Virus record (IMG/VR): IMGVR_UViG_3300046167_000888
DNA: 64,000 nucleotides
Strand: one strand, 5' to 3'
Origin: a virus
Shown: one piece after another, positions 1-64,000 of the stretch
Numbering within the stretch: the first letter of the stretch is position 1
Layout of the letters: every line of letters starts with the position of its first letter
The notes under the pieces: model-generated
What the model was told of the DNA's origin: nothing
Seen by the model: only the letters and a program-made list of their open reading frames with translations
The model's database searches: none
Translations under genes and position numbers: made by a program

Positions 1-193
1 AAACCCTTGACATCGCAAGCCAACCCTCTTCGACTCGACTAATATATACTTGTGAACAATTGAAGATAATGCAATGCCCACACGTGAAGATAATTTAAAC
101 GTTGAGGATATGTCAATTTACTTGGGTGATACATGAGGATACTCCAAGGCCCGGGGACTTCACAACGTATCATAACGAAATGTGCGTAATAAT

Positions 194-224
194 TTGGCTA
201 CCGTAATGTAATTTCGTATATTTA
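194..224 (+). promoter_or_regulatory. Host-RNAP (Bacteroidota sigmaA-type) early promoter, TTGG-N17-CGTATATTTA
   Basis: The same motif with the same 17-nt spacer recurs at 5469, 6086, 61034, 58303 and 9270; it resembles the Bacteroidota -33 TTTG / -7 TAnnTTTG consensus. Confidence 0.65.
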
Positions 225-563
225 AGTGTGTGTTGATATGGAGGTGTATAGGCAATCCAGCGATAAACATAACCGTGTACAAATCTACAACGACGGTAAA
301 ACATATTTACACATGAATTATTAATACGGTAGTAAACAAGGCATGATACCTTATGCCATGATATTTTACACCGTACACCTTATTACATCCATACTACATA
401 CTGGAATATTATTATATACATTATTTATCCCCGCCGGCGTACGTACGCATATATATGTTAATATCCCATGCGCATTGATGTCCATATATGCGTGGATATA
501 TGAGAAAAAGGTTGGGGGGCATTTATGACTCGAACACGGATCTACACATCGGGTTGTATATAC

Positions 564-1280
564 TTATCTACTCAATCTATATTCTTTATTGCATTCAACA
601 TACAATGATTCTTTCTGTCTGATGGAACCGATTTTATATGGGATAGTTTCCTCTAATTGTTTAAATTTACCCACATGAGTATTCAGATAACTCATCTTCT
701 CTACTAACGTAAAACCCTCATCTTTCAGCCACCTACTTAATGATTCAAAGTTCCACATCCATTTATGATCCCAACCGTAAAGCATACTTTGAAATATCTC
801 AGTATTAGATTGTATTTTATCTTTTACATTGTAAATTCTATGGTTGTATATGTCTTCAATGGTTTCATCTTTATATTGTTTAAATAAACCTTTATCGGTT
901 TTGAAGTTATCTAACCATATATCAATATCAGGACATATAATTCGGAAAGTTCCCCCAGGTTTGAGGATTCGAAAACATTCTCTAAAAAAATTTCTCGCAT
1001 CGAAAGGATATAGATGCTCTATCATATGAGAGGTATATATGTATTCAATTGAATTATCATCAAAGGGTAAACCCAATTTAGTAATATCTAAATTGAGCGC
1101 ATCTCCCCCATATATAGGATGTTTAAATACTCTTGAATTGTTTGTTTTTATTGGTATTTCACCATCATCGAATTTCTCTCTCCATATTGTAATGGATAAC
1201 CAATCAGGTATCATTTCATAAGGACCAGCTCCAATATTTAAACTATTATAACCCTTAATATTCGTTTGAATCATCTTCAC
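564..1280 (-). CDS. Class I SAM-dependent methyltransferase (Methyltransf_11-like)
   Basis: LNIGAG motif I, LPFDDNS, SHMIEHL, RILKPGG motifs. Confidence 0.85.
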   Translation of the reverse strand: MKMIQTNIKGYNSLNIGAGPYEMIPDWLSITIWREKFDDGEIPIKTNNSRVFKHPIYGGDALNLDITKLGLPFDDNSIEYIYTSHMIEHLYPFDARNFFRECFRILKPGGTFRIICPDIDIWLDNFKTDKGLFKQYKDETIEDIYNHRIYNVKDKIQSNTEIFQSMLYGWDHKWMWNFESLSRWLKDEGFTLVEKMSYLNTHVGKFKQLEETIPYKIGSIRQKESLYVECNKEYRLSR

Positions 1281-2004
1281 TATCTAATAGATAAAAATAA
1301 TCTAACTCATCTTTACTTAATACTCGATTGTATATAACTATATCATCTAATCTTCCAGCGAATGCATCCCAAGATGGATGATTCATTCTACCAAATGCAG
1401 TATCACTTCCTAATTTAACTTGCTCAGTATCTAATTTAATAGTTTGTAATAATTCTCCATTTGCATAAAATTTAGCTTCTCCATCACCTATAGTATAAGC
1501 AAACCAATCCCATGTATAGAAATTATGATCAAAAGTATATTCTACTTTAGTATCACCAACTATATGTTCAAATAAAAGGTTATCTTCGTTATTTCTAATA
1601 TTAATAACTAATTTACCATTACCTTCGTTTGGTACCCAAAATTCAAATGGTCGAGGAGATATATAACCAGTACCTTCTCTCATTATCCACCATGCTATAG
1701 TCATAGCACCATTTACTTTTTCAGTATCAATGTCTGCTTCTATTCTATGATCCCAATCAAATTCCGAATTTCCAAAATAATATGCACTATCTTCGTTTTC
1801 GAATCTATCATGTGATAACGGAGCATTATATACTGTTCCGTGATTAAAATTTGGACTTTCGTCTTCCGCGTTTCCATTAAATGGATACCACGCAATCATC
1901 CCATCCATGTTCATTGTTCTGAGATTCATATCCGTAGGTGTCTCCCACGTATCTCCACAACTCACTAAAATTAAACTAATAACTAATAAAACTACTTTTT
2001 TCAT
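1255..2004 (-). CDS. Lipoprotein with LamG/concanavalin A-like domain
   Basis: Signal peptide with lipobox LVSC; AWYPFNGNAEDES, DRF, FAGRLDDIVIYNRVLS LamG motifs. Confidence 0.85.
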   Translation of the reverse strand: MKKVVLLVISLILVSCGDTWETPTDMNLRTMNMDGMIAWYPFNGNAEDESPNFNHGTVYNAPLSHDRFENEDSAYYFGNSEFDWDHRIEADIDTEKVNGAMTIAWWIMREGTGYISPRPFEFWVPNEGNGKLVINIRNNEDNLLFEHIVGDTKVEYTFDHNFYTWDWFAYTIGDGEAKFYANGELLQTIKLDTEQVKLGSDTAFGRMNHPSWDAFAGRLDDIVIYNRVLSKDELDYFYLLDSEDDSNEY

Positions 2005-2013
2005 AACTTATTT

Positions 2014-2406
2014 TTAATATTTACTTATAAAGTTCGGGTCTTCACCCAACTTTTGTACTCTGTTGTTTAAAGTCATAAACTCATTTTTACTTTGACTCCA
2101 AACACTTTCAATCCGCTTACCATTGCTGTCAATTGAATTACTTAAATGTTTTATATCTTCTAATATATTCAGAATCTTCTCAGATAAATCCCCATTCGGA
2201 ACATAATCATTTTGAATAACCCTAACAATTTCTTCTATCTCCCCCATTCTCTCTTTATTCTCTGCATCCCTTATAGAAGAGATATTGGAGATATGTTGGT
2301 TCGACTCCAGTAATAATTTATATTTTTTATATACACGTACGGAAGCAATCGTTAATACAATACCTACCGTAGTTAAAACACCACTAATATACACTAATAA
2401 CATCAT
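2014..2406 (-). CDS. Hypothetical protein, N-terminal TM helix plus coiled coil
   Basis: 130-aa ORF with hydrophobic N-terminus, in a minus-strand operon. Confidence 0.7.
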   Translation of the reverse strand: MMLLVYISGVLTTVGIVLTIASVRVYKKYKLLLESNQHISNISSIRDAENKERMGEIEEIVRVIQNDYVPNGDLSEKILNILEDIKHLSNSIDSNGKRIESVWSQSKNEFMTLNNRVQKLGEDPNFISKY

Positions 2407-2756
2407 ATTTCTTTATTTTTAAGTCCGTTGTGAACATCTACCTGTGACACGTCACCAATATAATATCCTTTTTCATAATATCCAAGCCTAGGATAAGAAG
2501 ATGTTTTACCTGGTAGAAATTTCATACTACGTAAATGTCTTTCTCCATCAATTATAACAATAGTAAACCTATCATCTATTTCATATAATTTAGGCTTTAT
2601 TTTTTTACATGACCCACACCAATCTACTGATACAACTACCAATAGCCTTTCCGCGCTCATATAATCTGCTAATTTGTCTTCTTTCAATTCTATAACCATA
2701 TCCCTAATATATGAAAAAATACTTGGTCCCGCAAGCAATTCTTCGTATATTCTCAC
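2403..2756 (-). CDS. Thioredoxin-like protein
   Basis: WCGSC CxxC motif and a cis-Pro-like SYP. Confidence 0.75.
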   Translation of the reverse strand: MRIYEELLAGPSIFSYIRDMVIELKEDKLADYMSAERLLVVVSVDWCGSCKKIKPKLYEIDDRFTIVIIDGERHLRSMKFLPGKTSSYPRLGYYEKGYYIGDVSQVDVHNGLKNKEI

Positions 2757-2777
2757 ATACTTTACATATATATAATA

Positions 2778-2787
2778 TATACGTATA
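2778..2787. promoter_or_regulatory. Palindromic TATACGTATA, candidate bidirectional late promoter
   Basis: Matches the ATA[TC][TG]TATA motif on both strands, between divergent genes. Confidence 0.4.
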
Positions 2788-2792
2788 GATAG

Positions 2793-3405
2793 ATGAATAA
2801 ATGCGTTAAAAGAGAAGAGTTTGGCCTTACGTAAAAATACATTAAGATATAATCCTCCTATAAATTGGTATGGAAATAATGGATATAATAATCTATGGTT
2901 TGGATTAGTATTTTCGGTTGACTGGATGTCTACTGAAATATTTAAAAGAGGAGACCTAAAATTACTTGAAATAGGGTCTTATAAAGGAGAATCTACTTCT
3001 GTGTTTGCTTCTTCTGGTATATTTGAAAAGATATATTGTATGGATCCTTTTGATGGATATGAAGAGGCACTTGAAATGTTAGATGATGATTGGAAAACCG
3101 TTAAAACCCAGTTTTATACTAATACTAGACATTGGAATAACATTAGTCTAATACAAGATTATTCCTTTAATCAAGTAAACAATTTTCCCGATAAATACTT
3201 TGATGTTATATACATGGATGCTGATCATAGTTATGATGCTTTAAAAAGAGATATTGAACTATACTTACCTAAATGTAATAAAATTATTGGAGGTCATGAT
3301 TACGGAGATGATCACCCTGATGTTATGAAAGTAGTAAAAGATGTATTTGATGGGCCTGATATTGTATTTTGTGATGGAAGTTGGTTTAAGGTATTATCCT
3401 CTTAA
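2793..3405 (+). CDS. Class I SAM-dependent methyltransferase (Methyltransf_24-like); true start probably ATG 2793 with a +1 error near 2825
   Basis: LEIGSYKGES, YMDADHSY and GGHDY motifs; removing one C joins MNKCVKREEFG to LRKNTLRY. Confidence 0.8.
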
Positions 3406-3414
3406 TATTTATAA
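3405..3414 (+). promoter_or_regulatory. Putative phage late promoter ATATTTATAA (representative copy)
   Basis: Same or near-identical motif mostly 5-45 nt upstream of ATGs at 5057, 8467, 11403, 14614, 24908, 29389, 32251, 35189, 37274, 60059 and 61058. Confidence 0.7.
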
Positions 3415-3429
3415 TAAAAACATAATTAC

Positions 3430-4152
3430 ATGAAATTATTATTTTTAACTGCACCTTATAGTGGTACTGAATATATGGCTGAGTTACTAGCAAAAGCTAG
3501 TGGACATGATTTTATAGCTGATCCAATGAACTTAGAATGGAATGGAGCTTCAACCTTTCATACTACAATGAATTTAGAAACTAGGGAAATATATAGTGAG
3601 CAAGCAACTACTCCTAGACCTTACGTATTCCCTAACGATATACCAGCTAATACTATTGTTACTCATAATGTTAAATGGCATAAACTACCTGGTAATCTTA
3701 CTGAAGACCAATTTTTAGGTGATTTTATAGGCAAATTTGATAGAGTAATTGTAGTTAGAAATAGAAGAAAAGAATTAAATTGGCAACGTTGGGCTGCTTC
3801 TACTGCTCAACCTCATGAAGATAATATTCTTTGGAAGCAGTGGTTAGCTAAAAACTGTAATGGTTTTATTTATGAAGATCAATGGTTTGATCAAACTAAA
3901 GTAGATAAAATTAATGAATGTGATTCGTTTTTAGAAAGTTATTATAATATGAACGATTCATTTGTACAATCTTTTGTTGATGATTATTTCCATGATTCAC
4001 CAGAAGGTGAAAAAACTACAATTGAAAAAGTAGATTTTGAAATGAAAAGATTTGGTTTAGATATTGGAGATGTACAATTTACAGAAGAAAATGGATGGGA
4101 AAATTATGATTTATTCCATTTATGTAATAATTGGATACACCATAGATATTAA
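3430..4152 (+). CDS. Sulfotransferase-like / P-loop-like protein
   Basis: N-terminal LFLTAPYSGTEY resembles the PRSGT PAPS-binding loop; IVVRNR resembles the 3'-PB region; degenerate. Confidence 0.45.
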   Translation: MKLLFLTAPYSGTEYMAELLAKASGHDFIADPMNLEWNGASTFHTTMNLETREIYSEQATTPRPYVFPNDIPANTIVTHNVKWHKLPGNLTEDQFLGDFIGKFDRVIVVRNRRKELNWQRWAASTAQPHEDNILWKQWLAKNCNGFIYEDQWFDQTKVDKINECDSFLESYYNMNDSFVQSFVDDYFHDSPEGEKTTIEKVDFEMKRFGLDIGDVQFTEENGWENYDLFHLCNNWIHHRY

Positions 4153-4166
4153 AATAAACAATTGTT

Positions 4167-5066
4167 TTGCATCATACTGAAAAGAAAAAGTTATATAAAC
4201 ATTTAGGGCCTAAACCAACTTTATATTTAGGAGCAGATTCTGTTTATGCTATTCATTTGAATCGACATAAATTAAGATTAGAAAACCTTATTGATTTACA
4301 AGAAGAACATGGTTTAAAACTTAACATAATTGAAGCCATTGATAATAAGGACATAATTCCGTTATCTAAAGAATTTATCACTCAAAACTTATCTAATACC
4401 TTTTTTTGTGCTGCTGGATTTTGCTCTGTAGGAGTAATTTGTTGTGCCTTATCTCATAGAAAAGCTTATAAAGCATTTTTAGATTCAGGAGATGAAGTTG
4501 GGTTGTTTTTAGAAGATGATGCTATGTTATCACTTAATGTTCACGAATATAATTTTAAAAAAATTAGAAAAGAGTTAGATAGTATAGATTGGGGTGTTTG
4601 TTGGTTAGGTAAATGGGCTCCTACAATGACACATGCTTTAGGAGATAAAGTAACTGATAATTTGTATGAACATAAACATTTTGTAAGACATAACCAGGCT
4701 GCTCATGCTTATCTATTAAATAGAAAAAGCGCACAATGGTATTATAATGCTACTGAAAAAATTAAATTTCCTGCTGATTTAAGATTAGAAATAAGTCCTT
4801 TTAAACAGGTATCAATAGAAAAATCTATATTTATTCAAAAACATAGAGAATCCGTTATAGGAAATAAAACTATACATGAAGATGAATGGTGGCATTCTAC
4901 AATGGATGATGTCCCTATTAGTGGTAAATTAGGAAATGGAATTAGAAAATATGAATTAGGTACAGTATCTAAACATTTGCCTGTTATAAAACAATATCGT
5001 AAAGCTTTAATTTGTAAAGATAGAGAATTAAATGGATTAGAGTTTGAGTTTGATTTATATGTATAA
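4167..5066 (+). CDS. Glycosyltransferase family 25
   Basis: YAIHLNRHKLR, EAID, CCALSHRKAY, LFLEDDA, AHAYLL motifs. Confidence 0.85.
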   Translation: MHHTEKKKLYKHLGPKPTLYLGADSVYAIHLNRHKLRLENLIDLQEEHGLKLNIIEAIDNKDIIPLSKEFITQNLSNTFFCAAGFCSVGVICCALSHRKAYKAFLDSGDEVGLFLEDDAMLSLNVHEYNFKKIRKELDSIDWGVCWLGKWAPTMTHALGDKVTDNLYEHKHFVRHNQAAHAYLLNRKSAQWYYNATEKIKFPADLRLEISPFKQVSIEKSIFIQKHRESVIGNKTIHEDEWWHSTMDDVPISGKLGNGIRKYELGTVSKHLPVIKQYRKALICKDRELNGLEFEFDLYV

Positions 5067-5077
5067 TAAAATATAAT

Positions 5078-5440
5078 ATGGCAACTTATACAGCAGAACA
5101 ATTATCAGGAGCAGGAACACCAATTGAAGCATTAACTGCAGGTGTTTCTTATGTATTTGCCTTATCAGCACCCGCTAACAACTCAGCTAGCGCAGCTTAC
5201 TTTACAGTAGAACAAGCAGGTTTAACTTTTGATAGTAGTGCGCCTACAAATGCAGTTGGGACATATTCTTCATTTAGTGGAGCTGAAAGTTTAATAACAT
5301 CATCATACAAATCATCTGTTGTAGTTGATGCTAGAAATACTTCCCCAGGAACTTACCAATTTACCCCAGCTGAAAACATAGCTGCAAGTTCTTCATTCTT
5401 AAGAGCCACCGGTAACTTAAGCCTATCAATAACAGTTTAA
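5078..5440 (+). CDS. Small Ser/Thr/Ala-rich beta protein, possible virion decoration protein
   Basis: Late-promoter motif at 5057; composition resembles the structural proteins. Confidence 0.6.
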   Translation: MATYTAEQLSGAGTPIEALTAGVSYVFALSAPANNSASAAYFTVEQAGLTFDSSAPTNAVGTYSSFSGAESLITSSYKSSVVVDARNTSPGTYQFTPAENIAASSSFLRATGNLSLSITV

Positions 5441-5468
5441 AAGCTTTTGAAAGTAATGCGCAGGAGGC

Positions 5469-5499
5469 TTGGATACCCGAGATAGGAGTCGTATATTTA
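5469..5499 (+). promoter_or_regulatory. Early promoter TTGG-N17-CGTATATTTA
   Basis: Part of a ~50-nt imperfect direct repeat shared with 6065-6116. Confidence 0.7.
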
Positions 5500-5547
5500 C
5501 CATGTTGTAATAATGAAGTTGCAACACTAATTAATTAAATAAAGGTT

Positions 5548-5691
5548 ATGACACAAGCAATTATGTTCCCGCACGCACAATTAGAAGAAGTAGTATATCA
5601 ATTACAAAGCAAAGGCGCTATCGTCGACCCTTGTGTAGTAGATGATTTAATCACGTGTATCAAAGCACATAAACAAGTTGAATTTAAATAA
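5548..5691 (+). CDS. Hypothetical 47-aa protein (not in ORF track)
   Basis: ATG 5548 to TAA 5691, downstream of a promoter, with the same AAAGGTT leader as the next gene. Confidence 0.6.
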   Translation: MTQAIMFPHAQLEEVVYQLQSKGAIVDPCVVDDLITCIKAHKQVEFK

Positions 5692-5705
5692 ATAAAGGTT
5701 ATATT

Positions 5706-6053
5706 ATGACAAAGCAAGAAGTTATTAAATTCAGATCAGAGTTCGAAAAAGCAGTTCAATCATTAGAAGATCAATTCGGTGTAAGTATCAGTTTAGGTAC
5801 AATTAGATTTGATTCTCAAGGTTTAAGAGGTAAAATGATGGCTGTTAAAGGTCCTAAAGCTGTAAAAGCTAGTAAGGATGATTTCCAAGTAGGAGATACA
5901 GTTACAATCAACCACAAGAAAATGGATCCAAGCCAAGAATTTGAAATTATTAAAATTAATAATAAAAACATTAAAGTTAGAGCTATTAATGTTGATAATG
6001 GTAGAATTGGTGGTGAATATACAGTTTCTCCAGGATTGTTAGTTAAAAAATAA
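5706..6053 (+). CDS. Hypothetical protein with C-terminal SH3/KOW-like barrel
   Basis: FQVGDTVTI...FEIIKINNKNIKV pattern. Confidence 0.7.
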   Translation: MTKQEVIKFRSEFEKAVQSLEDQFGVSISLGTIRFDSQGLRGKMMAVKGPKAVKASKDDFQVGDTVTINHKKMDPSQEFEIIKINNKNIKVRAINVDNGRIGGEYTVSPGLLVKK

Positions 6054-6085
6054 TTAAAAGTAATTGAAAGTAATGCACGGGAAGC

Positions 6086-6116
6086 TTGGCTTCCCAAGCA
6101 GCCTTTCGTATATTTA
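6086..6116 (+). promoter_or_regulatory. Early promoter TTGG-N17-CGTATATTTA embedded in an inverted repeat
   Basis: GGGAAGC-TTG-GCTTCCC inverted repeat centred on the -33 element. Confidence 0.7.
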
Positions 6117-6144
6117 GGGTATAATAATAAAATAAATAAAAGTT

Positions 6145-6954
6145 ATGTTAGATTTACAAAAAGTAGAGTTTATGAGCAAAGCAGAAATGAATAAATTTGC
6201 TCCAAGTATTTTCACAATGAAACCTTCAAATGAGGTTACTGAAAAGTACACACACATTCCAACAGAAAAAGTAATTGATGATATGGAATTACTAGGATGG
6301 GGTGTAGTTGATGTTAAGCAAGTTAAAGCTAGAACTCAAAAAACACAAGGTTTCCAAAAGCATTTAGTTGTATTTAGAAATAATGATGTTGTTATTAATG
6401 GTGAAGATGGAGATACAGTTTTTCCACAAATCGTAATGACTAATTCTCATGATGGAAAGAATTGTTTCCAATTTACAGCTGGGTTGTTTAGAATGGTTTG
6501 TGAGAATGGATTAGTAATTTCAGATACTCAATTTGATGATATTAAAATGCGTCATATGGGTTATACGTTTGAAGATTTACAGGTATTAATTAAGGATATC
6601 GTTGAGAAATTACCTTTAACAGTTGAATCAATGAATAAAATGAAAGCTGTTGAATTAGAAGAAGAGCAAATGTTTAATCTTGCTAAATCATTTCTAGATA
6701 TTAGAGTAGAAGGTACTAAAAATACTTACGATAATCAAGCAATTGAGGATGTTTTAAATGTTCAACGTAAAGCAGATGAAGGAAATATGCTTTGGGAAGT
6801 ATTTAATAGAATCCAGGAGAATATTATTGAAGGTAATTTTGAATATAAAACACCATCAGGAAAATTACGTCAAGCTAGAATTATTAAGAATTTTAAGCAA
6901 GATCAAGACGTGAATAAGAAAATGTTTAGTAAAGCTTTAGAATTAGTAGCATAA
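6145..6954 (+). CDS. DUF932 family protein
   Basis: APSIF, YTHIPT, NSHDG, GLFRMVCENG and LWEVFNRIQENII motifs. Confidence 0.85.
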   Translation: MLDLQKVEFMSKAEMNKFAPSIFTMKPSNEVTEKYTHIPTEKVIDDMELLGWGVVDVKQVKARTQKTQGFQKHLVVFRNNDVVINGEDGDTVFPQIVMTNSHDGKNCFQFTAGLFRMVCENGLVISDTQFDDIKMRHMGYTFEDLQVLIKDIVEKLPLTVESMNKMKAVELEEEQMFNLAKSFLDIRVEGTKNTYDNQAIEDVLNVQRKADEGNMLWEVFNRIQENIIEGNFEYKTPSGKLRQARIIKNFKQDQDVNKKMFSKALELVA

Positions 6955-7595
6955 TGAAAAAGATATTATTATTATTAGGTTTTGTTTCCCTCCTTGCTAG
7001 TTGTAGTAAGGAGGACATCTCCTTAGGTGTTTGTGATGGTCCTTGTGATGCTAAATTTTTTATAGATGAACTAGTACAACCAGATGCCTATTTAGATGAG
7101 AATGGATTTTGGCATATTGAATTTTATGGCCCTAAATATTTTACAATAAGAGGTGAGTTAAGTGAATTAGAAACAGCTATTGTAAATGGTGTGCCACTAA
7201 TTGAAACAATGTATGACTCAGATTATTGGGTTGCCTTTGATTCAATTAATTTTATAGTGCCTACATGGTCTGTATTAAGTTGGTTTACAGGTGGAGGATA
7301 TAATAATCCTGTTCCAGTAGGTAATTTAGAATATACACTTACTGATTTAGCTCAAATACAACCTCCACTAAATATAGCTGGATATCAAATACAAAAGAAT
7401 TTTTGTTGGGAATGTCCATATGCTGAAACATTATTAGGTAGTAAATCAAAATATACGTATAACCCTCGTCAACAATTTTATTTAGATAATGAGATGGTAG
7501 GTGATACTTTACAAGTATTTATGAAAACTACATTTAATACTGATGTAGGTGGTAGAGAAATAGTTGAAGATTCATTTAAAATAATTGTAGACTAA
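6954..7595 (+). CDS. Hypothetical lipoprotein
   Basis: MKK + hydrophobic core + LLASC lipobox followed by SKED. Confidence 0.75.
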   Translation: MKKILLLLGFVSLLASCSKEDISLGVCDGPCDAKFFIDELVQPDAYLDENGFWHIEFYGPKYFTIRGELSELETAIVNGVPLIETMYDSDYWVAFDSINFIVPTWSVLSWFTGGGYNNPVPVGNLEYTLTDLAQIQPPLNIAGYQIQKNFCWECPYAETLLGSKSKYTYNPRQQFYLDNEMVGDTLQVFMKTTFNTDVGGREIVEDSFKIIVD

Positions 7596-8065
7596 TGGAA
7601 AGAATAACAGTAGACGAAGCAAAAGAGTTAATACCATTAAAAGAAAATTATGGTAATACGGAAGTTGATTATGCTGAATATTTTACATTGACACCCTCAG
7701 ATATGGGGGATGGTTGGGAAAGTGTAACATACTATACAGCTAAAAAGAAAGGAATTTACAATAAGAAAGGTGAAGGTGATCAATGGGTTTATGTTTTAGA
7801 AAATGAAACACTACCAGGACTCCTAAAAATAGGATATACAAAATTGACACCAGATGAACGAGCTAAACAGATTTCTAATGCAACTGGTGTGCCACTTCCA
7901 TATAAAGTAGCATGGGCTTTCCGTTGTTTTAACGGCGAACTATTAGAAGGTGAGGTACATCATGCATTAAGAAAATACCGCGTTAATAACCAAAGAGAAT
8001 TTTTTCAAGTTGGTTTAGACGAAGCAAAACAAACAATAGAATCAATAGGTAAAAATTTTAAATAA
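7595..8065 (+). CDS. T5orf172/MUG113-like GIY-YIG superfamily protein
   Basis: WVYVL, LLKIGYT, ERAKQ, TGVP and REFF motifs. Confidence 0.85.
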   Translation: MERITVDEAKELIPLKENYGNTEVDYAEYFTLTPSDMGDGWESVTYYTAKKKGIYNKKGEGDQWVYVLENETLPGLLKIGYTKLTPDERAKQISNATGVPLPYKVAWAFRCFNGELLEGEVHHALRKYRVNNQREFFQVGLDEAKQTIESIGKNFK

Positions 8066-8071
8066 TAAATT

Positions 8072-8269
8072 ATGTCGGAACAAGAAAAAATAGACAATCA
8101 AAAATCGGAATTAATTGATGATTTACTAGCTACGGCTACAGTAAAAGAAGAATTATGGAGATATCATCCAGATAATCCAGATAAAAAAGATGTTGTAAAA
8201 GAATATGATATCTTATGTCAAATAGAGAGAGATCTCGAACTTGAACTTGAAGAACTTAAATCTAAATAA
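8072..8269 (+). CDS. Hypothetical protein
   Basis: 65-aa ORF, translationally coupled to the bS21 gene. Confidence 0.7.
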   Translation: MSEQEKIDNQKSELIDDLLATATVKEELWRYHPDNPDKKDVVKEYDILCQIERDLELELEELKSK

Positions 8270-8463
8270 TGTTAAAAATCAAAATAAAAAAAGGTGAAAA
8301 CATTAATTCGGCTTTAAAAAGGTTAAAACGCAAATTTAAAGATGTAGGTGTATTAAAAGAATTAAGAAAAAGAAAACAATTCGATAAACCTTCTGCAGTT
8401 AAGCGTAAAGCTAAATTAAAGGCAATTAAAACTAAAGAGTACCTGGATAAATTAGAGAATTAG
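8269..8463 (+). CDS. rpsU: Phage-encoded 30S ribosomal protein bS21
   Basis: 64 aa, basic; GENINSALKRLKRK...GVLKELRKRKQFDKPSAVKR bS21 signature. Confidence 0.92.
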   Translation: MLKIKIKKGENINSALKRLKRKFKDVGVLKELRKRKQFDKPSAVKRKAKLKAIKTKEYLDKLEN

Positions 8464-8490
8464 TAAATATTTATAATCAAACCCACGATT

Positions 8491-8835
8491 ATGTATGTTT
8501 ATAACGCAAAGTGTACTCGAGTAGTAGATGGTGATACCATTGATGCTCAAATTGATTTAGGATTTGACGTTCATAAGAAAATAAGAATTCGAATGGTTGG
8601 TATAAATACACCAGAATCACGTACTAGAGATTTAGAAGAAAAAAAACGAGGACTTGCTGCCAAATATAGAGTTCAAGAACTCTTGGAGAGCCAAGAAAAT
8701 AAATTTATATTACACTCACAAGGTGTTGGTAAATATGGTAGATGTCTAGGAGTTATATTTTTAGGTGAATCAAAATTGCAAGATATCTTATTAGAAGAAG
8801 GACACGCAGTTGAATATTTTGGAGGAAAAAGATGA
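8491..8835 (+). CDS. Thermonuclease (SNase-like)
   Basis: VVDGDT, RIRMVGINTPE and GKYGRCL motifs. Confidence 0.9.
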   Translation: MYVYNAKCTRVVDGDTIDAQIDLGFDVHKKIRIRMVGINTPESRTRDLEEKKRGLAAKYRVQELLESQENKFILHSQGVGKYGRCLGVIFLGESKLQDILLEEGHAVEYFGGKR

Positions 8836-9281
8836 TAGATAAAGATAGATTATTTCATTTATTTGGGGATAGTGAAAATGAAAACCCAGAGGTAAAAAAA
8901 TTAGCAACGGCTGATAAAGACTTTATGCAAAGTCCTGAGGCTAAGTTAGGTATGTTTACTAAAATGATCTATAACCATGAGGTATTTCATAAAAAACTAA
9001 AAAAATTCTTTCAAAAAGAAAATACTAGTTATAACGCTCAGGAAACAAAAGAAGCATCTTCGTTTGCTGTATTCAATAGGGCTTATTCCTACATTAGAAA
9101 ATTAGATGTAAATAACGCTCAACATCAAGATGCACTATGGGAATTTAATTCTAAACCATTATTCAGTGCTTTAAACCAAGCAATTTATTATTTTGAAGCA
9201 AAAGAAGAATACGAAAAATGTGCAAAATTAATGGAAATAAAAGAAATGAAAAAAGCTCTTGAAAAAGACGTGCCTTGGTAA
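8832..9281 (+). CDS. Hypothetical protein with C-terminal UVR-like motif
   Basis: AIYYFEAKEEYEKCAKL. Confidence 0.7.
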   Translation: MIDKDRLFHLFGDSENENPEVKKLATADKDFMQSPEAKLGMFTKMIYNHEVFHKKLKKFFQKENTSYNAQETKEASSFAVFNRAYSYIRKLDVNNAQHQDALWEFNSKPLFSALNQAIYYFEAKEEYEKCAKLMEIKEMKKALEKDVPW

Positions 9282-9300
9282 AAAAGCCCTCGTATCTTGA
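9270..9300 (+). promoter_or_regulatory. Early/middle promoter variant GTGC-N17-CGTATCTTGA
   Basis: Same spacing as the other copies; precedes a G-rich leader. Confidence 0.45.
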
Positions 9301-9407
9301 TATCACGGGTTTTGAGAAACATGGGATTAAAACAAGGGATGGGAAATAAAGGCAATAAAGGGGTTAAGGGACACCCTGTTATTAAATGTTCTATTTAAAA
9401 TTATATT

Positions 9408-9578
9408 ATGAGAAACAAAAGATTATTTCAACAAAGACTAGAAACATTAGATGCTATATTTAGTGGAATTAAAAATGGTATTCAAATGGGAGCTAGTGTT
9501 GGTGAATTGAAAAATGGGTGCGACAAAGGTAGTGCTATTGTATCTGAACTAGAAGGGTACGTTGAAAACGAAAATTAA
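9408..9578 (+). CDS. Hypothetical 56-aa protein (not in ORF track)
   Basis: ATG 9408 to TAA 9578 with an A/T-rich leader; fills the intergenic gap. Confidence 0.6.
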   Translation: MRNKRLFQQRLETLDAIFSGIKNGIQMGASVGELKNGCDKGSAIVSELEGYVENEN

Positions 9579-9594
9579 ATAAAAAATAAAAGTT

Positions 9595-10374
9595 ATGAGC
9601 TTAACAGCAGAACAAATCCAATCAAATTGGGAAATATTTCTAAATAATATTGAAGTACACATTTCTGGAAATAGAGGTGAGCAATTGTTAAATTTTTATA
9701 AGCGATATGAGGATCGAATTATTATGATGCCCGCCGCTCATAAAAAAGAATATCATTCCGCATTTCCAGGTGGTTATGTAGATCATGTTAATAGAGTAGT
9801 TAGATGTGCTCTTAAACAATATGATTTATGGGCATCAGAAGGATGTGATATGACTACATTTACTAAAGAAGAACTAGTATTTTCTGCTATTAATCATGAT
9901 TTAGGTAAGATGGGAGATAAAGACCACGATGCTTATATCCCTCAGACCGATAAATGGAGAAAAGATAAATTAGGTGAAGATTATATGTTTAATAAGAAGC
10001 TAGCATTTTGCTCTGTCCCAGATAGAGGATTGTTTTTGCTTCAACAACATGATATTTCTTATACATTTAATGAAATGGTAGCTATTCAAACTCATGATGG
10101 GTTATATGATAATGCTAATGAGAAATATTTAAAAGGATTTATGCCTGAACAAAAACCTCGTACATCTTTACCATTTATTTTACATCAAGCTGATTTAATG
10201 TCCGCCAGAATTGAATTTGAAATAGAATGGCTTCCAAAATTTTCTCAAAATAGCGTGGAGCCCGAAAAAAAGAATTTTACATTGTCCGACAATAAACATG
10301 GTTCCAAGTCTAAATCAAAAGCTTTAGGTGGAATCAAAAGTGAAGGTTTAAAAAATATGCTAGATAGTTTATAA
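9595..10374 (+). CDS. HD-domain phosphohydrolase (YhaM-like HD)
   Basis: YHSAFPGGYVDH, NHDLGK, THDG and HQAD motifs. Confidence 0.85.
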   Translation: MSLTAEQIQSNWEIFLNNIEVHISGNRGEQLLNFYKRYEDRIIMMPAAHKKEYHSAFPGGYVDHVNRVVRCALKQYDLWASEGCDMTTFTKEELVFSAINHDLGKMGDKDHDAYIPQTDKWRKDKLGEDYMFNKKLAFCSVPDRGLFLLQQHDISYTFNEMVAIQTHDGLYDNANEKYLKGFMPEQKPRTSLPFILHQADLMSARIEFEIEWLPKFSQNSVEPEKKNFTLSDNKHGSKSKSKALGGIKSEGLKNMLDSL

Positions 10375-10655
10375 TGGATATTTCAATAATAGTAATTTCG
10401 ATTTTAGGAGTTGCAGTTGTAATTTTAGGATTTACAACTTGGAACTTACTGTCAAAAACAGAAAAACAAGAAGATATTATTATTAATTATGATAACTTTA
10501 TAAATGAATATAGTAAACAATTAGATGTAGCAGATAAACGCTTAAAGGAAATCGATGAAAAAGATTTATTTAAGAGTGATGATGAAATTGGTTGGTTTTT
10601 TAAAAATTTAAAAGGGTTGCAAAATGACTTGTCTAAATTTAAAATTAACCAATAA
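10374..10655 (+). CDS. Hypothetical membrane-anchored protein
   Basis: N-terminal TM helix, coiled coil. Confidence 0.7.
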   Translation: MDISIIVISILGVAVVILGFTTWNLLSKTEKQEDIIINYDNFINEYSKQLDVADKRLKEIDEKDLFKSDDEIGWFFKNLKGLQNDLSKFKINQ

Positions 10656-10661
10656 CCCTAT

Positions 10662-11387
10662 ATGCAACCACCTGTTCGTAAAAGAAGGAAGAAGTCTAAG
10701 AACTACTTCACACATGACACCGAATTAGCTATTGTTAGATACAATAGTTTAGATTCAGTTAAAGATGAGAAATTAAGAAGTGATATCTATGATAAAGAGA
10801 TTCATTATCCATTCTTTAAACTAACCCAAAACATTATTCACACATTTAAATTTTACCATACAGAGGTTGAAAATTTAGAACACTTACAACATGAAATAAT
10901 TGTTTTCTTACTTTCTAAGATACATTTATTTGATCCAAGTAGAGGGGCAAAAGCATATTCATATTTTGGTACTATTGTTAAAAGATGGTTAATATTATAC
11001 AATACCAAAAATTATAATAAAAAAATTAAAAAAGTAGATGTTGATGTTTTAATGGGTGATAAATCAACTCACACTTATAAATTCGAAGAATCAACAGGGC
11101 CAGTAGATGAATTGTATAAATATATTGACATATTTGTTGACCATGTTACAGAAAATATATATGAGTTATTTCCAAAGAAAAATGATGCTCAAATAGCAGA
11201 TGCAATTTTAGAGTTATTTAGAAAAAGAGAAACTATAGAGGTATTCAATAAAAAAGCGTTATACATATATATTCGTGAAATAGTAGATGTAAAAACTCCA
11301 AAAATTACCAAAATAGCGGATAAATTACATGATATATTTAAAAGTCAGTACGTTTTCTTTTTAGAAAATGGTTATGCTAGATTTTAA
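10662..11387 (+). CDS. Phage sigma factor for late transcription (T4 gp55-like)
   Basis: KNYF N-terminus and FDPSRGAKAYSYFGTIV, a sigma region-2-like motif; lies directly upstream of the structural block. Confidence 0.7.
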   Translation: MQPPVRKRRKKSKNYFTHDTELAIVRYNSLDSVKDEKLRSDIYDKEIHYPFFKLTQNIIHTFKFYHTEVENLEHLQHEIIVFLLSKIHLFDPSRGAKAYSYFGTIVKRWLILYNTKNYNKKIKKVDVDVLMGDKSTHTYKFEESTGPVDELYKYIDIFVDHVTENIYELFPKKNDAQIADAILELFRKRETIEVFNKKALYIYIREIVDVKTPKITKIADKLHDIFKSQYVFFLENGYARF

Positions 11388-11424
11388 ACTTATCCTATAT
11401 CCATATTTATAATAAAAACATATT

Positions 11425-11787
11425 ATGGGAGCATTAGACAATGTAATATTTGGGAACAAAAAATTCTCAGATATTCTCAGTGAAATTTACGATAACCAAA
11501 CTGAAAAGAAAAAACAAATTACTGGTTTGATTTCCGAACTTAAACCTCTTATATCTGATATAGGTGATGCAACTCTTATAGTACCATTAATTAAAGAATA
11601 TTTAGAAATTGGCGTTAGAAACGATGAACAATTAATTAAAATGGCAACTATAGTGCAGCGTGTTGTTAATAATTCTAATAGTGACGATAGCACGGGTATA
11701 ACAGAAGCAGAAAAAGAAGAACTGTTAGCGGAATTAGACAACATTCAAAATGCTTATAAAGCAGAGAAGAAAAAAGATAAAAAGTAA
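11425..11787 (+). CDS. Hypothetical helical protein
   Basis: 120-aa ORF after the late-promoter motif at 11403. Confidence 0.75.
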   Translation: MGALDNVIFGNKKFSDILSEIYDNQTEKKKQITGLISELKPLISDIGDATLIVPLIKEYLEIGVRNDEQLIKMATIVQRVVNNSNSDDSTGITEAEKEELLAELDNIQNAYKAEKKKDKK

Positions 11788-13073
11788 TGTACGTAAATGG
11801 TTTAGCAAGATTATTTCAAACCGGAGTAGCAGGAGTAGTTGATACTTTATCACGACTTGATGATAGTGAACAAAGTGGACCTATCATTGCGCGTGTGACT
11901 GATGTTTGCTTAAACAGTAATTCAGATTTATTTAAAACAGCAGGATGGGGAGGAATTGGTAGTATATCTTTTCAAGCATTAAATGATCAAAAACCTGAAT
12001 CAGGTCAAAATAGAGTAGGATCAACATTAGCTTTACCAATGTTTCCTCAATTTAAAAATTATCCTTTAGTAGATGAATTTGTAATATTATTTCCTGGAGC
12101 AGGACAATCAGATCCTCAATCATCTGGGGTAAAACAATATTATTATATACCATTAAATATTTGGAATAATCCTCATTATAATGGATACCCTAATACTTTA
12201 AATGAAGACCCTAAAAGTCAGGAAAGCGATTACGAAGAGATACAAGATGGTAACCCATCAACTGAAAATAATAATCCTGAAAGATTACCAATTAATGGTC
12301 AATCTGGGGGACAATTTGTAGAAAAAGGAGATATACATCCAATTTTACCTTTTGCTGGTGATCAAATTATAGAAGGAAGAAATGCTAATAGTATAAGATT
12401 AGGATCAACTGCTACTACAAAAGGATCAATAAGAAATACTTGGTCTTCTTATGGGGATGAAGGTTCTCCTATTTTAATTATAAAAAATGGTCAACCTGAA
12501 AATGTAGAAGGAGATTCATGGGTTCCTACGGTTGAAGATATAAACAGAGATCCTTCATCTTTATATCTTACTTCAACACAAAAAATACCAATAGTAGTAG
12601 CTACATCTAATCTAGTTGCTGGAGAAAAAGAAACAATACCTTTTACTAGCATTATAAATAAAACTCCAATCTCACCTAAAACATTTACTAAATCCCAAGT
12701 AATTTTAAATTCAGGAAGATTATTATTTAATACTGTTGGTGATAGTATACTAATGTCATCTCAAAAATCTATTATATTAGAAAGTAGAGAAGATTTAGGA
12801 ATTAAATCTATGTTTAATAATGTTAATATATTAGCTCCTAAAGGTAATATATCTATGGGGAAACGAAACGCTGATCAATCTGCTGTTTTGGGAGATAATT
12901 TAATGGAATACTTAGTTCCAATAATGAAAAATATGAAAACATTGGTAGAAAAAATGACCAAAGAACCTCAATTAACAACATCTAAAATTCCAGCTCAGAC
13001 TTTAATAGAACAGTTTAATACTTTTATAACTAACTATCAAAAAACATTGTCGGATAAAATAAAATTATCTTAA
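11787..13073 (+). CDS. Baseplate hub/central spike protein (gp5/gpV-like)
   Basis: N-terminal OB-like region (IARVTDV, YPLVDEFV), GDQIIEGRNANSIRLGST, C-terminal beta repeats; upstream of gp25. Confidence 0.55.
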   Translation: MYVNGLARLFQTGVAGVVDTLSRLDDSEQSGPIIARVTDVCLNSNSDLFKTAGWGGIGSISFQALNDQKPESGQNRVGSTLALPMFPQFKNYPLVDEFVILFPGAGQSDPQSSGVKQYYYIPLNIWNNPHYNGYPNTLNEDPKSQESDYEEIQDGNPSTENNNPERLPINGQSGGQFVEKGDIHPILPFAGDQIIEGRNANSIRLGSTATTKGSIRNTWSSYGDEGSPILIIKNGQPENVEGDSWVPTVEDINRDPSSLYLTSTQKIPIVVATSNLVAGEKETIPFTSIINKTPISPKTFTKSQVILNSGRLLFNTVGDSILMSSQKSIILESREDLGIKSMFNNVNILAPKGNISMGKRNADQSAVLGDNLMEYLVPIMKNMKTLVEKMTKEPQLTTSKIPAQTLIEQFNTFITNYQKTLSDKIKLS

Positions 13074-14609
13074 TGGTAGAGGATTTAATTCAAATAGCAT
13101 CATCATTCCTACAAACAGAGAAAGGACAGAAAATACTTGAAAAAGTAAAGGGCTTAGACCTTGAAGAGTTTAAAAAAGCCCAAAAGGATTTGTCTAAAGA
13201 AGAACTTGAAGAACTTAAGGAAGAAAAAAGAAAAGAGTTAGGAGACAAATATGGAAAATATGTTCCTTATTTTGCTATTTTTACAACTCGAGGTGTAGTA
13301 TATGATAAAAGAACTAAAGAACCAGTTGAAGGTATAGAAGTAAAACCACGACTTGGAATATTCCCAATAACTAAAGAACCTCGTATTAATAAAGTAACAG
13401 AGGAAGTATTAAAAGATGCTGATGGGAATATTTTGTATAAAGCTGTAAAAGATAAGGGTGGTAAAGACTATGTTACTACTAATGAAAATGGAGAATGGGA
13501 AATTACTTTAGGTATGCCTTATTTAGATGCTGCTAAAAGAGTTGTTTTACCTCAACAATCAACTCCTTTTGTAACATTTATAGATAAAACAGATAGACCT
13601 TCTACTGAATCCCAAAGACAAACAAATACAAATGGAGAATATGCTCCAAATATTCAATATCTTACAACTTTAGAAGGTGAAGTTTTTCAAGACCAAACTC
13701 CAGTAGCTTTATTTGAAATAACACAAGCAGCAAAGATAGCAACTGAAGAAGCAATAACTGAAGTTACTAAATTAGCAGCTGATTTTGCTGAAAAACAATT
13801 AGATGTAGTTGAGCAGACATTAAATAGTTTAATGAGTTTAGTACTAAAACCATCTACGGTTATTCAAACTAAATTATTACCTCTTGCTTTTCAATTAATG
13901 TTATATTTTGGTATAGCAAAAGAAGAACAAGCTAGACAACAATTACAAAAATGTCCTGATGGAATTTTATTAGGAGAAATTATTAAAAAAAGGAACTCTA
14001 TTGTTAGACAATTAAATAATATATATGGTATTATTATAGCAAACACAGCTTTAGCAGTATTATTTTTATATTTATCTAAATATTTAATTGTTATAAAAAA
14101 TACAATAGCAAGTATATCATTTCCAGTATCTACTCCTCCTGGATTAGGTGTACCTTATTCATTAATTAGTAGGTTAGAAGGAATACAAGATATGCTTGAA
14201 CGTATATCAGGTATTAATAAAGACCTAAAGAAAAATTTATTTATCGCTTTGATTTTTCTAATTATATCTTTAATTTTAATTTTAAGGTATATGAAAACCT
14301 ATTGATAATTTAATTAGAGAATGTACCCCTAATGCTGGTCTTGAACCATTAAATAAAGAATTATTAGCATTACAAGAACAAAGTGATACACAAGGAGAAC
14401 CTGAAGTAAAAATAGTAAACGGATTTAAAATGTCAGTAGAAGTAGTTGATAAATACAAAGTAGGTGATTTACCAAGAAGACAAGCTGTTGCTAAAAATTC
14501 TAAAGGAATAACAATTTTAAAAGGTGAACCATCATTTAGTGCCCAAAATCAAATACTAATTGATGAACTATCATTTTATATTATACAAAACGATTTAAAA
14601 GCAGATTAG
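13073..14609 (+). CDS. Virion-associated protein with CarboxypepD_reg-like domain and hydrophobic helices; +1 frameshift at ~14299 (likely error)
   Basis: GVVYDKRTKEPVEG...TTNENGEW; removing one C extends the ORF to TAG 14609. Confidence 0.6.
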
Positions 14610-14639
14610 AAACATATTTATAACTAAATAATAATTACA

Positions 14640-14996
14640 ATGAAACTAAGTCAATTAAAAACTATTGTAAAAGAAGCAGTAAAAGAAGCAATTCAAGAAG
14701 AAATGAAAGATATTCTTTTAGAAGCAGTTCGTGTACCTAAAGCAGTAGTATCAGAAGTACAATCTACACCTGTAGCTACTACTCCATTACCAGAAACAGA
14801 CAAAATGAAACTAAGAGAAAACATGATGAGTGTTTTAGATAGTATGAGACCTGGAGCTAATGGTACAATATCAGCTACAACAGCAGATATGCCTTTACAA
14901 GTAAATAGTTTTGGTGATACAACTTCTCCAAATGGTAAATTACCAGAAGGAAGTGTTAGTATGGACCAAATAATGGGTTTAATGAACAGTAAATAA
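14640..14996 (+). CDS. Hypothetical late protein
   Basis: MKLSQLKTIVKEAVKEAIQEE N-terminus; late promoter at 14614. Confidence 0.75.
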   Translation: MKLSQLKTIVKEAVKEAIQEEMKDILLEAVRVPKAVVSEVQSTPVATTPLPETDKMKLRENMMSVLDSMRPGANGTISATTADMPLQVNSFGDTTSPNGKLPEGSVSMDQIMGLMNSK

Positions 14997-15002
14997 TAGA
15001 CT

Positions 15003-15410
15003 ATGGCGTTTGGAGCAGTACAGCAATTTCCTAATGACTTAAGACCAAGTGTTGGTATAGGTGTAAATTTACCTTTTTCTGAAGGGAATGGTTTTACTCC
15101 AAATTATACAACGGCTGAATCTATTAGATATAACTTAATAAATTATTTTTTAACAAACCCTGGAGAAAGACCAGGTAACCCACAATTTGGAGGTGGATTA
15201 AGAAGATTTATTTTTAGTCAAATTGATCAAAACAATTTAGAATTTTTAAAAGAAGATGTTCAAACTAAAATTAAAAATGAATTTCCTAGTGTATTAGTAA
15301 AAGAATTAAATGTACTAGGTAACCCAGATGAAAACGAAGTAACCGTACAAATATTTTATGCTATTGAGGATACAAATATAGAAGACGAAGTAATATTAAA
15401 TTTTGCATAA
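15003..15410 (+). CDS. Baseplate wedge subunit, T4 gp25/GPW-like
   Basis: NLINYFLTNPGERPGNPQFGGGLRRFIF motif. Confidence 0.9.
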   Translation: MAFGAVQQFPNDLRPSVGIGVNLPFSEGNGFTPNYTTAESIRYNLINYFLTNPGERPGNPQFGGGLRRFIFSQIDQNNLEFLKEDVQTKIKNEFPSVLVKELNVLGNPDENEVTVQIFYAIEDTNIEDEVILNFA

Positions 15411-17251
15411 TGGCAGTAAGAAGAAATATAAATTACATAACTAAGGATTTTAATGAGTATAGAAGTCAGTTGATTAACTATTCTCAAGTTTATTTCCCTC
15501 AAGTATACACAGATTTTACTCCATCATCCCCAGGTATGATGTTTATGGAACAAGCTGCTTATGTAGGTGATGTATTATCTTTTTATTTGGATAACCAAAT
15601 TCAGGAAAATTTCTTACAATATGCTAGACAGAATGATAACTTATACGATATGGCTTATATGTACGGATATAAACCTAAAGTTACAGGTTTAGCTGAAACC
15701 GACATAGAATTTTTCCAACAAGTACCTTCAATATTAGTAAATGGAATATATGAACCAGATTTTAGTTATGCTTTATATGTAAATTCAAATACTCAAATTA
15801 CAACTAATAATGGAACAGGTCAGAAATTTGCAATAGAAGACCCAATTGATTTTTCAGTATCAAGTTCAATGGACCCAACTGATGTATCTGTTGCTTCTCT
15901 ATCAGGTGGAAACCCACAATTTTATTTATTAAAGAAAAGTAGAAAAGGATTTTCTGGTACAATAGCAGAACAAACATTCCAAGTATCTGACCCACAAGAA
16001 TTTTTAACTTTAGTATTAGAAGATACTCAAATAGCAGGAATTATTGATGTAATTGATTCTGATGGAAATAAATGGTATGAAGTAGATTATTTAGGACAAG
16101 ATTTAATTTATGATGGGTTAAGAAATACTAACATAAATAGTCCTAATACATACGAGGACGAAGATACACCTTTTATATTACAAACAAAACAAGTACAAAA
16201 TAGATTTGCTTGTAGATATCTAAATTCAACTCAATTACAATTACAATTTGGTGCTGGTAATCCTTCTAATACAACAGAAGAAATTATACCAAACCCATTT
16301 AATGTAGGTTTAGGTTTACCATTTGAACAAAGTAAATTAACTACAGCTTATAGCCCAACTAATTTTATTTTTACAAATACTTATGGTACACCTCCTTCAA
16401 ATACAACATTAACAGTAAGATATTATAAAGGCGGTGGTGTTCAATCTAATGTTTTATCAAATACACTTAATACAGTAGATACATCGACTATTAATTTTAT
16501 TAATGGTGGGTTAAATAGCACTACAGCTCAATTTGTTTTTGATTCTATAGCAACAACTAACCCATTAGCTGCTTCAGGTGGTAAAGATGGAGACACAATA
16601 GAAGAAATAAGACAAAATAGTATATCTAATTTCTCAACTCAATTAAGAAACGTAACTGCAGATGATTATTTAGTAAGAGCATTAAGTATGCCTTCTAAAT
16701 ATGGTAAAGTATCAAAAGCGTATACTCAAAAACCACAAGCAGATGAAGCAAATACAACGTTAGATTTATATGTTTTAACAGATAACATTAATAGTCATCT
16801 AACAACTGCTTCAGATTCATTAAAAAATAATTTAAAAACATACCTAAATCAATATAGAATGATTGGGGATGTTATTAGTATAAAAGATGCATTTGTTATT
16901 AATTTTGGAATTAATTTTGAAATAATTACTTATCCAAATTATAATAGTAGTGAAGTAATAGAAAGATGTATTCTTTCTTTAAAAGATTATTTTGATATAG
17001 ATAAATGGCAAATTAATCAACCAATTATAGTACCTGATTTATATGTAATGTTAGATGCATTAGAAGGGGTACAAACAGTAAAAAGTGTAATACTAACAAA
17101 CAAAGCAGGAACAACTTCAGGATACTCAGAATGGGCTTATGATATGAATGGTGCTAATCAAAATGGTACTATATTTCCATCATTAGACCCTAGTATATTT
17201 GAAATTAAATATCCAAACACTGATATAAAAGGAAGTGTAGTAAAATTATAA
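15410..17251 (+). CDS. Baseplate wedge protein, T4 gp6 / baseplate J-like
   Basis: KDFNEYR, YTDF, AYVGDVLSFYLD, YGYKP, QFGAG, GGKDGDTIEEIR and RNVTADDY motifs. Confidence 0.9.
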   Translation: MAVRRNINYITKDFNEYRSQLINYSQVYFPQVYTDFTPSSPGMMFMEQAAYVGDVLSFYLDNQIQENFLQYARQNDNLYDMAYMYGYKPKVTGLAETDIEFFQQVPSILVNGIYEPDFSYALYVNSNTQITTNNGTGQKFAIEDPIDFSVSSSMDPTDVSVASLSGGNPQFYLLKKSRKGFSGTIAEQTFQVSDPQEFLTLVLEDTQIAGIIDVIDSDGNKWYEVDYLGQDLIYDGLRNTNINSPNTYEDEDTPFILQTKQVQNRFACRYLNSTQLQLQFGAGNPSNTTEEIIPNPFNVGLGLPFEQSKLTTAYSPTNFIFTNTYGTPPSNTTLTVRYYKGGGVQSNVLSNTLNTVDTSTINFINGGLNSTTAQFVFDSIATTNPLAASGGKDGDTIEEIRQNSISNFSTQLRNVTADDYLVRALSMPSKYGKVSKAYTQKPQADEANTTLDLYVLTDNINSHLTTASDSLKNNLKTYLNQYRMIGDVISIKDAFVINFGINFEIITYPNYNSSEVIERCILSLKDYFDIDKWQINQPIIVPDLYVMLDALEGVQTVKSVILTNKAGTTSGYSEWAYDMNGANQNGTIFPSLDPSIFEIKYPNTDIKGSVVKL

Positions 17252-17253
17252 TT

Positions 17254-18738
17254 ATGGCAGTATATAAATTATTTCCTTCACAAGATGCTTCTATTTATAG
17301 TGGTTACCCCGCTATGAATACAGGTTTAGATCCAATTTTGGATGTAGCTAACTATGTAACGGAATCAAATCCCGTTGCTAGAGTAGCAAGATCAATTATC
17401 CAATTTGATCAAAGTGAAATAGAAAATGCTATTGATGTAATAGCTAAAGTAACTGGATCCGAATTTAATAGTTGGTCTGGAAGCTTAAAAGCATATGTTG
17501 CTAAAGCAAGTAACGTAATTATAAATTCTTATGTTGAAGTTTGGCCTTTATCTGGATCATGGAATAATGGTACAGGTCAATATTTAGATAATAAAGCAGG
17601 GACAAATGGTGTAAGTTGGGTTTATACTGATTATTCAGGATCAAATGAATGGGTAACAGCAGGATGGGTACCTTTAACAACAGGTTCATATTCTGGTAGT
17701 AATAATGCAGGTGGTGGAGTTTGGTATACAGGTTCTGGAACTTACTCTAATGTTAATAACGCTAACATGGGTGTTTCTCAATCATATAATTTAAGAAGTA
17801 CAAAAGATTTAGATATTAATGTAACTGATATTTTAAAAGTATGGTATTCATCATCTAAAGATTTAAACCCAGGTGAAATAGAAATTACAAATAATGGATT
17901 TTTAGTTAAATGGGCTAATGAACAGGAATTTGTTACTTCAAGTGCTGTATCCCCTCAACTAAGTTTCTATTCAGTTGATACAAATACTATATATCCTCCA
18001 GAATTAGAAATTAAATGGAGAGATTTTACATATTCTACTAGTAGTGGAGATTTTAAATTAGGTAGAACATTAACTGGTTCTTACCCAACTAATGAAATAA
18101 CAAGTTCAATTTCATGTTCTTATACACAATCATTACCAGCACCAACATATACAGGAGCAGGTACTGGAGCTACATTTGGAGCTACTTTTAATAGTTCTTC
18201 AATGTTAAATGTGTTTGTTAAAGATTTAGGATTAGGATATAAAGCTGGAGAAACATTAACTTGGTCAACAGCACAATTAAATGCTCTAGATGGCGTTTCA
18301 GGAGCAACTTCAGAAGCAATAGTTACAATTTCAACTTTTGATATACAACAACTGGATGTAATCAACACTCCAGACCTATATGTTGCTTTAGATAATAATG
18401 CAGGTGTATTTTATAGTGAAAGTATTAATGATTTTAGATTAAATGTTAGACCTGAATTTCCAGCTCGTACATTTAAAACATCTTCATTATATACTACTAA
18501 TCACGCTTTACCCTCGTCATCTTATTATGCTATAAAAGATTTAGATACAAACGAATTTGTAGTCGATTTTGATGAAGAATTCACACAGATAAGTTGTGAT
18601 GCTACATCAAGTTATTTCACTGTTTATATGAATGGCTTGGAGCCTGAAAGATACTATAATATCTTGATACAGACAGAGATTGATGGACAAACTATAGTAA
18701 TGGATGAAAATTATTATTTTAAAGTAGTAAACGGGTAA
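17254..18738 (+). CDS. Baseplate/tail-associated structural protein (DNRLRE-like N-terminal domain)
   Basis: DASIYSG...NTG, RSIIQFD, FYS...PELEIKW; rich in TGS/SGS. Confidence 0.65.
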   Translation: MAVYKLFPSQDASIYSGYPAMNTGLDPILDVANYVTESNPVARVARSIIQFDQSEIENAIDVIAKVTGSEFNSWSGSLKAYVAKASNVIINSYVEVWPLSGSWNNGTGQYLDNKAGTNGVSWVYTDYSGSNEWVTAGWVPLTTGSYSGSNNAGGGVWYTGSGTYSNVNNANMGVSQSYNLRSTKDLDINVTDILKVWYSSSKDLNPGEIEITNNGFLVKWANEQEFVTSSAVSPQLSFYSVDTNTIYPPELEIKWRDFTYSTSSGDFKLGRTLTGSYPTNEITSSISCSYTQSLPAPTYTGAGTGATFGATFNSSSMLNVFVKDLGLGYKAGETLTWSTAQLNALDGVSGATSEAIVTISTFDIQQLDVINTPDLYVALDNNAGVFYSESINDFRLNVRPEFPARTFKTSSLYTTNHALPSSSYYAIKDLDTNEFVVDFDEEFTQISCDATSSYFTVYMNGLEPERYYNILIQTEIDGQTIVMDENYYFKVVNG

Positions 18739-18741
18739 AAT

Positions 18742-19296
18742 ATGTCTCAAAATAGTAAAATTGATTTAGATAAAAAAGTGTATTCTAAAACAGAATACCC
18801 AAAAGTGATTGATACTAAATTCAATCAACTGGGTGTATCTTCTATTAATACACAAATTGAAGAAACATTTACTGTAACTGACTTTTTTAATGAATATAAT
18901 AATTTATTTTATGAAATTCCTGCTTTAGGAGACATTAATTCCCATGAATATTTAATTACTACAAGTACAGAGTATATAGGGTATGAAGCCAATGCAGCTG
19001 AAATAGCAGCATTACAAAATGAAATTACACAATTAAGAAGAGATTTATTACAAGCTCAATTAGACTTAGTAGAGGCAACAACAGGACAAAAATTAGATTT
19101 AGATATTAATTCAATAGATGAAGCTCAAATATCAGATTCAACTCAATTTAATGAAATTTTAGCTGAATTAGATAAACAACCTTCAAGTCCAACTGAAGCA
19201 AACACAACAGCTACAACAGTAGTAAGTAATAACCCAACAAATATAAGCAGTACTAGTGGGGCTGGTGGAACAGGAACTAGTGGTGGAGGATATTAA
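18742..19296 (+). CDS. Structural protein with coiled coil and low-complexity S/T/G tail
   Basis: EIAALQNEITQLRRDL coiled coil. Confidence 0.7.
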   Translation: MSQNSKIDLDKKVYSKTEYPKVIDTKFNQLGVSSINTQIEETFTVTDFFNEYNNLFYEIPALGDINSHEYLITTSTEYIGYEANAAEIAALQNEITQLRRDLLQAQLDLVEATTGQKLDLDINSIDEAQISDSTQFNEILAELDKQPSSPTEANTTATTVVSNNPTNISSTSGAGGTGTSGGGY

Positions 19297-19298
19297 AT

Positions 19299-22200
19299 AT
19301 GGAAGAAAGAGATAACATTATAATAAATCAAGTTGACCCATCAACTTTTGAATATCAGCAGTATACTGATAAAGATAATGCTTTAATAGCCTCATCTAAA
19401 TTAGATACTACTTTTACTTCATCTATTGATTATATAGAATATTATGCTTATGGTGAAGACCAAAGTTTAATTTTTCCTGCTCCTGGTGATAGCGTTTACC
19501 AATGCAAGAATTATAAAGTAATAGATGGTGATGTACTTATTTATCCTTCCCAAGATTTAGAAGATTTAGGATATGAAGAAGGTTCGTTCTTTTCAACATA
19601 TAATTTTTATAGAAAAAGATTAGGATCTTCTCCTGAAGTAAATTATTACATAGATGAAATAAGTGGAGATAGAACAGAAGTAAGGTTAAAAAGTAATGTT
19701 ATTGAAAATAATATTATAGTAACTTCAAGTTTAGATTTTATTCAATATAGAACTGATGCTGAATATTTTGTAGATTTTTTACTTAACTTTGGATCAGACC
19801 AACAAGTTATATGTAATAATATAGATTTAGATAATACTGATGTAGATAACCCTTCAGTACTTGTTAAATTATATGAACCACTTCCTGAAAACTTTGAATT
19901 AAAAGATGAATTATGGGTTGTAGAAGAAATATCTTCTCCCCAAGCATATAATGTAATATTTCCTGAAATTGAATTTGTACCAAACGATTTTCAATTAATA
20001 TCAGGTCCTAATTACAGTATACAAATAACACAACAAAGTGGAGAGGCATCACAAGAATTTAGCTTTGATACTTTAATTGCAAGTGATTTAACTAGTTCTT
20101 ATCAACAATTAAAAAATGTATTAGATAGAAAAGAAATTGATATATCTGTTGATTATACAGATTATAATAACTTTATTTACTTTTCTTCTGCATTATCTAG
20201 AATAGAAAATTTCTACAGTAAAGTAGGAATGATTCAATCTTCAAGTGCCGCGATTGCTGCTCTTCCAACAGATGCAGCTAATTACAGTTCAAGTAAATCA
20301 GAATTAACTACTAGTATTAGTACGTTAATTGCTAATTTTGATGGTTGGGAGTATTTTATGTATTTTAATAGTGGATCTGAAAAATCATACCCAAAATCAA
20401 ATACAGAACCTCCTTACATATTAGAACCAACTCAAAGTGCTATTGCACTAGATTGGTTAGGTAGTGCTGACCCGAGTAGTCCATATTATGGTGGTCAAGC
20501 CCTATCAGCTTCAAATTATGATTCAGAAAATGATAATTATCTTTATAATGCAATACCTGAATATTTAAGAGATGATACTGATAACCAAAAATATATTTTA
20601 TTTGTTGACATGGTTGCTCAACAATATGATAACACTTGGTTATACACAAAAAATATTACAACAAGATTTGATGCTGATAACAGATTAGATTTTGGTATTT
20701 CAAAAGATTTAGTAGCAGATGCTATTAGAGACTTTGGTGTTAAATTATATTCTAATAACTTTAATACTAGTGATCTATATACAGCATTTTTAGGACTTAC
20801 TCCATCAGGAAGTACATTCCCATTCCCAGAAATGACAGGCAGTTTCCCAACACCTTCTGGGTTTGAATACGTGAATACTGAAATATCTGCTTCAAATGAC
20901 ATAGTACCATTAGACAATGTAAATAAGTCATTATATAAACGAATTTACCATAATATACCGTATTTACTTAAAACTAAAGGTACAACAACTGGTTTAAGAG
21001 CATTAATAACATCATATGGAATCCCAGATACAATTTTAAGAATAAATGAATTTGGAGGTAAAGATAGAAACGAATTAAGAGATTGGGATTATAGTGAAAA
21101 TGTTTATAATTATGCTTTACATTTAGATGGTAATGCACAACTAACATCTTCATTTAAAACTAATCCAAATTGGCCTGAATATTCAGCTCAAGAAACAACA
21201 CCTAAATCAATACAATTTAGATTTAAAACTGACGGAATTCCAACAACATCACCTGCATATTATAACTTAGTTGTAGGAGATGATATTAGTGGTTCTCCTA
21301 GATGGTATATAACATTAGACTATACAGGCTCAGGAATGGATAGTGGTTCATATTCTGGATCAGTACCTAGCCAAAGTAATGCTTATGGTACTTTAAGATT
21401 TTATCCTGATGGTAATAATAACACTTCAGTTACTGCTAGTGTTGATGCTCCATTCTTTGATGGAGGATGGTGGTCAGTAATGGCTACAATAGATTATGAT
21501 GCTTTAAACACAGGTTCATTATTTGTAGCAAATAGAATAGGAGAAAAAATTGGATTTTCAGGATCAGATTCAGTAGGAGCTATTACTCAATATTGGAGAA
21601 CAACAGAAGATATTTACTTCCCAAGTACTGATGGTTTAGTAGTAGATTCAATTACACACCTTCCATTAACAGGTGCTTTACAAGAAGTAAGATATTGGGA
21701 TGTACCATTAAGTGAAAGCTTATTTTATGATTATGTAGTCAATCCTTATTCAACACAAGGTAATACAGTTAATATTGCACCTGATACATTAGTATTTAGA
21801 GCAGATTTAGGTACAGAATTAAATACAGGTAGTAGAGAATCAATCCACCCTAAAGTAACAGGTTCGTGGGCTACTACTTCATCATTTAATAGTGATAGTA
21901 TTTTCTATTTAACTGGTTCATTTATTCAAAATACAGAAAGTATTTATTTGAACCAAGTACCAGGAGGTATTAAAAATAGAATTTCAGATAAAATAAAAAT
22001 TGATCAGGAAGTATTACCAACAGGTTCTACATTAAGTCCATATAGATCAATTCAACAATCAGTTTATCCAAGTGGAAGTAATCCAAGTATTAATTATTTG
22101 GAAGTAGCATTTTCACCTACTGATCAAACAAACGATGATATTATAGCACAAATTGGTGCATTTAATTTAGGAGATTATATTGGTGATCCAAGACAAATAT

Positions 22201-24908
22201 CTGAATCTGGATACTCATACCCACAATTAGATGCTTTAAGAGATGCTTATTTTACAAAATATATAAACAGTTATGATGTAAATGATTTTGTTAGATTAAT
22301 AAAATTCTTTGATAATTCATTATTTAAAATGATAGAAGATTTTACACCTGCTAGAACAACATTAAGTTCAGGTGTAGTAATTAAACAAAACTTATTAGAA
22401 AGAAATAGACAAGCACCTCCATCAATGTCATTTACTACTCCTGAATATTCAGGTAGTGTAAAATCATTTCCTAGAGATTATCAAGTACCAAATTCAAGTA
22501 GCTCATATCCAGTAGATGGAATTATAAGTGGTTCTTCAATTCAAGTATTTAGAGGAGGAACTGGTGGTGTATTTGAACCATACAATAGTATTTTTACTGC
22601 ACCTATAAGCCAATCAGCTACAGAAACTTGTTTATTAGGATATTTCTTTACATCATCAAATGATTTATTAGATCCTAATTCAAATGTAGGTGAAACAGTA
22701 TTTGAAAATACAATAGGTAACTCTTCAAATACTATGAGTATAAATGTTGAAGGTACTACAGGACAAAACTATACAGACTTTTTAACATTAGTATATTCGG
22801 CTTCATTAGAAGGAGAAGTATTTGTAGAAATATCATCAGCTTCAGTTAATATTACACATCAAATAGATAAAACAGTATTTTTTGATGGGTATGGAACTGA
22901 TGAATTTGGTATAGCACCTTATGGTGATTATACTAATATGTTTGAATTTTACTTAACTGTAACAGAAAATAACCCTCCAGCATCATTTAATGATTTAGAT
23001 GAAATAGATATTTGTTTTACTGTAGGAGGACAACCATATAGTGGAAAAACAGCAGCTGAAGTTTCAGCATCAAATGCATGGGAAAGATTCCCAGATTTCC
23101 AACAAACATGGAGTGAATCAATAGTACCAAGTTTAGGTATTACTCCTCCATTTGATCAGTCTAAAACGGGATCTAATCAAGTTGGTCCTGTTAATTACCC
23201 AAGAATTGATCAGAGAGAATTTTATAATGGTGAATTCGGAAATGCAATACAGGTAGGAGCAAATGAAATATGTGATGCCTTTTTCGGTCAAGATGCTATT
23301 ATAGATTATTTCTTTAGAATCCAATGGTTTGATTCAGATTCATTCTCAGAAGAAAATTTCTTATCAGTTAATAATTTACCATTAGCTGGTAACGTATGGA
23401 TGTGGACAGATGTTTCACAAAGTTCATTTACAGGAATACCTGAAGGACAAAATTTAAATATAGTACAACAACCATTTTCAACAATAGGACCAGGTCAAGG
23501 TTCACCTGCAATAACAGCGAGTTTATCTCCAAGTAGTACTACAGGAACAGGAACTGGTTTAGTAGTAGGATTAACCCAAAGTTTTATAGGATCAGGACCA
23601 AATGTTGAAATAAATGCTTATGTTGAACAAACAGGTTCAGGATATGCTGTTAATGAAGTTTTAGATTTTGATTCTGCTGATTTAATTGCTGCCGGATTTG
23701 ATTCACCAAACACTGACCAAGCTTTAAAAATATTATTAGGTAATAATGATATAGTAACAACTACATCATCAATATCTAACAAAGTAAAATATATTAAAAT
23801 GTCTAATACTGATGTAAATGGAGTTTCTATACTTCCATTTATACAGGATTCTGATTATGTAACATTTAATTTAACTGGTGCTCAAGATTATTTAGGTAAT
23901 TTAATACAAGGATACCAAACATGGTATATTTCAAATGCTTCGATTCAAAATGATAATAATCCTGCTACAGAAGATGCTACATTATTAATTATAAACCAAC
24001 CACCATCTTCAGATGCTGTTACTTCATATGACTCATTATTTTATGATTTAACATTTAGTGCAAGTGGTGTATTTAGTTATTATGCTACAGCATCAGGAGA
24101 AGATCCAAATGTAGTACCTAGTACAGGAATTACTCAATCAGTAGCACAAGGATATTTCCCACCAGTACCTACATTCCCTACTGAATCATTCTTTAGAGGA
24201 TGGGGTAAATCAAATTATTTTGAAGGAAATGCAGATGGAACTGTTTATAGAGTAGAAACTGGAAGTGGATTTAGTACAGACACATTAGGAAACTTTAATA
24301 CAGGATCCGTAGAAATGGATTTTGATAGTTCAATACCATACACATCAAGTATAATACCATGGTTTATTAATGCTCCAGCATCTACATATCATGCTTTACA
24401 GAATTCATCATTAGTAGGAAGTTTATCAGGGTTTGCTTTACAAATGTATACAGGTTCATTAACAGCATCTGCTGTTCCAATTGGTCCTTCATTTACAGTA
24501 TTAGAAGCACCAACTCCAGAACTTACTACAGTATTACAAGGTCCAATATTCACACCACCACCAGCATCATTGTATACACAATGTAGTAGTACATTAACAC
24601 AATTCCAGCAAGTAAATTATTTTGCAGGACAAATTACAATAACGTGTACAGATCAAAGTTTACAATGGTTTACAAATATAAGTTATCAAGATGGAAATGG
24701 GTGGATAACTTTAAGTGCAACTTCGGGAACAGGAGATGCTATTATTACTGTAAATGTAGCTAATGATACTAGCTCTCAAAACTCACCGTTAGCCCCTAGA
24801 TCGGCAACAGTGACAGTTAATTCATTAACAAGTCCTGGTAATAATTACAGTTGTACTGTAACACAACAAGTATATAGTAATAACGGGTATGCACCACCAA
24901 TCCCATAA
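19299..24908 (+). CDS. Large baseplate wedge protein (gp7-like), with LamG-like and C-terminal BACON domains
   Basis: LYNAIPEYL, PYLLKTKGT..GLRALI..YGIP, FTPART motifs; LQEVRYW LamG-like; C-terminal W..LSATSGTG..RSATVTV..VTQ. Confidence 0.7.
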   Translation: MEERDNIIINQVDPSTFEYQQYTDKDNALIASSKLDTTFTSSIDYIEYYAYGEDQSLIFPAPGDSVYQCKNYKVIDGDVLIYPSQDLEDLGYEEGSFFSTYNFYRKRLGSSPEVNYYIDEISGDRTEVRLKSNVIENNIIVTSSLDFIQYRTDAEYFVDFLLNFGSDQQVICNNIDLDNTDVDNPSVLVKLYEPLPENFELKDELWVVEEISSPQAYNVIFPEIEFVPNDFQLISGPNYSIQITQQSGEASQEFSFDTLIASDLTSSYQQLKNVLDRKEIDISVDYTDYNNFIYFSSALSRIENFYSKVGMIQSSSAAIAALPTDAANYSSSKSELTTSISTLIANFDGWEYFMYFNSGSEKSYPKSNTEPPYILEPTQSAIALDWLGSADPSSPYYGGQALSASNYDSENDNYLYNAIPEYLRDDTDNQKYILFVDMVAQQYDNTWLYTKNITTRFDADNRLDFGISKDLVADAIRDFGVKLYSNNFNTSDLYTAFLGLTPSGSTFPFPEMTGSFPTPSGFEYVNTEISASNDIVPLDNVNKSLYKRIYHNIPYLLKTKGTTTGLRALITSYGIPDTILRINEFGGKDRNELRDWDYSENVYNYALHLDGNAQLTSSFKTNPNWPEYSAQETTPKSIQFRFKTDGIPTTSPAYYNLVVGDDISGSPRWYITLDYTGSGMDSGSYSGSVPSQSNAYGTLRFYPDGNNNTSVTASVDAPFFDGGWWSVMATIDYDALNTGSLFVANRIGEKIGFSGSDSVGAITQYWRTTEDIYFPSTDGLVVDSITHLPLTGALQEVRYWDVPLSESLFYDYVVNPYSTQGNTVNIAPDTLVFRADLGTELNTGSRESIHPKVTGSWATTSSFNSDSIFYLTGSFIQNTESIYLNQVPGGIKNRISDKIKIDQEVLPTGSTLSPYRSIQQSVYPSGSNPSINYLEVAFSPTDQTNDDIIAQIGAFNLGDYIGDPRQISESGYSYPQLDALRDAYFTKYINSYDVNDFVRLIKFFDNSLFKMIEDFTPARTTLSSGVVIKQNLLERNRQAPPSMSFTTPEYSGSVKSFPRDYQVPNSSSSYPVDGIISGSSIQVFRGGTGGVFEPYNSIFTAPISQSATETCLLGYFFTSSNDLLDPNSNVGETVFENTIGNSSNTMSINVEGTTGQNYTDFLTLVYSASLEGEVFVEISSASVNITHQIDKTVFFDGYGTDEFGIAPYGDYTNMFEFYLTVTENNPPASFNDLDEIDICFTVGGQPYSGKTAAEVSASNAWERFPDFQQTWSESIVPSLGITPPFDQSKTGSNQVGPVNYPRIDQREFYNGEFGNAIQVGANEICDAFFGQDAIIDYFFRIQWFDSDSFSEENFLSVNNLPLAGNVWMWTDVSQSSFTGIPEGQNLNIVQQPFSTIGPGQGSPAITASLSPSSTTGTGTGLVVGLTQSFIGSGPNVEINAYVEQTGSGYAVNEVLDFDSADLIAAGFDSPNTDQALKILLGNNDIVTTTSSISNKVKYIKMSNTDVNGVSILPFIQDSDYVTFNLTGAQDYLGNLIQGYQTWYISNASIQNDNNPATEDATLLIINQPPSSDAVTSYDSLFYDLTFSASGVFSYYATASGEDPNVVPSTGITQSVAQGYFPPVPTFPTESFFRGWGKSNYFEGNADGTVYRVETGSGFSTDTLGNFNTGSVEMDFDSSIPYTSSIIPWFINAPASTYHALQNSSLVGSLSGFALQMYTGSLTASAVPIGPSFTVLEAPTPELTTVLQGPIFTPPPASLYTQCSSTLTQFQQVNYFAGQITITCTDQSLQWFTNISYQDGNGWITLSATSGTGDAIITVNVANDTSSQNSPLAPRSATVTVNSLTSPGNNYSCTVTQQVYSNNGYAPPIP

Positions 24909-24922
24909 TATTTATAGTTAAT

Positions 24923-27900
24923 ATGTCAAACATTCAATATTACTTAAACGAAGAAAAAAATATGATTTTAGTTTCTGGTTCTTCAACCAAAGCTGGAATG
25001 AATGCTCTTTTGACTTCAAGTAAGGATCCTAGTGCAACTTTTGACCCTAATTTAACGGCAAAAATTTCCTCACTAGGAATGAATACTACTTATGTAGTAC
25101 AGAATGGTAATGATAATACTTCTTTTAATATAAATGATAATCAAGAATTATGGGTATATAGAGGTTATAATCAACAAGGAGGTACCGATGGTAACACATA
25201 TAGATATAACCCACATTTACACAGACCATATAAGGCATATATTTTAACAGAAACTGGTTCAGGTATACCAGGATTCCCTTATCTTCCTACAGGTAGTGCT
25301 ATTAATACTGATGCACAAAGTAATACTGGAGGAGATATTCCAAGTAAATATATTGAAAGACAATTATCTATTGTAGGGAATACTAGTAATGCAATTACTT
25401 CTAGTGAAGATAGTGGTTCATTTACAATATATGATGATACTAGAGGAATCCATCCATTTGTATTTACAAAATATCACACATTACCAGTTCCTAATGGTGT
25501 TGGTGCAGCTTATTTTGTATATAGAGAAGGAGAAAATTTTCAAGATCCAAGAGCATTACAATTTAATACTTCAACAGCATCCCCTTCTAACCCAGGAACA
25601 GATAAAGTAGCCTTTAATAGTTCTACTATAAACAGTATTTCACAAGTTTATATAGAAAACGATTTAGCTGTTGCCCAAGTATTAGGACCATTATCAGCAT
25701 CAATAAACAGAGGAAAAGATGGAGGTTCATTTAGAGTAGATAATGGCAATAATAATGAATTTATTGAATTTAATATTGATACTATTGATGTAAATGGCTT
25801 ACTTGCTTCTTATTGGATTATAAATGTATCATCTCCATCAACTTCAACCCCATTTACTTTATTTGGAAATAATGCTCCAATTAGTGCTTCAGTTTTAGAT
25901 TTTCCAATGTTTAAAACTACTATTGAACAACAACAAGGAACATCTCAAAATATTACTCCTTATTTAGGGGGTGGAGTTACATTTAGAACAGGATCATTTT
26001 CATATACTAGTAGTACTTTTACTCAAACAGATGGTAATGGAAACCCAGCATCGGGTTCTTCACAATTTGGTCTATATGCTGATTATGATTTTTATGTCAC
26101 ATATGAATGTACTAATACATCACCTGTTGATTTAACAATATTTTTTACAGGATCTGGTGGTTCTTTTGATTCTAATTATTTTATAGTATCCCCACAATCT
26201 GGAGCAGCATTTACAGCTTTAGTAGGTTCAGTTTCTGCCTCTGATGGTGGTACAGGAGGTATTGGTAATTTTACTAGATTTAATGATGGAACTTATGTAG
26301 GTCAAAGATTTAATAATTCAATTAACAACCCATCTAGACCAGGTGTTCCACCTAGTGATATATTTGCTACTAGATGGAGTGATGTTTATATTTCATTTTC
26401 ACAATCATTATCTGAAAGTATAGATGGTTTATATATTTTTAACCAACTACCTCAAAATGATATTCAAGTTACTGCTTCTGTTTTATTAGCTGCTTGGACA
26501 GGTAGTGATACAGGATCAAAATATGGTACTGATGAATATGGTACAGCGGAATATGGAGAAGGTGAAACTGGAGAAGGACCAACATGGCCAACAGCATCAA
26601 TAAGAATATATACTGGAAGTTATCCAACTTCAGTACCAACAACATTAGATAATTTCTTAACAGAATCAGTATACCAAAGTAGATATATTTACACACAAAG
26701 TCAAGGTGTTCCTGTAACATTTAGTTTTTCAATACCATCAGAGTCTATAGCAATTAAAGATTGTTTATCAATGGCGTTGCATGTATCTTCAGGATCTGCT
26801 CCTTCACAATCAGTTGAAAATGGTTTAGTAATAAGAAATTATAGTTTAGAATTTAATACACCTACTCAAAGTGCTCAAGGTGATGGTAGAGTACCAACAT
26901 TTATAGAAAACGCATTTGAAGGTACATTAGGATTTAGTAATACTCCTGATTGTCAACCTTTATATAATAATGTTACTGAAGAAAGAGAAAATGGAAGAAT
27001 ACAAATAGTAGAAGCTCAACCAACAGCTTCAGGATTTGGTGGTTTCCAACCCTTAAATTTCCAACCGATATTATCTGGATCAGCTGAAAAATCAACAGTA
27101 CCAGAATCTTATTATACTACATTAAGACAAATTAATCCTAGATATGATGGTTCAAGAACTACTGCTGATAAAATAAACTCAATAGATGGTTTAGGAGGTG
27201 AAGATGGTACTGAAAGAGGATTTGGATTATTACCTGTAATTGATTATCAAACAGCATATTTTGCTTATTGCGATCAGGTATTAGACCCATATCCAGTATT
27301 AAATAACGTAACACAATTTAATTTAAAATATTTAATAAACGATTCAGGTGATGCTTTACAACCTAATTTATCACCTTATACCGCTTTTGATGTAGAAGGA
27401 AGTTGGACAGAAGGAGAAGGAGCAAGAGTATCTATTAATCAAGTATCAGGTTCATCCCAATTTGACCAATTAAATGGATTAAATCCTGTAAAATTAGTAG
27501 CTAAAGAACCTGTAGCAGTATTATGGTCACAAACGGGTGCAAATACATATGCTGGTAGTGCTGTTAGATCGGTTCTATTCCATTAGCAGGTGCTCCTGGT
27601 AGTTGTATCAACATTTACTCTCTTCGTTCTTGAGCTACAACATGGCAGTTCAAGGTAGGGACTTCTGATGCTGCAAAATCAAGGATGATAAAGTTGTACC
27701 TTTAACAATTCAGCATATGTCACGAGCGAGCTGCAACAGCGGGTCTATTTACATTCTCCACTTCATCTAGATATGGGTCTGATAGCTTCTGGAACTGTAC
27801 AGCAACCAAGCTTCCCTCATCAGTAATTGTCGTCTATTGAATCGACTGCACCAAGTGGGAATGGTGGTTCAGGAGCAGGGGCAAACGTAGCAGCACTATA

Positions 27901-29387
27901 TGCTAACGTACCGGTGAATTCTTTTTTAACCAAGATTATTTTGCTATAAATAATAGCTAGTGTATAACCCTCCAGGATTTGATTATTTATCAGGTAATCA
28001 TCTATCTGATGTTTATGCAATTTACAGCTCAATTAGTAGAGTTCCCATCTACAATGCCTCTAGTAGTATAGAACAGATAGCTGGTGGTACTGGTTTGATA
28101 GTTCGGATTACAATAGAACTAATAGTGGGGGAACATTTATGTGAAATGTACAATACACATGATTACTACTAGGTACCTCAGTAATTCAGTCGGTGGGTTG
28201 ATGCTGCCAATGACTACGATTGATCAAGACCCTAATATTAAGAGGTTATTTTGGTAACAACCAAACTATTGATCTTGATTTAATAAATACTATAGGAGCT
28301 GCAAATGCAGGATTAAGAAGTGGTAATAAAGAGTATTATTTCCAAATTAACCCAAGAGCAATTCATTATGCTTATGAAAATGAGGGTATAGATGAAAAAT
28401 CGGCTCAATACGCTTCATTTATATTTAATCTAGCATCATCACCTAATAATGCAGCTATTAGAGCAAATAGAAGATATAGATGGGCTTACTATCAATATTA
28501 TATGCCTGAAAATGTAGATGCAGATAAAAATTATTGGAACCCTAGTATTAGACCTCAAAATGTAGGTAGTGGTAATACTCCATGGTCTGCATATAATGGT
28601 CCTTATATTACAGCTAGGGTAATAAGTGAAAATGGTGTTTCTAGTGCTATTGATGGTGCTTTAAATGCTCCATATTGGGCATTTTCACAATCAGCAGGTT
28701 CAGATGTAAGAGATCATATTCAATTACAATCACCAAATGGTAACGTATCTTATGGTGGAGAATATTATCAACAATATCTACCTTATACTGCTTCTGAAAA
28801 CCCACAATTTCCAGGAGGAATAGAACCAGTTGATACTTCTATTCCAGCATATAACATACCTTGGACAGTACAAGTTGGAGATGAAATTAAATTCCAAAAT
28901 AGTGAAATCCAAGTATACACAGTACAAGCTGTATTACCACCACAGGATACAACAGATAATAAATTAGTATTAGCATTAGATAGAGCAGTAACCTGCTTCA
29001 ATTAATAAAGATTTCTTTATATTAAGAAGATTTAGATACTCTCCTAATACAGTAGTATTAAATAGTTTATTCCCTTATGGAGGATTAAAAACAGATGCTG
29101 TAACACTTGATGATACATTAACAAATAGTGTAACTCATTTCTATGATGGACAAAATGGACAAAACCCTCCAGATGGGGTTGTCACCTCATCAACAGGTTC
29201 GTATTATACATCATCTATGGCTGAACAATCAACAATAAATGCACGTATTGAGTTTGTTGAAAGACCTTTAGCTAAAAAAGATAATACACCTACGGGTATT
29301 CTATTACCAGAATTCCCAACGGCGACAATAGAACTTGACCCAGATAAAGTAATTACGGACTTAAGGGATAAGAAACTTATAATTTAA
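24923..29387 (+). CDS. Large tail/baseplate structural protein, split by several frameshifts (27580-28220, ~28992)
   Basis: ORF pieces 24923-27586 and 28220-29005, plus an open frame to TAA 29387, share composition; no intervening start signals. Confidence 0.6.
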
Positions 29388-29429
29388 CATATTTATAACA
29401 TATAACAATATTTATATAAAAATAACACA

Positions 29430-30098
29430 ATGGGATATTTAAATAATTCAGTAATAACAGTTGATGCTATCTTAACTACTAAAGGAAGAGAGTTATTAGC
29501 TAGAAACGATGGTTCGTTTCAAATCACACAATTTGCACTTTCAGATGATGAAATAGATTATACACTTTATAATCCAAACCACCCATCGGGTTCTGCATAT
29601 TATGGAGAAGCTATAGATAACATGCCTCTATTAGAAGCATTTCCAAGTGAACTTCAAATAATGAAATACAAATTAACTACATTACCTAGAGGTACAGCTA
29701 AATTACCTGTATTAGATTTAGGTTATGCAGCTATTACATTAAAACAAGGAGCTCAATTAGCTATTACACCTCAAACATTAAATTATTTAGGTAACGAACA
29801 AATATTTGAAACTTCTGGATATAGTGCTACTATTGGTGATATAAGATTAATGAATACCTTCTCAGGTCAAGGAATTCAAAACGAGGTAGCATTACAAGCA
29901 AACCAAAATGCAACACAAACCATTGGTACAAATGTATCTAAAACAGTTATAGGAACACAATTTAACTTAACAGCAACTACTGTTAATACTTTATTTGGTT
30001 CTTTAACTCAATTAAGAACAACATTAACTGTAGTAGGTTTAGACAGTGGAGCCAGAATCACAATCCCAGTTACAGTAAACCAACAATCCTTAACATAA
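29430..30098 (+). CDS. Tail-collar/baseplate-associated protein (DUF3751-like N-terminus)
   Basis: VDAILTTKGRELLA...ITQFALSDDEIDY. Confidence 0.6.
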   Translation: MGYLNNSVITVDAILTTKGRELLARNDGSFQITQFALSDDEIDYTLYNPNHPSGSAYYGEAIDNMPLLEAFPSELQIMKYKLTTLPRGTAKLPVLDLGYAAITLKQGAQLAITPQTLNYLGNEQIFETSGYSATIGDIRLMNTFSGQGIQNEVALQANQNATQTIGTNVSKTVIGTQFNLTATTVNTLFGSLTQLRTTLTVVGLDSGARITIPVTVNQQSLT

Positions 30099-30105
30099 TA
30101 AAAAT

Positions 30106-31166
30106 ATGGCTTTTAAAAGACTAGATCCAGAAGATTTTGTAGTAAGTTCCGATTCAGTAACTTCAACAGTATGGAGTAATAATTCACCTTCATTAAATAC
30201 TTATTTCACCTCTTCTTCACAAAAAGATGGAACTTCAGGTCCCATATTATTTAAATATATATCAAACAGCATCAAATTCAGATTCTGCCGCTATACAATT
30301 TCAAATTGCTTACGCCAATAAAAATGGTGGGGGTGGTGTTAATTTTGATGGTTCTGTACCTTTTGTATCACCAACAACTACAATCTATGGTCAATATAGA
30401 ACTTTAGTTTTAGAGGATGAAAATGCATCTTTTGTTTGGGGAGATTCAAATACAGGTTCAGCTGATAATGATTTTTATGTTATATCTATTGAGAGAGCAA
30501 GATATAAACAATCTCTACTTCCTGGATCCTTAAATTTAACCTTATCAAGTAGTAATTCAAATGCTTCCTATTCCCAAATCCACCTAACAGATGATTCTGG
30601 TATGGTAACTTTACCTACATATTATGGTACACAAAGAGCATATCAAATTATTAGTGGTTCAGATGGTCAATCATATGATGGAGGAACAGGTTATACAGTA
30701 GCAAGTGGATCGTATGGTTTGTTCTTACCTGATATTTCAACAGTTTTATTAAATGCCGCTGCTTTAAATGATAATACAACTAATGGTGGTGGTATTAATT
30801 TAGATACAGATTATAGTAATATATTTGCTGATAACCCCGGGCAAATTACTCAATCATATATCAGGTTCAGTAGGTGATGCAAATGGTAATATTTTTGAAC
30901 TAAATTCCCAAGAAAATATATCATCAGATTATGTATTTGTAAGAACAAGAAATACTGAATTTAACTACTCAGAAAACCCATCATTTATATCAGGTTCAAC
31001 AGGAGAAGTAATTTATAATTACTTTATTAATAACCCTCAAACGTATATTACTACAGTAGGGATGTATAATGATAGTAATGAATTATTAGCAGTAGCGAAA
31101 TTATCAAAACCTCTAAATAAAGACTTTACAAAAGAAGCACTTATTAGAGTTAAATTAGATTTTTAA
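30106..31166 (+). CDS. Tail/baseplate structural protein (paralog 1); +1 frameshifts at ~30242 and ~30837
   Basis: Three ORF pieces join after removing single Cs; C-terminal YITTVGMYNDSNELLAVAKLSKPL. Confidence 0.7.
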
Positions 31167-31172
31167 GAATGA

Positions 31173-32242
31173 ATGGCGGCGTACAAAACATTAAATTCAC
31201 AGGATATAATAATATCTCCTTTAGAGGTAAGTAAAGGTTTCTCATTTGAGGGGAAATGCTTTAACTGCATCTGATGTTGGGATTGATAGATATCTAGGTA
31301 ATAAATTTGCCGTTCAATCATCAACAGGATATATAACAGAATACTCACAATCAGCTATATATTTCCAAACACAACAATTATATTACTCTAATTTTATTTC
31401 TAGTAGTAATGGTAATGTTCAAGTAGCAAATACACAATCAATAAATCCTGATGGTACTGTAACAGGTAGAATGGCGTCTAATGCCTTTGAAAACTTCATT
31501 CCAACAGATTTATTACCACAACGTTTTTGGCTTACAAGTTCATATTCAGCTGCTTCATTAACCTCGGATGGAGGGTATGGTACTGTAGAATATGGAGATG
31601 CTATTTATGGTATTAATATATTTGAACCAAAAATTGCTACATTATCTATACCTAGAAATTTATTTGGAGATTACATTATACCTAAATCATTAATAATTAC
31701 TACAGATAGTGGTAGTTATTTTGATGATGGTGAAGGTAGATTACAAATGTCTACTCCAAGTTCTAGTGTTCAAGATAGCATTACAGTTGGTAATGTTATT
31801 TATGAACATGGTATGGTTATATTTACAGGAGGTACAAGAAAAGAAGGAACTGGATTAACAGGGTTCATACGGGGATGCTGAATATGGAGATGGATTTTAT
31901 GGTGGTAGAACTGTTGGTAATAATGATTCTGAAAATTTTGTGGAAACTACCAACATTACTTGTTCATTTTCATCTTCTTTTACTATTTATGAGACGCAAT
32001 ATAAGTGTACAATAGCAGAAAGCGAATTTAATTATACACTTAACCCTACAATAATAACATCAGGGTCTAATATAGGTGCAATGCAGTCTTTTGCAACAGA
32101 ATCATATTTTGATCCATATGTTACTACAGTAGGTTTATATAACAACGATCAGGAGTTATTAGCTGTAGGAAAGTTAGCTAAACCTTTACCCACATCTAAA
32201 ACAACTGATACAACAATTTTAGTAAACATTGACAGACAATAA
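31173..32242 (+). CDS. Tail/baseplate structural protein (paralog 2); +1 frameshifts at ~31251 and ~31862
   Basis: Starts MAAYKTLNSQDIIISP; C-terminal YVTTVGLYNNDQELLAVGKLAKPL, paralogous to the preceding gene. Confidence 0.7.
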
Positions 32243-32279
32243 AACATTATATATTTATAATAAAATATAACCTTAGACC

Positions 32280-34072
32280 ATGGCAAATACATTATCAAAT
32301 ACTGGTATAGTAACCGGACAAACAGTAGAAGCTTTACAAGTTTCTCAATCTGTAGACGCATTTACTGGTGCGAATGACTACGACATTACAATATCTGGTT
32401 CATTAACACTTACAGGATCCCTCTTCCAAACTGGATCCGTTTATTTTAAACAAATAGCACAAGTTCCAGCTACCGCAAGTAATAACTTAGGAACTGTAAT
32501 GATTGACGTAGATGGTCGATTATATTCTGGTTCATCTTCAGTTGGTACCCAAGGTGCTGCTGGAGTAAAAGGTGAAACTGGTTCACAAGGTGCTGATGGA
32601 GTTGATGCAACAGGTACTCAAGGTGCTAATGGTGCTCAAGGTGCTGTAGGATCTACAGGTGCAGGTGGTGCTCAAGGTACAATAGGTGAAAAAGGAAACG
32701 AAGGAACACAAGGTAGTGCAGGTACTGTAGGACCAGCTGGAGAAAAAGGTACATTTGGTGAAAAAGGTGAAGCTGGTGCTCAAGGTACTAGTGGTACAAA
32801 TGGAGAAAAAGGACAACAAGGAGATGCTGGAACAGCAGGTGCTCAAGGTGAATCAGGTGAAAAAGGTGAAACTGGTTCTGCAGGTGGATTAGGTGCTCAA
32901 GGTGCACAAGGTGGTGCTGGAGAAAAAGGAGATAATGGAGCTCAAGGTACTGTAGGTGCAGGAGATAAAGGTCAAAAAGGTGAACAAGGAGATGCTGGTA
33001 ACGCAGGTGCTCAAGGAGCAAATGGTGTAACAGGTTCTCAAGGTACTACTGGAGCAGGAGCTCAAGGTGAAACTGGATTAAAAGGTGAAAAAGGAGAAGC
33101 TGGTGCAGGTGGTGCACAAGGTGAAACTGGAGCAGGAGCTCAAGGAGAAACAGGACAAAAAGGTGAAGCTGGAAGTGGTGGAGCTCAAGGTGCTAATGGT
33201 GCCCAAGGAACAAATGGTGAAAAAGGAGCAATAGGAGAAAAAGGAGAAAATGGAGCAGGTGGTGCACAAGGTGAAACTGGAACAGGTGGTGCTCAAGGAG
33301 CAAATGGTGTAAAAGGTGAACAAGGAGATGCTGGTGGTACAGGTGCTCAAGGTGCTCAAGGTACTACAGGAGTAGGAGAAAAAGGTGGAACAGGAGCACA
33401 AGGAACTGCTGGTACAGGTGGTGGATCAGGTGATGTATATAATCCACAAACAAGATATTTAATTGCTAGTGATGGAGATAATTTCCAATTATATGGAACA
33501 TCTACAAGTAATATGTTCTCAGCAGATTGGACAAGATCAGGAGCAGAATTAACAGTATCACATTCAGCAAATGGTTTAGGTGCTGGTGATAAAGTAGTAG
33601 TTAGAAATTCCAATGTAGATTATCAAGTAACAGATGTTATATCTGCTTCACCAGATGGATTTGTAGTAAATTGTTGCCAACTCGGGTGCCTACATCAGGA
33701 ACAGGATGTCAGTATGGAGCTTTATTTACTGCAGCAGTTACTCAAAATTCAGGTGATGTTACAGCAATAGTAATATCAGCACCAGGAGGAACAAATGGTG
33801 CTTCTCAATTAAATACTTTAAATTTATATGCTAATAACCAAGAAAGTGGTTTAGCAATAACACTACCAGCTGGATTACAAGAAGGTGCCGGTGGGTATAA
33901 TGATAAACAAGATATTAATCTAGTATCATTAGACGCAAAAGTATTTGATGGTACAGGAGTATCAGGAGCATTAACTCCAACAGCAACATATAATTTAGGT
34001 GCTAACTTTAATAGAATAGATGTAAGTAATATTGATAACTTTTCACCAGTTAATTTATCAATGAGGTTTTAA
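32280..34072 (+). CDS. Collagen-like fibre protein A (frameshift(s) near 33670-33715)
   Basis: About 295 aa of Gly-X-Y (GAQ/GEK/GET/GAG) followed by a beta-rich C-terminal domain continued in ORF 33671-34072. Confidence 0.8.
32543..33425 (+). repeat. Collagen Gly-X-Y coding repeat A
   Basis: 9-nt periodic GGN-NNN-NNN repeats. Confidence 0.9.
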
Positions 34073-34104
34073 TTAAAAAAATTAATTAAAAAAAATAAAA
34101 TAGG

Positions 34105-35142
34105 ATGCATACCCAACGTTTACAATTTGGAAGGTTAACATATGGATCAGCAGATTTTTTCTCTGATTGAAAATAACCAAAATGGATTTATTCGTATAAA
34201 TGCCGAGATACAACAAGTGGATCTCCTATAATTACAAACGTAGGAGAACAAGCTGGTGGAGCATTTACTACATCGGAACTTATGGTTGGTATGACATTAG
34301 TCTCAAGTGGTGAATTTGCAAGTGAAGTAACAATTATATCTTTAGATTTGGGTAATAACCAACTTACGGTATCCGGCAAATGCAACAGCAACTGCCCAAA
34401 ATCAAGTAATGAGAGTAAGACCCTGCTAAAGGAATGTACTTTTTCGAAAGTGCTTCTTTTAATAAAGTAGGTTCAGGGTGAACCCATCTGATTTAAGAGA
34501 TATTACAGGATCAGAAGATGCTGATTATGATTCAAATGAATTAAAATGGGGTGTAGTTGCAGCCATTAGCTGATACAGGTAGTGTAACAACTACAGTAGC
34601 AGGTTTATATGGTCAATACGAAATTACAGAAATACAAAGTAGAATAAGTAATACAGAAATGAATTTCTTTGCTACAGCAAGTGATTCATTACCTTCATTT
34701 ATAGAAGAATCAGGAAGCCAAGTTAGTGCTGGTTCAAGTGTATTAATGGTATCACAGATATCAAATAACTTAATGACAATAGCAGGTGCTCTGATGTAGG
34801 AGGTGGTGGACAAGGTTTAGCTTTAGGCTGCTTACCAAACAGCAGTATCATCAATATTTTCTACTCTAACATCTGGTTCAGGAGGAGGAGATGCTTTTCC
34901 CATATACAGGTTCAGCTCAAATTACAGGTAGTTTAGGTGTAACAGGTAGTGTAGAAGCATTACTTGCTTCAAATGAAAATTTCTTAATTAAGAACGCTAC
35001 AGCACCAACTCAAAGTTTATTTAAAGTAGATGACGAAGGAGTAGCTGTATTTAGAGCAAGAGAAGGAGCAGATGGTGTACCAAGTGCTGTAGTAGGAGGT
35101 TTATATTTCACTACTTCATCAGCATTTTTAGGAGTAGACTAA
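34105..35142 (+). CDS. Fibre-associated structural protein, heavily frameshifted
   Basis: Fragments 34282-34470, 34557-34799 and 34891-35142 share TGS-rich composition; ends FPYTGSAQITGSLGVTGS...GGLYF. Confidence 0.5.
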
Positions 35143-35242
35143 AATTAGAAAAAATATTACAAATACTAAAATTTAGTATTAAGGTTGCATACGTATAAAT
35201 GATAAAACAGAATATTAAATTAACTTAAAAAACAATTAATCA

Positions 35243-36838
35243 ATGGCAACTTGGAAAAAAGTAATTGTATCCGGATCAGTCGCTGACTTATCAGCATTAT
35301 CCCTAGATACAGCATTGCCCGTAGCCTCGGGTGGTACGGGGGCATCAACCCTTACAGATGGTGGTGTTCTTTTAGGTAGTGGAACTGGAGCAATTACTGC
35401 ACTAGGTCAAGCTACAAACGGTCAATTAGTTATTGGTAGTACAGGAGCAGATCCAGTATTAGCAACTTTAACTGGTGGTTCAAACATTACAGTAACAAAT
35501 TCAGCAGGTGGAATTACTATCGCTGCAACAGGATTAGGTTCAGGTACAGTACAATCTGTAGCAGCATCTGGTAATGAAAATGGTATTACATTATCATCAG
35601 ATGGAGATAGTGTTAACCCAACTATTACATTAGGTGGTGCTTTAGCAAACGTTACAAACTCACAATTATCAAACAGTGCAGTAACATTAGGTAATACATC
35701 AGTATCATTAGGTGCAACAGCTGGAACAGTTGATGGCTTAGTATTAACAGATGTAATAGCAACTGGTTCATTCAGTGGTTCATTCAGTGGTAATGTAATT
35801 ACAAACCTAGAAGATTTAACAGCTGGAAACGGTTTATCAGGTGATGCTTATGATGGTAATGTAGCTAGAACTTTTGCAGTACAAGCAGATGGTTCTACAT
35901 TATCAGTAGGTGGATCAGGTGTTAAAGTAGCAGACGCAGGAATTACAGCAACTCAAATCGCAACTTCAGTAGCAGGTGCTGGTTTAGCAGGTGGTGGAGG
36001 AACAGCATTAAGTGTTAATGTTGATGATTCTTCAATCGAAATTGCTACAGATACTCTAAGAGTAAAATCTCAAGGTATTACAGCTGCAATGATTGCTTCT
36101 GGAAGTATTAACCAGAACCATTTAGCATCTGGAATTGGATTGTTCTCAGGATCAGCTCAAGTAAACTTAGGTGATGCTTCAGGAACAGTAACATTAGGAA
36201 CTCAAACAACAGGTAACTACGTAGCAACACTAGGTAGTGGTACTGGTGTAACAATTGGTTCAAATACTGGTGAAGGTTCAACTCCAACAATTGCAGTAGA
36301 CTATGGTTCAACTGCTAACACGGCGGTTCAAGGTAACGTAGGTTTAACAGTTCAAGGTACTACAAACGAAATTGAAGTATCAGGTGGTGGAATTACACTT
36401 GGTGCTGGTGGTACAGCAACAATTGGTTTACCAAGTAATGTTACTATAACTTCAGACTTAAGTGTAGGACAAGATTTAGTAGTAGCTAGAAACTTAACAG
36501 TTCAAGGTACAGCTTCATTTGCCTCAACAACGGATTTAGATGTAGCGGATAGATTCATCAGAATGGCTTCTGGTTCAACAGCAACTGGAGACGGTGGTAT
36601 TGTTGTACAACAAACAGGACCAGCAGATGGTGAAGCTTTTGCTTATGATTCAGCACAAACTAGATGGGGAGTTACAGGGTCTTACGATCCAGCAACAAAC
36701 TCAATTACTCCAGACGCTTTCATGTCTACAGTAGTAATTGGTTCAGGTGGTGATGCAGCAACAGGTGTTGTTTCTAAATACACAAAAGCAGGTAATATGT
36801 TTGTTTCAGCATCAGGAGATATTTACATTTACTCATAA
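35243..36838 (+). CDS. Tail fibre-like Gly/Ser/Thr-rich protein
   Basis: LPVASGGTGAST, LTAGNGLSG and VAGAGLAG fibre repeats; N-terminal [12 protein letters not shown]. Confidence 0.8.
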   Translation: MATWKKVIVSGSVADLSALSLDTALPVASGGTGASTLTDGGVLLGSGTGAITALGQATNGQLVIGSTGADPVLATLTGGSNITVTNSAGGITIAATGLGSGTVQSVAASGNENGITLSSDGDSVNPTITLGGALANVTNSQLSNSAVTLGNTSVSLGATAGTVDGLVLTDVIATGSFSGSFSGNVITNLEDLTAGNGLSGDAYDGNVARTFAVQADGSTLSVGGSGVKVADAGITATQIATSVAGAGLAGGGGTALSVNVDDSSIEIATDTLRVKSQGITAAMIASGSINQNHLASGIGLFSGSAQVNLGDASGTVTLGTQTTGNYVATLGSGTGVTIGSNTGEGSTPTIAVDYGSTANTAVQGNVGLTVQGTTNEIEVSGGGITLGAGGTATIGLPSNVTITSDLSVGQDLVVARNLTVQGTASFASTTDLDVADRFIRMASGSTATGDGGIVVQQTGPADGEAFAYDSAQTRWGVTGSYDPATNSITPDAFMSTVVIGSGGDAATGVVSKYTKAGNMFVSASGDIYIYS

Positions 36839-36851
36839 TAAATGAGTGTAA

Positions 36852-37079
36852 ATGAGTTTCAAAAGTGGTGAAATAATTATTAAAGGTAAAAAAACTACCT
36901 CTATAAATAAAGATGAAATGGCAGACTCTGAACAGGGTCTGCCATCTTTATCAAAAGAAGAAATAATGTTTCTTCTAAAAATAATTCAACAACATGATTT
37001 TAAAGGTAGAGATATAGAAATTCTTTACAATACAACGTTGAATCTTCAAAAACAGTACATACATTTAAGTAATCAATAA
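36852..37079 (+). CDS. Small helical protein, possible fibre assembly chaperone
   Basis: LSKEEI..L......KGRD......LQKQ, similar to the next ORF. Confidence 0.65.
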   Translation: MSFKSGEIIIKGKKTTSINKDEMADSEQGLPSLSKEEIMFLLKIIQQHDFKGRDIEILYNTTLNLQKQYIHLSNQ

Positions 37080-37088
37080 TATTTAAAT

Positions 37089-37262
37089 ATGGATGAGTTA
37101 TATACATTAGAACAATTAACATTAAGAGAAATTAAAGCCCTAAGAAAAGGTTTAGAGTTCATTCAAATAAGTGGGATAGATGCAATGTTTATGGGTATGT
37201 TACAAGCTAAAATTGATAAACAAATCGAACAATTAGAAAAACATATACAAGATAAACAATAA
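37089..37262 (+). CDS. 57-aa helical protein, paralog of the preceding ORF (not in ORF track)
   Basis: MDELYTLEQLTLREIKALRKGLEFIQISGIDAMFMGMLQAKIDKQ... Confidence 0.65.
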   Translation: MDELYTLEQLTLREIKALRKGLEFIQISGIDAMFMGMLQAKIDKQIEQLEKHIQDKQ

Positions 37263-37297
37263 GCCTGTTTCTCATATTTATAACCATATAATTTATC

Positions 37298-40200
37298 ATG
37301 GCAAATTGGAGAGAAATCATTATCAGTGGATCAGACGCTGAATTAAATAAATTAAATGTAGATTCATCATTAACAGCAAGCGGACTTATATACCCTGCTG
37401 CTGATGGAAGTAATACTCAAGTTTTACAAACAGATGGATCTGGTAATCTTTCTTTTGCTGATAAAGACTCAGGACCTCAAGGTACTACAGGTGCACAAGG
37501 TGCTCAAGGTCTTGATGGTGATTTAGGTTCAAAAGGTGATATAGGGGAAAAAGGTATTAATGGTGAAAAAGGAGAACAAGGACCAACGGGTGCTCAAGGA
37601 ACAAATGGAGCACAAGGTGTACAAGGTGAAGAAGGACAAAAAGGAGAAGGTGGTGCACAAGGAACTATAGGTGAAAAAGGTGCTCAAGGTACAACAGGAG
37701 GACCAGGTGTAGTTGGACCTAAAGGAGAAAAAGGAGATATAGGATCACAAGGTGTAAATGGAGCACAAGGAGCAGATGGAGCACAAGGTGAAACAGGTGT
37801 TCAAGGAAATGATGGTTCATTTGGAGGTGCTACATTTGATTATACCTTTTCTACTGATACAGCAGGAGGAAATGATCCAGGTCAAGGTATAGTTGAATTA
37901 AATTCTACACAACAAAATACAGCAGATGAAATTTATATTGATGCTACCGATGATAACGGTGTAAGTATTAATTCTTTCTTAGCAACTATTAAAGCGTCAA
38001 GTTCAACAATAAAAGGACATATTCGTATATCTAATAGAATTGATGCAACACAATTTTTATTGTTTCAAATCACAGAATTAACCGTTCAAAACACAGATCA
38101 ATGGTGGGTAATTGACGTAACAAATCAAGCATCAAGCGCACAATCTCCATTTACAAATTCAGAAGATGTAGTATGTTCTTTCTTAGTAACTGGTGATCAA
38201 GGATCTCAAGGTGCTACAGGAGGTGGAGGAGCACAAGGAGCAAATGGTGCTCAAGGTGCTAATGGTAATACAGGTGATAAAGGAGATAAAGGACAAAAAG
38301 GTAGTCAAGGTGCTGTTGGACCTATAGGACCTAAAGGTGCTCAAGGTATTGATGGACCTCAAGGTAACAAAGGATCACAAGGTGAAACAGGTGTAAAAGG
38401 AGACGGAGGAGCACAAGGTGCTAATGGAGCACAAGGTACAATAGGTGAAAAAGGAATTAATGGTGAAAAAGGTGATATTGGAGCACAAGGTGAAACTGGA
38501 TTAAAAGGTGAAGAAGGTGCTCAAGGAACAGACGGTGTTCAAGGTACTGATGGTCAAAAAGGAGCACAAGGTGAAACTGGGTTAAAAGGAGATAATGGAG
38601 ATAAAGGTGCACAAGGTGAAACTGGTTTAAAAGGTGATATTGGACCTCAAGGAGAAACTGGTTTAAAAGGAGATGATGGTGCTCAAGGAGAAACTGGAGA
38701 AAAAGGAGACATTGGAGCTCAAGGAGAATCAGGCGCTAAAGGAGATGGTGGAGCTCAAGGTACTATAGGTGCTCAAGGAACAGATGGTCAAATAGGTGCT
38801 CAAGGTGAAACTGGTGAGAAAGGTGATAATGGTGCCCAAGGAGAAACAGGACAAAAAGGTGCCCAAGGAGAAACAGGATCTCAAGGTACTACAGGTACAA
38901 AAGGAGATGATGGAGCACAGGGCGAAACTGGAGAAAAAGGAGATACTGGAGAAAAAGGAGATATTGGAGCTCAAGGAGTACAAGGAGAAGATGGTCAAAA
39001 AGGTGTTCAAGGTGAAGATGGTCAAAAAGGTGCCCAAGGAGAAACAGGACAAAAAGGATCACAAGGTGAAACTGGAGAAAAAGGAGATACTGGAGAAAAA
39101 GGAGATATTGGAGCTCAAGGAGAAACTGGATTAAAAGGAGAACCTGGAGCACAAGGCGAAACAGGAGCACAAGGTGAAACAGGAACACAAGGAACAGACG
39201 GTGCACAAGGAACTGATGGTGCTCAGGGTACAGATGGAGCACAAGGAACAAATGGTGCCCAAGGTACTGATGGTCAAAAAGGAGCACAAGGCGAAACTGG
39301 TGAAAAAGGTGGTGATGGCGCTCAAGGAGAAACAGGACAAAAAGGTGCCCAAGGAGAAACAGGACAAAAAGGTGCCCAAGGAGAAACAGGACAGAAAGGA
39401 GCACAAGGTGAAACTGGATTAAAAGGTGAAGAAGGTGCTCAAGGTACAGATGGTAACTTTGGTGGTAATTCATTTGATTATACTTTTAGTACTAGCACTG
39501 GTACAGGTGATCCAGGAAGGGGTATATTTAATTTTACAGGATCAGCTAGCCAAAGAACAGCAGCTCAAGGTATTATAGATGATGAAGATGATGCTGGTAA
39601 TGATATATCAGCTACTTTACAAACAATATCTAGTGTATCCTCAGCAATTAAAGGACATATTAGAGTATCAAATAGAACTGATTCACTTCAATTTTTAACA
39701 TTTGCAATTACTGATTTAACTGATAATACAGGTTATTGGAGTTTAAATTTAACAAATGAAGCATATTCAGCTGATAATCCTTTTAGTGATGATGAAGATA
39801 TTTTAATATCATTTACAACTGTAGGTGATAAAGGAGATAAAGGTCAAAAAGGAGAAGTTGGTGTTCAAGGTGAAACTGGTGAGAAAGGTGCTCAAGGCGA
39901 GACTGGAAGTCAAGGTACAACTGGTGAAAAAGGTGCTAAAGGAGATACTTTAGAAAAAGGACAAAAAGGTGCACAAGGACAAACTGGTGCTAAAGGAGAT
40001 ACACTTGAAAAAGGTCAAAAAGGTGCTCAAGGTGAAACTGGAGAAAAAGGAGCACAAGGTGAAACTGGACAGAAAGGTGCCCAAGGAGAAACTGGTACAA
40101 AAGGTGCTCAAGGAGAAGATGGTGTAAAAGGAGCTCAAGGAGAAACTGGAGAAAAAGGTACTAAAGGTGATACCTTAGAAAAAGGTGCTCAAGGTGCAAC

Positions 40201-42371
40201 AGGACAAAAAGGTACTAAAGGTGATACTTTAGAAAAAGGACAAAAAGGTGCACAAGGTGAAACTGGAGAAAAAGGAGCACAAGGTGAAACAGGACAGAAA
40301 GGAGCACAAGGTGAAACTGGTACAAAAGGTGCCTCAAGGAGAAGATGGTGTAAAAGGAGCACAAGGAGAAGATGGTGTAAAAGGTGCTCAAGGAGAAACT
40401 GGAGAAAATGCTCCATTACAAGGTAATGTAGACAATAATCTAGTTACTATGACTGGTGGGACAGCATTATCAGGTTCAGCCAAATTTACCTATGATGGTA
40501 TAGATACTGTTTTAGATGGTACTAGTGGAGGAGGTCATTTTATAACTAAAACTCCATCACAATATAGTGCAGTTTCTGAATATGGATTAGGACATGAAGT
40601 ATTTTCTGCAAATTTAGATAGCGGTTTAATTGCTACATTTAGTAGTTCTTTTGCTACATCAGATAATGTACCAATAATTCAAATGGTAGATAAATCTACT
40701 GGTGGTACAGGAACTAATGTTGGTACATTTAGATTTAATAAAGACACTGGTCATTTTATATTAACACCTAGTGGTTCTGGTAAAACAACTTTCCTTTTAC
40801 TTACAGGTAGTTTATCTGTTTCACAATCTGTATTTTTCCCAGGAGTTGCTGAAAATACTAATAACCTTAAAACTTTAATGATAGACCCTACTTCGGGTAA
40901 ATTAGGATATACAGGTTCATATGGTGGAGGTGGAGGTGGTACTCCAATACAAGGAAACGTTAATAATAACGTATTAACAGCTACAGGAACAACATCTATA
41001 TCAGGTTCAGCTAAATTTACTTATGATGGAGCAGGTGATGTTCACTTAGAAGGTAAATTACAAATTGACCAACAAACTATAACTATAGCTGGAGGTAATG
41101 TTTCATGGAATGTAAATAATGGCTCAAATGCTACTGTTACATTAGGATCAGGTACTAATACATTAGCAATGTCAAATTGGGAAACAGGTGATACTGGTGT
41201 ATTAGTTGTTAAACAAGATGGAACTGGAGGAAGAACATTAGATATTGATTTAAGTGGTAATACTGTTTATTTAGGTAATACTTCATATACACCTTCAACA
41301 GCTGCTAATGCGGTTGATGTATTAGGTTGGTATTATGATGGTTCAAAATATTATGTAACAATAGGTTACGGTGATTCATCAACAGTAGGAGCTAAAGGTG
41401 CTCCAGGAGATTCAGGAGCTCAAGGTGCAGCAGGACCAAAAGGGGTTACAGGACCTCAAGGTGATGATGGTGCTCAAGGATTAGCAGGACCAATTGGTAA
41501 TCAAGGAAATACAGGTCCACAAGGTGCAACAGGACCTCAAGGCTTATTAGGACCAATAGGAAACATTGGACCAATTGGTAATACTGGACCTCAAGGTGCT
41601 GATGGAAATATAGGACCAATAGGAAATATAGGACCTATAGGAAACATTGGACCAATTGGTAATACTGGACCTCAAGGTGCAGACGGTAATATTGGACCAA
41701 TAGGTAATATAGGACCAATAGGAAATACAGGTCCTCAAGGTGCAGATGGAGATAAAGGACCAGCTGGTGATGCAGGACCTCAAGGTGCAGACGGTGGTAT
41801 TGGACCAATTGGTAATACAGGACCACAAGGTGCAACAGGAACACAAGGTGCAGTAGGTGGATCAGGAGCTGAATTTACAGTAACAGGAACAACCACAGAT
41901 GGTGTTGTTACTTTTGATTCAGCAAATGCTTTAACTACTGAAGCAAATATGACATTTGATGGTACTACAGCATATATTAATGGTGCTTTAGGTGTAGGAA
42001 CAGATAATCCAACAACTGTAGGTTTAATAGAAGCTACTAATGATGTTGTAGCATATTACTCATCAGATGAAAGATTAAAAGAAAATATTAAACCTATTCC
42101 ATGGGCATTAGATAAATTAATGAAAATAAATGGTGTAACATTTGATTGGAAACCATTAACTGAAGAACAAAAAATACATATTCATGGACATGAAGGGCAT
42201 GATGTAGGTGTAATAGCTCAAGAAATAGAAAAAGTATTACCTGAAGTTGTAACTACAAGAGATAATGGATATAAAGCTGTTAAATATGAAAAAATAGTTG
42301 CTCTATTAATTGAAGCTATTAAAGAACAACAATCAGAAATAGATCAATTAAAAGATAAAATTAATGGCTAA
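37298..42371 (+). CDS. Collagen-like fibre protein B (~1690 aa) with C-terminal Peptidase_S74 chaperone; +1 frameshift at ~40332
   Basis: Four Gly-X-Y blocks, two globular inserts, SSDERLKENI...GVIAQEIEKVLPEVV...AVKYEKIVALLIEAIKE. Confidence 0.85.
37472..41865 (+). repeat. Collagen Gly-X-Y coding repeats B (four blocks: ~37472-37812, 38192-39450, 39824-40410, 41388-41865)
   Basis: GAQ/GET/GEK/GQK/GPI/GNI triplets. Confidence 0.9.
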
Positions 42372-43629
42372 TCTTAATTTTTTCAGAATAATGGCCGGTA
42401 ACGGTTCTAATGTTAGTTCTCAAGATATTCCTTGTAATGCTGGAAGTATTAATTTTGATGGAGGACCAGGTATATTTTATGCTACCGCTGTTGTATTAGG
42501 AACTGGTATAGGCCCTATAACTGCATCATTTGAAGCTCGAAATGTTCCAGATGGATTTAGATTAGTATGGAGCGGATCTACAGTAGCAAATTCTTTATTT
42601 GTAGGAGATCGATTAGACACAGCAAGTTTATATAATGGATATACAGGGTCAATAAGTAATGTAACTTCTTTAACTCGAAAAAATTGGAACCAACAAGCAG
42701 ATACTTTTGTAAATGCTTCAGCAGAAAGTGTAACTTATACTAGTGCTTCATTCCCTCCATTTCCTGGCAATCCTTTCACAAAAACAAGAGGAAATACATC
42801 TACAGTTGTAGGTGAAAGAGTTAATGGTCAAGGAAACCATGGGGCACAAAAAGGCGTACTTAATGCTTTTCCCCAATTTTCATCTTCATGTACAAATGGA
42901 CAAGTTAAATTATGTTTTTTTAAACATACAACTGAACCAACAGAATTTGAACTAATAATTGATGGTCCAGATGGTGGTACACTTTGGGATTTACTTAGTT
43001 TAACTTGCCCAGGTAATGATACTTCACTCCATTCTTCTTCAATTATGGATAAAGATGGTGATATAGTTGAAATATACCATACATCACCATCATTTGACTT
43101 AGATGTAGGAATGACATTATATGAAAATAGTGCATTAACTACTAAATTTATATCAAGTGGGACTTATAGTACTAGTTCATTTTGGGGTAGTGATAATTCT
43201 ATGTTAGTATCAGGTAGTACTATATTAGGAACAGCATATCCTTTTAATGGAGGTAGTGGTATATGCTTTAAATCCGCTTTAAATACAGGATATTCCTATA
43301 TTACATTAGCTGATGATGGAGTAATTACTGCTAGAAGTTGTACTACAACATCATTCCCATTAGCTGATGGTTTAACAGAATTCTATGTAACAGATCAGGC
43401 GAGTAAACTTCCTTTCGCATGTCAGCAACCAATTACAACAACACGTTTCCACGATGGTTCAGGATTAATACCTGTTGTAGGTGATATAGTGTATACTGAT
43501 AGTGGAGGAACTACAGTATTAGCCAATTCAAAAAGAGGAGCTTCTTCTTTTAATTCAGGTAATTCAATTTATGGTTTTGAAACTGATAGTAATGGAGATG
43601 TTACCGATACGCAAACCTGTATACCATAA
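42364..43629 (+). CDS. Cys-containing fibre tip/receptor-binding-like protein
   Basis: Follows the S74 fibre gene; two C-terminal repeats of type H....VG..(L/V)Y..S..TT, each closed by Cys. Confidence 0.55.
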   Translation: MANLNFFRIMAGNGSNVSSQDIPCNAGSINFDGGPGIFYATAVVLGTGIGPITASFEARNVPDGFRLVWSGSTVANSLFVGDRLDTASLYNGYTGSISNVTSLTRKNWNQQADTFVNASAESVTYTSASFPPFPGNPFTKTRGNTSTVVGERVNGQGNHGAQKGVLNAFPQFSSSCTNGQVKLCFFKHTTEPTEFELIIDGPDGGTLWDLLSLTCPGNDTSLHSSSIMDKDGDIVEIYHTSPSFDLDVGMTLYENSALTTKFISSGTYSTSSFWGSDNSMLVSGSTILGTAYPFNGGSGICFKSALNTGYSYITLADDGVITARSCTTTSFPLADGLTEFYVTDQASKLPFACQQPITTTRFHDGSGLIPVVGDIVYTDSGGTTVLANSKRGASSFNSGNSIYGFETDSNGDVTDTQTCIP

Positions 43630-43631
43630 TT

Positions 43632-44150
43632 TTGGAGTTTTTAGATTATCAAGGTAAAGAATTTAATGTTTTTAAAAACAATGGGGTTACAATCATGCAA
43701 TTTAAAAATAATGTTTTTTTAAATGATGATAAAATATACACTAAATTATTTTTAGGGGAATGTGATAAATGTAATCCATTTTATAAAGATTTTTTTAATA
43801 ATATTAAATTTGATACAGTATTAGTAGTAGGATTAGGACTTGGTTTAATACCTCAAGAGTTAATTGAAATATACAAATGTAGTAAAGTTGATTGTCTAGA
43901 AATAAGTCAAGAAATGATTGATTATACTCATAACTCAGGTCATTTAAATAAAAATATAAATCTTATTCAGGGTGATGTTTATAAGTACTCTACTTCTGAT
44001 ATGTATGATTTGATTATAATTGATACTATTTGGCAAAAACATAATATGAGTGATGATCAATGGAACATATTAGTAAAAAAATATAAACCAAATTTAAATC
44101 CTAAAGGCGCAATCTTCGCTCCAGTAAAACAAAAGTATTTTTCAATATAA
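43632..44150 (+). CDS. SAM-dependent methyltransferase (spermidine-synthase-like fold)
   Basis: VLVVGLGLG, CLEIS, IQGD, YDLIIID and LNPKG motifs. Confidence 0.8.
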   Translation: MEFLDYQGKEFNVFKNNGVTIMQFKNNVFLNDDKIYTKLFLGECDKCNPFYKDFFNNIKFDTVLVVGLGLGLIPQELIEIYKCSKVDCLEISQEMIDYTHNSGHLNKNINLIQGDVYKYSTSDMYDLIIIDTIWQKHNMSDDQWNILVKKYKPNLNPKGAIFAPVKQKYFSI

Positions 44151-44260
44151 CTTGTTTTCTCCTTATTTTTTCCATACATTGTTCATATGTATGACTATAT
44201 TATAGGCCATAACGGAAGTGGGCTCAAGGAGTAACCAACCATAATTAAAAAGATTTTAAA

Positions 44261-47200
44261 ATGCCAAATTGGAAAAAAGTAATAGTTTCAGGAAGTGATG
44301 CCTCCCTAAACAATATCTCAAGTGAAAATATAACAGTAGAATCTACTGTTACTTCTTTAAATGTTAATACCACAAACATTTCAGCATCAAAATATTTTGT
44401 AGAACCAACAGGTTCAGGTTCAGTACCTGCAAAATCTTACCAAATTCCATTTGTTGATACATCTTCAGCAGACAATTATGGCGGCTTATATAAAGATAAT
44501 CAATCCAAATTAGAGTGGACACCAGCAGGTGAATTAACTGTAATTGGAAATATTGTTGCTGGTGGAACAGGATTCATAACTGGTAGTAATGTTAATGCAT
44601 CAACAAATGTAACAGTAGGTGGTCAAACCAATACTGCTAATTTAAGAATTAACTCAATCCCAACAGGTTCAGATCAAAATAAAATTGTAGTTGTTGGAGA
44701 TGATGGTAGTACATTTTTTAGAACAAATTTATCATTAACAGGTGCTCAAGGAGCAACTGGACAACAAGGTTTAACAGGTGCAATAGGACCAAAAGGAGCA
44801 CAAGGTGATAAAGGTGCAATAGGACCACTTGGTCCTCAAGGTAACGCAGGTAATGATGGTGATGATGGAGCACAAGGTACAACAGGACAAAAAGGTGTAA
44901 CAGGACCATTAGGACCTCAAGGTAATAAAGGTGATGTAGGACCTCTTGGACCACAAGGTAATCAAGGTGTTCAAGGTACAACCGGACAAAAAGGTGTAAC
45001 TGGACCACTTGGACCTCAAGGAAATCAAGGTAATGCAGGTAATGATGGAGCTCAAGGTACAACTGGAGCAACAGGACCTTTAGGACCACAAGGAAATCAA
45101 GGAAATACAGGACCACAAGGTAATGTAGGACCAACTGGTGATGATGGTGAAAAAGGTGATACTGGTGCTCAAGGCACAACAGGACCACTTGGACCTCAAG
45201 GTAATCAAGGTAATCAAGGTAACGTTGGACCAACAGGAGCACAAGGTGCAGTAGGAGCACAAGGAGATACAGGACCAACAGGTGCAACCGGATTACAAGG
45301 AACAACAGGTGCATTAGGACCAATTGGACCTCAAGGTAACCAAGGTAACCAAGGTGTACAAGGTACAAATGGAGAAAAAGGAGCAACAGGACCATTAGGA
45401 CCTCAAGGTAATCAAGGTATTCAAGGACAAAAAGGTGAAACAGGACCACTTGGACCACAAGGTAATGCAGGTAATGATGGAGCTCAAGGTACAACCGGAG
45501 CAACAGGACCTTTAGGACCACTTGGACCACAAGGTAATCAAGGTAACCAAGGTGTACAAGGTGCAACAGGACCACAAGGAACTAAAGGACAAAAAGGTGA
45601 AGTAGGAGCTAAAGGTGATACAGGACCTCAAGGATCTAAAGGTTCAACAGGACCATTAGGACCTCAAGGTAACCAAGGTGCACAAGGTACAACAGGTACA
45701 ACAGGACCTCTTGGACCACAAGGTAACGTAGGACCAGCAGGTACAGATGGAGATAAAGGTGCAATAGGACCAACAGGTGCTCAAGGAAATCAAGGTAACC
45801 AAGGTATACAAGGTACAACTGGACAAAAAGGTGCAACTGGACCTTTAGGACCACAAGGTAATCAGGGTAACCAAGGTATACAAGGTATAACAGGTGCAAC
45901 AGGACCTCTTGGACCACAAGGTAATCAAGGAAATACAGGACCAACAGGTGCTCAAGGAACAACAGGTGCATTAGGACCAATTGGACCTCAAGGTAACGTT
46001 GGACCAACAGGAGCACAAGGTAATGCAGGTAATGATGGTGAAAAAGGTTTAAAAGGTGAAGTAGGGGCACAAGGTAATAAAGGTGCAACAGGACCATTAG
46101 GACCTCAAGGTAATATAGGTAATGTAGGACCTCAAGGTGAAAAAGGTGCAACAGGACCTCAAGGAAATACAGGTGCTCAAGGTAATCAAGGTAACCAAGG
46201 TAACGTTGGTGTACAAGGTACCACAGGTGCTCAAGGTAACGTAGGACCTGAAGGACAAAAAGGACCACAGGGTACAACAGGTACAACAGGACCACAAGGT
46301 AACCAAGGTAATAAAGGTGCTACGGGACCATTAGGACCATTAGGACCTCAAGGTAATCAAGGAAATACAGGACCACAAGGTAATAAAGGACAAAAAGGTG
46401 AAATAGGTGCTCAAGGTACAGATGGTAACTTCGGTGGTAACTCATTCGATTATACATTTGATACAAGTACAACAGCAGGAGATCCAGGCCAAGGTAAAAT
46501 AAGATTATCATCAACAAATCAAAATACTTCACTTGAAGGATATATTGATGCAACAGATGATGATGGGAAACGATATTCAATCAACACTTGAAACATTAGA
46601 TAGTGTTACTTCAGCTATTAAAGGTCACATTAGAATCTCAAATAGAACAGATGCAACACAATTCTTAACATTCGCAATTACAGATCTTCAAGATCAAGGT
46701 GATTGGTGGCAGTTAGATTTAACTAATGAAGCAAGTTCAGCAACATCACCATTCTCAAATAACGAAGATATTATTTGTTCATTTGTAGCAGTAGGTGATA
46801 AAGGAGATAAAGGACAAAAAGGACAAACTGGAGCAGTAGGACCAACAGGACCACAAGGTAACGTAGGACCAACAGGACCACAAGGAAATAAAGGACAAAA
46901 AGGTGAAGTAGGAGCTCAAGGTAACGTAGGACCTCAAGGTAACGTAGGTGCTCAAGGAGCTACTGGTTCAACTGGTGCTCAAGGAAATAAAGGTAGCTTA
47001 GGACCACAAGGTAATGTTGGTGCTCAAGGAGCTACTGGAGCAATTGGACCACAAGGTAATACAGGTGCACAGGGTAATGTTGGACCAACAGGACCTCAAG
47101 GAAATAAAGGTGCAACAGGACCTCAAGGTAATACAGGTGCTCAAGGTGCAACAGGACCTCAAGGTAACCAAGGTAATCAAGGTAATGTAGGACCAACAGG

Positions 47201-48711
47201 ACCACAGGGTGAAAAAGGTGCGATAGGACCACAAGGTAACTGTAGGACCTAAAGGACCACAAGGTGGACAAGGTAATACAGGTGCACAAGGTGCTACTGG
47301 AGCTGTAGGACCAATTGGACCACAAGGTAACGTTGGACCTCAAGGAAATAAAGGACAAAAAGGTGCTGCAGGTACAAATGGAAATAAAGGAGCTCAAGGA
47401 GCTACAGGATCAACAGGACCACAAGGTAATGTAGGACCAACAGGACCTCAAGGTAACGTAGGACCTAAAGGACCACAAGGTGGACAAGGTAATACAGGAC
47501 CTACAGGTGCACAGGGTGCAACTGGAGCAATTGGACCTCAGGGTAATACAGGACCACAAGGTGGAATTGGACCTCAAGGTAATAAGGGACAAAAAGGACA
47601 AACAGGTGCACAAGGTAATGTAGGACCACAAGGTAACGTTGGACCAACTGGTGCACAAGGTGCTACAGGATCAACAGGACCTCAAGGTAACGTAGGACCA
47701 ACAGGACCTAAAGGACCACAAGGTAATGTAGGACCAGCAGGTAATAATGGAAATAAAGGAGCTCAAGGAGCTACAGGATCAACAGGACCACAAGGTGGTA
47801 CAGGACCACAAGGTGGAATTGGACCTCAAGGTAATAAAGGACAGAAAGGTCAAACAGGAGCACAAGGTAACGTAGGACCTGTAGGACCAACTGGAGCACA
47901 AGGTGCGACAGGACCTCAAGGTAACGTTGGACCTCAAGGTAACGTTGGACCACAAGGTAACAAGGGTCAAAAAGGACAAACTGGTGCTCAAGGTAACGTA
48001 GGACCTGTAGGACCTCAGGGTAATACAGGACAAAAAGGTCAAAAAGGTCAAACAGGTGCTCAAGGTAACGTTGGACCAATTGGACCAATTGGAAATGTAG
48101 GACCAACTGGACCTAAAGGACCACAAGGTAACGTAGGACCTCAAGGTAATAAAGGACAAAAAGGTGCCACTGGTGGACAAGGTAACGTAGGACCTGTAGG
48201 ACCTGTAGGACCAACAGGACCTCAAGGTAATAAGGGACAAAAAGGTCAAAAAGGACAAACAGGTGGACAAGGTAACGTAGGACCTGTAGGACCAGTAGGA
48301 CCAGTAGGACCATCAGGAGGATTTACTACAAACTCAAATGCTCAAGTAAATAGTTTAGGTGTTGGAGTTTCAGCCTCAGGTACAGCAGGTACAATTAGAG
48401 CTACAAATGATATTATTTCATATTACTCATCAGATAATAGATTAAAAGATGTAAAAGGTTTAGTTGAAAATGCATTAGAAAAAGTAATACAATTAAATGG
48501 TGTACAATTCGATTGGATAGCTAAAGAAGGTATACATGAAAATACAGGACACGATATAGGAATTATAGCACAAGAAATTGAAGCATTCTTCCCAGAAATT
48601 GTAGTAACAAGACCAAATGGATATAAAGCGGTTAAATATGAAAAATTAGTAGCAGTACTTATTGAAGCAATAAAAGATTTGAACGAAAAAATAGAAAAAT
48701 TAAATAAATAA
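44261..48711 (+). CDS. Collagen-like fibre protein C (~1480 aa) with C-terminal Peptidase_S74 chaperone; +1 frameshifts at ~46566 and ~47241
   Basis: Two long Gly-X-Y blocks, one globular insert, SSDNRLKD...GIIAQEIE...[18 protein letters not shown]; the last segment lacks its own ATG, so it is absent from the ORF track. Confidence 0.85.
44741..48316 (+). repeat. Collagen Gly-X-Y coding repeats C (~44741-46424 and ~46794-48316)
   Basis: [18 protein letters not shown] triplets. Confidence 0.9.
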
Positions 48712-48714
48712 AAA

Positions 48715-49257
48715 ATGGGTTTACTAATAACAGGGTCTTTTAAAGACATGAACGAAGCAACATATGATAGCTTATATTGTAGAATTGACCATTATCAACT
48801 AATAAAATCATTAGGATATGTGGCTACTACAATTGGATATTATGTTTCTAAAGAAGCATCCGAACCGATGTTTCCTACATATCAAGAAGATTATCATGAC
48901 TCAGACGCTAGTGGTTTTGTAGCAGGTGTAATTAATACTTCAACTGAAACTGAATTTGCAGCTGATCATTATATTGAATTTCCGTTAACACAAAGTGAAC
49001 AAGTTGTAGTAACTACATATTCATCTTCTTTTGAAGATAGATTAGTTGATTATATTGATTATGATGATGACGGAAATGAAGTCACAAAACAAAGAAATCA
49101 AAAAATTGAAATTATTACAACGGGTAGTGAAGAAGTTACTAAATCTAGAATTAATATGGATTTAATAACAGGAAGCGCTTATGAATATGCCTATAATCAG
49201 TTAAAATCTCGTTTAATAGAAACATACGGTGACAATAATGTTAATGATTTAATATAA
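48715..49257 (+). CDS. Fibre-associated small protein
   Basis: MGLLITGS start and YEYAYNQLK end; follows the fibre gene. Confidence 0.65.
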   Translation: MGLLITGSFKDMNEATYDSLYCRIDHYQLIKSLGYVATTIGYYVSKEASEPMFPTYQEDYHDSDASGFVAGVINTSTETEFAADHYIEFPLTQSEQVVVTTYSSSFEDRLVDYIDYDDDGNEVTKQRNQKIEIITTGSEEVTKSRINMDLITGSAYEYAYNQLKSRLIETYGDNNVNDLI

Positions 49258-49264
49258 ACAACAT

Positions 49265-50083
49265 ATGTATTTTGGATCTTTTGGAAATAATAATTTAAAA
49301 TTAAGAGGAAACAATTCAGGTACTTTAATGCCTTGTGATTGTCAAGGATTTTTTAACAATGCCTTTGTTGCTTGTTTTTCTTGGCCATATTGGAACAATA
49401 CTAACATTAATCAAGGATGTAGTAGTTGGACAGCTTATTTATTACCTTGTGTAGGTAATGCAATAGTAAATGTAGGAACAGCGCCATCATCAACTAATGC
49501 TCAATCTTCTCGTGTACGAAATCAAGATAGACCTTTTGGAATTAATTTACATGGTGTAACAAATGCTGAAAAAGTTTCATTTACAAATTGGAACCCTATA
49601 ACCACTGTTGGTACTCTTCAAGGATATCAAAATGTAGGATTATCTAATAGATCTAATTTTGTTGGTATTAATGTTATTATGACTTATGGGTATACTTTTG
49701 GAGGTTGGAGAGCAAATACCGCTTCGGGTGGTTTAATTACTTTGTCTCAAGCTACTAATTTATATACCACAGGTACTTATGGAAGTACTGATTTTAGAGA
49801 TTTAAATGATGTATTTTCATCAGTTTTCTCTGATAGAAGATTAAAAGAAAATATTAGATGTATAGGTAAATCAAAATCAGGAATTAACATTTATACTTGG
49901 AACTATAAAAATCCAGAAAAATTTGGATATGGTACATACCAAGGAGTAATGGCTCAAGAAGTACCTCATGCTACAGTACAACATCCTAATGGATATTTAG
50001 CAGTAAATTATTCTAAAACAGACGTTACATTTAAAAAGTTATATGAAAGCAATTTGGGTAATAGAAAACGTCAAGAAGGATAA
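49265..50083 (+). CDS. Cys-containing protein with C-terminal Peptidase_S74-like domain
   Basis: FSDRRLKENI..IGKSKSGINIYTWNY...GVMAQEV...GYLAVNYS. Confidence 0.8.
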   Translation: MYFGSFGNNNLKLRGNNSGTLMPCDCQGFFNNAFVACFSWPYWNNTNINQGCSSWTAYLLPCVGNAIVNVGTAPSSTNAQSSRVRNQDRPFGINLHGVTNAEKVSFTNWNPITTVGTLQGYQNVGLSNRSNFVGINVIMTYGYTFGGWRANTASGGLITLSQATNLYTTGTYGSTDFRDLNDVFSSVFSDRRLKENIRCIGKSKSGINIYTWNYKNPEKFGYGTYQGVMAQEVPHATVQHPNGYLAVNYSKTDVTFKKLYESNLGNRKRQEG

Positions 50084-50921
50084 TTCCTTTTATGATGAAT
50101 TTAAATTAGTTATGTTATTTGCTTCCGTAAGTTTATGGAAGAAATATCATCCTGAACATACTACAATTCTATATTGTGATGAAATGACAGAAAAATATCT
50201 GTCTAATCTTAATGTATTTCCATTATGGGATCAAATTAAACATTTATCTTATCCTGAAAAAATTAATCGAGAAATATTTTGGTCAAGTTGTAAAACAAAA
50301 ATTATAAGTGAAGCAACGGAACCTATAGTAGTTATAGATCATGATTTTTTAATATTCACTAATATAGATGAACATTTAAAAGAAAAAGTATTATATACTC
50401 ATGAAGAACAAGCTTATCCTTGGTACCCAGCTAAAGAAGATAGGTATTGTGCTCGTTTATCTAAACCTTCCCCTTATGAATTAGATTTAGCAGCTAATGT
50501 ATCATTATTTTATTTACCTGATCCTAAATTTGCTAAAATGTATGGTGAATGGGTGTTACAAAATCACGAAGAATTTACTATAATGGATTTTGAAGGTATG
50601 GATCCTAATTATATGATTTATTCAGAACAACTAATGTTAAAACAACTATTAGTTAGGGATAATATCCCACATAATACGTTAACAATCAACGTATTTGACA
50701 ATAAAAAACAAATATTTACTGATGCAATTAATTTATATGGTATTTGGAATCGTGAAGAATCTCCATTACATTATAGACACTATGGGTTTGATAAACGTCT
50801 TTTACAAGATGATAAAGACGAATTATCTTATTTATATAGATGTATAAATGCAAGTAAAAAAATTAACGTTAAGTTATTAAAAGAAAAAATTCATGAAAGC
50901 AATTCACGTAAATTGGACTAA
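50043..50921 (+). CDS. GT-A-fold nucleotide-sugar transferase-like protein (DUF6734-like), paralog 1
   Basis: LWKK..LYCD, FWSSCK, VIDHD (DxD), SEQ motifs. Confidence 0.55.
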   Translation: MKAIWVIENVKKDNSFYDEFKLVMLFASVSLWKKYHPEHTTILYCDEMTEKYLSNLNVFPLWDQIKHLSYPEKINREIFWSSCKTKIISEATEPIVVIDHDFLIFTNIDEHLKEKVLYTHEEQAYPWYPAKEDRYCARLSKPSPYELDLAANVSLFYLPDPKFAKMYGEWVLQNHEEFTIMDFEGMDPNYMIYSEQLMLKQLLVRDNIPHNTLTINVFDNKKQIFTDAINLYGIWNREESPLHYRHYGFDKRLLQDDKDELSYLYRCINASKKINVKLLKEKIHESNSRKLD

Positions 50922-51882
50922 ACCTTTCTTTAATAGAGATAGGTTAAGAGGTCATGGATTTGAATCTACAAAACAATTAAAATCTAACACATACGATCAA
51001 CTTGACCATCAAATATTATACACAATGCTATCAGCAGTGTATTGGAAAAAATATAATGGCCCAATTAAATTGTATACTGATTCAGTTGGTGCTTCATTTT
51101 ATCAAAGATTTGGTTTATTAGATTTATATGATGAAATAGATATAAAATATTTAAATAATTACTCTAAATCAGACATAGATGCTGCTTATTTTTGGACTAG
51201 TGGTAAAATAAAATGTTTAGCCCATCAAACTGAACCTTTTGTTTTTTTAGATCAAGATATGATTGTTAAACAACCACTACCTGAATGGGTAAGAACAAAT
51301 GATTTAACAATTGCTCATTGGGAAATAGGTAGAGGTTATTATTATTTTGATAGAGAAAAATGGGAAAGAGAAATTACTCATATACCATGGATTGAAAATT
51401 ACAACTCAGATGATTGGTCACCTAATACATCATTTCTGTGTTTTAATAACATGGAATTACTTAAAGAATATCATAATTGGCATAAGTATTTAGTAAAAAC
51501 AGAACCATATTATAATATACCAGAATGGTATTGGTTATTAACAGACCAAGGTATTTTAGGTCATATTATTAGAGAAAACGATTATAATATAAATACGTTA
51601 ACTCAAAAAATATCATTATCACATCATAATACAATTGATACAGCAACTAGATATAAAGGTAAAGCTGAAAAATGGTATAATGTAGTTGACCCAGATTATG
51701 ATGAAATAAATGATGAACCAAAAGAAGTTAGATTTGAGCATGTTTGGTTAGATAAAATTAATATTCAAAATTTACAAACAGATAGATGGTTTAAAGAATT
51801 AGTTGAAGATTTTGATTGTAGTAAATATCTTACAGATATAAGATGGAATAAACATTGGAAAAATTACCATGAAAATAATTAG
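50893..51882 (+). CDS. GT-A-fold nucleotide-sugar transferase-like protein (DUF6734-like), paralog 2
   Basis: YWKK..LYTD, FWTSGK, FLDQD (DxD), NTSF, TDQ motifs. Confidence 0.55.
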   Translation: MKAIHVNWTKPFFNRDRLRGHGFESTKQLKSNTYDQLDHQILYTMLSAVYWKKYNGPIKLYTDSVGASFYQRFGLLDLYDEIDIKYLNNYSKSDIDAAYFWTSGKIKCLAHQTEPFVFLDQDMIVKQPLPEWVRTNDLTIAHWEIGRGYYYFDREKWEREITHIPWIENYNSDDWSPNTSFLCFNNMELLKEYHNWHKYLVKTEPYYNIPEWYWLLTDQGILGHIIRENDYNINTLTQKISLSHHNTIDTATRYKGKAEKWYNVVDPDYDEINDEPKEVRFEHVWLDKINIQNLQTDRWFKELVEDFDCSKYLTDIRWNKHWKNYHENN

Positions 51883-52615
51883 AGTACTTTGGGGTAATAA
51901 TATAAACCATGAGATACCTCCATGTCCATTATTGGAAAATGAAGTTGTTTATGTATGGGGGGATGAAAACAATCAAATGATGATTGATAGAGGATGGGAA
52001 ACTAGACCTTATAATACTAATTTTATATTTGAAGGTAAATATAATGCATTTGGTAAAAAATTACTTGCATTAAAAGAAGCAATGGAAGAATTTGGTGAGG
52101 TATTATTACTAGATTGGGATTGTTATTTAATAAAACCTTTAGATGAAAAATTTTATAACACGTTAAAAACTAAACCGGTACAAATTCCTCTTTACATTCA
52201 ACATAAAGATACTAAAGATGCTATATTAGAAATTTTACCGCCAAACCAAAGTATTGAATTACAAAAAGAATTAGATATATTAGGAAAAGGATTTAAAAAA
52301 TATGGTTGGGAATGGGAAGATGGATATGTAGCTCCTAATTTTGGTTTTGTATATTGTAGAGATAAAGATTTTGCTCAAAAATTATATGATATAGCAATTA
52401 ATCATAATTTACAAACTGTAGTAGATGAGTTTGCTACATTAATACAGGTTGATTGTACATTAGAAGAATATATAGAAAAATATTTACCTACTGTATTAAG
52501 AGGTTCTAGCAATGATAAATTTATTTTTGATGCTAGATTACATAAATTAGGAAAAAAATTCAATGATTACATTGATACTATAACAAAAATAACACCTTAT
52601 TTTAATCATGTCTAA
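51869..52615 (+). CDS. Putative GT-A-like transferase, paralog 3
   Basis: GKKL..L, LLDWDC (DxD), PNFGFVY, DE motifs. Confidence 0.5.
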   Translation: MKIIRVLWGNNINHEIPPCPLLENEVVYVWGDENNQMMIDRGWETRPYNTNFIFEGKYNAFGKKLLALKEAMEEFGEVLLLDWDCYLIKPLDEKFYNTLKTKPVQIPLYIQHKDTKDAILEILPPNQSIELQKELDILGKGFKKYGWEWEDGYVAPNFGFVYCRDKDFAQKLYDIAINHNLQTVVDEFATLIQVDCTLEEYIEKYLPTVLRGSSNDKFIFDARLHKLGKKFNDYIDTITKITPYFNHV

Positions 52616-53396
52616 ATTAAAATTTATAAGAACTTGGTGGGGGGACCAACAAGATAAATGGTTAGAAGTCCCCAAAATACCTTTAATATCATCTGAAGAT
52701 GAAATTGTATATGTTTGGGGTAAGGAAAATTTAAATAAATTTAAAGAAAGAGGATACAATTGTGTCTTAATGAAAGAAGATGAATTTAGTGGAAAAAGTA
52801 TTTATGGAAAAAAATTAACCGTTTTAAATAAAGCATTAAAAGAATGGGGTGAAGTATTAATGTTAGATTGGGATTGTTATTTATCATCACCTCTAGATGA
52901 TAATTTTTATACAATGTTATCTAAAAAACCTATACAAATACCATTATATGCTCATCATAAAGAACCTGATGTAGCATTATTAGAAGCAATTCCAGATGAC
53001 CATCCAATTCTTCAATCAGAAAAAACATATATTGAGTTAATAACTAATTTAGAATCAATAGCATTAGAAATTCCTAAATATCATTGGGAATGGAATGAAA
53101 ATTTAATTATTCCTAATTTTGGTTGTGTTTATTCTAGAGATATAAATTTAGGAGAAGATTTAATTAAAATAGCTAAAGAAAATAATATAAAAGGATTAGT
53201 AGAAGAATTTGCAATGTGGAAATACGCTAATTGTACATTAGAAGAATACATTGAACATTACCATCCTGATTATGTATTAGGCGTATCAGATGATAGATTA
53301 AAAGACCAAGAATATAGTATTAGTATAATACAAAAAGAATTTAATAAAGAAATAAAAACTAAAATTAATTTAAAACAATATTTTAATCATGTATAA
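52608..53396 (+). CDS. Putative GT-A-like transferase, paralog 4 (tandem duplicate of 51869)
   Basis: VYVWG, GKKL, MLDWDC, PNFG, CTLEEYIE and YFNHV shared with the upstream gene. Confidence 0.5.
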   Translation: MSKLKFIRTWWGDQQDKWLEVPKIPLISSEDEIVYVWGKENLNKFKERGYNCVLMKEDEFSGKSIYGKKLTVLNKALKEWGEVLMLDWDCYLSSPLDDNFYTMLSKKPIQIPLYAHHKEPDVALLEAIPDDHPILQSEKTYIELITNLESIALEIPKYHWEWNENLIIPNFGCVYSRDINLGEDLIKIAKENNIKGLVEEFAMWKYANCTLEEYIEHYHPDYVLGVSDDRLKDQEYSISIIQKEFNKEIKTKINLKQYFNHV

Positions 53397-53982
53397 AGTA
53401 AAAGTAATATCACTTAAAAGACGTGAAGATAGACGTGCTCATATGGCTCATATGTTTCAACATATAAATTTTGAATTTGTTGACGCTTTAGATGGGCAAA
53501 CATATAATTTAACAGAATTTGATAAAGAATTTATTGAAGGTAATGATTATGAAAAACATGGAATACACATCCCATCTTTAGTTTGTGCTAATTATACACA
53601 TTTAAATTTGTTAGATGAATGTTCAAAACAAGATCAACCTTATTTTATATTTGAAGATGATGTTGAAATGACTGGAGCTAAAGCTCCTGATTTATATTTT
53701 GAAGCATTAGCTTCAGTTGAAGATTTAGATGCTTTTTGGTTTATTCCTAATGAACCAAGTATTGCCGCTTATATAGTATGGCCAAAGGGTGCTAAAAAAA
53801 TGATTGATTATGTAAATAATGTTTCTAAATTAAAAAGAGGTTTAGATTGGGCATTTTGGGATTTAAGAAAATCTAAAGATTTCCGTGCGGATCAATCAAA
53901 AGAAGCGTATTTTAAACATGACCCTGGAAAAGACTCTGATATCACAACAATAGAAAACTATGATATTTCATCCGACAAATAA
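53389..53982 (+). CDS. Glycosyltransferase family 25
   Basis: VISLKRREDRR, FVDALDG, CANYTH, IFEDD, AYIV..GAKK motifs. Confidence 0.85.
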   Translation: MYKVKVISLKRREDRRAHMAHMFQHINFEFVDALDGQTYNLTEFDKEFIEGNDYEKHGIHIPSLVCANYTHLNLLDECSKQDQPYFIFEDDVEMTGAKAPDLYFEALASVEDLDAFWFIPNEPSIAAYIVWPKGAKKMIDYVNNVSKLKRGLDWAFWDLRKSKDFRADQSKEAYFKHDPGKDSDITTIENYDISSDK

Positions 53983-54664
53983 GGAAAATATATTTCATTT
54001 AGCTCCTATACCAGTTTATAAAAGGAGATATGTAGATTGTCCTGTTACTAAAAAAATAAATAAACTTGGGTTTAAAATTTTAACTCAAGAACAAAAAAGA
54101 ATGGGTCAAGAATTACCTGGTCAATATGATAAACATAGACAAGATAATTATGAAATTAATTATGATTATCAAGAAGAATGGGTTGAAGATCATGAATTAC
54201 AACCTATAGGAAGTAGATTTTTTGTTGAACCTAATAACTTTTTAACTGAATGGGGATACAAACCAGAAAAAAACACAGGTAATAAAGATGTAGATGTTAT
54301 TACTCGAAGAATAAAAGCGGGTTTTAAAGAACTAACAGGTAAAGATGGAGAAGTAACTGAAAGTTGGGCTCAATATTATGAACCAACTGCAGGTAGAGGA
54401 CATAATGCTCATAATCATAATAGATGGCAACATAAAGAAGAAAAACCTTTAATGTACTCTGGTGGTTATTATTTAGATGATGGTGATCCTTTAAAAGATC
54501 ATCCTTACAGTGGTGCTTTTGCTTTTCATATAGGAGGAAAAAAACATTATATTAGACCTAGAGAAGGGATGTTATTAATTTGGCCACATGATATTATTCA
54601 CTCAGTAGAACCATTTTATGGTAATAGACATAGAGCAGTAATTAATTTTAATATACAAGCATGA
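53960..54664 (+). CDS. 2OG-Fe(II) oxygenase (TIGR02466-like)
   Basis: SW, HNH, SGGYY, PREGMLLIWP..HSV.P, R.VINFN motifs. Confidence 0.8.
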   Translation: MIFHPTNKENIFHLAPIPVYKRRYVDCPVTKKINKLGFKILTQEQKRMGQELPGQYDKHRQDNYEINYDYQEEWVEDHELQPIGSRFFVEPNNFLTEWGYKPEKNTGNKDVDVITRRIKAGFKELTGKDGEVTESWAQYYEPTAGRGHNAHNHNRWQHKEEKPLMYSGGYYLDDGDPLKDHPYSGAFAFHIGGKKHYIRPREGMLLIWPHDIIHSVEPFYGNRHRAVINFNIQA

Positions 54665-55509
54665 ATATAATTTTTGATATACCTGGTGGAATAGGTAAAG
54701 TATTAATGGCAACTGCTATTGTAAAAGGACTTAAAGCCAAATACCCCACAGATAAAATAATTACAGTTTCAGGTCATCCTTTAGTATTTAAAAATAACCC
54801 TAATGTTCATGCTTCATTTCAATTAGCGGATAGAGATAGAGTTAGGGAACAATATATAAAAGACCAAGAATGTAAAATTATAGCTAGAGAACCTTATTAT
54901 GAGCAAAATCATATTTTTCAAAAGGAACATTTACTAGAAACATGGTTTAAATTATTAGATTTAGAATATTGGGGACAACAACCAGATATTTATTTAGATG
55001 ATCAAGAAATACAATCATATAAAAAATTATATAAATCAGATAAACCTATAATGGTTATCCAACCTCATGGGGGTGCTTCACCCGAAGTACCTTATAACTG
55101 GGTAAGAGATATTCCACCTAAAATAACTAAAAAATTAATAGAAAAGTATAAAGATACTCATACTATCTATTTAATAAAAAGCCCAAAACAACCTAAATAT
55201 AAAGATGTAAAAGAAGAAATAGGATCTATTAGAAGAGTAGCTATACTATTAAGTATGGCTGAAAAAAGATATCTTATTGATAGTTTTGCTCAACATTTAG
55301 CAATGGCTTTAAGAAAACCATCTACCGTATTTTGGATAGGAACTAATCCAAAGGTATTTGGGTATGATATACATAATAACATTAAAGCAAACCCATTCCA
55401 ATTAGAAACAAATAGTGGGTTGTATCATGGAAGAAATTTAACAGAAGTCATAGAAAGCTTGCCTTATGTAAATGAGGATTGTATATTCGATGTCGAAAAA
55501 ATTATATAA
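54661..55509 (+). CDS. GT-B glycosyltransferase (GT9-like)
   Basis: GGIGK, NNPNV, IQPHGG, IDSFAQHLAMAL.KPS.V.W motifs. Confidence 0.75.
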   Translation: MNIIFDIPGGIGKVLMATAIVKGLKAKYPTDKIITVSGHPLVFKNNPNVHASFQLADRDRVREQYIKDQECKIIAREPYYEQNHIFQKEHLLETWFKLLDLEYWGQQPDIYLDDQEIQSYKKLYKSDKPIMVIQPHGGASPEVPYNWVRDIPPKITKKLIEKYKDTHTIYLIKSPKQPKYKDVKEEIGSIRRVAILLSMAEKRYLIDSFAQHLAMALRKPSTVFWIGTNPKVFGYDIHNNIKANPFQLETNSGLYHGRNLTEVIESLPYVNEDCIFDVEKII

Positions 55510-55511
55510 CT

Positions 55512-56109
55512 ATGTTTCAAAGCTATGCATTTGATCAACAAGAAGTTGATTTACAAAATTACTACTATATTCTTAATGGATTTAGTAAAGAAGAATTAAA
55601 TAGAATAGAACAAGATGTTTCTACTTTACCTTTTCAACAAGCAAGTACTGTTGGAGGTGATAGTAAAAAAGTAAGATCATCTAAAGTAAAATGGGTACCT
55701 CATAATAATGATTGGTTTTGGTTATATGAAAAACTATCTGATTATGCTGTAGAAGCTAATTTTGCATTATGGAATTTTGACTTAACATTAATCCCAGAAC
55801 AAATACAATACACTGAATATTATGCTTCAGAACAAGGACATTATGATTGGCACGCTGATATAGGTCCAGGTTTATTATCTAAAAGAAAAGTATCTATTAC
55901 AGTTCAATTATCTGAACCCTGATGAATATGAAGGAGGAGATTTAGAATTATTCCAAGGTGGAAGTATGAGTGGTCCTTTTCCTAAAGCAGAAAGAAGAGC
56001 AGGTTGTGTGTTTATTTTCCCCTCGTTTATGATGCATAGAGTAGCCCCAGTTACAAAAGGTGTAAGAAAATCATTTGTAATATGGTTAGGTGGTCAACAT
56101 TATAAATAA
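55512..56109 (+). CDS. 2OG-Fe(II) oxygenase, prolyl-4-hydroxylase/PKHD-like; +1 frameshift at ~55918
   Basis: YDWHAD, RKVSITVQLS, then EYEGGDL...FPSFMMHRVAPVTKGVRKSFVIW after removing one C. Confidence 0.85.
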
Positions 56110-56112
56110 TGT

Positions 56113-57150
56113 ATGTTAAACAATTTATCTAAATTTGTAATTAATAATGGAGGAAGTATTACCCCATTATTATTATCCGAAGAGCAAGGTAGAGGTATGG
56201 GTCTTTGTAATGTTTCTATTTACTTAGATGATAACGGTGATATACTTGCTAATATTAGGAATGTACATTATATTCTATATCATGATGAATTTGGACAAAA
56301 TTTCCATTGTAGATGGGGTACATTATCTTATTTAAATCCTGAAGATGATATTAAATTAAGAACAAAAAACTATTTTTGTAAATTAGATCCTAATACTTTA
56401 GAAGTTATTTCATCTACAGAAATTGATACATCAAAACATGATATAAAACCAGTTTGGACTTTTATTGGATTAGAAGATGTTAGGTTAGTTAGATGGGAAG
56501 GTCAATTATACTATTGTGGTGTAAGACGAGATACTAAAACTAATGGAGAAGGTAGAATGGAATTATGTAAACTAGATGTTAGACCAGATGGAGTTTATGA
56601 AACAACTAGAGAAAGAGTTGAAGTAAACCCACATACACATTTAGAAAAAAATTGGATGCCTATTTTAGATATGCCTTTCCATTATGTTAGATGGTGTAAC
56701 CCGTTAGAAATAATTAAAGTTAATCCTGAAGATAAATCAAAACATAAGGCACAAGAAGGTATGTTAGATATAATATCAAGTGAGGTAGTATTTAAAAGTG
56801 ATCAAGAAATAAGTCTACCTTTAGGAGTAAGGGGTGGTTCACAAGTAATACCTTTTGGTAATGATGGAGATAGAATATGCATAACTCATGATACACATTT
56901 TTACCATCATCAAAATGAAAAAAAAGATGCTCAATATTATCACAGGTTTATAATATGGGATAAAGATTGGAAAGTTAAAAGAATATCAGAGCAATTTAAG
57001 TTTATGGATGCTATGATTGAGTTTGCTTGTGGTTTAATTATAAAAGATGGTAATTTAATTATGACTTATGGTTATCAGGATAATGCCGCTTATGCATTAA
57101 AAATGCCTTTAAATTTATTAGATGAATTAAAATGGGATATTGATGAGTAA
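56113..57150 (+). CDS. Five-bladed beta-propeller glycosidase/transferase-like protein (GH130/GH43 clan-like)
   Basis: NVSI, GLEDVRL, EKNWMP, RGGS, IEFACGL and TYGYQD motifs. Confidence 0.7.
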   Translation: MLNNLSKFVINNGGSITPLLLSEEQGRGMGLCNVSIYLDDNGDILANIRNVHYILYHDEFGQNFHCRWGTLSYLNPEDDIKLRTKNYFCKLDPNTLEVISSTEIDTSKHDIKPVWTFIGLEDVRLVRWEGQLYYCGVRRDTKTNGEGRMELCKLDVRPDGVYETTRERVEVNPHTHLEKNWMPILDMPFHYVRWCNPLEIIKVNPEDKSKHKAQEGMLDIISSEVVFKSDQEISLPLGVRGGSQVIPFGNDGDRICITHDTHFYHHQNEKKDAQYYHRFIIWDKDWKVKRISEQFKFMDAMIEFACGLIIKDGNLIMTYGYQDNAAYALKMPLNLLDELKWDIDE

Positions 57151-57784
57151 TTTACAAACACATTTACATAATTATATTGATGATCCTCTTAATCCTCATT
57201 TTAATGCTGAATTAGGAGAGGCTTATGAACAATTAGGACAGGGAGCTGCTGCTTTATCTTATTTTTTAAGGGCTGCGGAGTTATTGGTTGGTGTAGATAT
57301 AGATTTATCTTATAATTGTCTTTTAAAAACATGGAAGCAAGTAAATAAAATAGGAAGAAGAAATGATTGGGAAAGAGCTCAATTACAATTAGCAACATCT
57401 TATCTACCTACTAGGCCAGAAGCATATTTATTTTTAAGTAAACATTTTGCTAAAAAACAAGATCATCACTCAGCTTATTTATATGCTTGTTTAGGATTAC
57501 AATATATAAATTCAACACCTTTAAAATATAATGTTGGGTATCCTGGTGATTATATGCTATATTTTCTAAAAGCTTATCATGGATGGTACCTAGCTAAAAG
57601 AGAAGAATCAAAATCTATATGGAAAAAATTAGGTGAAATGCCCAATATACCTGAAGAACATAAAAAAATAATCGAAAACAATAATAAAAATTTTAATAAT
57701 ACGCCAACTCCTCCGTCTTTTATAAATTTTGTTATGAAGAATGCAAATGATAGTAAACATGAAAAATATTATATTGGAAAATAA
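57143..57784 (+). CDS. TPR-repeat protein
   Basis: AELGEAYEQLGQ..AALSYF and PTRPEAY helical repeats. Confidence 0.75.
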   Translation: MSNLQTHLHNYIDDPLNPHFNAELGEAYEQLGQGAAALSYFLRAAELLVGVDIDLSYNCLLKTWKQVNKIGRRNDWERAQLQLATSYLPTRPEAYLFLSKHFAKKQDHHSAYLYACLGLQYINSTPLKYNVGYPGDYMLYFLKAYHGWYLAKREESKSIWKKLGEMPNIPEEHKKIIENNNKNFNNTPTPPSFINFVMKNANDSKHEKYYIGK

Positions 57785-57834
57785 TTCAATATGTATTGCC
57801 ATGTTGCGATAATGTCTAATTAAAGCAAATAATT

Positions 57835-58323
57835 ATGAGTTGGACCTATAACGGTGAAACTATAAATGATATAACACAATTCCCTCCTAATACTTATGGG
57901 TTTGTCTATCAGGTAAAACACAAACCTTCAGACAAAACTTACATAGGTAAAAAAGTATTATTTTTTACTAGAAAAGTAAAACTAGGAAAAAAAGAACTAG
58001 AAGCTTTAGGTACAGTAATAGGACGTAAACCGTCTTATAAATTAGCTGTTAAAGAATCGGATTGGAAAACATATTATGGTTCACAAAAAGAAATTAAAAC
58101 TTTACTTAAAGAAAGTAAAGCTTCAGATTGGGAACGAAGTATTATTAAATGTGTCCCAAGCAAAAAATTACTAACCTATTTTGAAGTAAAATACCAGATG
58201 CTATACCAAGTGTTAGAGAAACCAGATGAGTTTTTTAATGATAATATATTAGGCAAATTTTATACTAAAGATTTTGCTGAAATTAAAGAATTTGAAGACC
58301 CAGTGGAAATTAAAAAACACTAA
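57835..58323 (+). CDS. GIY-YIG nuclease-family protein
   Basis: GFVY...YIGKK, ESDWKTYYGS, E...Q, FFNDNI. Confidence 0.75.
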   Translation: MSWTYNGETINDITQFPPNTYGFVYQVKHKPSDKTYIGKKVLFFTRKVKLGKKELEALGTVIGRKPSYKLAVKESDWKTYYGSQKEIKTLLKESKASDWERSIIKCVPSKKLLTYFEVKYQMLYQVLEKPDEFFNDNILGKFYTKDFAEIKEFEDPVEIKKH

Positions 58324-58333
58324 CGTATATTAT
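58303..58333 (+). promoter_or_regulatory. Early/middle promoter GTGG-N17-CGTATATTAT upstream of primase
   Basis: Matches the recurrent motif and spacing. Confidence 0.55.
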
Positions 58334-58338
58334 ACATT

Positions 58339-59268
58339 ATGGTGAATCAGTTATTAGTTACATTAGTAAATTCAGTACTTGGCACGGGCAAACAAACTGC
58401 ACGTGGTAATATGGCTTACCAATGTCCTAGTTGTAAACACCATAAACCAAAATTAGAAGTTAATTTTACTGAAAGTAAAGACGGACATAATCCTTGGCAT
58501 TGTTGGGTTTGTGGTAAAAAAGGTAAATCTATTAGTTTATTATTAAGAATAGCAGGTGCTAGTCAAGATAAAATTAATGAAGCTAAGTCATTATCTAAAA
58601 ATGTAGATAGTACTTATGTGCCTAAGACACAAACCAGTGTATCATTACCAGATGAGTTTATTGGCCTAAATGACGTTGATAACAGCGATATCATGGCTAG
58701 ACACGCTATTGCGTACTTAAAAAAGAGGAATGTAAGTAAACACGATATACTTAAATATAATATAGGATATTGTAAAGAAGGTTTGTATAAAAATATGGTT
58801 ATATTACCAACATATGATAAAGATGGAAATATAAATTATTTTACCGCTCGTTCATTTGAAAAAGAACCATACGTAAAATACAGAAACCCTCAAGTAAGTA
58901 GAGATATTATTCCAAATGAACATTTAATTAATTGGAATGTGCCTATCATTTTATGTGAGGGGTTATTTGATGCTTTAGCTATAAAAAGAAATGCTATTCC
59001 ATTATTAGGAAAAAACATACAAAATAATCTAATGAAGAAAATAGTTACTTCATTAGTAGATAAAATTTACATTGCGTTAGATAGGGACGCAATTAAACAA
59101 GCTTTAAAATTCTGTGAAAAACTATTAGCGGAAGGTAAAGAAGTCTATCTTGTAGATTTACAAGATAAGGACCCGAGTGAGATGGGTTTCGAAAATTTCA
59201 CAAAACTTATACACAAAACAGTTCCACTTACCTACTACGACTTAATGGAGCAAAAACTATCATTATGA
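58339..59268 (+). CDS. DNA primase (Zn-finger + TOPRIM)
   Basis: CPSC...HCWVC, YLKKR, EGLFDA, LDRDA, KDPSE motifs. Confidence 0.9.
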   Translation: MVNQLLVTLVNSVLGTGKQTARGNMAYQCPSCKHHKPKLEVNFTESKDGHNPWHCWVCGKKGKSISLLLRIAGASQDKINEAKSLSKNVDSTYVPKTQTSVSLPDEFIGLNDVDNSDIMARHAIAYLKKRNVSKHDILKYNIGYCKEGLYKNMVILPTYDKDGNINYFTARSFEKEPYVKYRNPQVSRDIIPNEHLINWNVPIILCEGLFDALAIKRNAIPLLGKNIQNNLMKKIVTSLVDKIYIALDRDAIKQALKFCEKLLAEGKEVYLVDLQDKDPSEMGFENFTKLIHKTVPLTYYDLMEQKLSL

Positions 59269-60044
59269 TAAAAAAATCTTATAAAAGATTACTCGAAATT
59301 TCGGATGATTACCAACAAGTTACAATGCCTGATTCAAGGTATTATAGACGAAATGGTAAATATTATCCATCAGTAACGCATGTTTTAAGTTCTTACCCAA
59401 AAGGTAAATATTTTGAAGACTGGCTTAAAAAAGTAGGTTATAGTGCTGAATGGATTGTTAAAAAAGCAGCTGAAGAAGGAACATTAGTTCATGAAATGAT
59501 TGAAGATTGGTTAAATGGGGAAGAAATTACATTTTTATATAAAGATGGTAACCCTAAAATGCCAGCTCATGTATGGCAAATGTTTTTACGTTTTGTAGAT
59601 TTTTGGGAAACTTATAACCCAACATTAATTGAAGCCGAAGTACATTTATTCTCAGATAAAATTGAGGTAGCAGGTACTTGTGATCTAGTATGTGAGATCG
59701 AAATTGATGGTAAAATGGAACGTTGGATTATAGATTTTAAAACATCTAATCATTTACAAACAACATACGATTTACAAGGGGCAATATATGCTCAATGTTA
59801 TGAAGAATGTTATGGTAAAGATATTGATCGAGTAGCAGTATTATGGCTAAAATCAAAATCACGTGGACCAGATAAAAGTGGGAAAAGAATAAAAGGTAAA
59901 AATTGGGAGATATACGAGTCACCTCGTACGCAAGAACAAAACATAGAGATATTTAATCATGTTAAAGCATTATTTGATATTGAGAACCCAAAACCAACAC
60001 CTTATACAAATACTTTTAATACAACATCTAAAAGAGATGTATAA
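59265..60044 (+). CDS. PD-(D/E)XK exonuclease (Cas4-like phage exonuclease)
   Basis: YPSVT, GTLVHE, AGTCD, IIDFKTS, LQGAIYA motifs. Confidence 0.85.
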   Translation: MIKKSYKRLLEISDDYQQVTMPDSRYYRRNGKYYPSVTHVLSSYPKGKYFEDWLKKVGYSAEWIVKKAAEEGTLVHEMIEDWLNGEEITFLYKDGNPKMPAHVWQMFLRFVDFWETYNPTLIEAEVHLFSDKIEVAGTCDLVCEIEIDGKMERWIIDFKTSNHLQTTYDLQGAIYAQCYEECYGKDIDRVAVLWLKSKSRGPDKSGKRIKGKNWEIYESPRTQEQNIEIFNHVKALFDIENPKPTPYTNTFNTTSKRDV

Positions 60045-60091
60045 TAACATCCTTTTTAATATGTATAATAAAACAACTAATAAACAATATT

Positions 60092-61000
60092 ATGGCTTTA
60101 TATCCAAATGCGGCTGATCCAGGAAATTGGCAATCTTTTGTACTAAGAGAAGATGTTAAAACTCTTCCTGTTTCAGAACAAAGAAAAAAATATCTAACGG
60201 AGCAATTACAATTTGAAGATTTTATGGCTCAACAAAGATACTTACAATCAATGTCAATTAATTCCTTAACTAACCAATTACATCAAGGTGGAGGATTTGC
60301 AACTAACCCAGTCTTATCAGCTAATTTTAATGGTACAATTCAGGCTATAACAGGAAACACTACTCAAATTGACTTTTTATTTAAAGAACCCCTCACAGTA
60401 GATTCATCAGGTGGTGCTCCATATATTGATGCAATAAATGACCAATTAGGTGGTGGTACAGCATCTACAGTAAGATTTACTTACTATGAATCAAGTGGAA
60501 ATACAAATATGAGATTTCAGCATGTACACCCAGCAAATGCAGGAGGTATAGCAGCAGCTACAATTGCAGCAGGTGTTGATCTAGTAGCTTCAGCAACTTC
60601 AACATTAAGTGGAGCTTCAGGAGGCCCACAAACAGATGTACCATTTGCTTACCAAGTAGGAACAGGTGTTTCAGATGAAGGACAAAATATAACAGCTGAT
60701 GTTATTGTAGCTGGTGGTGGAACTGCATTATCAAGTATAACATTTAAAACATCCGAATCAGCAGCCCTTTATTACCCTGGAAATCAATTAGTAGTAGATG
60801 CAGCAGATATTGGAGCTGGAGGAACAGGAACAGTAACTGTTACTTTAACAGCTAATGATTTACAAGGAGATACTTTAACATTAGTAGGAACTAATATAGA
60901 ACTAAATGGAGCTGTAGTTTATAGTCAAGCAAACGGACCTGATTACCCACTAGATCCAACATATGAATCTACAAGTACATTAGCTTCATCCGCTATATAA
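60092..61000 (+). CDS. Putative virion structural/decoration protein
   Basis: Late promoter at 60059; A/G/T/S-rich beta domains. Confidence 0.6.
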   Translation: MALYPNAADPGNWQSFVLREDVKTLPVSEQRKKYLTEQLQFEDFMAQQRYLQSMSINSLTNQLHQGGGFATNPVLSANFNGTIQAITGNTTQIDFLFKEPLTVDSSGGAPYIDAINDQLGGGTASTVRFTYYESSGNTNMRFQHVHPANAGGIAAATIAAGVDLVASATSTLSGASGGPQTDVPFAYQVGTGVSDEGQNITADVIVAGGGTALSSITFKTSESAALYYPGNQLVVDAADIGAGGTGTVTVTLTANDLQGDTLTLVGTNIELNGAVVYSQANGPDYPLDPTYESTSTLASSAI

Positions 61001-61023
61001 AAATAATTTTTTATAAATTAAAT

Positions 61024-61054
61024 GTGGGGAGGCTAGGCTTCCCCACTTTTTCTT
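61024..61054 (+). terminator. Intrinsic terminator overlapping a promoter
   Basis: GTGGGGAGGC-TAG-GCTTCCCCAC hairpin + TTTTTCTT; also TAGG-N17-CGTATATTTA and late motif 61058-61067. Confidence 0.75.
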
Positions 61055-61078
61055 CGTATATTTATAACAAAATATATC

Positions 61079-61876
61079 ATGATAAAACTGTACGACCTTA
61101 TCAAAGAACAAATTGAAAGACCAAAAGCAATAATTCTAGCTGGTGCTCCTGGTGCTGGTAAAGGTTATGTTTTAAGCGGTTTAAATCTTGATGGTATCAA
61201 AGTACTAAATGTAGATAATGCCTATATTGAACTACTAAAGAAAGCCAATGTATCATTAGATTTAAAAAATGCTGGTCCTGAAGATAGAAGCGAAGCAGCT
61301 AAAGCAATGGCTGCAGCTAATAAAGAATTTAAAGGTAAAGTAGCAGCTACAATAGAAGGTAAAGAATCATTTATTTTAGATGGTACAGCGGCGTCAATCA
61401 AACAAACAGCTAATTTAAAAAAGGAATTAGAAGAAGCAGGGTATGAAGTATTTATGCTTTATGTTTATACTGATTTAGAACGTTCACTTAGACAAAACCA
61501 AGATAGATTTGATAAATCAGGTGGTGAAGATAGAAGTTTAGCACCTGCTATAGTAATGAGAACATGGGCTTCAGTTACTGATAACTATAAAGCATATGAA
61601 GCAATGTTTGACAATAATTTTGTATCTGTTGCTAACACATTAGAAGACGAAAAATTAACTGATATAGCTGATATAGTAAAAAAATATTTAGATCCTTTTA
61701 AACCACAAGGTACAAAACCTAAAGATGCTAAAGCACAAGCAAGATCAGATAAATCAAAAGCAGCATTAAATGATAAATTAAAAGAATTACTATCAGATGA
61801 ACAAGTTCAATTGATAATTAATAATTCAGTATCTAAAGAAGAAGCACAAGCAAAAATAAAACAATTTTTAAGTTAA
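61079..61876 (+). CDS. Zeta-toxin-like P-loop kinase
   Basis: ILAGAPGAGK Walker A, NVD, FILDGT, GYEVFMLYV, RQNQDR. Confidence 0.75.
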   Translation: MIKLYDLIKEQIERPKAIILAGAPGAGKGYVLSGLNLDGIKVLNVDNAYIELLKKANVSLDLKNAGPEDRSEAAKAMAAANKEFKGKVAATIEGKESFILDGTAASIKQTANLKKELEEAGYEVFMLYVYTDLERSLRQNQDRFDKSGGEDRSLAPAIVMRTWASVTDNYKAYEAMFDNNFVSVANTLEDEKLTDIADIVKKYLDPFKPQGTKPKDAKAQARSDKSKAALNDKLKELLSDEQVQLIINNSVSKEEAQAKIKQFLS

Positions 61877-63468
61877 TGGGTTTAGTTAAAGAATTAATAC
61901 GTCCTTTATTAGAGGAAGAAAAAAAAGTAGTAGCTGTTTACGGTGGTGGTTTTAAACCTCCAACTGCGGGGCACTTTGAGGTTGTAGATCAAGCACTAAA
62001 AGAAAACCCTAATATAGACGAGTTTATTATTTTAATTGGTGGTAAAGAAAGAGATGGTATTTCACCTGAAGAATCTTTAATTATATGGGACATTTATAAA
62101 CAATACTTACCTATTAAAGTAGAAGTAAAGTTAAGTTCTAAACCACCGATTCAAGCAGTATACAATTATGCTAAAGAACACCCAAATGAAGAAGTATTAT
62201 TTGTAATTGGCGCTAGAGAAGGTAATGAAGATGATTTTTCTGATATAGCTAAAAGAACAAAATCATTAGATAAATATGATAATTTAGAATTACGTACTAT
62301 TATTACACAAGGTGGAGCATCAGGTACAGCAGCTAGAAATGCAGCTAAAATATCATCTGAAAAATTAAGACCACTATTACCTAAACAATTAAAAGATGAA
62401 GAGGTAGAAGAAATATTTACTATTATGAGTAATGTAGTAAAAGAAAATGATCCTGAAGATGGTAAAGCAGCTCCATATGGTTCAGGGTATAAAAAATTAA
62501 ATGAAGTATTAAATCCATCTACTTTTGATTATAAACCTATAATTAAATCATTAACTAAAAGTATGGAAGATGATGGTTTACAATTAAAACCGTATCCAAA
62601 AATTACTTTTATACATGATGAAGAATCAAATGCTGAAGACTTTTTTGGAAAAACAGCTTATTATGATCCTAATAATAACGAAGTAGTATTATATACATTA
62701 GGTAGACACCCTAAAGATATTATGAGATCGTATGCTCATGAATTGATTCATGTTCACCAAAACCATGAAGATAGATTAGATGGTATTAATACAACTAATG
62801 TTAATCAAGATGATTATTTAGAACAAATTGAACGTGAAGCATATGAAAATGGAAACATTATGTTCAGAAGCTGGACTAATAAAACATTAAATGAAGGTAA
62901 GAAAAAAGATCCATTTGGTATAAATGCCTATGCTAGAGAATTAGCTATGGGTTTAGAAGAACAAGAAGAAGGAGAACATTACATTTATTTAGATATGGAT
63001 GGTGTAGTAGCAGATTTTGATAAACGATTTAAAGATCTATCAGGTATGTTACCTCAAGAATATGTTGATAAAAATGGTTTAAATGCTTTTTGGGATTTAA
63101 TTGATGAAAAACATAAGGTAGCATTTTGGAGAGGTATTGAATTGATGCCTGGTGCTCAAAAATTAGTTAAATTTGTAGAGCAATATCCATTTGAAATGTT
63201 AACTGCTCCATCAGTAAAAAAACAAAGTATTATCGGAAAAGGCTTGTGGGTTAAAGATAAAGTTGGTACCTTGTATTCAACGAAGCCCAAAGTAACATAT
63301 AGAAAAGCTAAATTAAAACATACAGTTAAACCACAATTAACTAAATATGATATTTTAATAGATGATAAAGCAAGTACTATTGATACATGGAATAATTCAG
63401 GAGGTACAGCTATATTATATCAATCAGCTGATCAAGTAATTAATGATTTAAAACAATTAGGTTTATGA
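61876..63468 (+). CDS. Fusion: HxGH nucleotidyltransferase + zincin-like HExxH domain + HAD 5'(3')-deoxyribonucleotidase
   Basis: GGGFKPPTAGH and ASGTAAR; AHELIHVHQ...EREAY; IYLDMDGVVADF, LTAP, LIDD. Confidence 0.8.
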   Translation: MGLVKELIRPLLEEEKKVVAVYGGGFKPPTAGHFEVVDQALKENPNIDEFIILIGGKERDGISPEESLIIWDIYKQYLPIKVEVKLSSKPPIQAVYNYAKEHPNEEVLFVIGAREGNEDDFSDIAKRTKSLDKYDNLELRTIITQGGASGTAARNAAKISSEKLRPLLPKQLKDEEVEEIFTIMSNVVKENDPEDGKAAPYGSGYKKLNEVLNPSTFDYKPIIKSLTKSMEDDGLQLKPYPKITFIHDEESNAEDFFGKTAYYDPNNNEVVLYTLGRHPKDIMRSYAHELIHVHQNHEDRLDGINTTNVNQDDYLEQIEREAYENGNIMFRSWTNKTLNEGKKKDPFGINAYARELAMGLEEQEEGEHYIYLDMDGVVADFDKRFKDLSGMLPQEYVDKNGLNAFWDLIDEKHKVAFWRGIELMPGAQKLVKFVEQYPFEMLTAPSVKKQSIIGKGLWVKDKVGTLYSTKPKVTYRKAKLKHTVKPQLTKYDILIDDKASTIDTWNNSGGTAILYQSADQVINDLKQLGL

Positions 63469-64000
63469 GTGGGAAAGTCCAAGGATTAAATAGAGAATTT
63501 GAAAAGAAGGATGTTGAAAGAATGAGAAACCTCATTCAAGGAAAGTATGGAGAAAAAAATGGTACAAGTGTAGGATTCTCTACACCACATAAAGATTATG
63601 AAGAAGGAGATATTTGGGAATCTGATGGTCGTACTTGGACTATTAAAAATGGAATTAAACAAAATATTACAAAATTAGATAAAGCAAAAAAAGCACATAC
63701 AATGCCTTTATTTTGCCCTAAGTGTGGGTCACTTATGAATAATCGTAATGATAAATCATTTTATAATATCCACAGAACTTGTTTTAAATGTGTTATTAAG
63801 AAAGAAGATGAAATGAAGAGAAATGGTACATTTGAAGCATATCGTCAAGCAATTAAAAACGATGAAATCGATCATAGAATAGAAGATTTTAAAGTTTGGA
63901 TGAAAGAAAAAGTTAGTGAGTCAAATAACCAATATGTATCAGAGGCGGGTGATGTTGAAACTTGGAGAGGTAAAGTTAACAAGGAACAATTAGATGCCAA
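63465..64000 (+). CDS. Hypothetical Zn-finger protein, truncated by window end (not in ORF track)
   Basis: MSGKVQGLNREF...EGDIWESDGRTWTIKNG...CPKC...CFKC; frame open to 64000. Confidence 0.75.
   Translation, partial: MSGKVQGLNREFEKKDVERMRNLIQGKYGEKNGTSVGFSTPHKDYEEGDIWESDGRTWTIKNGIKQNITKLDKAKKAHTMPLFCPKCGSLMNNRNDKSFYNIHRTCFKCVIKKEDEMKRNGTFEAYRQAIKNDEIDHRIEDFKVWMKEKVSESNNQYVSEAGDVETWRGKVNKEQLDA

Follow-up and report, generated by a model that had tools for sequence, protein, structure and literature searches.

An order-specific serine/threonine tripeptide enriched in outer virion proteins of aquatic T4-like phages: a candidate glycosylation sequon

The tripeptide [ST]GS occurs in real excess in the outer virion proteins encoded in a 64,000-nucleotide stretch of DNA from an uncultured aquatic phage (IMG/VR record IMGVR_UViG_3300046167_000888), hereafter called the window. 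The best reading of this motif is a glycosylation sequon with a conserved adjacent pair of GT4-like glycosyltransferases (GTs), encoded outside the window, as the likely enzymes; we hold this reading with middling confidence. The motif-bearing proteins and the marker gene that precedes them are the following:

15410..17251, + strand: gp6-like baseplate wedge protein, without the motif; the marker for collecting relatives
17254..18738, + strand: 494-aa peripheral baseplate protein (p494), directly 3' of the gp6-like wedge gene; 8 [ST]GS
19299..24908, + strand: 1869-aa giant baseplate/fibre protein (p1869); 21 [ST]GS, all beyond residue 357
24923..27586, + strand: 887-aa fibre or outer baseplate protein; 13 [ST]GS
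30227..32242, + strand: four ORFs for small fibre-associated proteins; 7 [ST]GS in total
34870..35142, + strand: open-frame fragment; three TGS within 20 residues
35243..36838, + strand: 531-aa virion structural protein; 7 [ST]GS
48715..49257, + strand: 180-aa protein just upstream of an S74-chaperone fibre gene; 3 [ST]GS

The four ORFs at 30227..32242 match two single genes in relatives and so are frameshifted or mis-assembled in the window; their orthologs in Flavobacterium phage immuto, Microcystis phage Mel-JY01 and the relative G001 were also enriched in the motif. The C-terminus of the 531-aa protein was homologous to a 'structural protein' of immuto, and the C-terminus of p1869 gave a weak BACON-like match. 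The fragment at 34870..35142 lies within 33770-35240, a stretch of short fibre-like frames. The counts of 8, 21, 13, 7 and 3 given in the original prediction were exact on recount, and the three motifs it had noted in the first 20 residues of fragment 34891 were found, all as TGS, in 34870-35142.

Compared with composition-shuffled controls, the motif was enriched in p494 (8 observed, shuffle mean 0.98, z 7.5), p1869 (21 versus 3.1, z 10.3) and the proteins at 24923-27586 (13 versus 2.1, z 7.7), 35243 (7 versus 2.55, z 3.0) and 48715 (3 versus 0.15, z 7.1), these counts being 3–10 times the shuffled expectation. Overall, the outer baseplate and fibre proteins had the tripeptide at five to eight times its chance frequency. 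Nine peripheral proteins pooled contained 61 [ST]GS against 11.5 expected (z 15.5) and 133 occurrences of the wider form [ST][GASQ]S against 37.8 expected (z 16). At the same time, the ORF count of the window gave zero [ST]GS in the gp6-like protein, in the upstream baseplate/hub ORFs and in all ORFs at 49265-63998. Both the excess over shuffles and the absence of the motif from gp6 and the enzymes had been noted originally, and both were borne out.

The order of residues mattered: TGS was 5.8-fold and SGS 4.9-fold enriched, while the permuted orders were near or below expectation (SGT 1.3-fold, TGT 0.4, GSS 0.8, SSG 0.6, GTS 0.2 and TSG 0.2), which rules out local S/G/T-rich composition as the source. 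A dipeptide effect was ruled out because the observed 61 motifs exceeded the first-order expectation of 29.2 by a factor of 2.1; around Gly, S/T before and S after were associated with an odds ratio of 6.6 (P 2e-14). The motif was spelled by 35 different 9-mers matching overall codon usage; thus, the excess acts at the amino-acid level, and a DNA-level motif is ruled out. The flanks of the motifs resembled one another no more than did stretches centred on random S/T residues (mean BLOSUM -14.0 versus -13.4 ± 0.5), and the motif-bearing proteins had almost no detectable homology to one another; a shared repeated module is thereby ruled out, in agreement with the unrelated contexts and lack of tandem repetition described originally. 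We failed to find enrichment of the N-x-[ST] sequon in the peripheral proteins of the window. The Bacteroidota sequon D-[ST]-[AILVMT], from which the motif had been said to differ, was not enriched here either (20 observed versus 24.0 ± 4.6 in shuffles), and Asp stood directly before [ST]GS in only 4 of the 61 motifs.

A blastn search of the baseplate region of the window against deposited phages gave no match. Relatives were collected with the gp6-like protein as the marker, yielding more than 160 IMG/VR contigs, about 100 of them scorable; all scorable loci had a 3–10-fold excess, at gp6 identities from 36 to 100%. Counted over the first 80 related loci, the ORFs that follow gp6 contained 1504 [ST]GS versus 243 expected (6.2-fold), and upstream ORFs together with gp6 contained 76 versus 130 expected, with control permutations at about 1. 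The excess was also found in immuto, Mel-JY01 and Rhodothermus phage RM378 (51 observed versus 18.3 expected in the latter); only one of the enriched RM378 proteins matched a PHROG virion structural protein, the PHROG annotation being otherwise nearly blank. T4 had no excess, fibres included (19 versus 27.3 expected). None of the 440 ORFs of megaphage LR756508.1 was enriched, and its gp6, used as a single-protein query, retrieved three close relatives only.

In the genome of immuto, the enriched ORFs were the fibres, a 373-aa protein (12 versus 1.3 expected) and the sheath, whose 7 motifs all fell between residues 62 and 275 and none in the conserved core (431-701). The MCP was not enriched (1 versus 0.59 expected), and the tube/completion protein had no motif. 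This distribution suggests that the motif is biased to exposed parts of outer virion proteins. Whatever its chemistry, it can already be used in practice to mark those virion proteins of the group that face outward.

According to the original prediction, the motif is most likely O-glycosylated by GTs encoded in the window itself. The relevant genes form one block:

50043..55922, + strand: GT/hydroxylase cassette with DUF6734, GT25, 2OG-Fe(II) oxygenase and weak GT9/Glyphos-like proteins

GT25 (PF01755) was located at 53389-53982 (E 1e-16) and the 2OG oxygenase at 53960-54664; the GT9-like match was sub-threshold (E 0.059) and absent from relatives. The 345-aa propeller-like ORF at 56113 gave no match in a phmmer search against PDB. 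In favor of glycosylation of the [ST]GS sites by the in-window cassette (50043-57784) are its position next to the fibre genes and its content of GT25, DUF6734, GT-A-like and weak GT9-like proteins. However, genes 50043-55922 had no homolog in G001 (85% complete), in G005, which covers the equivalent region, or in the complete genomes of Mel-JY01 and immuto, although all four have the same motif excess, an outcome that the original prediction had itself named as refuting. The cassette is therefore not part of the motif system, and this explanation is highly improbable. Thus, the proposed selected recognition sequon stands insofar as the motif behaves as one on outward-facing proteins, but its modification by the in-window GTs does not; nor does the motif co-vary with the in-window cassette, as had been expected, tracking instead the GT4-like pair outside the window.

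Collagen-like fibres at 32280-47252 form an inserted block next to the cassette, with collagen repeats in 32280-33770 (E 1e-29) and 18–27% Gly in 37298-47252. GT25 and 2OG oxygenases are the enzyme types of collagen hydroxylysine glycosylation, and in the window their genes coincide with collagen G-X-Y repeat substrates. Judging by gene content, the cassette appears to go with these fibres and to fit collagen-type hydroxylation and glycosylation better. Part of the [ST]GS counts in the collagen-like proteins is trivial, falling within the G-X-Y repeats (e.g., GETGSQG in 32280). For the window, two glycan systems that the original prediction had merged thus come apart: a collagen-fibre cassette within it and a motif-linked GT pair beyond it.

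This pair, a gp89-like and a gp90-like protein, both GT-B/GT4-like, was adjacent in 80 of 80 IMG/VR loci. It was located not on the window itself but on a 168-kb ENA contig, 98.4% identical to the window, about 21–24 kb upstream of the window start, where it stands at the head of a sugar-nucleotide/GT island. On this contig the island starts about 24 kb upstream of the window, and its other end lies within the window:

564..5066, no strand assigned: downstream end of a large glycan-synthesis island, with two methyltransferases, a ConA-like lectin and a second GT25

Among 50,697 phage records, only immuto and Mel-JY01 had the gp90-like GT (E<1e-10); the gp89-like GT was found only in immuto, Mel-JY01, RM378 and LR756508.1. 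RM378 has a diverged adjacent pair (484 and 425 aa); LR756508.1, without motif excess, has a lone gp89-like gene. The pair was present in G001, G005 and the complete genome G009, and all motif-positive genomes examined that were complete or long had it; the gp90-like gene was absent from both motif-negative genomes. This co-occurrence amounts essentially to a single loss (LR756508.1) and a single distant positive (RM378) and is confounded by phylogeny. Pfam gave Glycos_transf_1 alone in the gp89-like protein and nothing in the gp90-like protein. The model of the latter (pLDDT 90) had a GT-B fold, and its E293 and E301 were invariant, keeping the E-x7-E motif; given this motif, the gp90-like protein is probably catalytic and not a chaperone. 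The top PDB match of both members was chlorovirus NY-2A B736L (3oy2; phmmer E 2e-8; Foldseek E 1e-16, TMt 0.71). The target of the pair could instead be DNA, lipid or host polysaccharide.

Ortholog alignments gave the motif the form hydrophobic-[S/T]-x-S-hydrophobic: position 1 stays S/T and position 3 stays S, while the middle position swaps between G, most frequently, and A, S or Q. In p494, where 7 of the 8 motifs fall within residues 67-161, the motif columns were conserved across 61 orthologs with these same swaps. In p1869, position 1 was kept at 0.75 versus 0.61 for other S/T and position 3 at 0.74 versus 0.55 for other S (P 0.01–0.04), whereas the motif Gly was kept at 0.65 versus 0.72 for other Gly. 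The hydroxyls are better conserved and Gly is not, which is the opposite of the expectation for a Gly-dependent turn.

A structural role would also fit the strong positional conservation of many motif sites and their hydrophobic flanks. Phi-[ST]-x-S-Phi could act without any covalent modification, as a strand-end or hairpin cap (ST-turn-like, hydrogen-bonded) in beta-rich outer proteins or as a signal to a folding or assembly factor peculiar to the lineage; we consider this rather unlikely. It agrees with the hydrophobic residue found at -1 in 57% and at +3 in 43–53% of motifs, versus 32% background, and with the near-invariance of several sites: SGS at residues 358, 503 and 686 and TGS at 854 of p1869 were conserved in 38–41 of 41 orthologs. 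An AF2 model of p494 of moderate confidence (pLDDT 69) placed the motifs in mixed contexts, five or six of the 8 where a strand or helix enters a loop. However, the LR756508.1 homologs of p494 and p1869 lack the motif at the aligned sites, so the fold does not need it, and T4 fibres do without an excess. A structural cap is also at odds with the replaceable Gly, the least constrained position, with a third position that accepts Ser and not Thr, and with the unenriched reversed or permuted orders. The sequence contexts of the motif are unrelated and its predicted secondary-structure settings differ, and a universal structural preference would not stay within the outer proteins of one phage group.

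A different modification (phosphorylation, acylation or another O-linked group, by a phage or host enzyme), or a hydroxyl pair contacting host polysaccharide or water while the GT pair serves another target, seems to us less probable again. The conserved hydroxyls, the restriction to outer proteins and the lineage specificity leave the chemistry unspecified, and the link with the GT pair is correlative only. In its model, the N-terminal domain of p494 looks like a carbohydrate-binding beta-sandwich (Foldseek 8wab/7vbo, TMt 0.60–0.67), and this resemblance to polysaccharide-binding modules would suit a ligand contact, which, however, leaves the outer domains of the sheath and many unrelated proteins unexplained. 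As for modification, we saw neither a kinase nor an acyltransferase nor any other candidate enzyme track the motif; the sole enzyme family found to track it was the GT pair heading the sugar-nucleotide island.

Under the glycosylation reading, hydrophobic-[S/T]-x-S-hydrophobic would be a short recognition element placed convergently on outward-facing virion proteins of aquatic T4-like ('Far-T4') phages, a very large group: on the outer baseplate and the fibres, and on the sheath's outer domains in relatives. One or both hydroxyls would be O-glycosylated in the host cytoplasm, most likely by the two phage GT4-like (GT-B fold) enzymes whose genes are conserved side by side. Variable GT2/GT25 and sugar-nucleotide enzymes from the same island would then lengthen the primer. 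The outcome would be a glycan coat over the tail periphery, serving perhaps for protection, solubility or adhesion.

For this phage group, we found in the literature no report of the motif or of glycosylated virions, and no proteomic or glycan data. To our knowledge, mycobacteriophages are the only phages whose own enzymes have been proven to glycosylate the virion, a modification that affects its recognition by antibodies. Cytoplasmic glycosyltransferases encoded by these phages have been proposed to attach glycans to exposed proteins of the virion (Freeman et al. 2023, Cell Host Microbe, as described in PMC12619734), and the glycans are described as sitting on C-terminal tails of the major capsid and tail-tube subunits (PMC12619734). 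The likeness consists in phage-encoded GTs in genomes whose virion proteins carry an acceptor sequence. The mycobacteriophage glycans, however, are on C-terminal Ser/Thr/Gly-rich tails and are chemically proven, whereas the candidate sites described here are internal, on baseplate, fibre and sheath proteins.

GtfA/GtfB, the complex that primes serine-rich repeat adhesins of Gram-positive bacteria (PMC6973325), resembles the GT4-like pair in that two adjacent GT-B-type proteins head a variable GT cluster, whose downstream GTs differ among strains as does the island here, and it modifies Ser/Thr in an S-x-S-like sequence in the cytoplasm; the candidate sites here are similar. On the other hand, the DUF1975 of GtfA/GtfB was not detected in the GT4-like pair, whose best structural matches were generic GT4 and chlorovirus B736L, not GtfA/B. 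GtfB is a non-catalytic partner, while the gp90-like member keeps E-x7-E, and the acceptors of GtfA/GtfB are long low-complexity repeats, unlike the isolated tripeptides in folded proteins found here.

Autotransporter heptosyltransferases (TibC/TibA, Aah/AIDA-I) carry out cytoplasmic Ser-specific O-glycosylation of a surface protein at many sites in short inter-beta-strand loops, but they are GT9-related, whereas the conserved pair is GT4-like by family and structure. Chloroviruses glycosylate their own capsid protein independently of the host machinery, with N-linked glycans at atypical sequons. The virus-encoded putative GT B736L of chlorovirus NY-2A is the best solved-structure match of the pair, with a sequence identity of only about 16% and an unproven substrate of its own. 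Bacteroidota, the presumed host phylum, also have a three-residue O-glycosylation sequon; it is, however, D-[S/T]-[A/I/L/V/M/T], and their general O-glycosylation acts in the periplasm, while virions assemble in the cytoplasm.

More broadly, and a little more tentatively than the sequon reading itself, we propose that throughout the aquatic T4-like radiation, from immuto to the thermophilic RM378, the GT4 pair may O-glycosylate dozens of sites on fibres, outer baseplate and sheath at an [S/T]-x-S sequon, with strain-variable islands building different coats on a constant primer. If true, phages of Gram-negative hosts would have their first virion glycosylation system defined by a sequon, and it would rank with the most abundant systems of protein glycosylation in the ocean. 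A sequon would provide a simple rule predicting the modified proteins and residues of uncultured marine and freshwater phages across hundreds to thousands of genomes, with a cultured model on hand (immuto on Flavobacterium sp. LMO8). It would also account for the large, fast-evolving sugar-synthesis islands of these phages and would bear on protease resistance of the fibres, non-sticking and host recognition.

The window's 60 ORFs with a length of 100 aa or more were translated, and each protein was shuffled 1000 times to obtain the expected number of Ser/Thr-Gly-Ser ([ST]GS) tripeptides. The per-protein counts of the original prediction proved exact and lay far over the shuffled expectation: 8 vs 0.98 in the 494-aa protein at 17254 (p494), 21 vs 3.1 in the 1869-aa protein at 19299 (p1869), 13 vs 2.1 in the 887-aa protein at 24923, 7 vs 2.55 in the protein at 35243, and 3 vs 0.15 in the protein at 48715. 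The fragment near 34891 said to carry three motifs in 20 residues was also recovered (three TGS in 34870-35142). The tripeptide was absent from the gp6-like baseplate wedge protein, the upstream baseplate ORFs, and every ORF from 49265 to the window end, in agreement with its noted absence from gp6 and the downstream enzymes.

In the nine peripheral proteins pooled (4922 aa), TGS (z 10.5, 5.8x) and SGS (z 8.8, 4.9x) ranked above all other tripeptides in enrichment, while the permuted orders reached 1.3x (SGT), 0.4x (TGT), 0.8x (GSS), 0.6x (SSG), and 0.2x (GTS and TSG). Clustering of small residues in loops was ruled out as the cause, because the excess depends on residue order. The variants TSS, TAS, TQS, SAS, and SQS, rightly noted as frequent, were 2.5-4x enriched, and the [ST][GASQ]S class as a whole occurred 133 times vs 37.8 expected. 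The 61 observed [ST]GS also exceeded a dipeptide-based expectation of 29.2; an S/T before Gly was associated with an S after it (odds ratio 6.6, P 2e-14). Hydrophobic residues were favoured at position -1 (57% vs 32% background) and at +3. The periplasmic Bacteroidota sequon D-[S/T]-[A/I/L/V/M/T], from which the motif had been distinguished, was not enriched.

The 57 DNA-level occurrences in seven proteins had 35 different nine-base spellings, mirroring general codon usage; selection therefore acts on the protein. Sequences flanking the motif were no more similar to each other than randomly chosen windows centred on S/T, and almost no homology was shared among the carrier proteins, as expected from the earlier description of unrelated folds without tandem repeats. 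The occurrences are independent rather than copies of one module.

The motif-free gp6-like protein (15410-17251) had >580 relatives in IMG/VR. The nearest deposited relative was that of Flavobacterium phage vB_FspM_immuto (44% identity); Microcystis phage Mel-JY01 and the uncultured 484-kb phage LR756508.1 had 42% and 37% identity, respectively. Downstream of gp6 in the 80 closest loci, 1504 [ST]GS were found vs 243 expected (6.2x), with control permutations near 1; gp6 and its upstream ORFs in the same loci had 76 vs 130 expected. Eighty further, more distant loci, which extended the gp6 identity range to 36-100%, had a 3-10x excess in every scorable case, and the locus of LR756508.1 was the sole low one (5 vs 1.8). 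In whole-genome scans, ORFs with significant enrichment were present in the window, immuto, Mel-JY01, and two related genomes, G001 and G005. None of the 440 ORFs of LR756508.1 was enriched, its ratio of 1.37 equalling that of the control permutations (1.26). Rhodothermus phage RM378, too distant for detection by gp6, served as a distant positive control (51 vs 18.3 expected, control permutations 0.87) and extends the motif to a phage of a thermophile. T4 was the distant negative control (19 vs 27.3 expected, no excess in gp34 and gp37). Several hypothetical proteins at 64-76 kb of RM378 (NC_004735) had a 4-11x excess; one of them, at 66276-67547, had 5 [ST]GS vs 0.46.

Motif columns were positionally conserved in ortholog alignments of p494 (61 sequences) and p1869 (41 sequences, first 1110 residues). 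Position 1 remained S/T and position 3 remained S, while the middle residue interchanged among G, A, S, Q, and at times T, E, or D. In p1869, SGS was present in 41/41 orthologs at residue 358, 39/41 at 503, and 38/41 at 686; TGS at 854 was found in 37/41, with SGS in another three. Position 1 of p1869 motifs was retained as S/T at 0.75 vs 0.61 for other S/T and position 3 as S at 0.74 vs 0.55 for other S (P 0.01-0.04 for the hydroxyl positions), while the motif Gly was retained at 0.65 vs 0.72 for other Gly; the picture in p494 was the same. The constrained part of the motif is thus the two hydroxyls and not the glycine, the reverse of what would be expected of a glycine-dependent tight turn. 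Homologs of p494 and p1869 in LR756508.1 aligned over hundreds of residues with the motif missing at the corresponding sites, so the folds do not need it.

In an AF2 model of p494 (pLDDT 69), 5-6 of the 8 motifs were located at strand- or helix-to-loop junctions and the others elsewhere; its N-domain resembled polysaccharide-binding beta-sandwich modules. Genome-wide in immuto, enrichment was seen in the fibres, the tail sheath, and a 373-aa protein (12 vs 1.3), and was absent from the tube, tape measure, portal, and major capsid protein. This restriction to outer virion proteins agrees with the noted confinement to peripheral structural proteins. All 7 sheath motifs were in residues 62-275, outside the conserved core (431-701). 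The N-terminal domains of the T4 sheath are the exposed ones, and in the immuto sheath the motif is restricted to the presumably outer domains.

The glycosyltransferases (GTs) of the window had been proposed as the modifying enzymes. The following features of the window cover them, their surroundings, and one further ORF:

32280-47252: collagen-like fibres (Pfam Collagen, E 1e-29, in 32280; 18-27% Gly in 37298-47252)
50043-55922: cassette of DUF6734, GT25, 2OG oxygenase, and a sub-threshold GT9/Glyphos-like protein
57835-58323: SegE-type GIY-YIG homing endonuclease gene, flanked by the fibre/cassette block and primase
8269-8463, plus strand: 64-aa ORF, bS21 homolog (Pfam Ribosomal_S21 on a 98%-identical ENA contig)

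We failed to find homologs of the cassette genes in G001 (85% complete), G005 (equivalent region covered), Mel-JY01, or immuto, and all four have the motif excess despite this. The expected co-variation of motif and cassette was thus not observed. The cassette, the giant collagen-like fibre genes, and an S74 intramolecular-chaperone gene (32280-47252, 49265-55922) form one insertion, with the conserved small fibre genes on one side and the GIY-YIG and primase genes on the other; this block is absent from the same four genomes. Glycosylation of collagen hydroxylysine relies on enzymes of the GT25 and 2OG oxygenase types. Because it shares the insertion with the collagen-like fibres and encodes collagen-type enzymes, the cassette looks as if it serves these fibres rather than the tripeptide, and the block is predicted to be a phage collagen hydroxylation/glycosylation module. 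For the motif, this neighbouring cassette is a red herring.

Nearby, the ORF pairs 30227-30877 with 30825-31166 and 31246-31881 with 31940-32242 each correspond to one uninterrupted gene in G001 and in immuto (337 and 357 aa in the latter); in the window, two small fibre genes are thus frameshifted or misassembled. Between the first collagen-like gene and a 531-aa structural protein, a run of short, fibre-like, TGS-rich open frames in different frames (33770-35240) probably represents a fibre gene that has decayed or been frameshifted. The endonuclease position is also occupied in G001, G005, immuto, and Mel-JY01. Aquatic phages are known to encode S21.

A different pair of enzymes co-occurs with the motif. 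The glycan island of immuto opens with two adjacent GTs, gp89 (480 aa, GT4) and gp90 (436 aa), and the pair was present and adjacent in Mel-JY01, G001, G005, and G009 (complete, 197 kb). In IMG/VR, gp89 was directly upstream of gp90 in 80/80 loci found with gp90. Related loci, one of them inside the window, were as follows:

ENA contig KAGO19-1 scaffold_4, ~40.8-69 kb: glycan-synthesis island of ~29 kb, only its last 5 kb inside the window
window 564-5066: island end, with methyltransferases, a ConA-like lectin, and a second GT25
RM378 (NC_004735) 9165-11893: diverged, adjacent GT4 pair of 484 and 425 aa, the same sizes as the immuto-type pair

Among 50,697 deposited phage records, gp90-like proteins (E<1e-10) were found only in immuto and Mel-JY01, and gp89-like proteins only in these two, RM378, and LR756508.1. 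The 484-aa member in RM378 matched gp89-like at E 1e-32; the 425-aa member gave a weak profile-comparison match (E 1e-4, hhalign probability 54%, 335 columns). LR756508.1 encoded a lone gp89-like gene with gp90-like nowhere in the genome, and T4 had neither. Motif excess and gp90-like thus occur together in three gp89-like-carrying lineages (immuto with the window clade, Mel-JY01, and RM378) and are both missing in one (LR756508.1), a co-occurrence over few independent evolutionary contrasts. The gp89-like GT4 of Mel-JY01 (PP395634, 83444-84929) was split by an in-frame TGA, which may be a sequencing error, pseudogene, or recoding, into two annotated 'putative glycosyltransferases'; the motif excess is intact despite the split. 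The gp90-like model was a confident GT-B fold (pLDDT 90) with invariant E293 and E301 forming an E-x7-E motif, and the best solved-structure match for both members was chlorovirus NY-2A glycosyltransferase B736L.

In identity look-ups, the 168,095-bp ENA contig was 98.4% identical to window 1-4474, ungapped, and carried the pair ~21-24 kb upstream of the point that corresponds to the window start (70% and 66% identity to that of G005). The pair was followed by a 145-aa gene, several GT2s, an epimerase, UDP-glucose dehydrogenase, nucleotidyltransferase/mannose-phosphate isomerase, a GT25-2OG fusion, and further genes, including a 2OG oxygenase. The island head (GT4, GT4, small ORF, 207-aa GT2) had the gene order of immuto and the remainder differed, the pattern that would be expected of a constant primer with variable outer sugars.

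We consider it roughly as likely as not that the tripeptide serves as an O-glycosylation sequon in exposed regions of outer virion proteins. In the cytoplasm, the GT4 pair would prime [S/T]-x-S sites, and the primer would be extended by the variable enzymes of the island. The data establish the order-specific enrichment, protein-level selection, hydroxyl conservation, confinement to outer proteins, lineage specificity, and the co-occurrence with gp90-like; modification of any kind, the enzyme-substrate link, and the purpose of a coat are what we infer. A structural or assembly motif would account for the hydrophobic residues flanking the tripeptide and for how strongly its sites are conserved in position; the existence of homologs without the motif, the lack of constraint on Gly, and the rule that position 3 is Ser and not Thr argue against it, and we regard it as fairly unlikely. 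Another modification or a ligand-contact role seems somewhat less probable still, and the in-window cassette, missing from motif-rich relatives, is a very improbable source of the modifying enzymes. The GT4 pair could alternatively have DNA as its target.

O-glycosylation of this kind would resemble autotransporter heptosyltransferases, which glycosylate multiple Ser sites of bacterial surface proteins in the cytoplasm; those are GT9-like, whereas the pair here is GT4-like. It would also resemble GtfA/GtfB, cytoplasmic multi-site Ser glycosylation of serine-rich repeat adhesins, also bacterial surface proteins (PMC6973325), whose acceptors are long repeats in contrast to the internal tripeptides here, where DUF1975 is lacking. 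It would work like mycobacteriophage virion glycosylation, which, according to PMC12619734 (citing Freeman 2023), places glycans on C-terminal tails and not at internal tripeptides. It belongs to none of these three. Our literature search found no paper on this motif or on virion glycosylation in this phage group. New from the window are the separation of the cassette from the motif, the tracing of the GT pair to a near-identical contig, the RM378 and T4 controls, the conservation of hydroxyls rather than Gly, and the limitation of sheath motifs to the presumably outer domains in immuto.

Follow-up and report, generated by a model that had tools for sequence, protein, structure and literature searches.

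The window analysed here is a 64,000-nucleotide stretch of the IMG/VR record IMGVR_UViG_3300046167_000888, from an uncultured marine myovirus with 30% G+C that is distantly related to Flavobacterium phage immuto. Two long genes on its plus strand, named B and C, encode proteins in which blocks of Gly-X-Y triplets are separated by non-collagen domains and which end in a Peptidase_S74 (PF13884) domain. The features of both genes and the adjoining ORFs are listed in Table 1.

Table 1 Features of the collagen fibre locus. Positions are those of the window; "spurious base" marks a base of the record that is skipped in the repaired gene.
Feature	Position	Strand	Description	Evidence
Fibre gene B	37298..42371	+	1690 aa, one ORF after skipping a spurious base at ~40332-40334 (37298-40333 + 40335-42371)	
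B N-terminal adaptor	37298..37471	+	Residues 1-58, starts MANWREIIISGSDAELNKL	Motif common to C and ORF 35243
B collagen block 1	37472..37831	+	120 residues	
B node domain 1	37832..38191	+	~120 aa, beta strands and one helix	Alignment; AF2 model
B collagen block 2	38192..39469	+	426 residues, rich in GAQ/GET/GEK/GDK, highly charged	
B node domain 2	39470..39823	+		Alignment
B collagen block 3	39824..40409	+	Residues 843-1037, four GDTLEKG breaks, spurious base ~40334 inside	
B non-collagen region	40410..41387	+	Residues 1038-1363, two units	
B collagen block 4	41388..41873	+	162 residues, rich in GPI/GNT/GPQ	
B pre-chaperone stalk	41874..42062	+	Residues 1526-1588, ends ...NDVVAYYS	
B S74 intramolecular chaperone	42063..42371	+	Catalytic Ser1589/Lys1594	Pfam 1.5e-18
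421-aa ORF, overlaps end of B	42364..43629	+		Conserved in L003, L004, L013
SAM-dependent methyltransferase between B and C	43632..44150	+	172 aa	Pfam Methyltransf_25 9.6e-8
Fibre gene C	44261..48711	+	1482 aa, one ORF (44261-46567 + 46569-47240 + 47242-48711)	
C N-terminal domain	44261..44740	+	Residues 1-160, adaptor motif at start	
C collagen block 1	44741..46441	+	567 uninterrupted Gly-X-Y residues	
C node domain	46442..46793	+	Residues 728-844, spurious base ~46568 inside	
C collagen block 2	46794..48324	+	510 uninterrupted Gly-X-Y residues, spurious base ~47241 inside	
C short stalk and S74 chaperone	48325..48711	+	Stalk of 35 aa, ends ...NDIISYYS; Ser1390 (nt 48430)/Lys1395	Pfam 1.4e-13
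180-aa ORF, 4 nt past C	48715..49257	+		Identical in 19 metagenomic contigs

Results

Integrity of genes B and C

As recorded, B consists of an ORF at 37298-40426 followed in another frame by one at 40233-42371, and C of three ORFs in succession (44261-46591, 46503-47252, and 47227-48711). Skipping one base at each of ~40334, ~46568, and ~47241 leaves both genes without internal stops. Independent seawater assemblies, reached through exact-protein look-ups of the 180-aa and a 531-aa ORF, were used for comparison; identity flanking the sites in B and C is 99.6-99.9%. The extra base in B, a C at ~40332-40334, is missing from all four assemblies covering the position (L012, L013, L014, and L015), and L013 has at 2705-7777 an unbroken ORF of 1690 aa that is 99.76% identical to repaired B from end to end. 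The extra bases in C, at ~46565-46568 and 47240-47241, are exactly the two lacking from both assemblies that cover them, L009 (99.88% nucleotide identity) and L002, and an intact C allele of 1429 aa is present in six loci (L003-L008). Relative to independent assemblies, the window carries dozens of further single-base insertions, densely clustered at 27568-28232, with more between 30.9 and 34.9 kb and another at 55920, and non-collagen genes are broken by them.

Judged from these alignments, B and C are single long intact ORFs in nature and their frameshifts are single-base insertion errors of the record, which agrees with the repair made in the first-pass annotation. Programmed frameshifting at the junctions was rejected because near-identical assemblies lack the extra bases, and no slippery sequence suggests it. 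The annotation had also named an assembly artefact as a possible source of the repeat length; B is 1690 aa long in both the window and L013, and the DNA repeats are degenerate (60-90% matches), both of which speak against an artefact. Long reverse-strand ORFs within the collagen DNA (e.g. 44718-45575) were treated as by-products of repeat composition.

Collagen blocks and intervening domains

Gly-X-Y runs were counted from at least four triplets. B has four blocks of 120, 426, 183, and 162 residues plus a stray 15-residue run, 891-906 residues in total, and C has 1077 residues in two uninterrupted blocks of 567 and 510, in line with the ~890 residues in four blocks and ~1070 in two that had been estimated at first reading. 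In block 3 of B (843-1037) the sequence is broken four times by G-D-T-L-E-K-G, with Leu in place of Gly. The Pfam Collagen family matched five pieces of B and C with E-values of 3.5e-105, 3.9e-20, 7.6e-87, 7.6e-25, and 1.8e-49. B is proline-poor (Pro in ~10% of triplets) with ~21% charged residues and 28 KGD/KGE motifs; in C, 31% of triplets hold Pro. Such a composition agrees with that of known bacterial collagens, and both the charged KGD/KGE pairs of B and the Pro triplets of C are compatible with a triple helix.

The node domain belongs to a family of 4690 clusters from phages and giant viruses, and the same domain lies between collagen blocks in many metagenomic and viral collagen proteins with S74. 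No match to it was found in Pfam or NCBIfam. Node domain 1 of B was modelled by AF2 with a pLDDT of 95.5; no solved structure matched it in Foldseek at E <= 0.001, and the best VIA-align Z of 6.4 lies inside the stated noise range of that tool. The model thus predicts a confident fold without a nameable counterpart among solved structures.

The 326-aa region of B at residues 1038-1363 is a candidate receptor-binding part. Each of its two units opens with IQGNVxNN...SGSAKFTYDG. Searches of Pfam, PHROGs, and NCBIfam gave no family match, close relatives were not found in IMG/VR, and only six partial relatives came up; the single-sequence AF2 model (pLDDT 36.7) was unusable. C has no globular domain ahead of S74.

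The S74 chaperone and its predicted cleavage

Within the last 93-102 residues, Peptidase_S74 scored 67.3 bits in B and 51.3 in C (Pfam gathering score, 22 bits). B carries the catalytic motif SDERLK and C carries SDNRLK, each with Ser and Lys five residues apart, so both proteins do end in an S74 domain with S-D-x-R-x-K as first proposed. Among solved structures, the domain of B matched 8jov (1e-8), 6f45 (3e-7), and MYRF 7dc3 (4e-4), with its motif lined up on SDERLK in 8jov and on SDRRIK in 6f45.

The expected position of the cut differs from the one first proposed. In T5 pb1, with a Ser1264/Lys1269 dyad, the scissile bond is N-terminal to the catalytic Ser, between Thr1263 and Ser1264 (PMC4690869). 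By homology, the cut in B and C would fall before the catalytic Ser, at YYS↓SDxRLK, one bond earlier than the S↓D site of the first-pass annotation, and the predicted chaperone fragments released are 102 aa (B) and 93 aa (C).

Genomic setting

The gene order parallels the baseplate to tail fibre/tailspike module of immuto: the baseplate wedge gene at 15410 has 44% identity to its immuto counterpart, and B and C, which follow the baseplate genes, stand at the position of the immuto tail fibre and tailspike genes. A conserved N-terminal adaptor motif, M-x-N-W-K/R-x-[VI]-I-[VI]-S-G-S, is common to B, C, and the neighbouring non-collagen fibre gene ORF 35243. Of 390 metagenomic fibre proteins fetched, 12 begin with the same motif, including some that lack collagen; for one metagenomic S74 fibre with this motif, P0278, the contigs also carry T4 gp13-like and sheath genes. 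B and C thus lie in the tail-fibre module, and from synteny and the shared motif we infer attachment to the tail rather than the neck or head. To judge from the relation to immuto and the G+C content of 30%, the host is probably a marine Bacteroidota.

Other fibre-like genes at the locus are 24923, 32280, 35243, and 49265. The 421-aa ORF possibly encodes a fibre-associated protein; exact-protein look-ups of this ORF and of the 172-aa ORF gave no match. No match to cultured phages was found by megablast for 48700-64000 of the window. At 4.7-7.4 kb downstream of C stand a GT25 gene (Pfam 1.3e-16) and two 2OG-Fe(II) oxygenase genes (PF13640 1.3e-12; phrog_61 and phrog_81). Among solved structures GT25 comes closest, though weakly, to mimivirus R655 (1.3e-3), followed by human procollagen galactosyltransferase 1 (0.017).

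Discussion

Relation to known collagen and S74 proteins

Phage collagen-like tail-fibre proteins were described under the title "Bacteriophage collagen" (Smith et al. 1998, as cited in PMC4621102), and the collagen-like side-tail proteins EPclA/EPclB of E. coli O157:H7 prophages form stable triple helices by experiment (PMC3368898). Like B and C, phage and prophage collagen fibres have Gly-X-Y shafts, non-collagen trimerising flanks, and a place in the tail-fibre module. EPclA trimerises by a coiled coil and a PfC domain; B and C carry S74 instead. Collagen-like matches to the C allele occur in 991 of 50,697 cultured-phage records; none covers at least 80% of its 1429 aa, and the matches listed cover 31-49%.

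With the S74 (CIMCD) fibres, such as K1F endosialidase, T5 pb1, and the phi29/GA-1 appendages (PMC4690869), B and C share PF13884, the Ser(+5)Lys dyad, and a helical segment at the end, and their S74 domains would be expected to trimerise the chains, aid folding, and then remove themselves. In the solved S74 examples the chaperoned part is a triple beta-helix or beta-prism tip, whereas B and C have only a stalk of 35-63 aa between chaperone and collagen, and C, unlike the solved fibres, lacks a distal globular receptor-binding domain. The same architecture is found in metagenomic and viral collagen and Peptidase_S74 fibres (polinton-like viruses, PMC12220804); BFVD has further examples from uncultured Caudovirales and giant viruses, named "collagen triple helix repeat" proteins. 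One metagenomic locus (L024) has tandem collagen-S74 genes of 1682 and 1708 aa. The combination of collagen and S74 is therefore already known, and only the length is exceptional: among the sampled S74 proteins, C has the largest Gly-X-Y total (1077; next 963, in the 2080-aa P0274) and the longest uninterrupted blocks (567 and 510; next 492, in P0322).

Vertebrate fibrillar collagens are far longer than the EPclA collagen domain (PMC3368898); here the Gly-X-Y total reaches the ~1020-residue blocks of the animal collagens retrieved. Like fibrillar procollagen, B and C combine ~1000 residues of helix-forming sequence, or 300 nm, with a C-terminal trimeriser that would be removed after assembly. 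The proposed likeness of S74 to the procollagen C-propeptide holds to this extent as a fair functional analogy, but not as homology: the COLFI C-propeptide (PF01410), carried by the retrieved animal collagens, was not found in a Pfam scan of all B and C pieces, and the procollagen trimeriser is removed by a separate proteinase whereas S74 of B and C would act autocatalytically. Unlike procollagen, the rods of B and C are interrupted by globular domains, and their X and Y positions are rich in Gln, Asn, Thr, and Lys, with Pro mainly at X.

Proposed assembly and length

It is probable that B and C, as intact genes, each encode a trimeric tail fibre of very great length and that the breaks of the record are single-base insertion errors. 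Points against this reading are the low proline content of B, the four Gly-to-Leu breaks in its block 3, and the want of a globular domain ahead of S74 in C. We infer the triple helix, folding direction, cleavage, attachment site, and physical length of the two proteins as follows. Each would be synthesised as a precursor, in which the S74 domain and the short stalk before it set three chains in register. The triple helix would then zip toward the N-terminus block by block, with node domains (and in B the 326-aa globular region) between the blocks. Once the stalk has folded correctly, the Ser-Lys dyad would cut just before the catalytic Ser and free the 93-102-aa chaperone, leaving mature chains of ~1588 aa (B) and ~1389 aa (C) that would be attached to the tail by the N-terminal adaptor. 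A heterotrimer of B and C was rejected, as their block lengths and break points do not correspond.

Given correct Gly-X-Y counts, the first estimates of 250 and 300 nm follow by arithmetic (906 x 0.286 = 259 nm for B and 1077 x 0.286 = 308 nm for C, if fully extended). Since globular domains interrupt each rod, neither is one continuous 300 nm helix.

Alternative readings

The downstream genes raise the question of modification. The Gly-X-Y regions could be unstable unless their Lys and Pro were hydroxylated and glycosylated by the downstream oxygenases and GT25, which would make up a phage collagen maturation pathway. B has 66 and C has 51 Lys residues at Y, the hydroxylysine site of animal collagen, and the presence of the three genes downstream of C speaks for the pathway as well. 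However, 2OG oxygenases are widespread in marine phages, PHROGs classes phrog_61 and phrog_81 as auxiliary metabolic genes, and the nearest solved oxygenases are of PKHD/PiuC type rather than collagen hydroxylases. Besides the weak PDB matches of GT25, enzymes of this sort are missing from the contigs read for three further long collagen-S74 loci, and bacterial and prophage collagens are stable when unmodified (PMC3368898). We consider this pathway unlikely. The wider proposal of vertebrate-length (~300 nm) rods with a full maturation system of their own, comprising S74, register-setting nodes, 2OG-Fe(II) oxygenases, and GT25, is less likely again; if true, procollagen biosynthesis would have a counterpart in a bacterial virus.

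The first-pass annotation took the proteins for whiskers rather than ordinary fibres, and B and C could indeed be neck whiskers or head fibres, long flexible capture filaments that raise host encounter before tail-fibre binding. The predicted ~260-310 nm would be unusually great for a tail fibre, a distal receptor-binding domain is not evident in C, and the products of 24923, 32280, 35243, and 49265 could be the primary receptor-binding proteins. Against this, B and C follow the baseplate genes at the place that tail fibre and tailspike genes occupy in immuto, and their adaptor recurs in the adjoining non-collagen fibre gene; moreover, the Pfam scan of B and C gave Collagen and S74 only, and the fibritin family of T4-type whiskers, marked by a coiled coil and a C-terminal foldon, was absent from the Pfam and PHROGs scans of B, C, and their neighbours. 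We therefore doubt that B and C are whiskers and prefer to read them as tail fibres.

That the frameshifts are genuine, in which case B and C would be pseudogenes or be split, for instance into a chaperone-less 1042-aa collagen and a 707-aa C-terminal protein, is highly improbable: three extra bases do stand in the window and restart codons occur in the new frames (e.g. GTG 40248, TTG 46533), but every covering assembly lacks those bases (four of four for B, two of two for C), similar insertions break non-collagen genes of the window, and nothing in the sequence points to programmed slippage.

Significance

B and C belong to a kind of protein that is otherwise well known, and the understanding of phage fibres is unchanged by them. 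They show that, in Gly-X-Y length, phage collagen-type fibres can equal the fibrillar collagens of animals. The node domain is a target for structural work on the segmentation of viral collagens, and the validated full-length sequences (the 1690-aa and 1429-aa ORFs) are suited to the study of register and folding from S74 in long triple helices free of hydroxyproline.

Integrity of the two fibre genes

The fibre genes B and C were read from five collagen-rich reading frames on the + strand, and single extra bases were found in the DNA at the three frame junctions. The B junction reads ggt gcC Tca agg, whereas neighbouring repeats have ggt gct caa gga; the first C junction reads gat gat ggG Aaa cga (D-D-x-G-N-D in the paralogous domain), and the second ggt aaC Tgt agg against ggt aac gta gga in the repeats. 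With one base skipped per site, B encodes 1690 aa and C 1482 aa, with zero internal stops.

The same genes are whole in independent assemblies. For comparison, exact-protein look-ups of two flanking genes brought up 20 loci of this phage population in independent seawater assemblies (ENA, JGI, Logan). One locus, L013, carries an intact 1690-aa ORF with 99.76% identity to repaired B across all 1690 residues, the sole net indel in the DNA being the extra C of the window, a base absent also from L012, L014, and L015. At C, L009 and the window share 99.88% identity over 5 kb with just two indels, exactly both frameshift bases; L002 agrees, and six loci (L003–L008) hold an intact 1429-aa allele of C. 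Many further single-base insertions relative to independent assemblies lie in non-collagen genes of the window, scattered at 30.9–34.9 kb, where they split genes of 344, 355, 596, and 342 aa (lengths in L012), and once at 55920, inside a 2OG oxygenase gene. Insertion errors are thus common in this record, and the natural genes are unbroken. The frameshifts in B and C are errors of this record, and the repairs to single ORFs made in the first-pass annotation are validated by independent data. A repeat length arising as an assembly artefact is ruled out, as B has the same 1690 aa in window and L013; at the DNA level the repeat units are degenerate, matching one another at 60–90%.

Two stretches were noted separately. 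A dense cluster of ~45 single-base insertions relative to L012 splits an ORF of >1465 aa (single in L012) into 24923–27586 and 28220–29005, which suggests locally poor sequence quality in the record. Further on, several non-collagen structural genes and a third collagen gene (596 aa in L012) are likewise split by single-base insertions; the L012 ORFs are intact.

Coordinates of the features discussed, in nucleotides of the window
Feature	Coordinates	Strand	Remark
Baseplate wedge protein	15410
Insertion cluster	27568-28232
Split structural genes	30106-35142
Third collagen gene	32280-34072
531-aa fibre	35243-36838
B, frame 1	37298-40426	+
B, frame 2	40233-42371	+	one base out of frame
Node domain, B	37832-38191	+
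Node domain, B	39470-39823	+
SAM-dependent methyltransferase	43632-44150		between B and C
C, frame 1	44261-46591	+
C, frame 2	46503-47252	+
C, frame 3	47227-48711	+
Node domain, C	46442-46793	+
272-aa S74 protein	49265-50083
Downstream cassette	50043-57150
DUF6734	50893
GT25 glycosyltransferase	53389
2OG-Fe(II) oxygenase 1	53960
2OG-Fe(II) oxygenase 2	~55479-56110

Collagen blocks

Pfam Collagen was matched on every piece of B and C, with E-values down to 3.5e-105. Counted from four triplets upward, Gly-X-Y runs form blocks of 120, 426, 183, and 162 residues in B, plus a single stray 15-residue run, and of 567 and 510 residues in C, matching the figures first reported; the third block of B (residues 843–1037) is interrupted four times by G-D-T-L-E-K-G. 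The filament lengths proposed earlier are arithmetically right: at 0.286 nm per residue, the summed collagen is ~259 nm (B) and ~308 nm (C). B comprises an adaptor (residues 1–58), collagen 120, a node domain, collagen 426, a node domain, collagen 195 (with four Gly-to-Leu breaks), a 326-aa non-collagen region of two units, collagen 162, a 63-aa stalk, and Peptidase_S74; C comprises a 160-aa N-terminal domain, collagen 567, a node domain, collagen 510, a 35-aa stalk, and Peptidase_S74. The helix sequence of B is of charged type (GAQ/GET/GEK/GDK triplets, 28 KGD/KGE motifs, only ~10% Pro-containing triplets); that of C is polar (GPQ/GNV/GNQ/GPT; 31% Pro-containing, Pro mostly at the X position).

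Two C alleles co-occur in seawater assemblies (window 44261–46370; L003:2840–4950). They are just ~50% identical over residues 1–700 (N-terminal domain and first collagen block) and 99–100% identical from about residue 705 to the end; this sharp switch immediately before the node domain suggests that the N-terminal half of C may be exchanged as a module.

Chaperone domain and predicted cleavage

Peptidase_S74, correctly recognized with Collagen in the first-pass annotation, ends both proteins at 67 bits (B) and 51 bits (C), the Pfam cut-off being 22. The catalytic motif is SDERLK in B (Ser1589, Lys1594) and SDNRLK in C (Ser1390, Lys1395). The B domain aligns to solved tail-fibre chaperones and the MYRF domain, its SDERLK lining up with SDERLK/SDRRIK of the two chaperones. 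In T5 pb1, the chaperone trimerises, aids folding of the fibre tip, and then cuts the Thr1263–Ser1264 bond with its Ser1264/Lys1269 dyad; an Arg of a neighbouring chain ties cleavage to correct trimer folding (PMC4690869). B and C share this Ser/Lys dyad, so cleavage is expected at YYS|SDxRLK, one residue upstream of the S|D cut proposed earlier; the freed fragment would be 102 aa long in B and 93 aa in C. A third S74 domain (Pfam 2e-6), with SDRRLK at residue 189, occurs in the 272-aa protein downstream, which lacks collagen and has several cysteines near its N-terminus.

Collagen-like side-tail proteins of prophages, which have trimerisation domains of their own, have been shown to assemble into stable triple helices (PMC3368898), which makes the parallel with procollagen a reasonable functional analogy. 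It is an analogy only; the COLFI domain of vertebrate procollagen was not found in B or C by Pfam scan. The proposed role as whiskers is unsupported.

Node domain

The three copies are 50–62% identical. Searched as a profile against 1.84 billion representatives, the domain matched 4690 clusters (E ≤ 0.001), 1906 of them at E ≤ 1e-10, a very large family found in phages and giant viruses. A single protein can hold as many as eight matching stretches, and 49 of the 150 best matches have at least 100 Gly-X-Y residues. None of 53 members matched Pfam, nor did NCBIfam yield a match; the only PHROGs match, a marginal one, is to a family of unknown function. The confident AlphaFold2 model (pLDDT 95.5) has beta strands and one helix; searches of solved structures with it found no convincing relative. 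In BFVD, the fold occurs in 45 viral proteins (TM-scores ~0.5 to 0.94), most of them labelled collagen triple helix repeat proteins; their sources are uncultured Caudovirales, Synechococcus phages, and giant viruses including Marseillevirus LCMAC102, Indivirus, and Klosneuvirus. We infer that the node domain divides viral collagen rods into segments and sets these in register.

Genomic setting

The genes of the window make up the baseplate and fibre module of a large low-G+C myovirus. The baseplate wedge protein has 44% identity with its counterpart in Flavobacterium phage immuto and 42% with the one in Microcystis phage Mel-JY01; the window agrees with immuto in gene order and at several N-termini as far as the immuto tail fibre and two tailspikes, at whose position lie the 596-aa collagen protein, the 531-aa fibre, B, C, and the 272-aa S74 protein. 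Three consecutive fibre genes (ORF 35243, B, and C) share the start M-x-[NT]-W-[KR]-x-[VI]-I-[VI]-S-G-S. Among 390 metagenomic fibre proteins fetched, 12 begin with this motif too, and some of these lack collagen; one of the 12 is encoded on contigs that also bear T4 gp13-like and sheath genes. Other metagenomic S74 fibres with this start have unrelated shafts. We read the motif as a probable shared virion-attachment adaptor bearing interchangeable shafts.

The small methyltransferase gene keeps its position in related assemblies. In the downstream cassette, the GT25 protein (Pfam 1.3e-16) has mimivirus R655 and procollagen galactosyltransferase 1 as best solved relatives, both weak; the second oxygenase, broken in the window at the 55920 insertion, is intact in L002:10413–11009. 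The GT25 protein and the two oxygenases are possible candidates for collagen-modifying enzymes.

Relation to known viral collagens

Phage collagen has been on record since 1998 (cited in PMC4621102), and polinton-like virus fibres combine collagen repeats with a terminal S74 (PMC12220804). Collagen-like matches to the C allele occur in 991 cultured-phage records, none covering at least 80% of it. Metagenomic collagen and S74 proteins of 1400–2100 aa are not rare; an uncultured phage contig (L024:1237–13617) carries two collagen–S74 genes in tandem (1682 and 1708 aa), downstream of which lie a 312-aa ORF and a radical SAM gene. In samples of best matches, which are not a census, the largest Gly-X-Y total among S74-bearing proteins after C was 963 (P0274; C, 1077) and the next longest uninterrupted block 492 (P0322; C, 567 and 510). 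Blocks longer than those of C occurred only in fibrillar collagens of animals (~1023 residues). Scale is what sets B and C apart: they are unusually long fibres of a known phage type.
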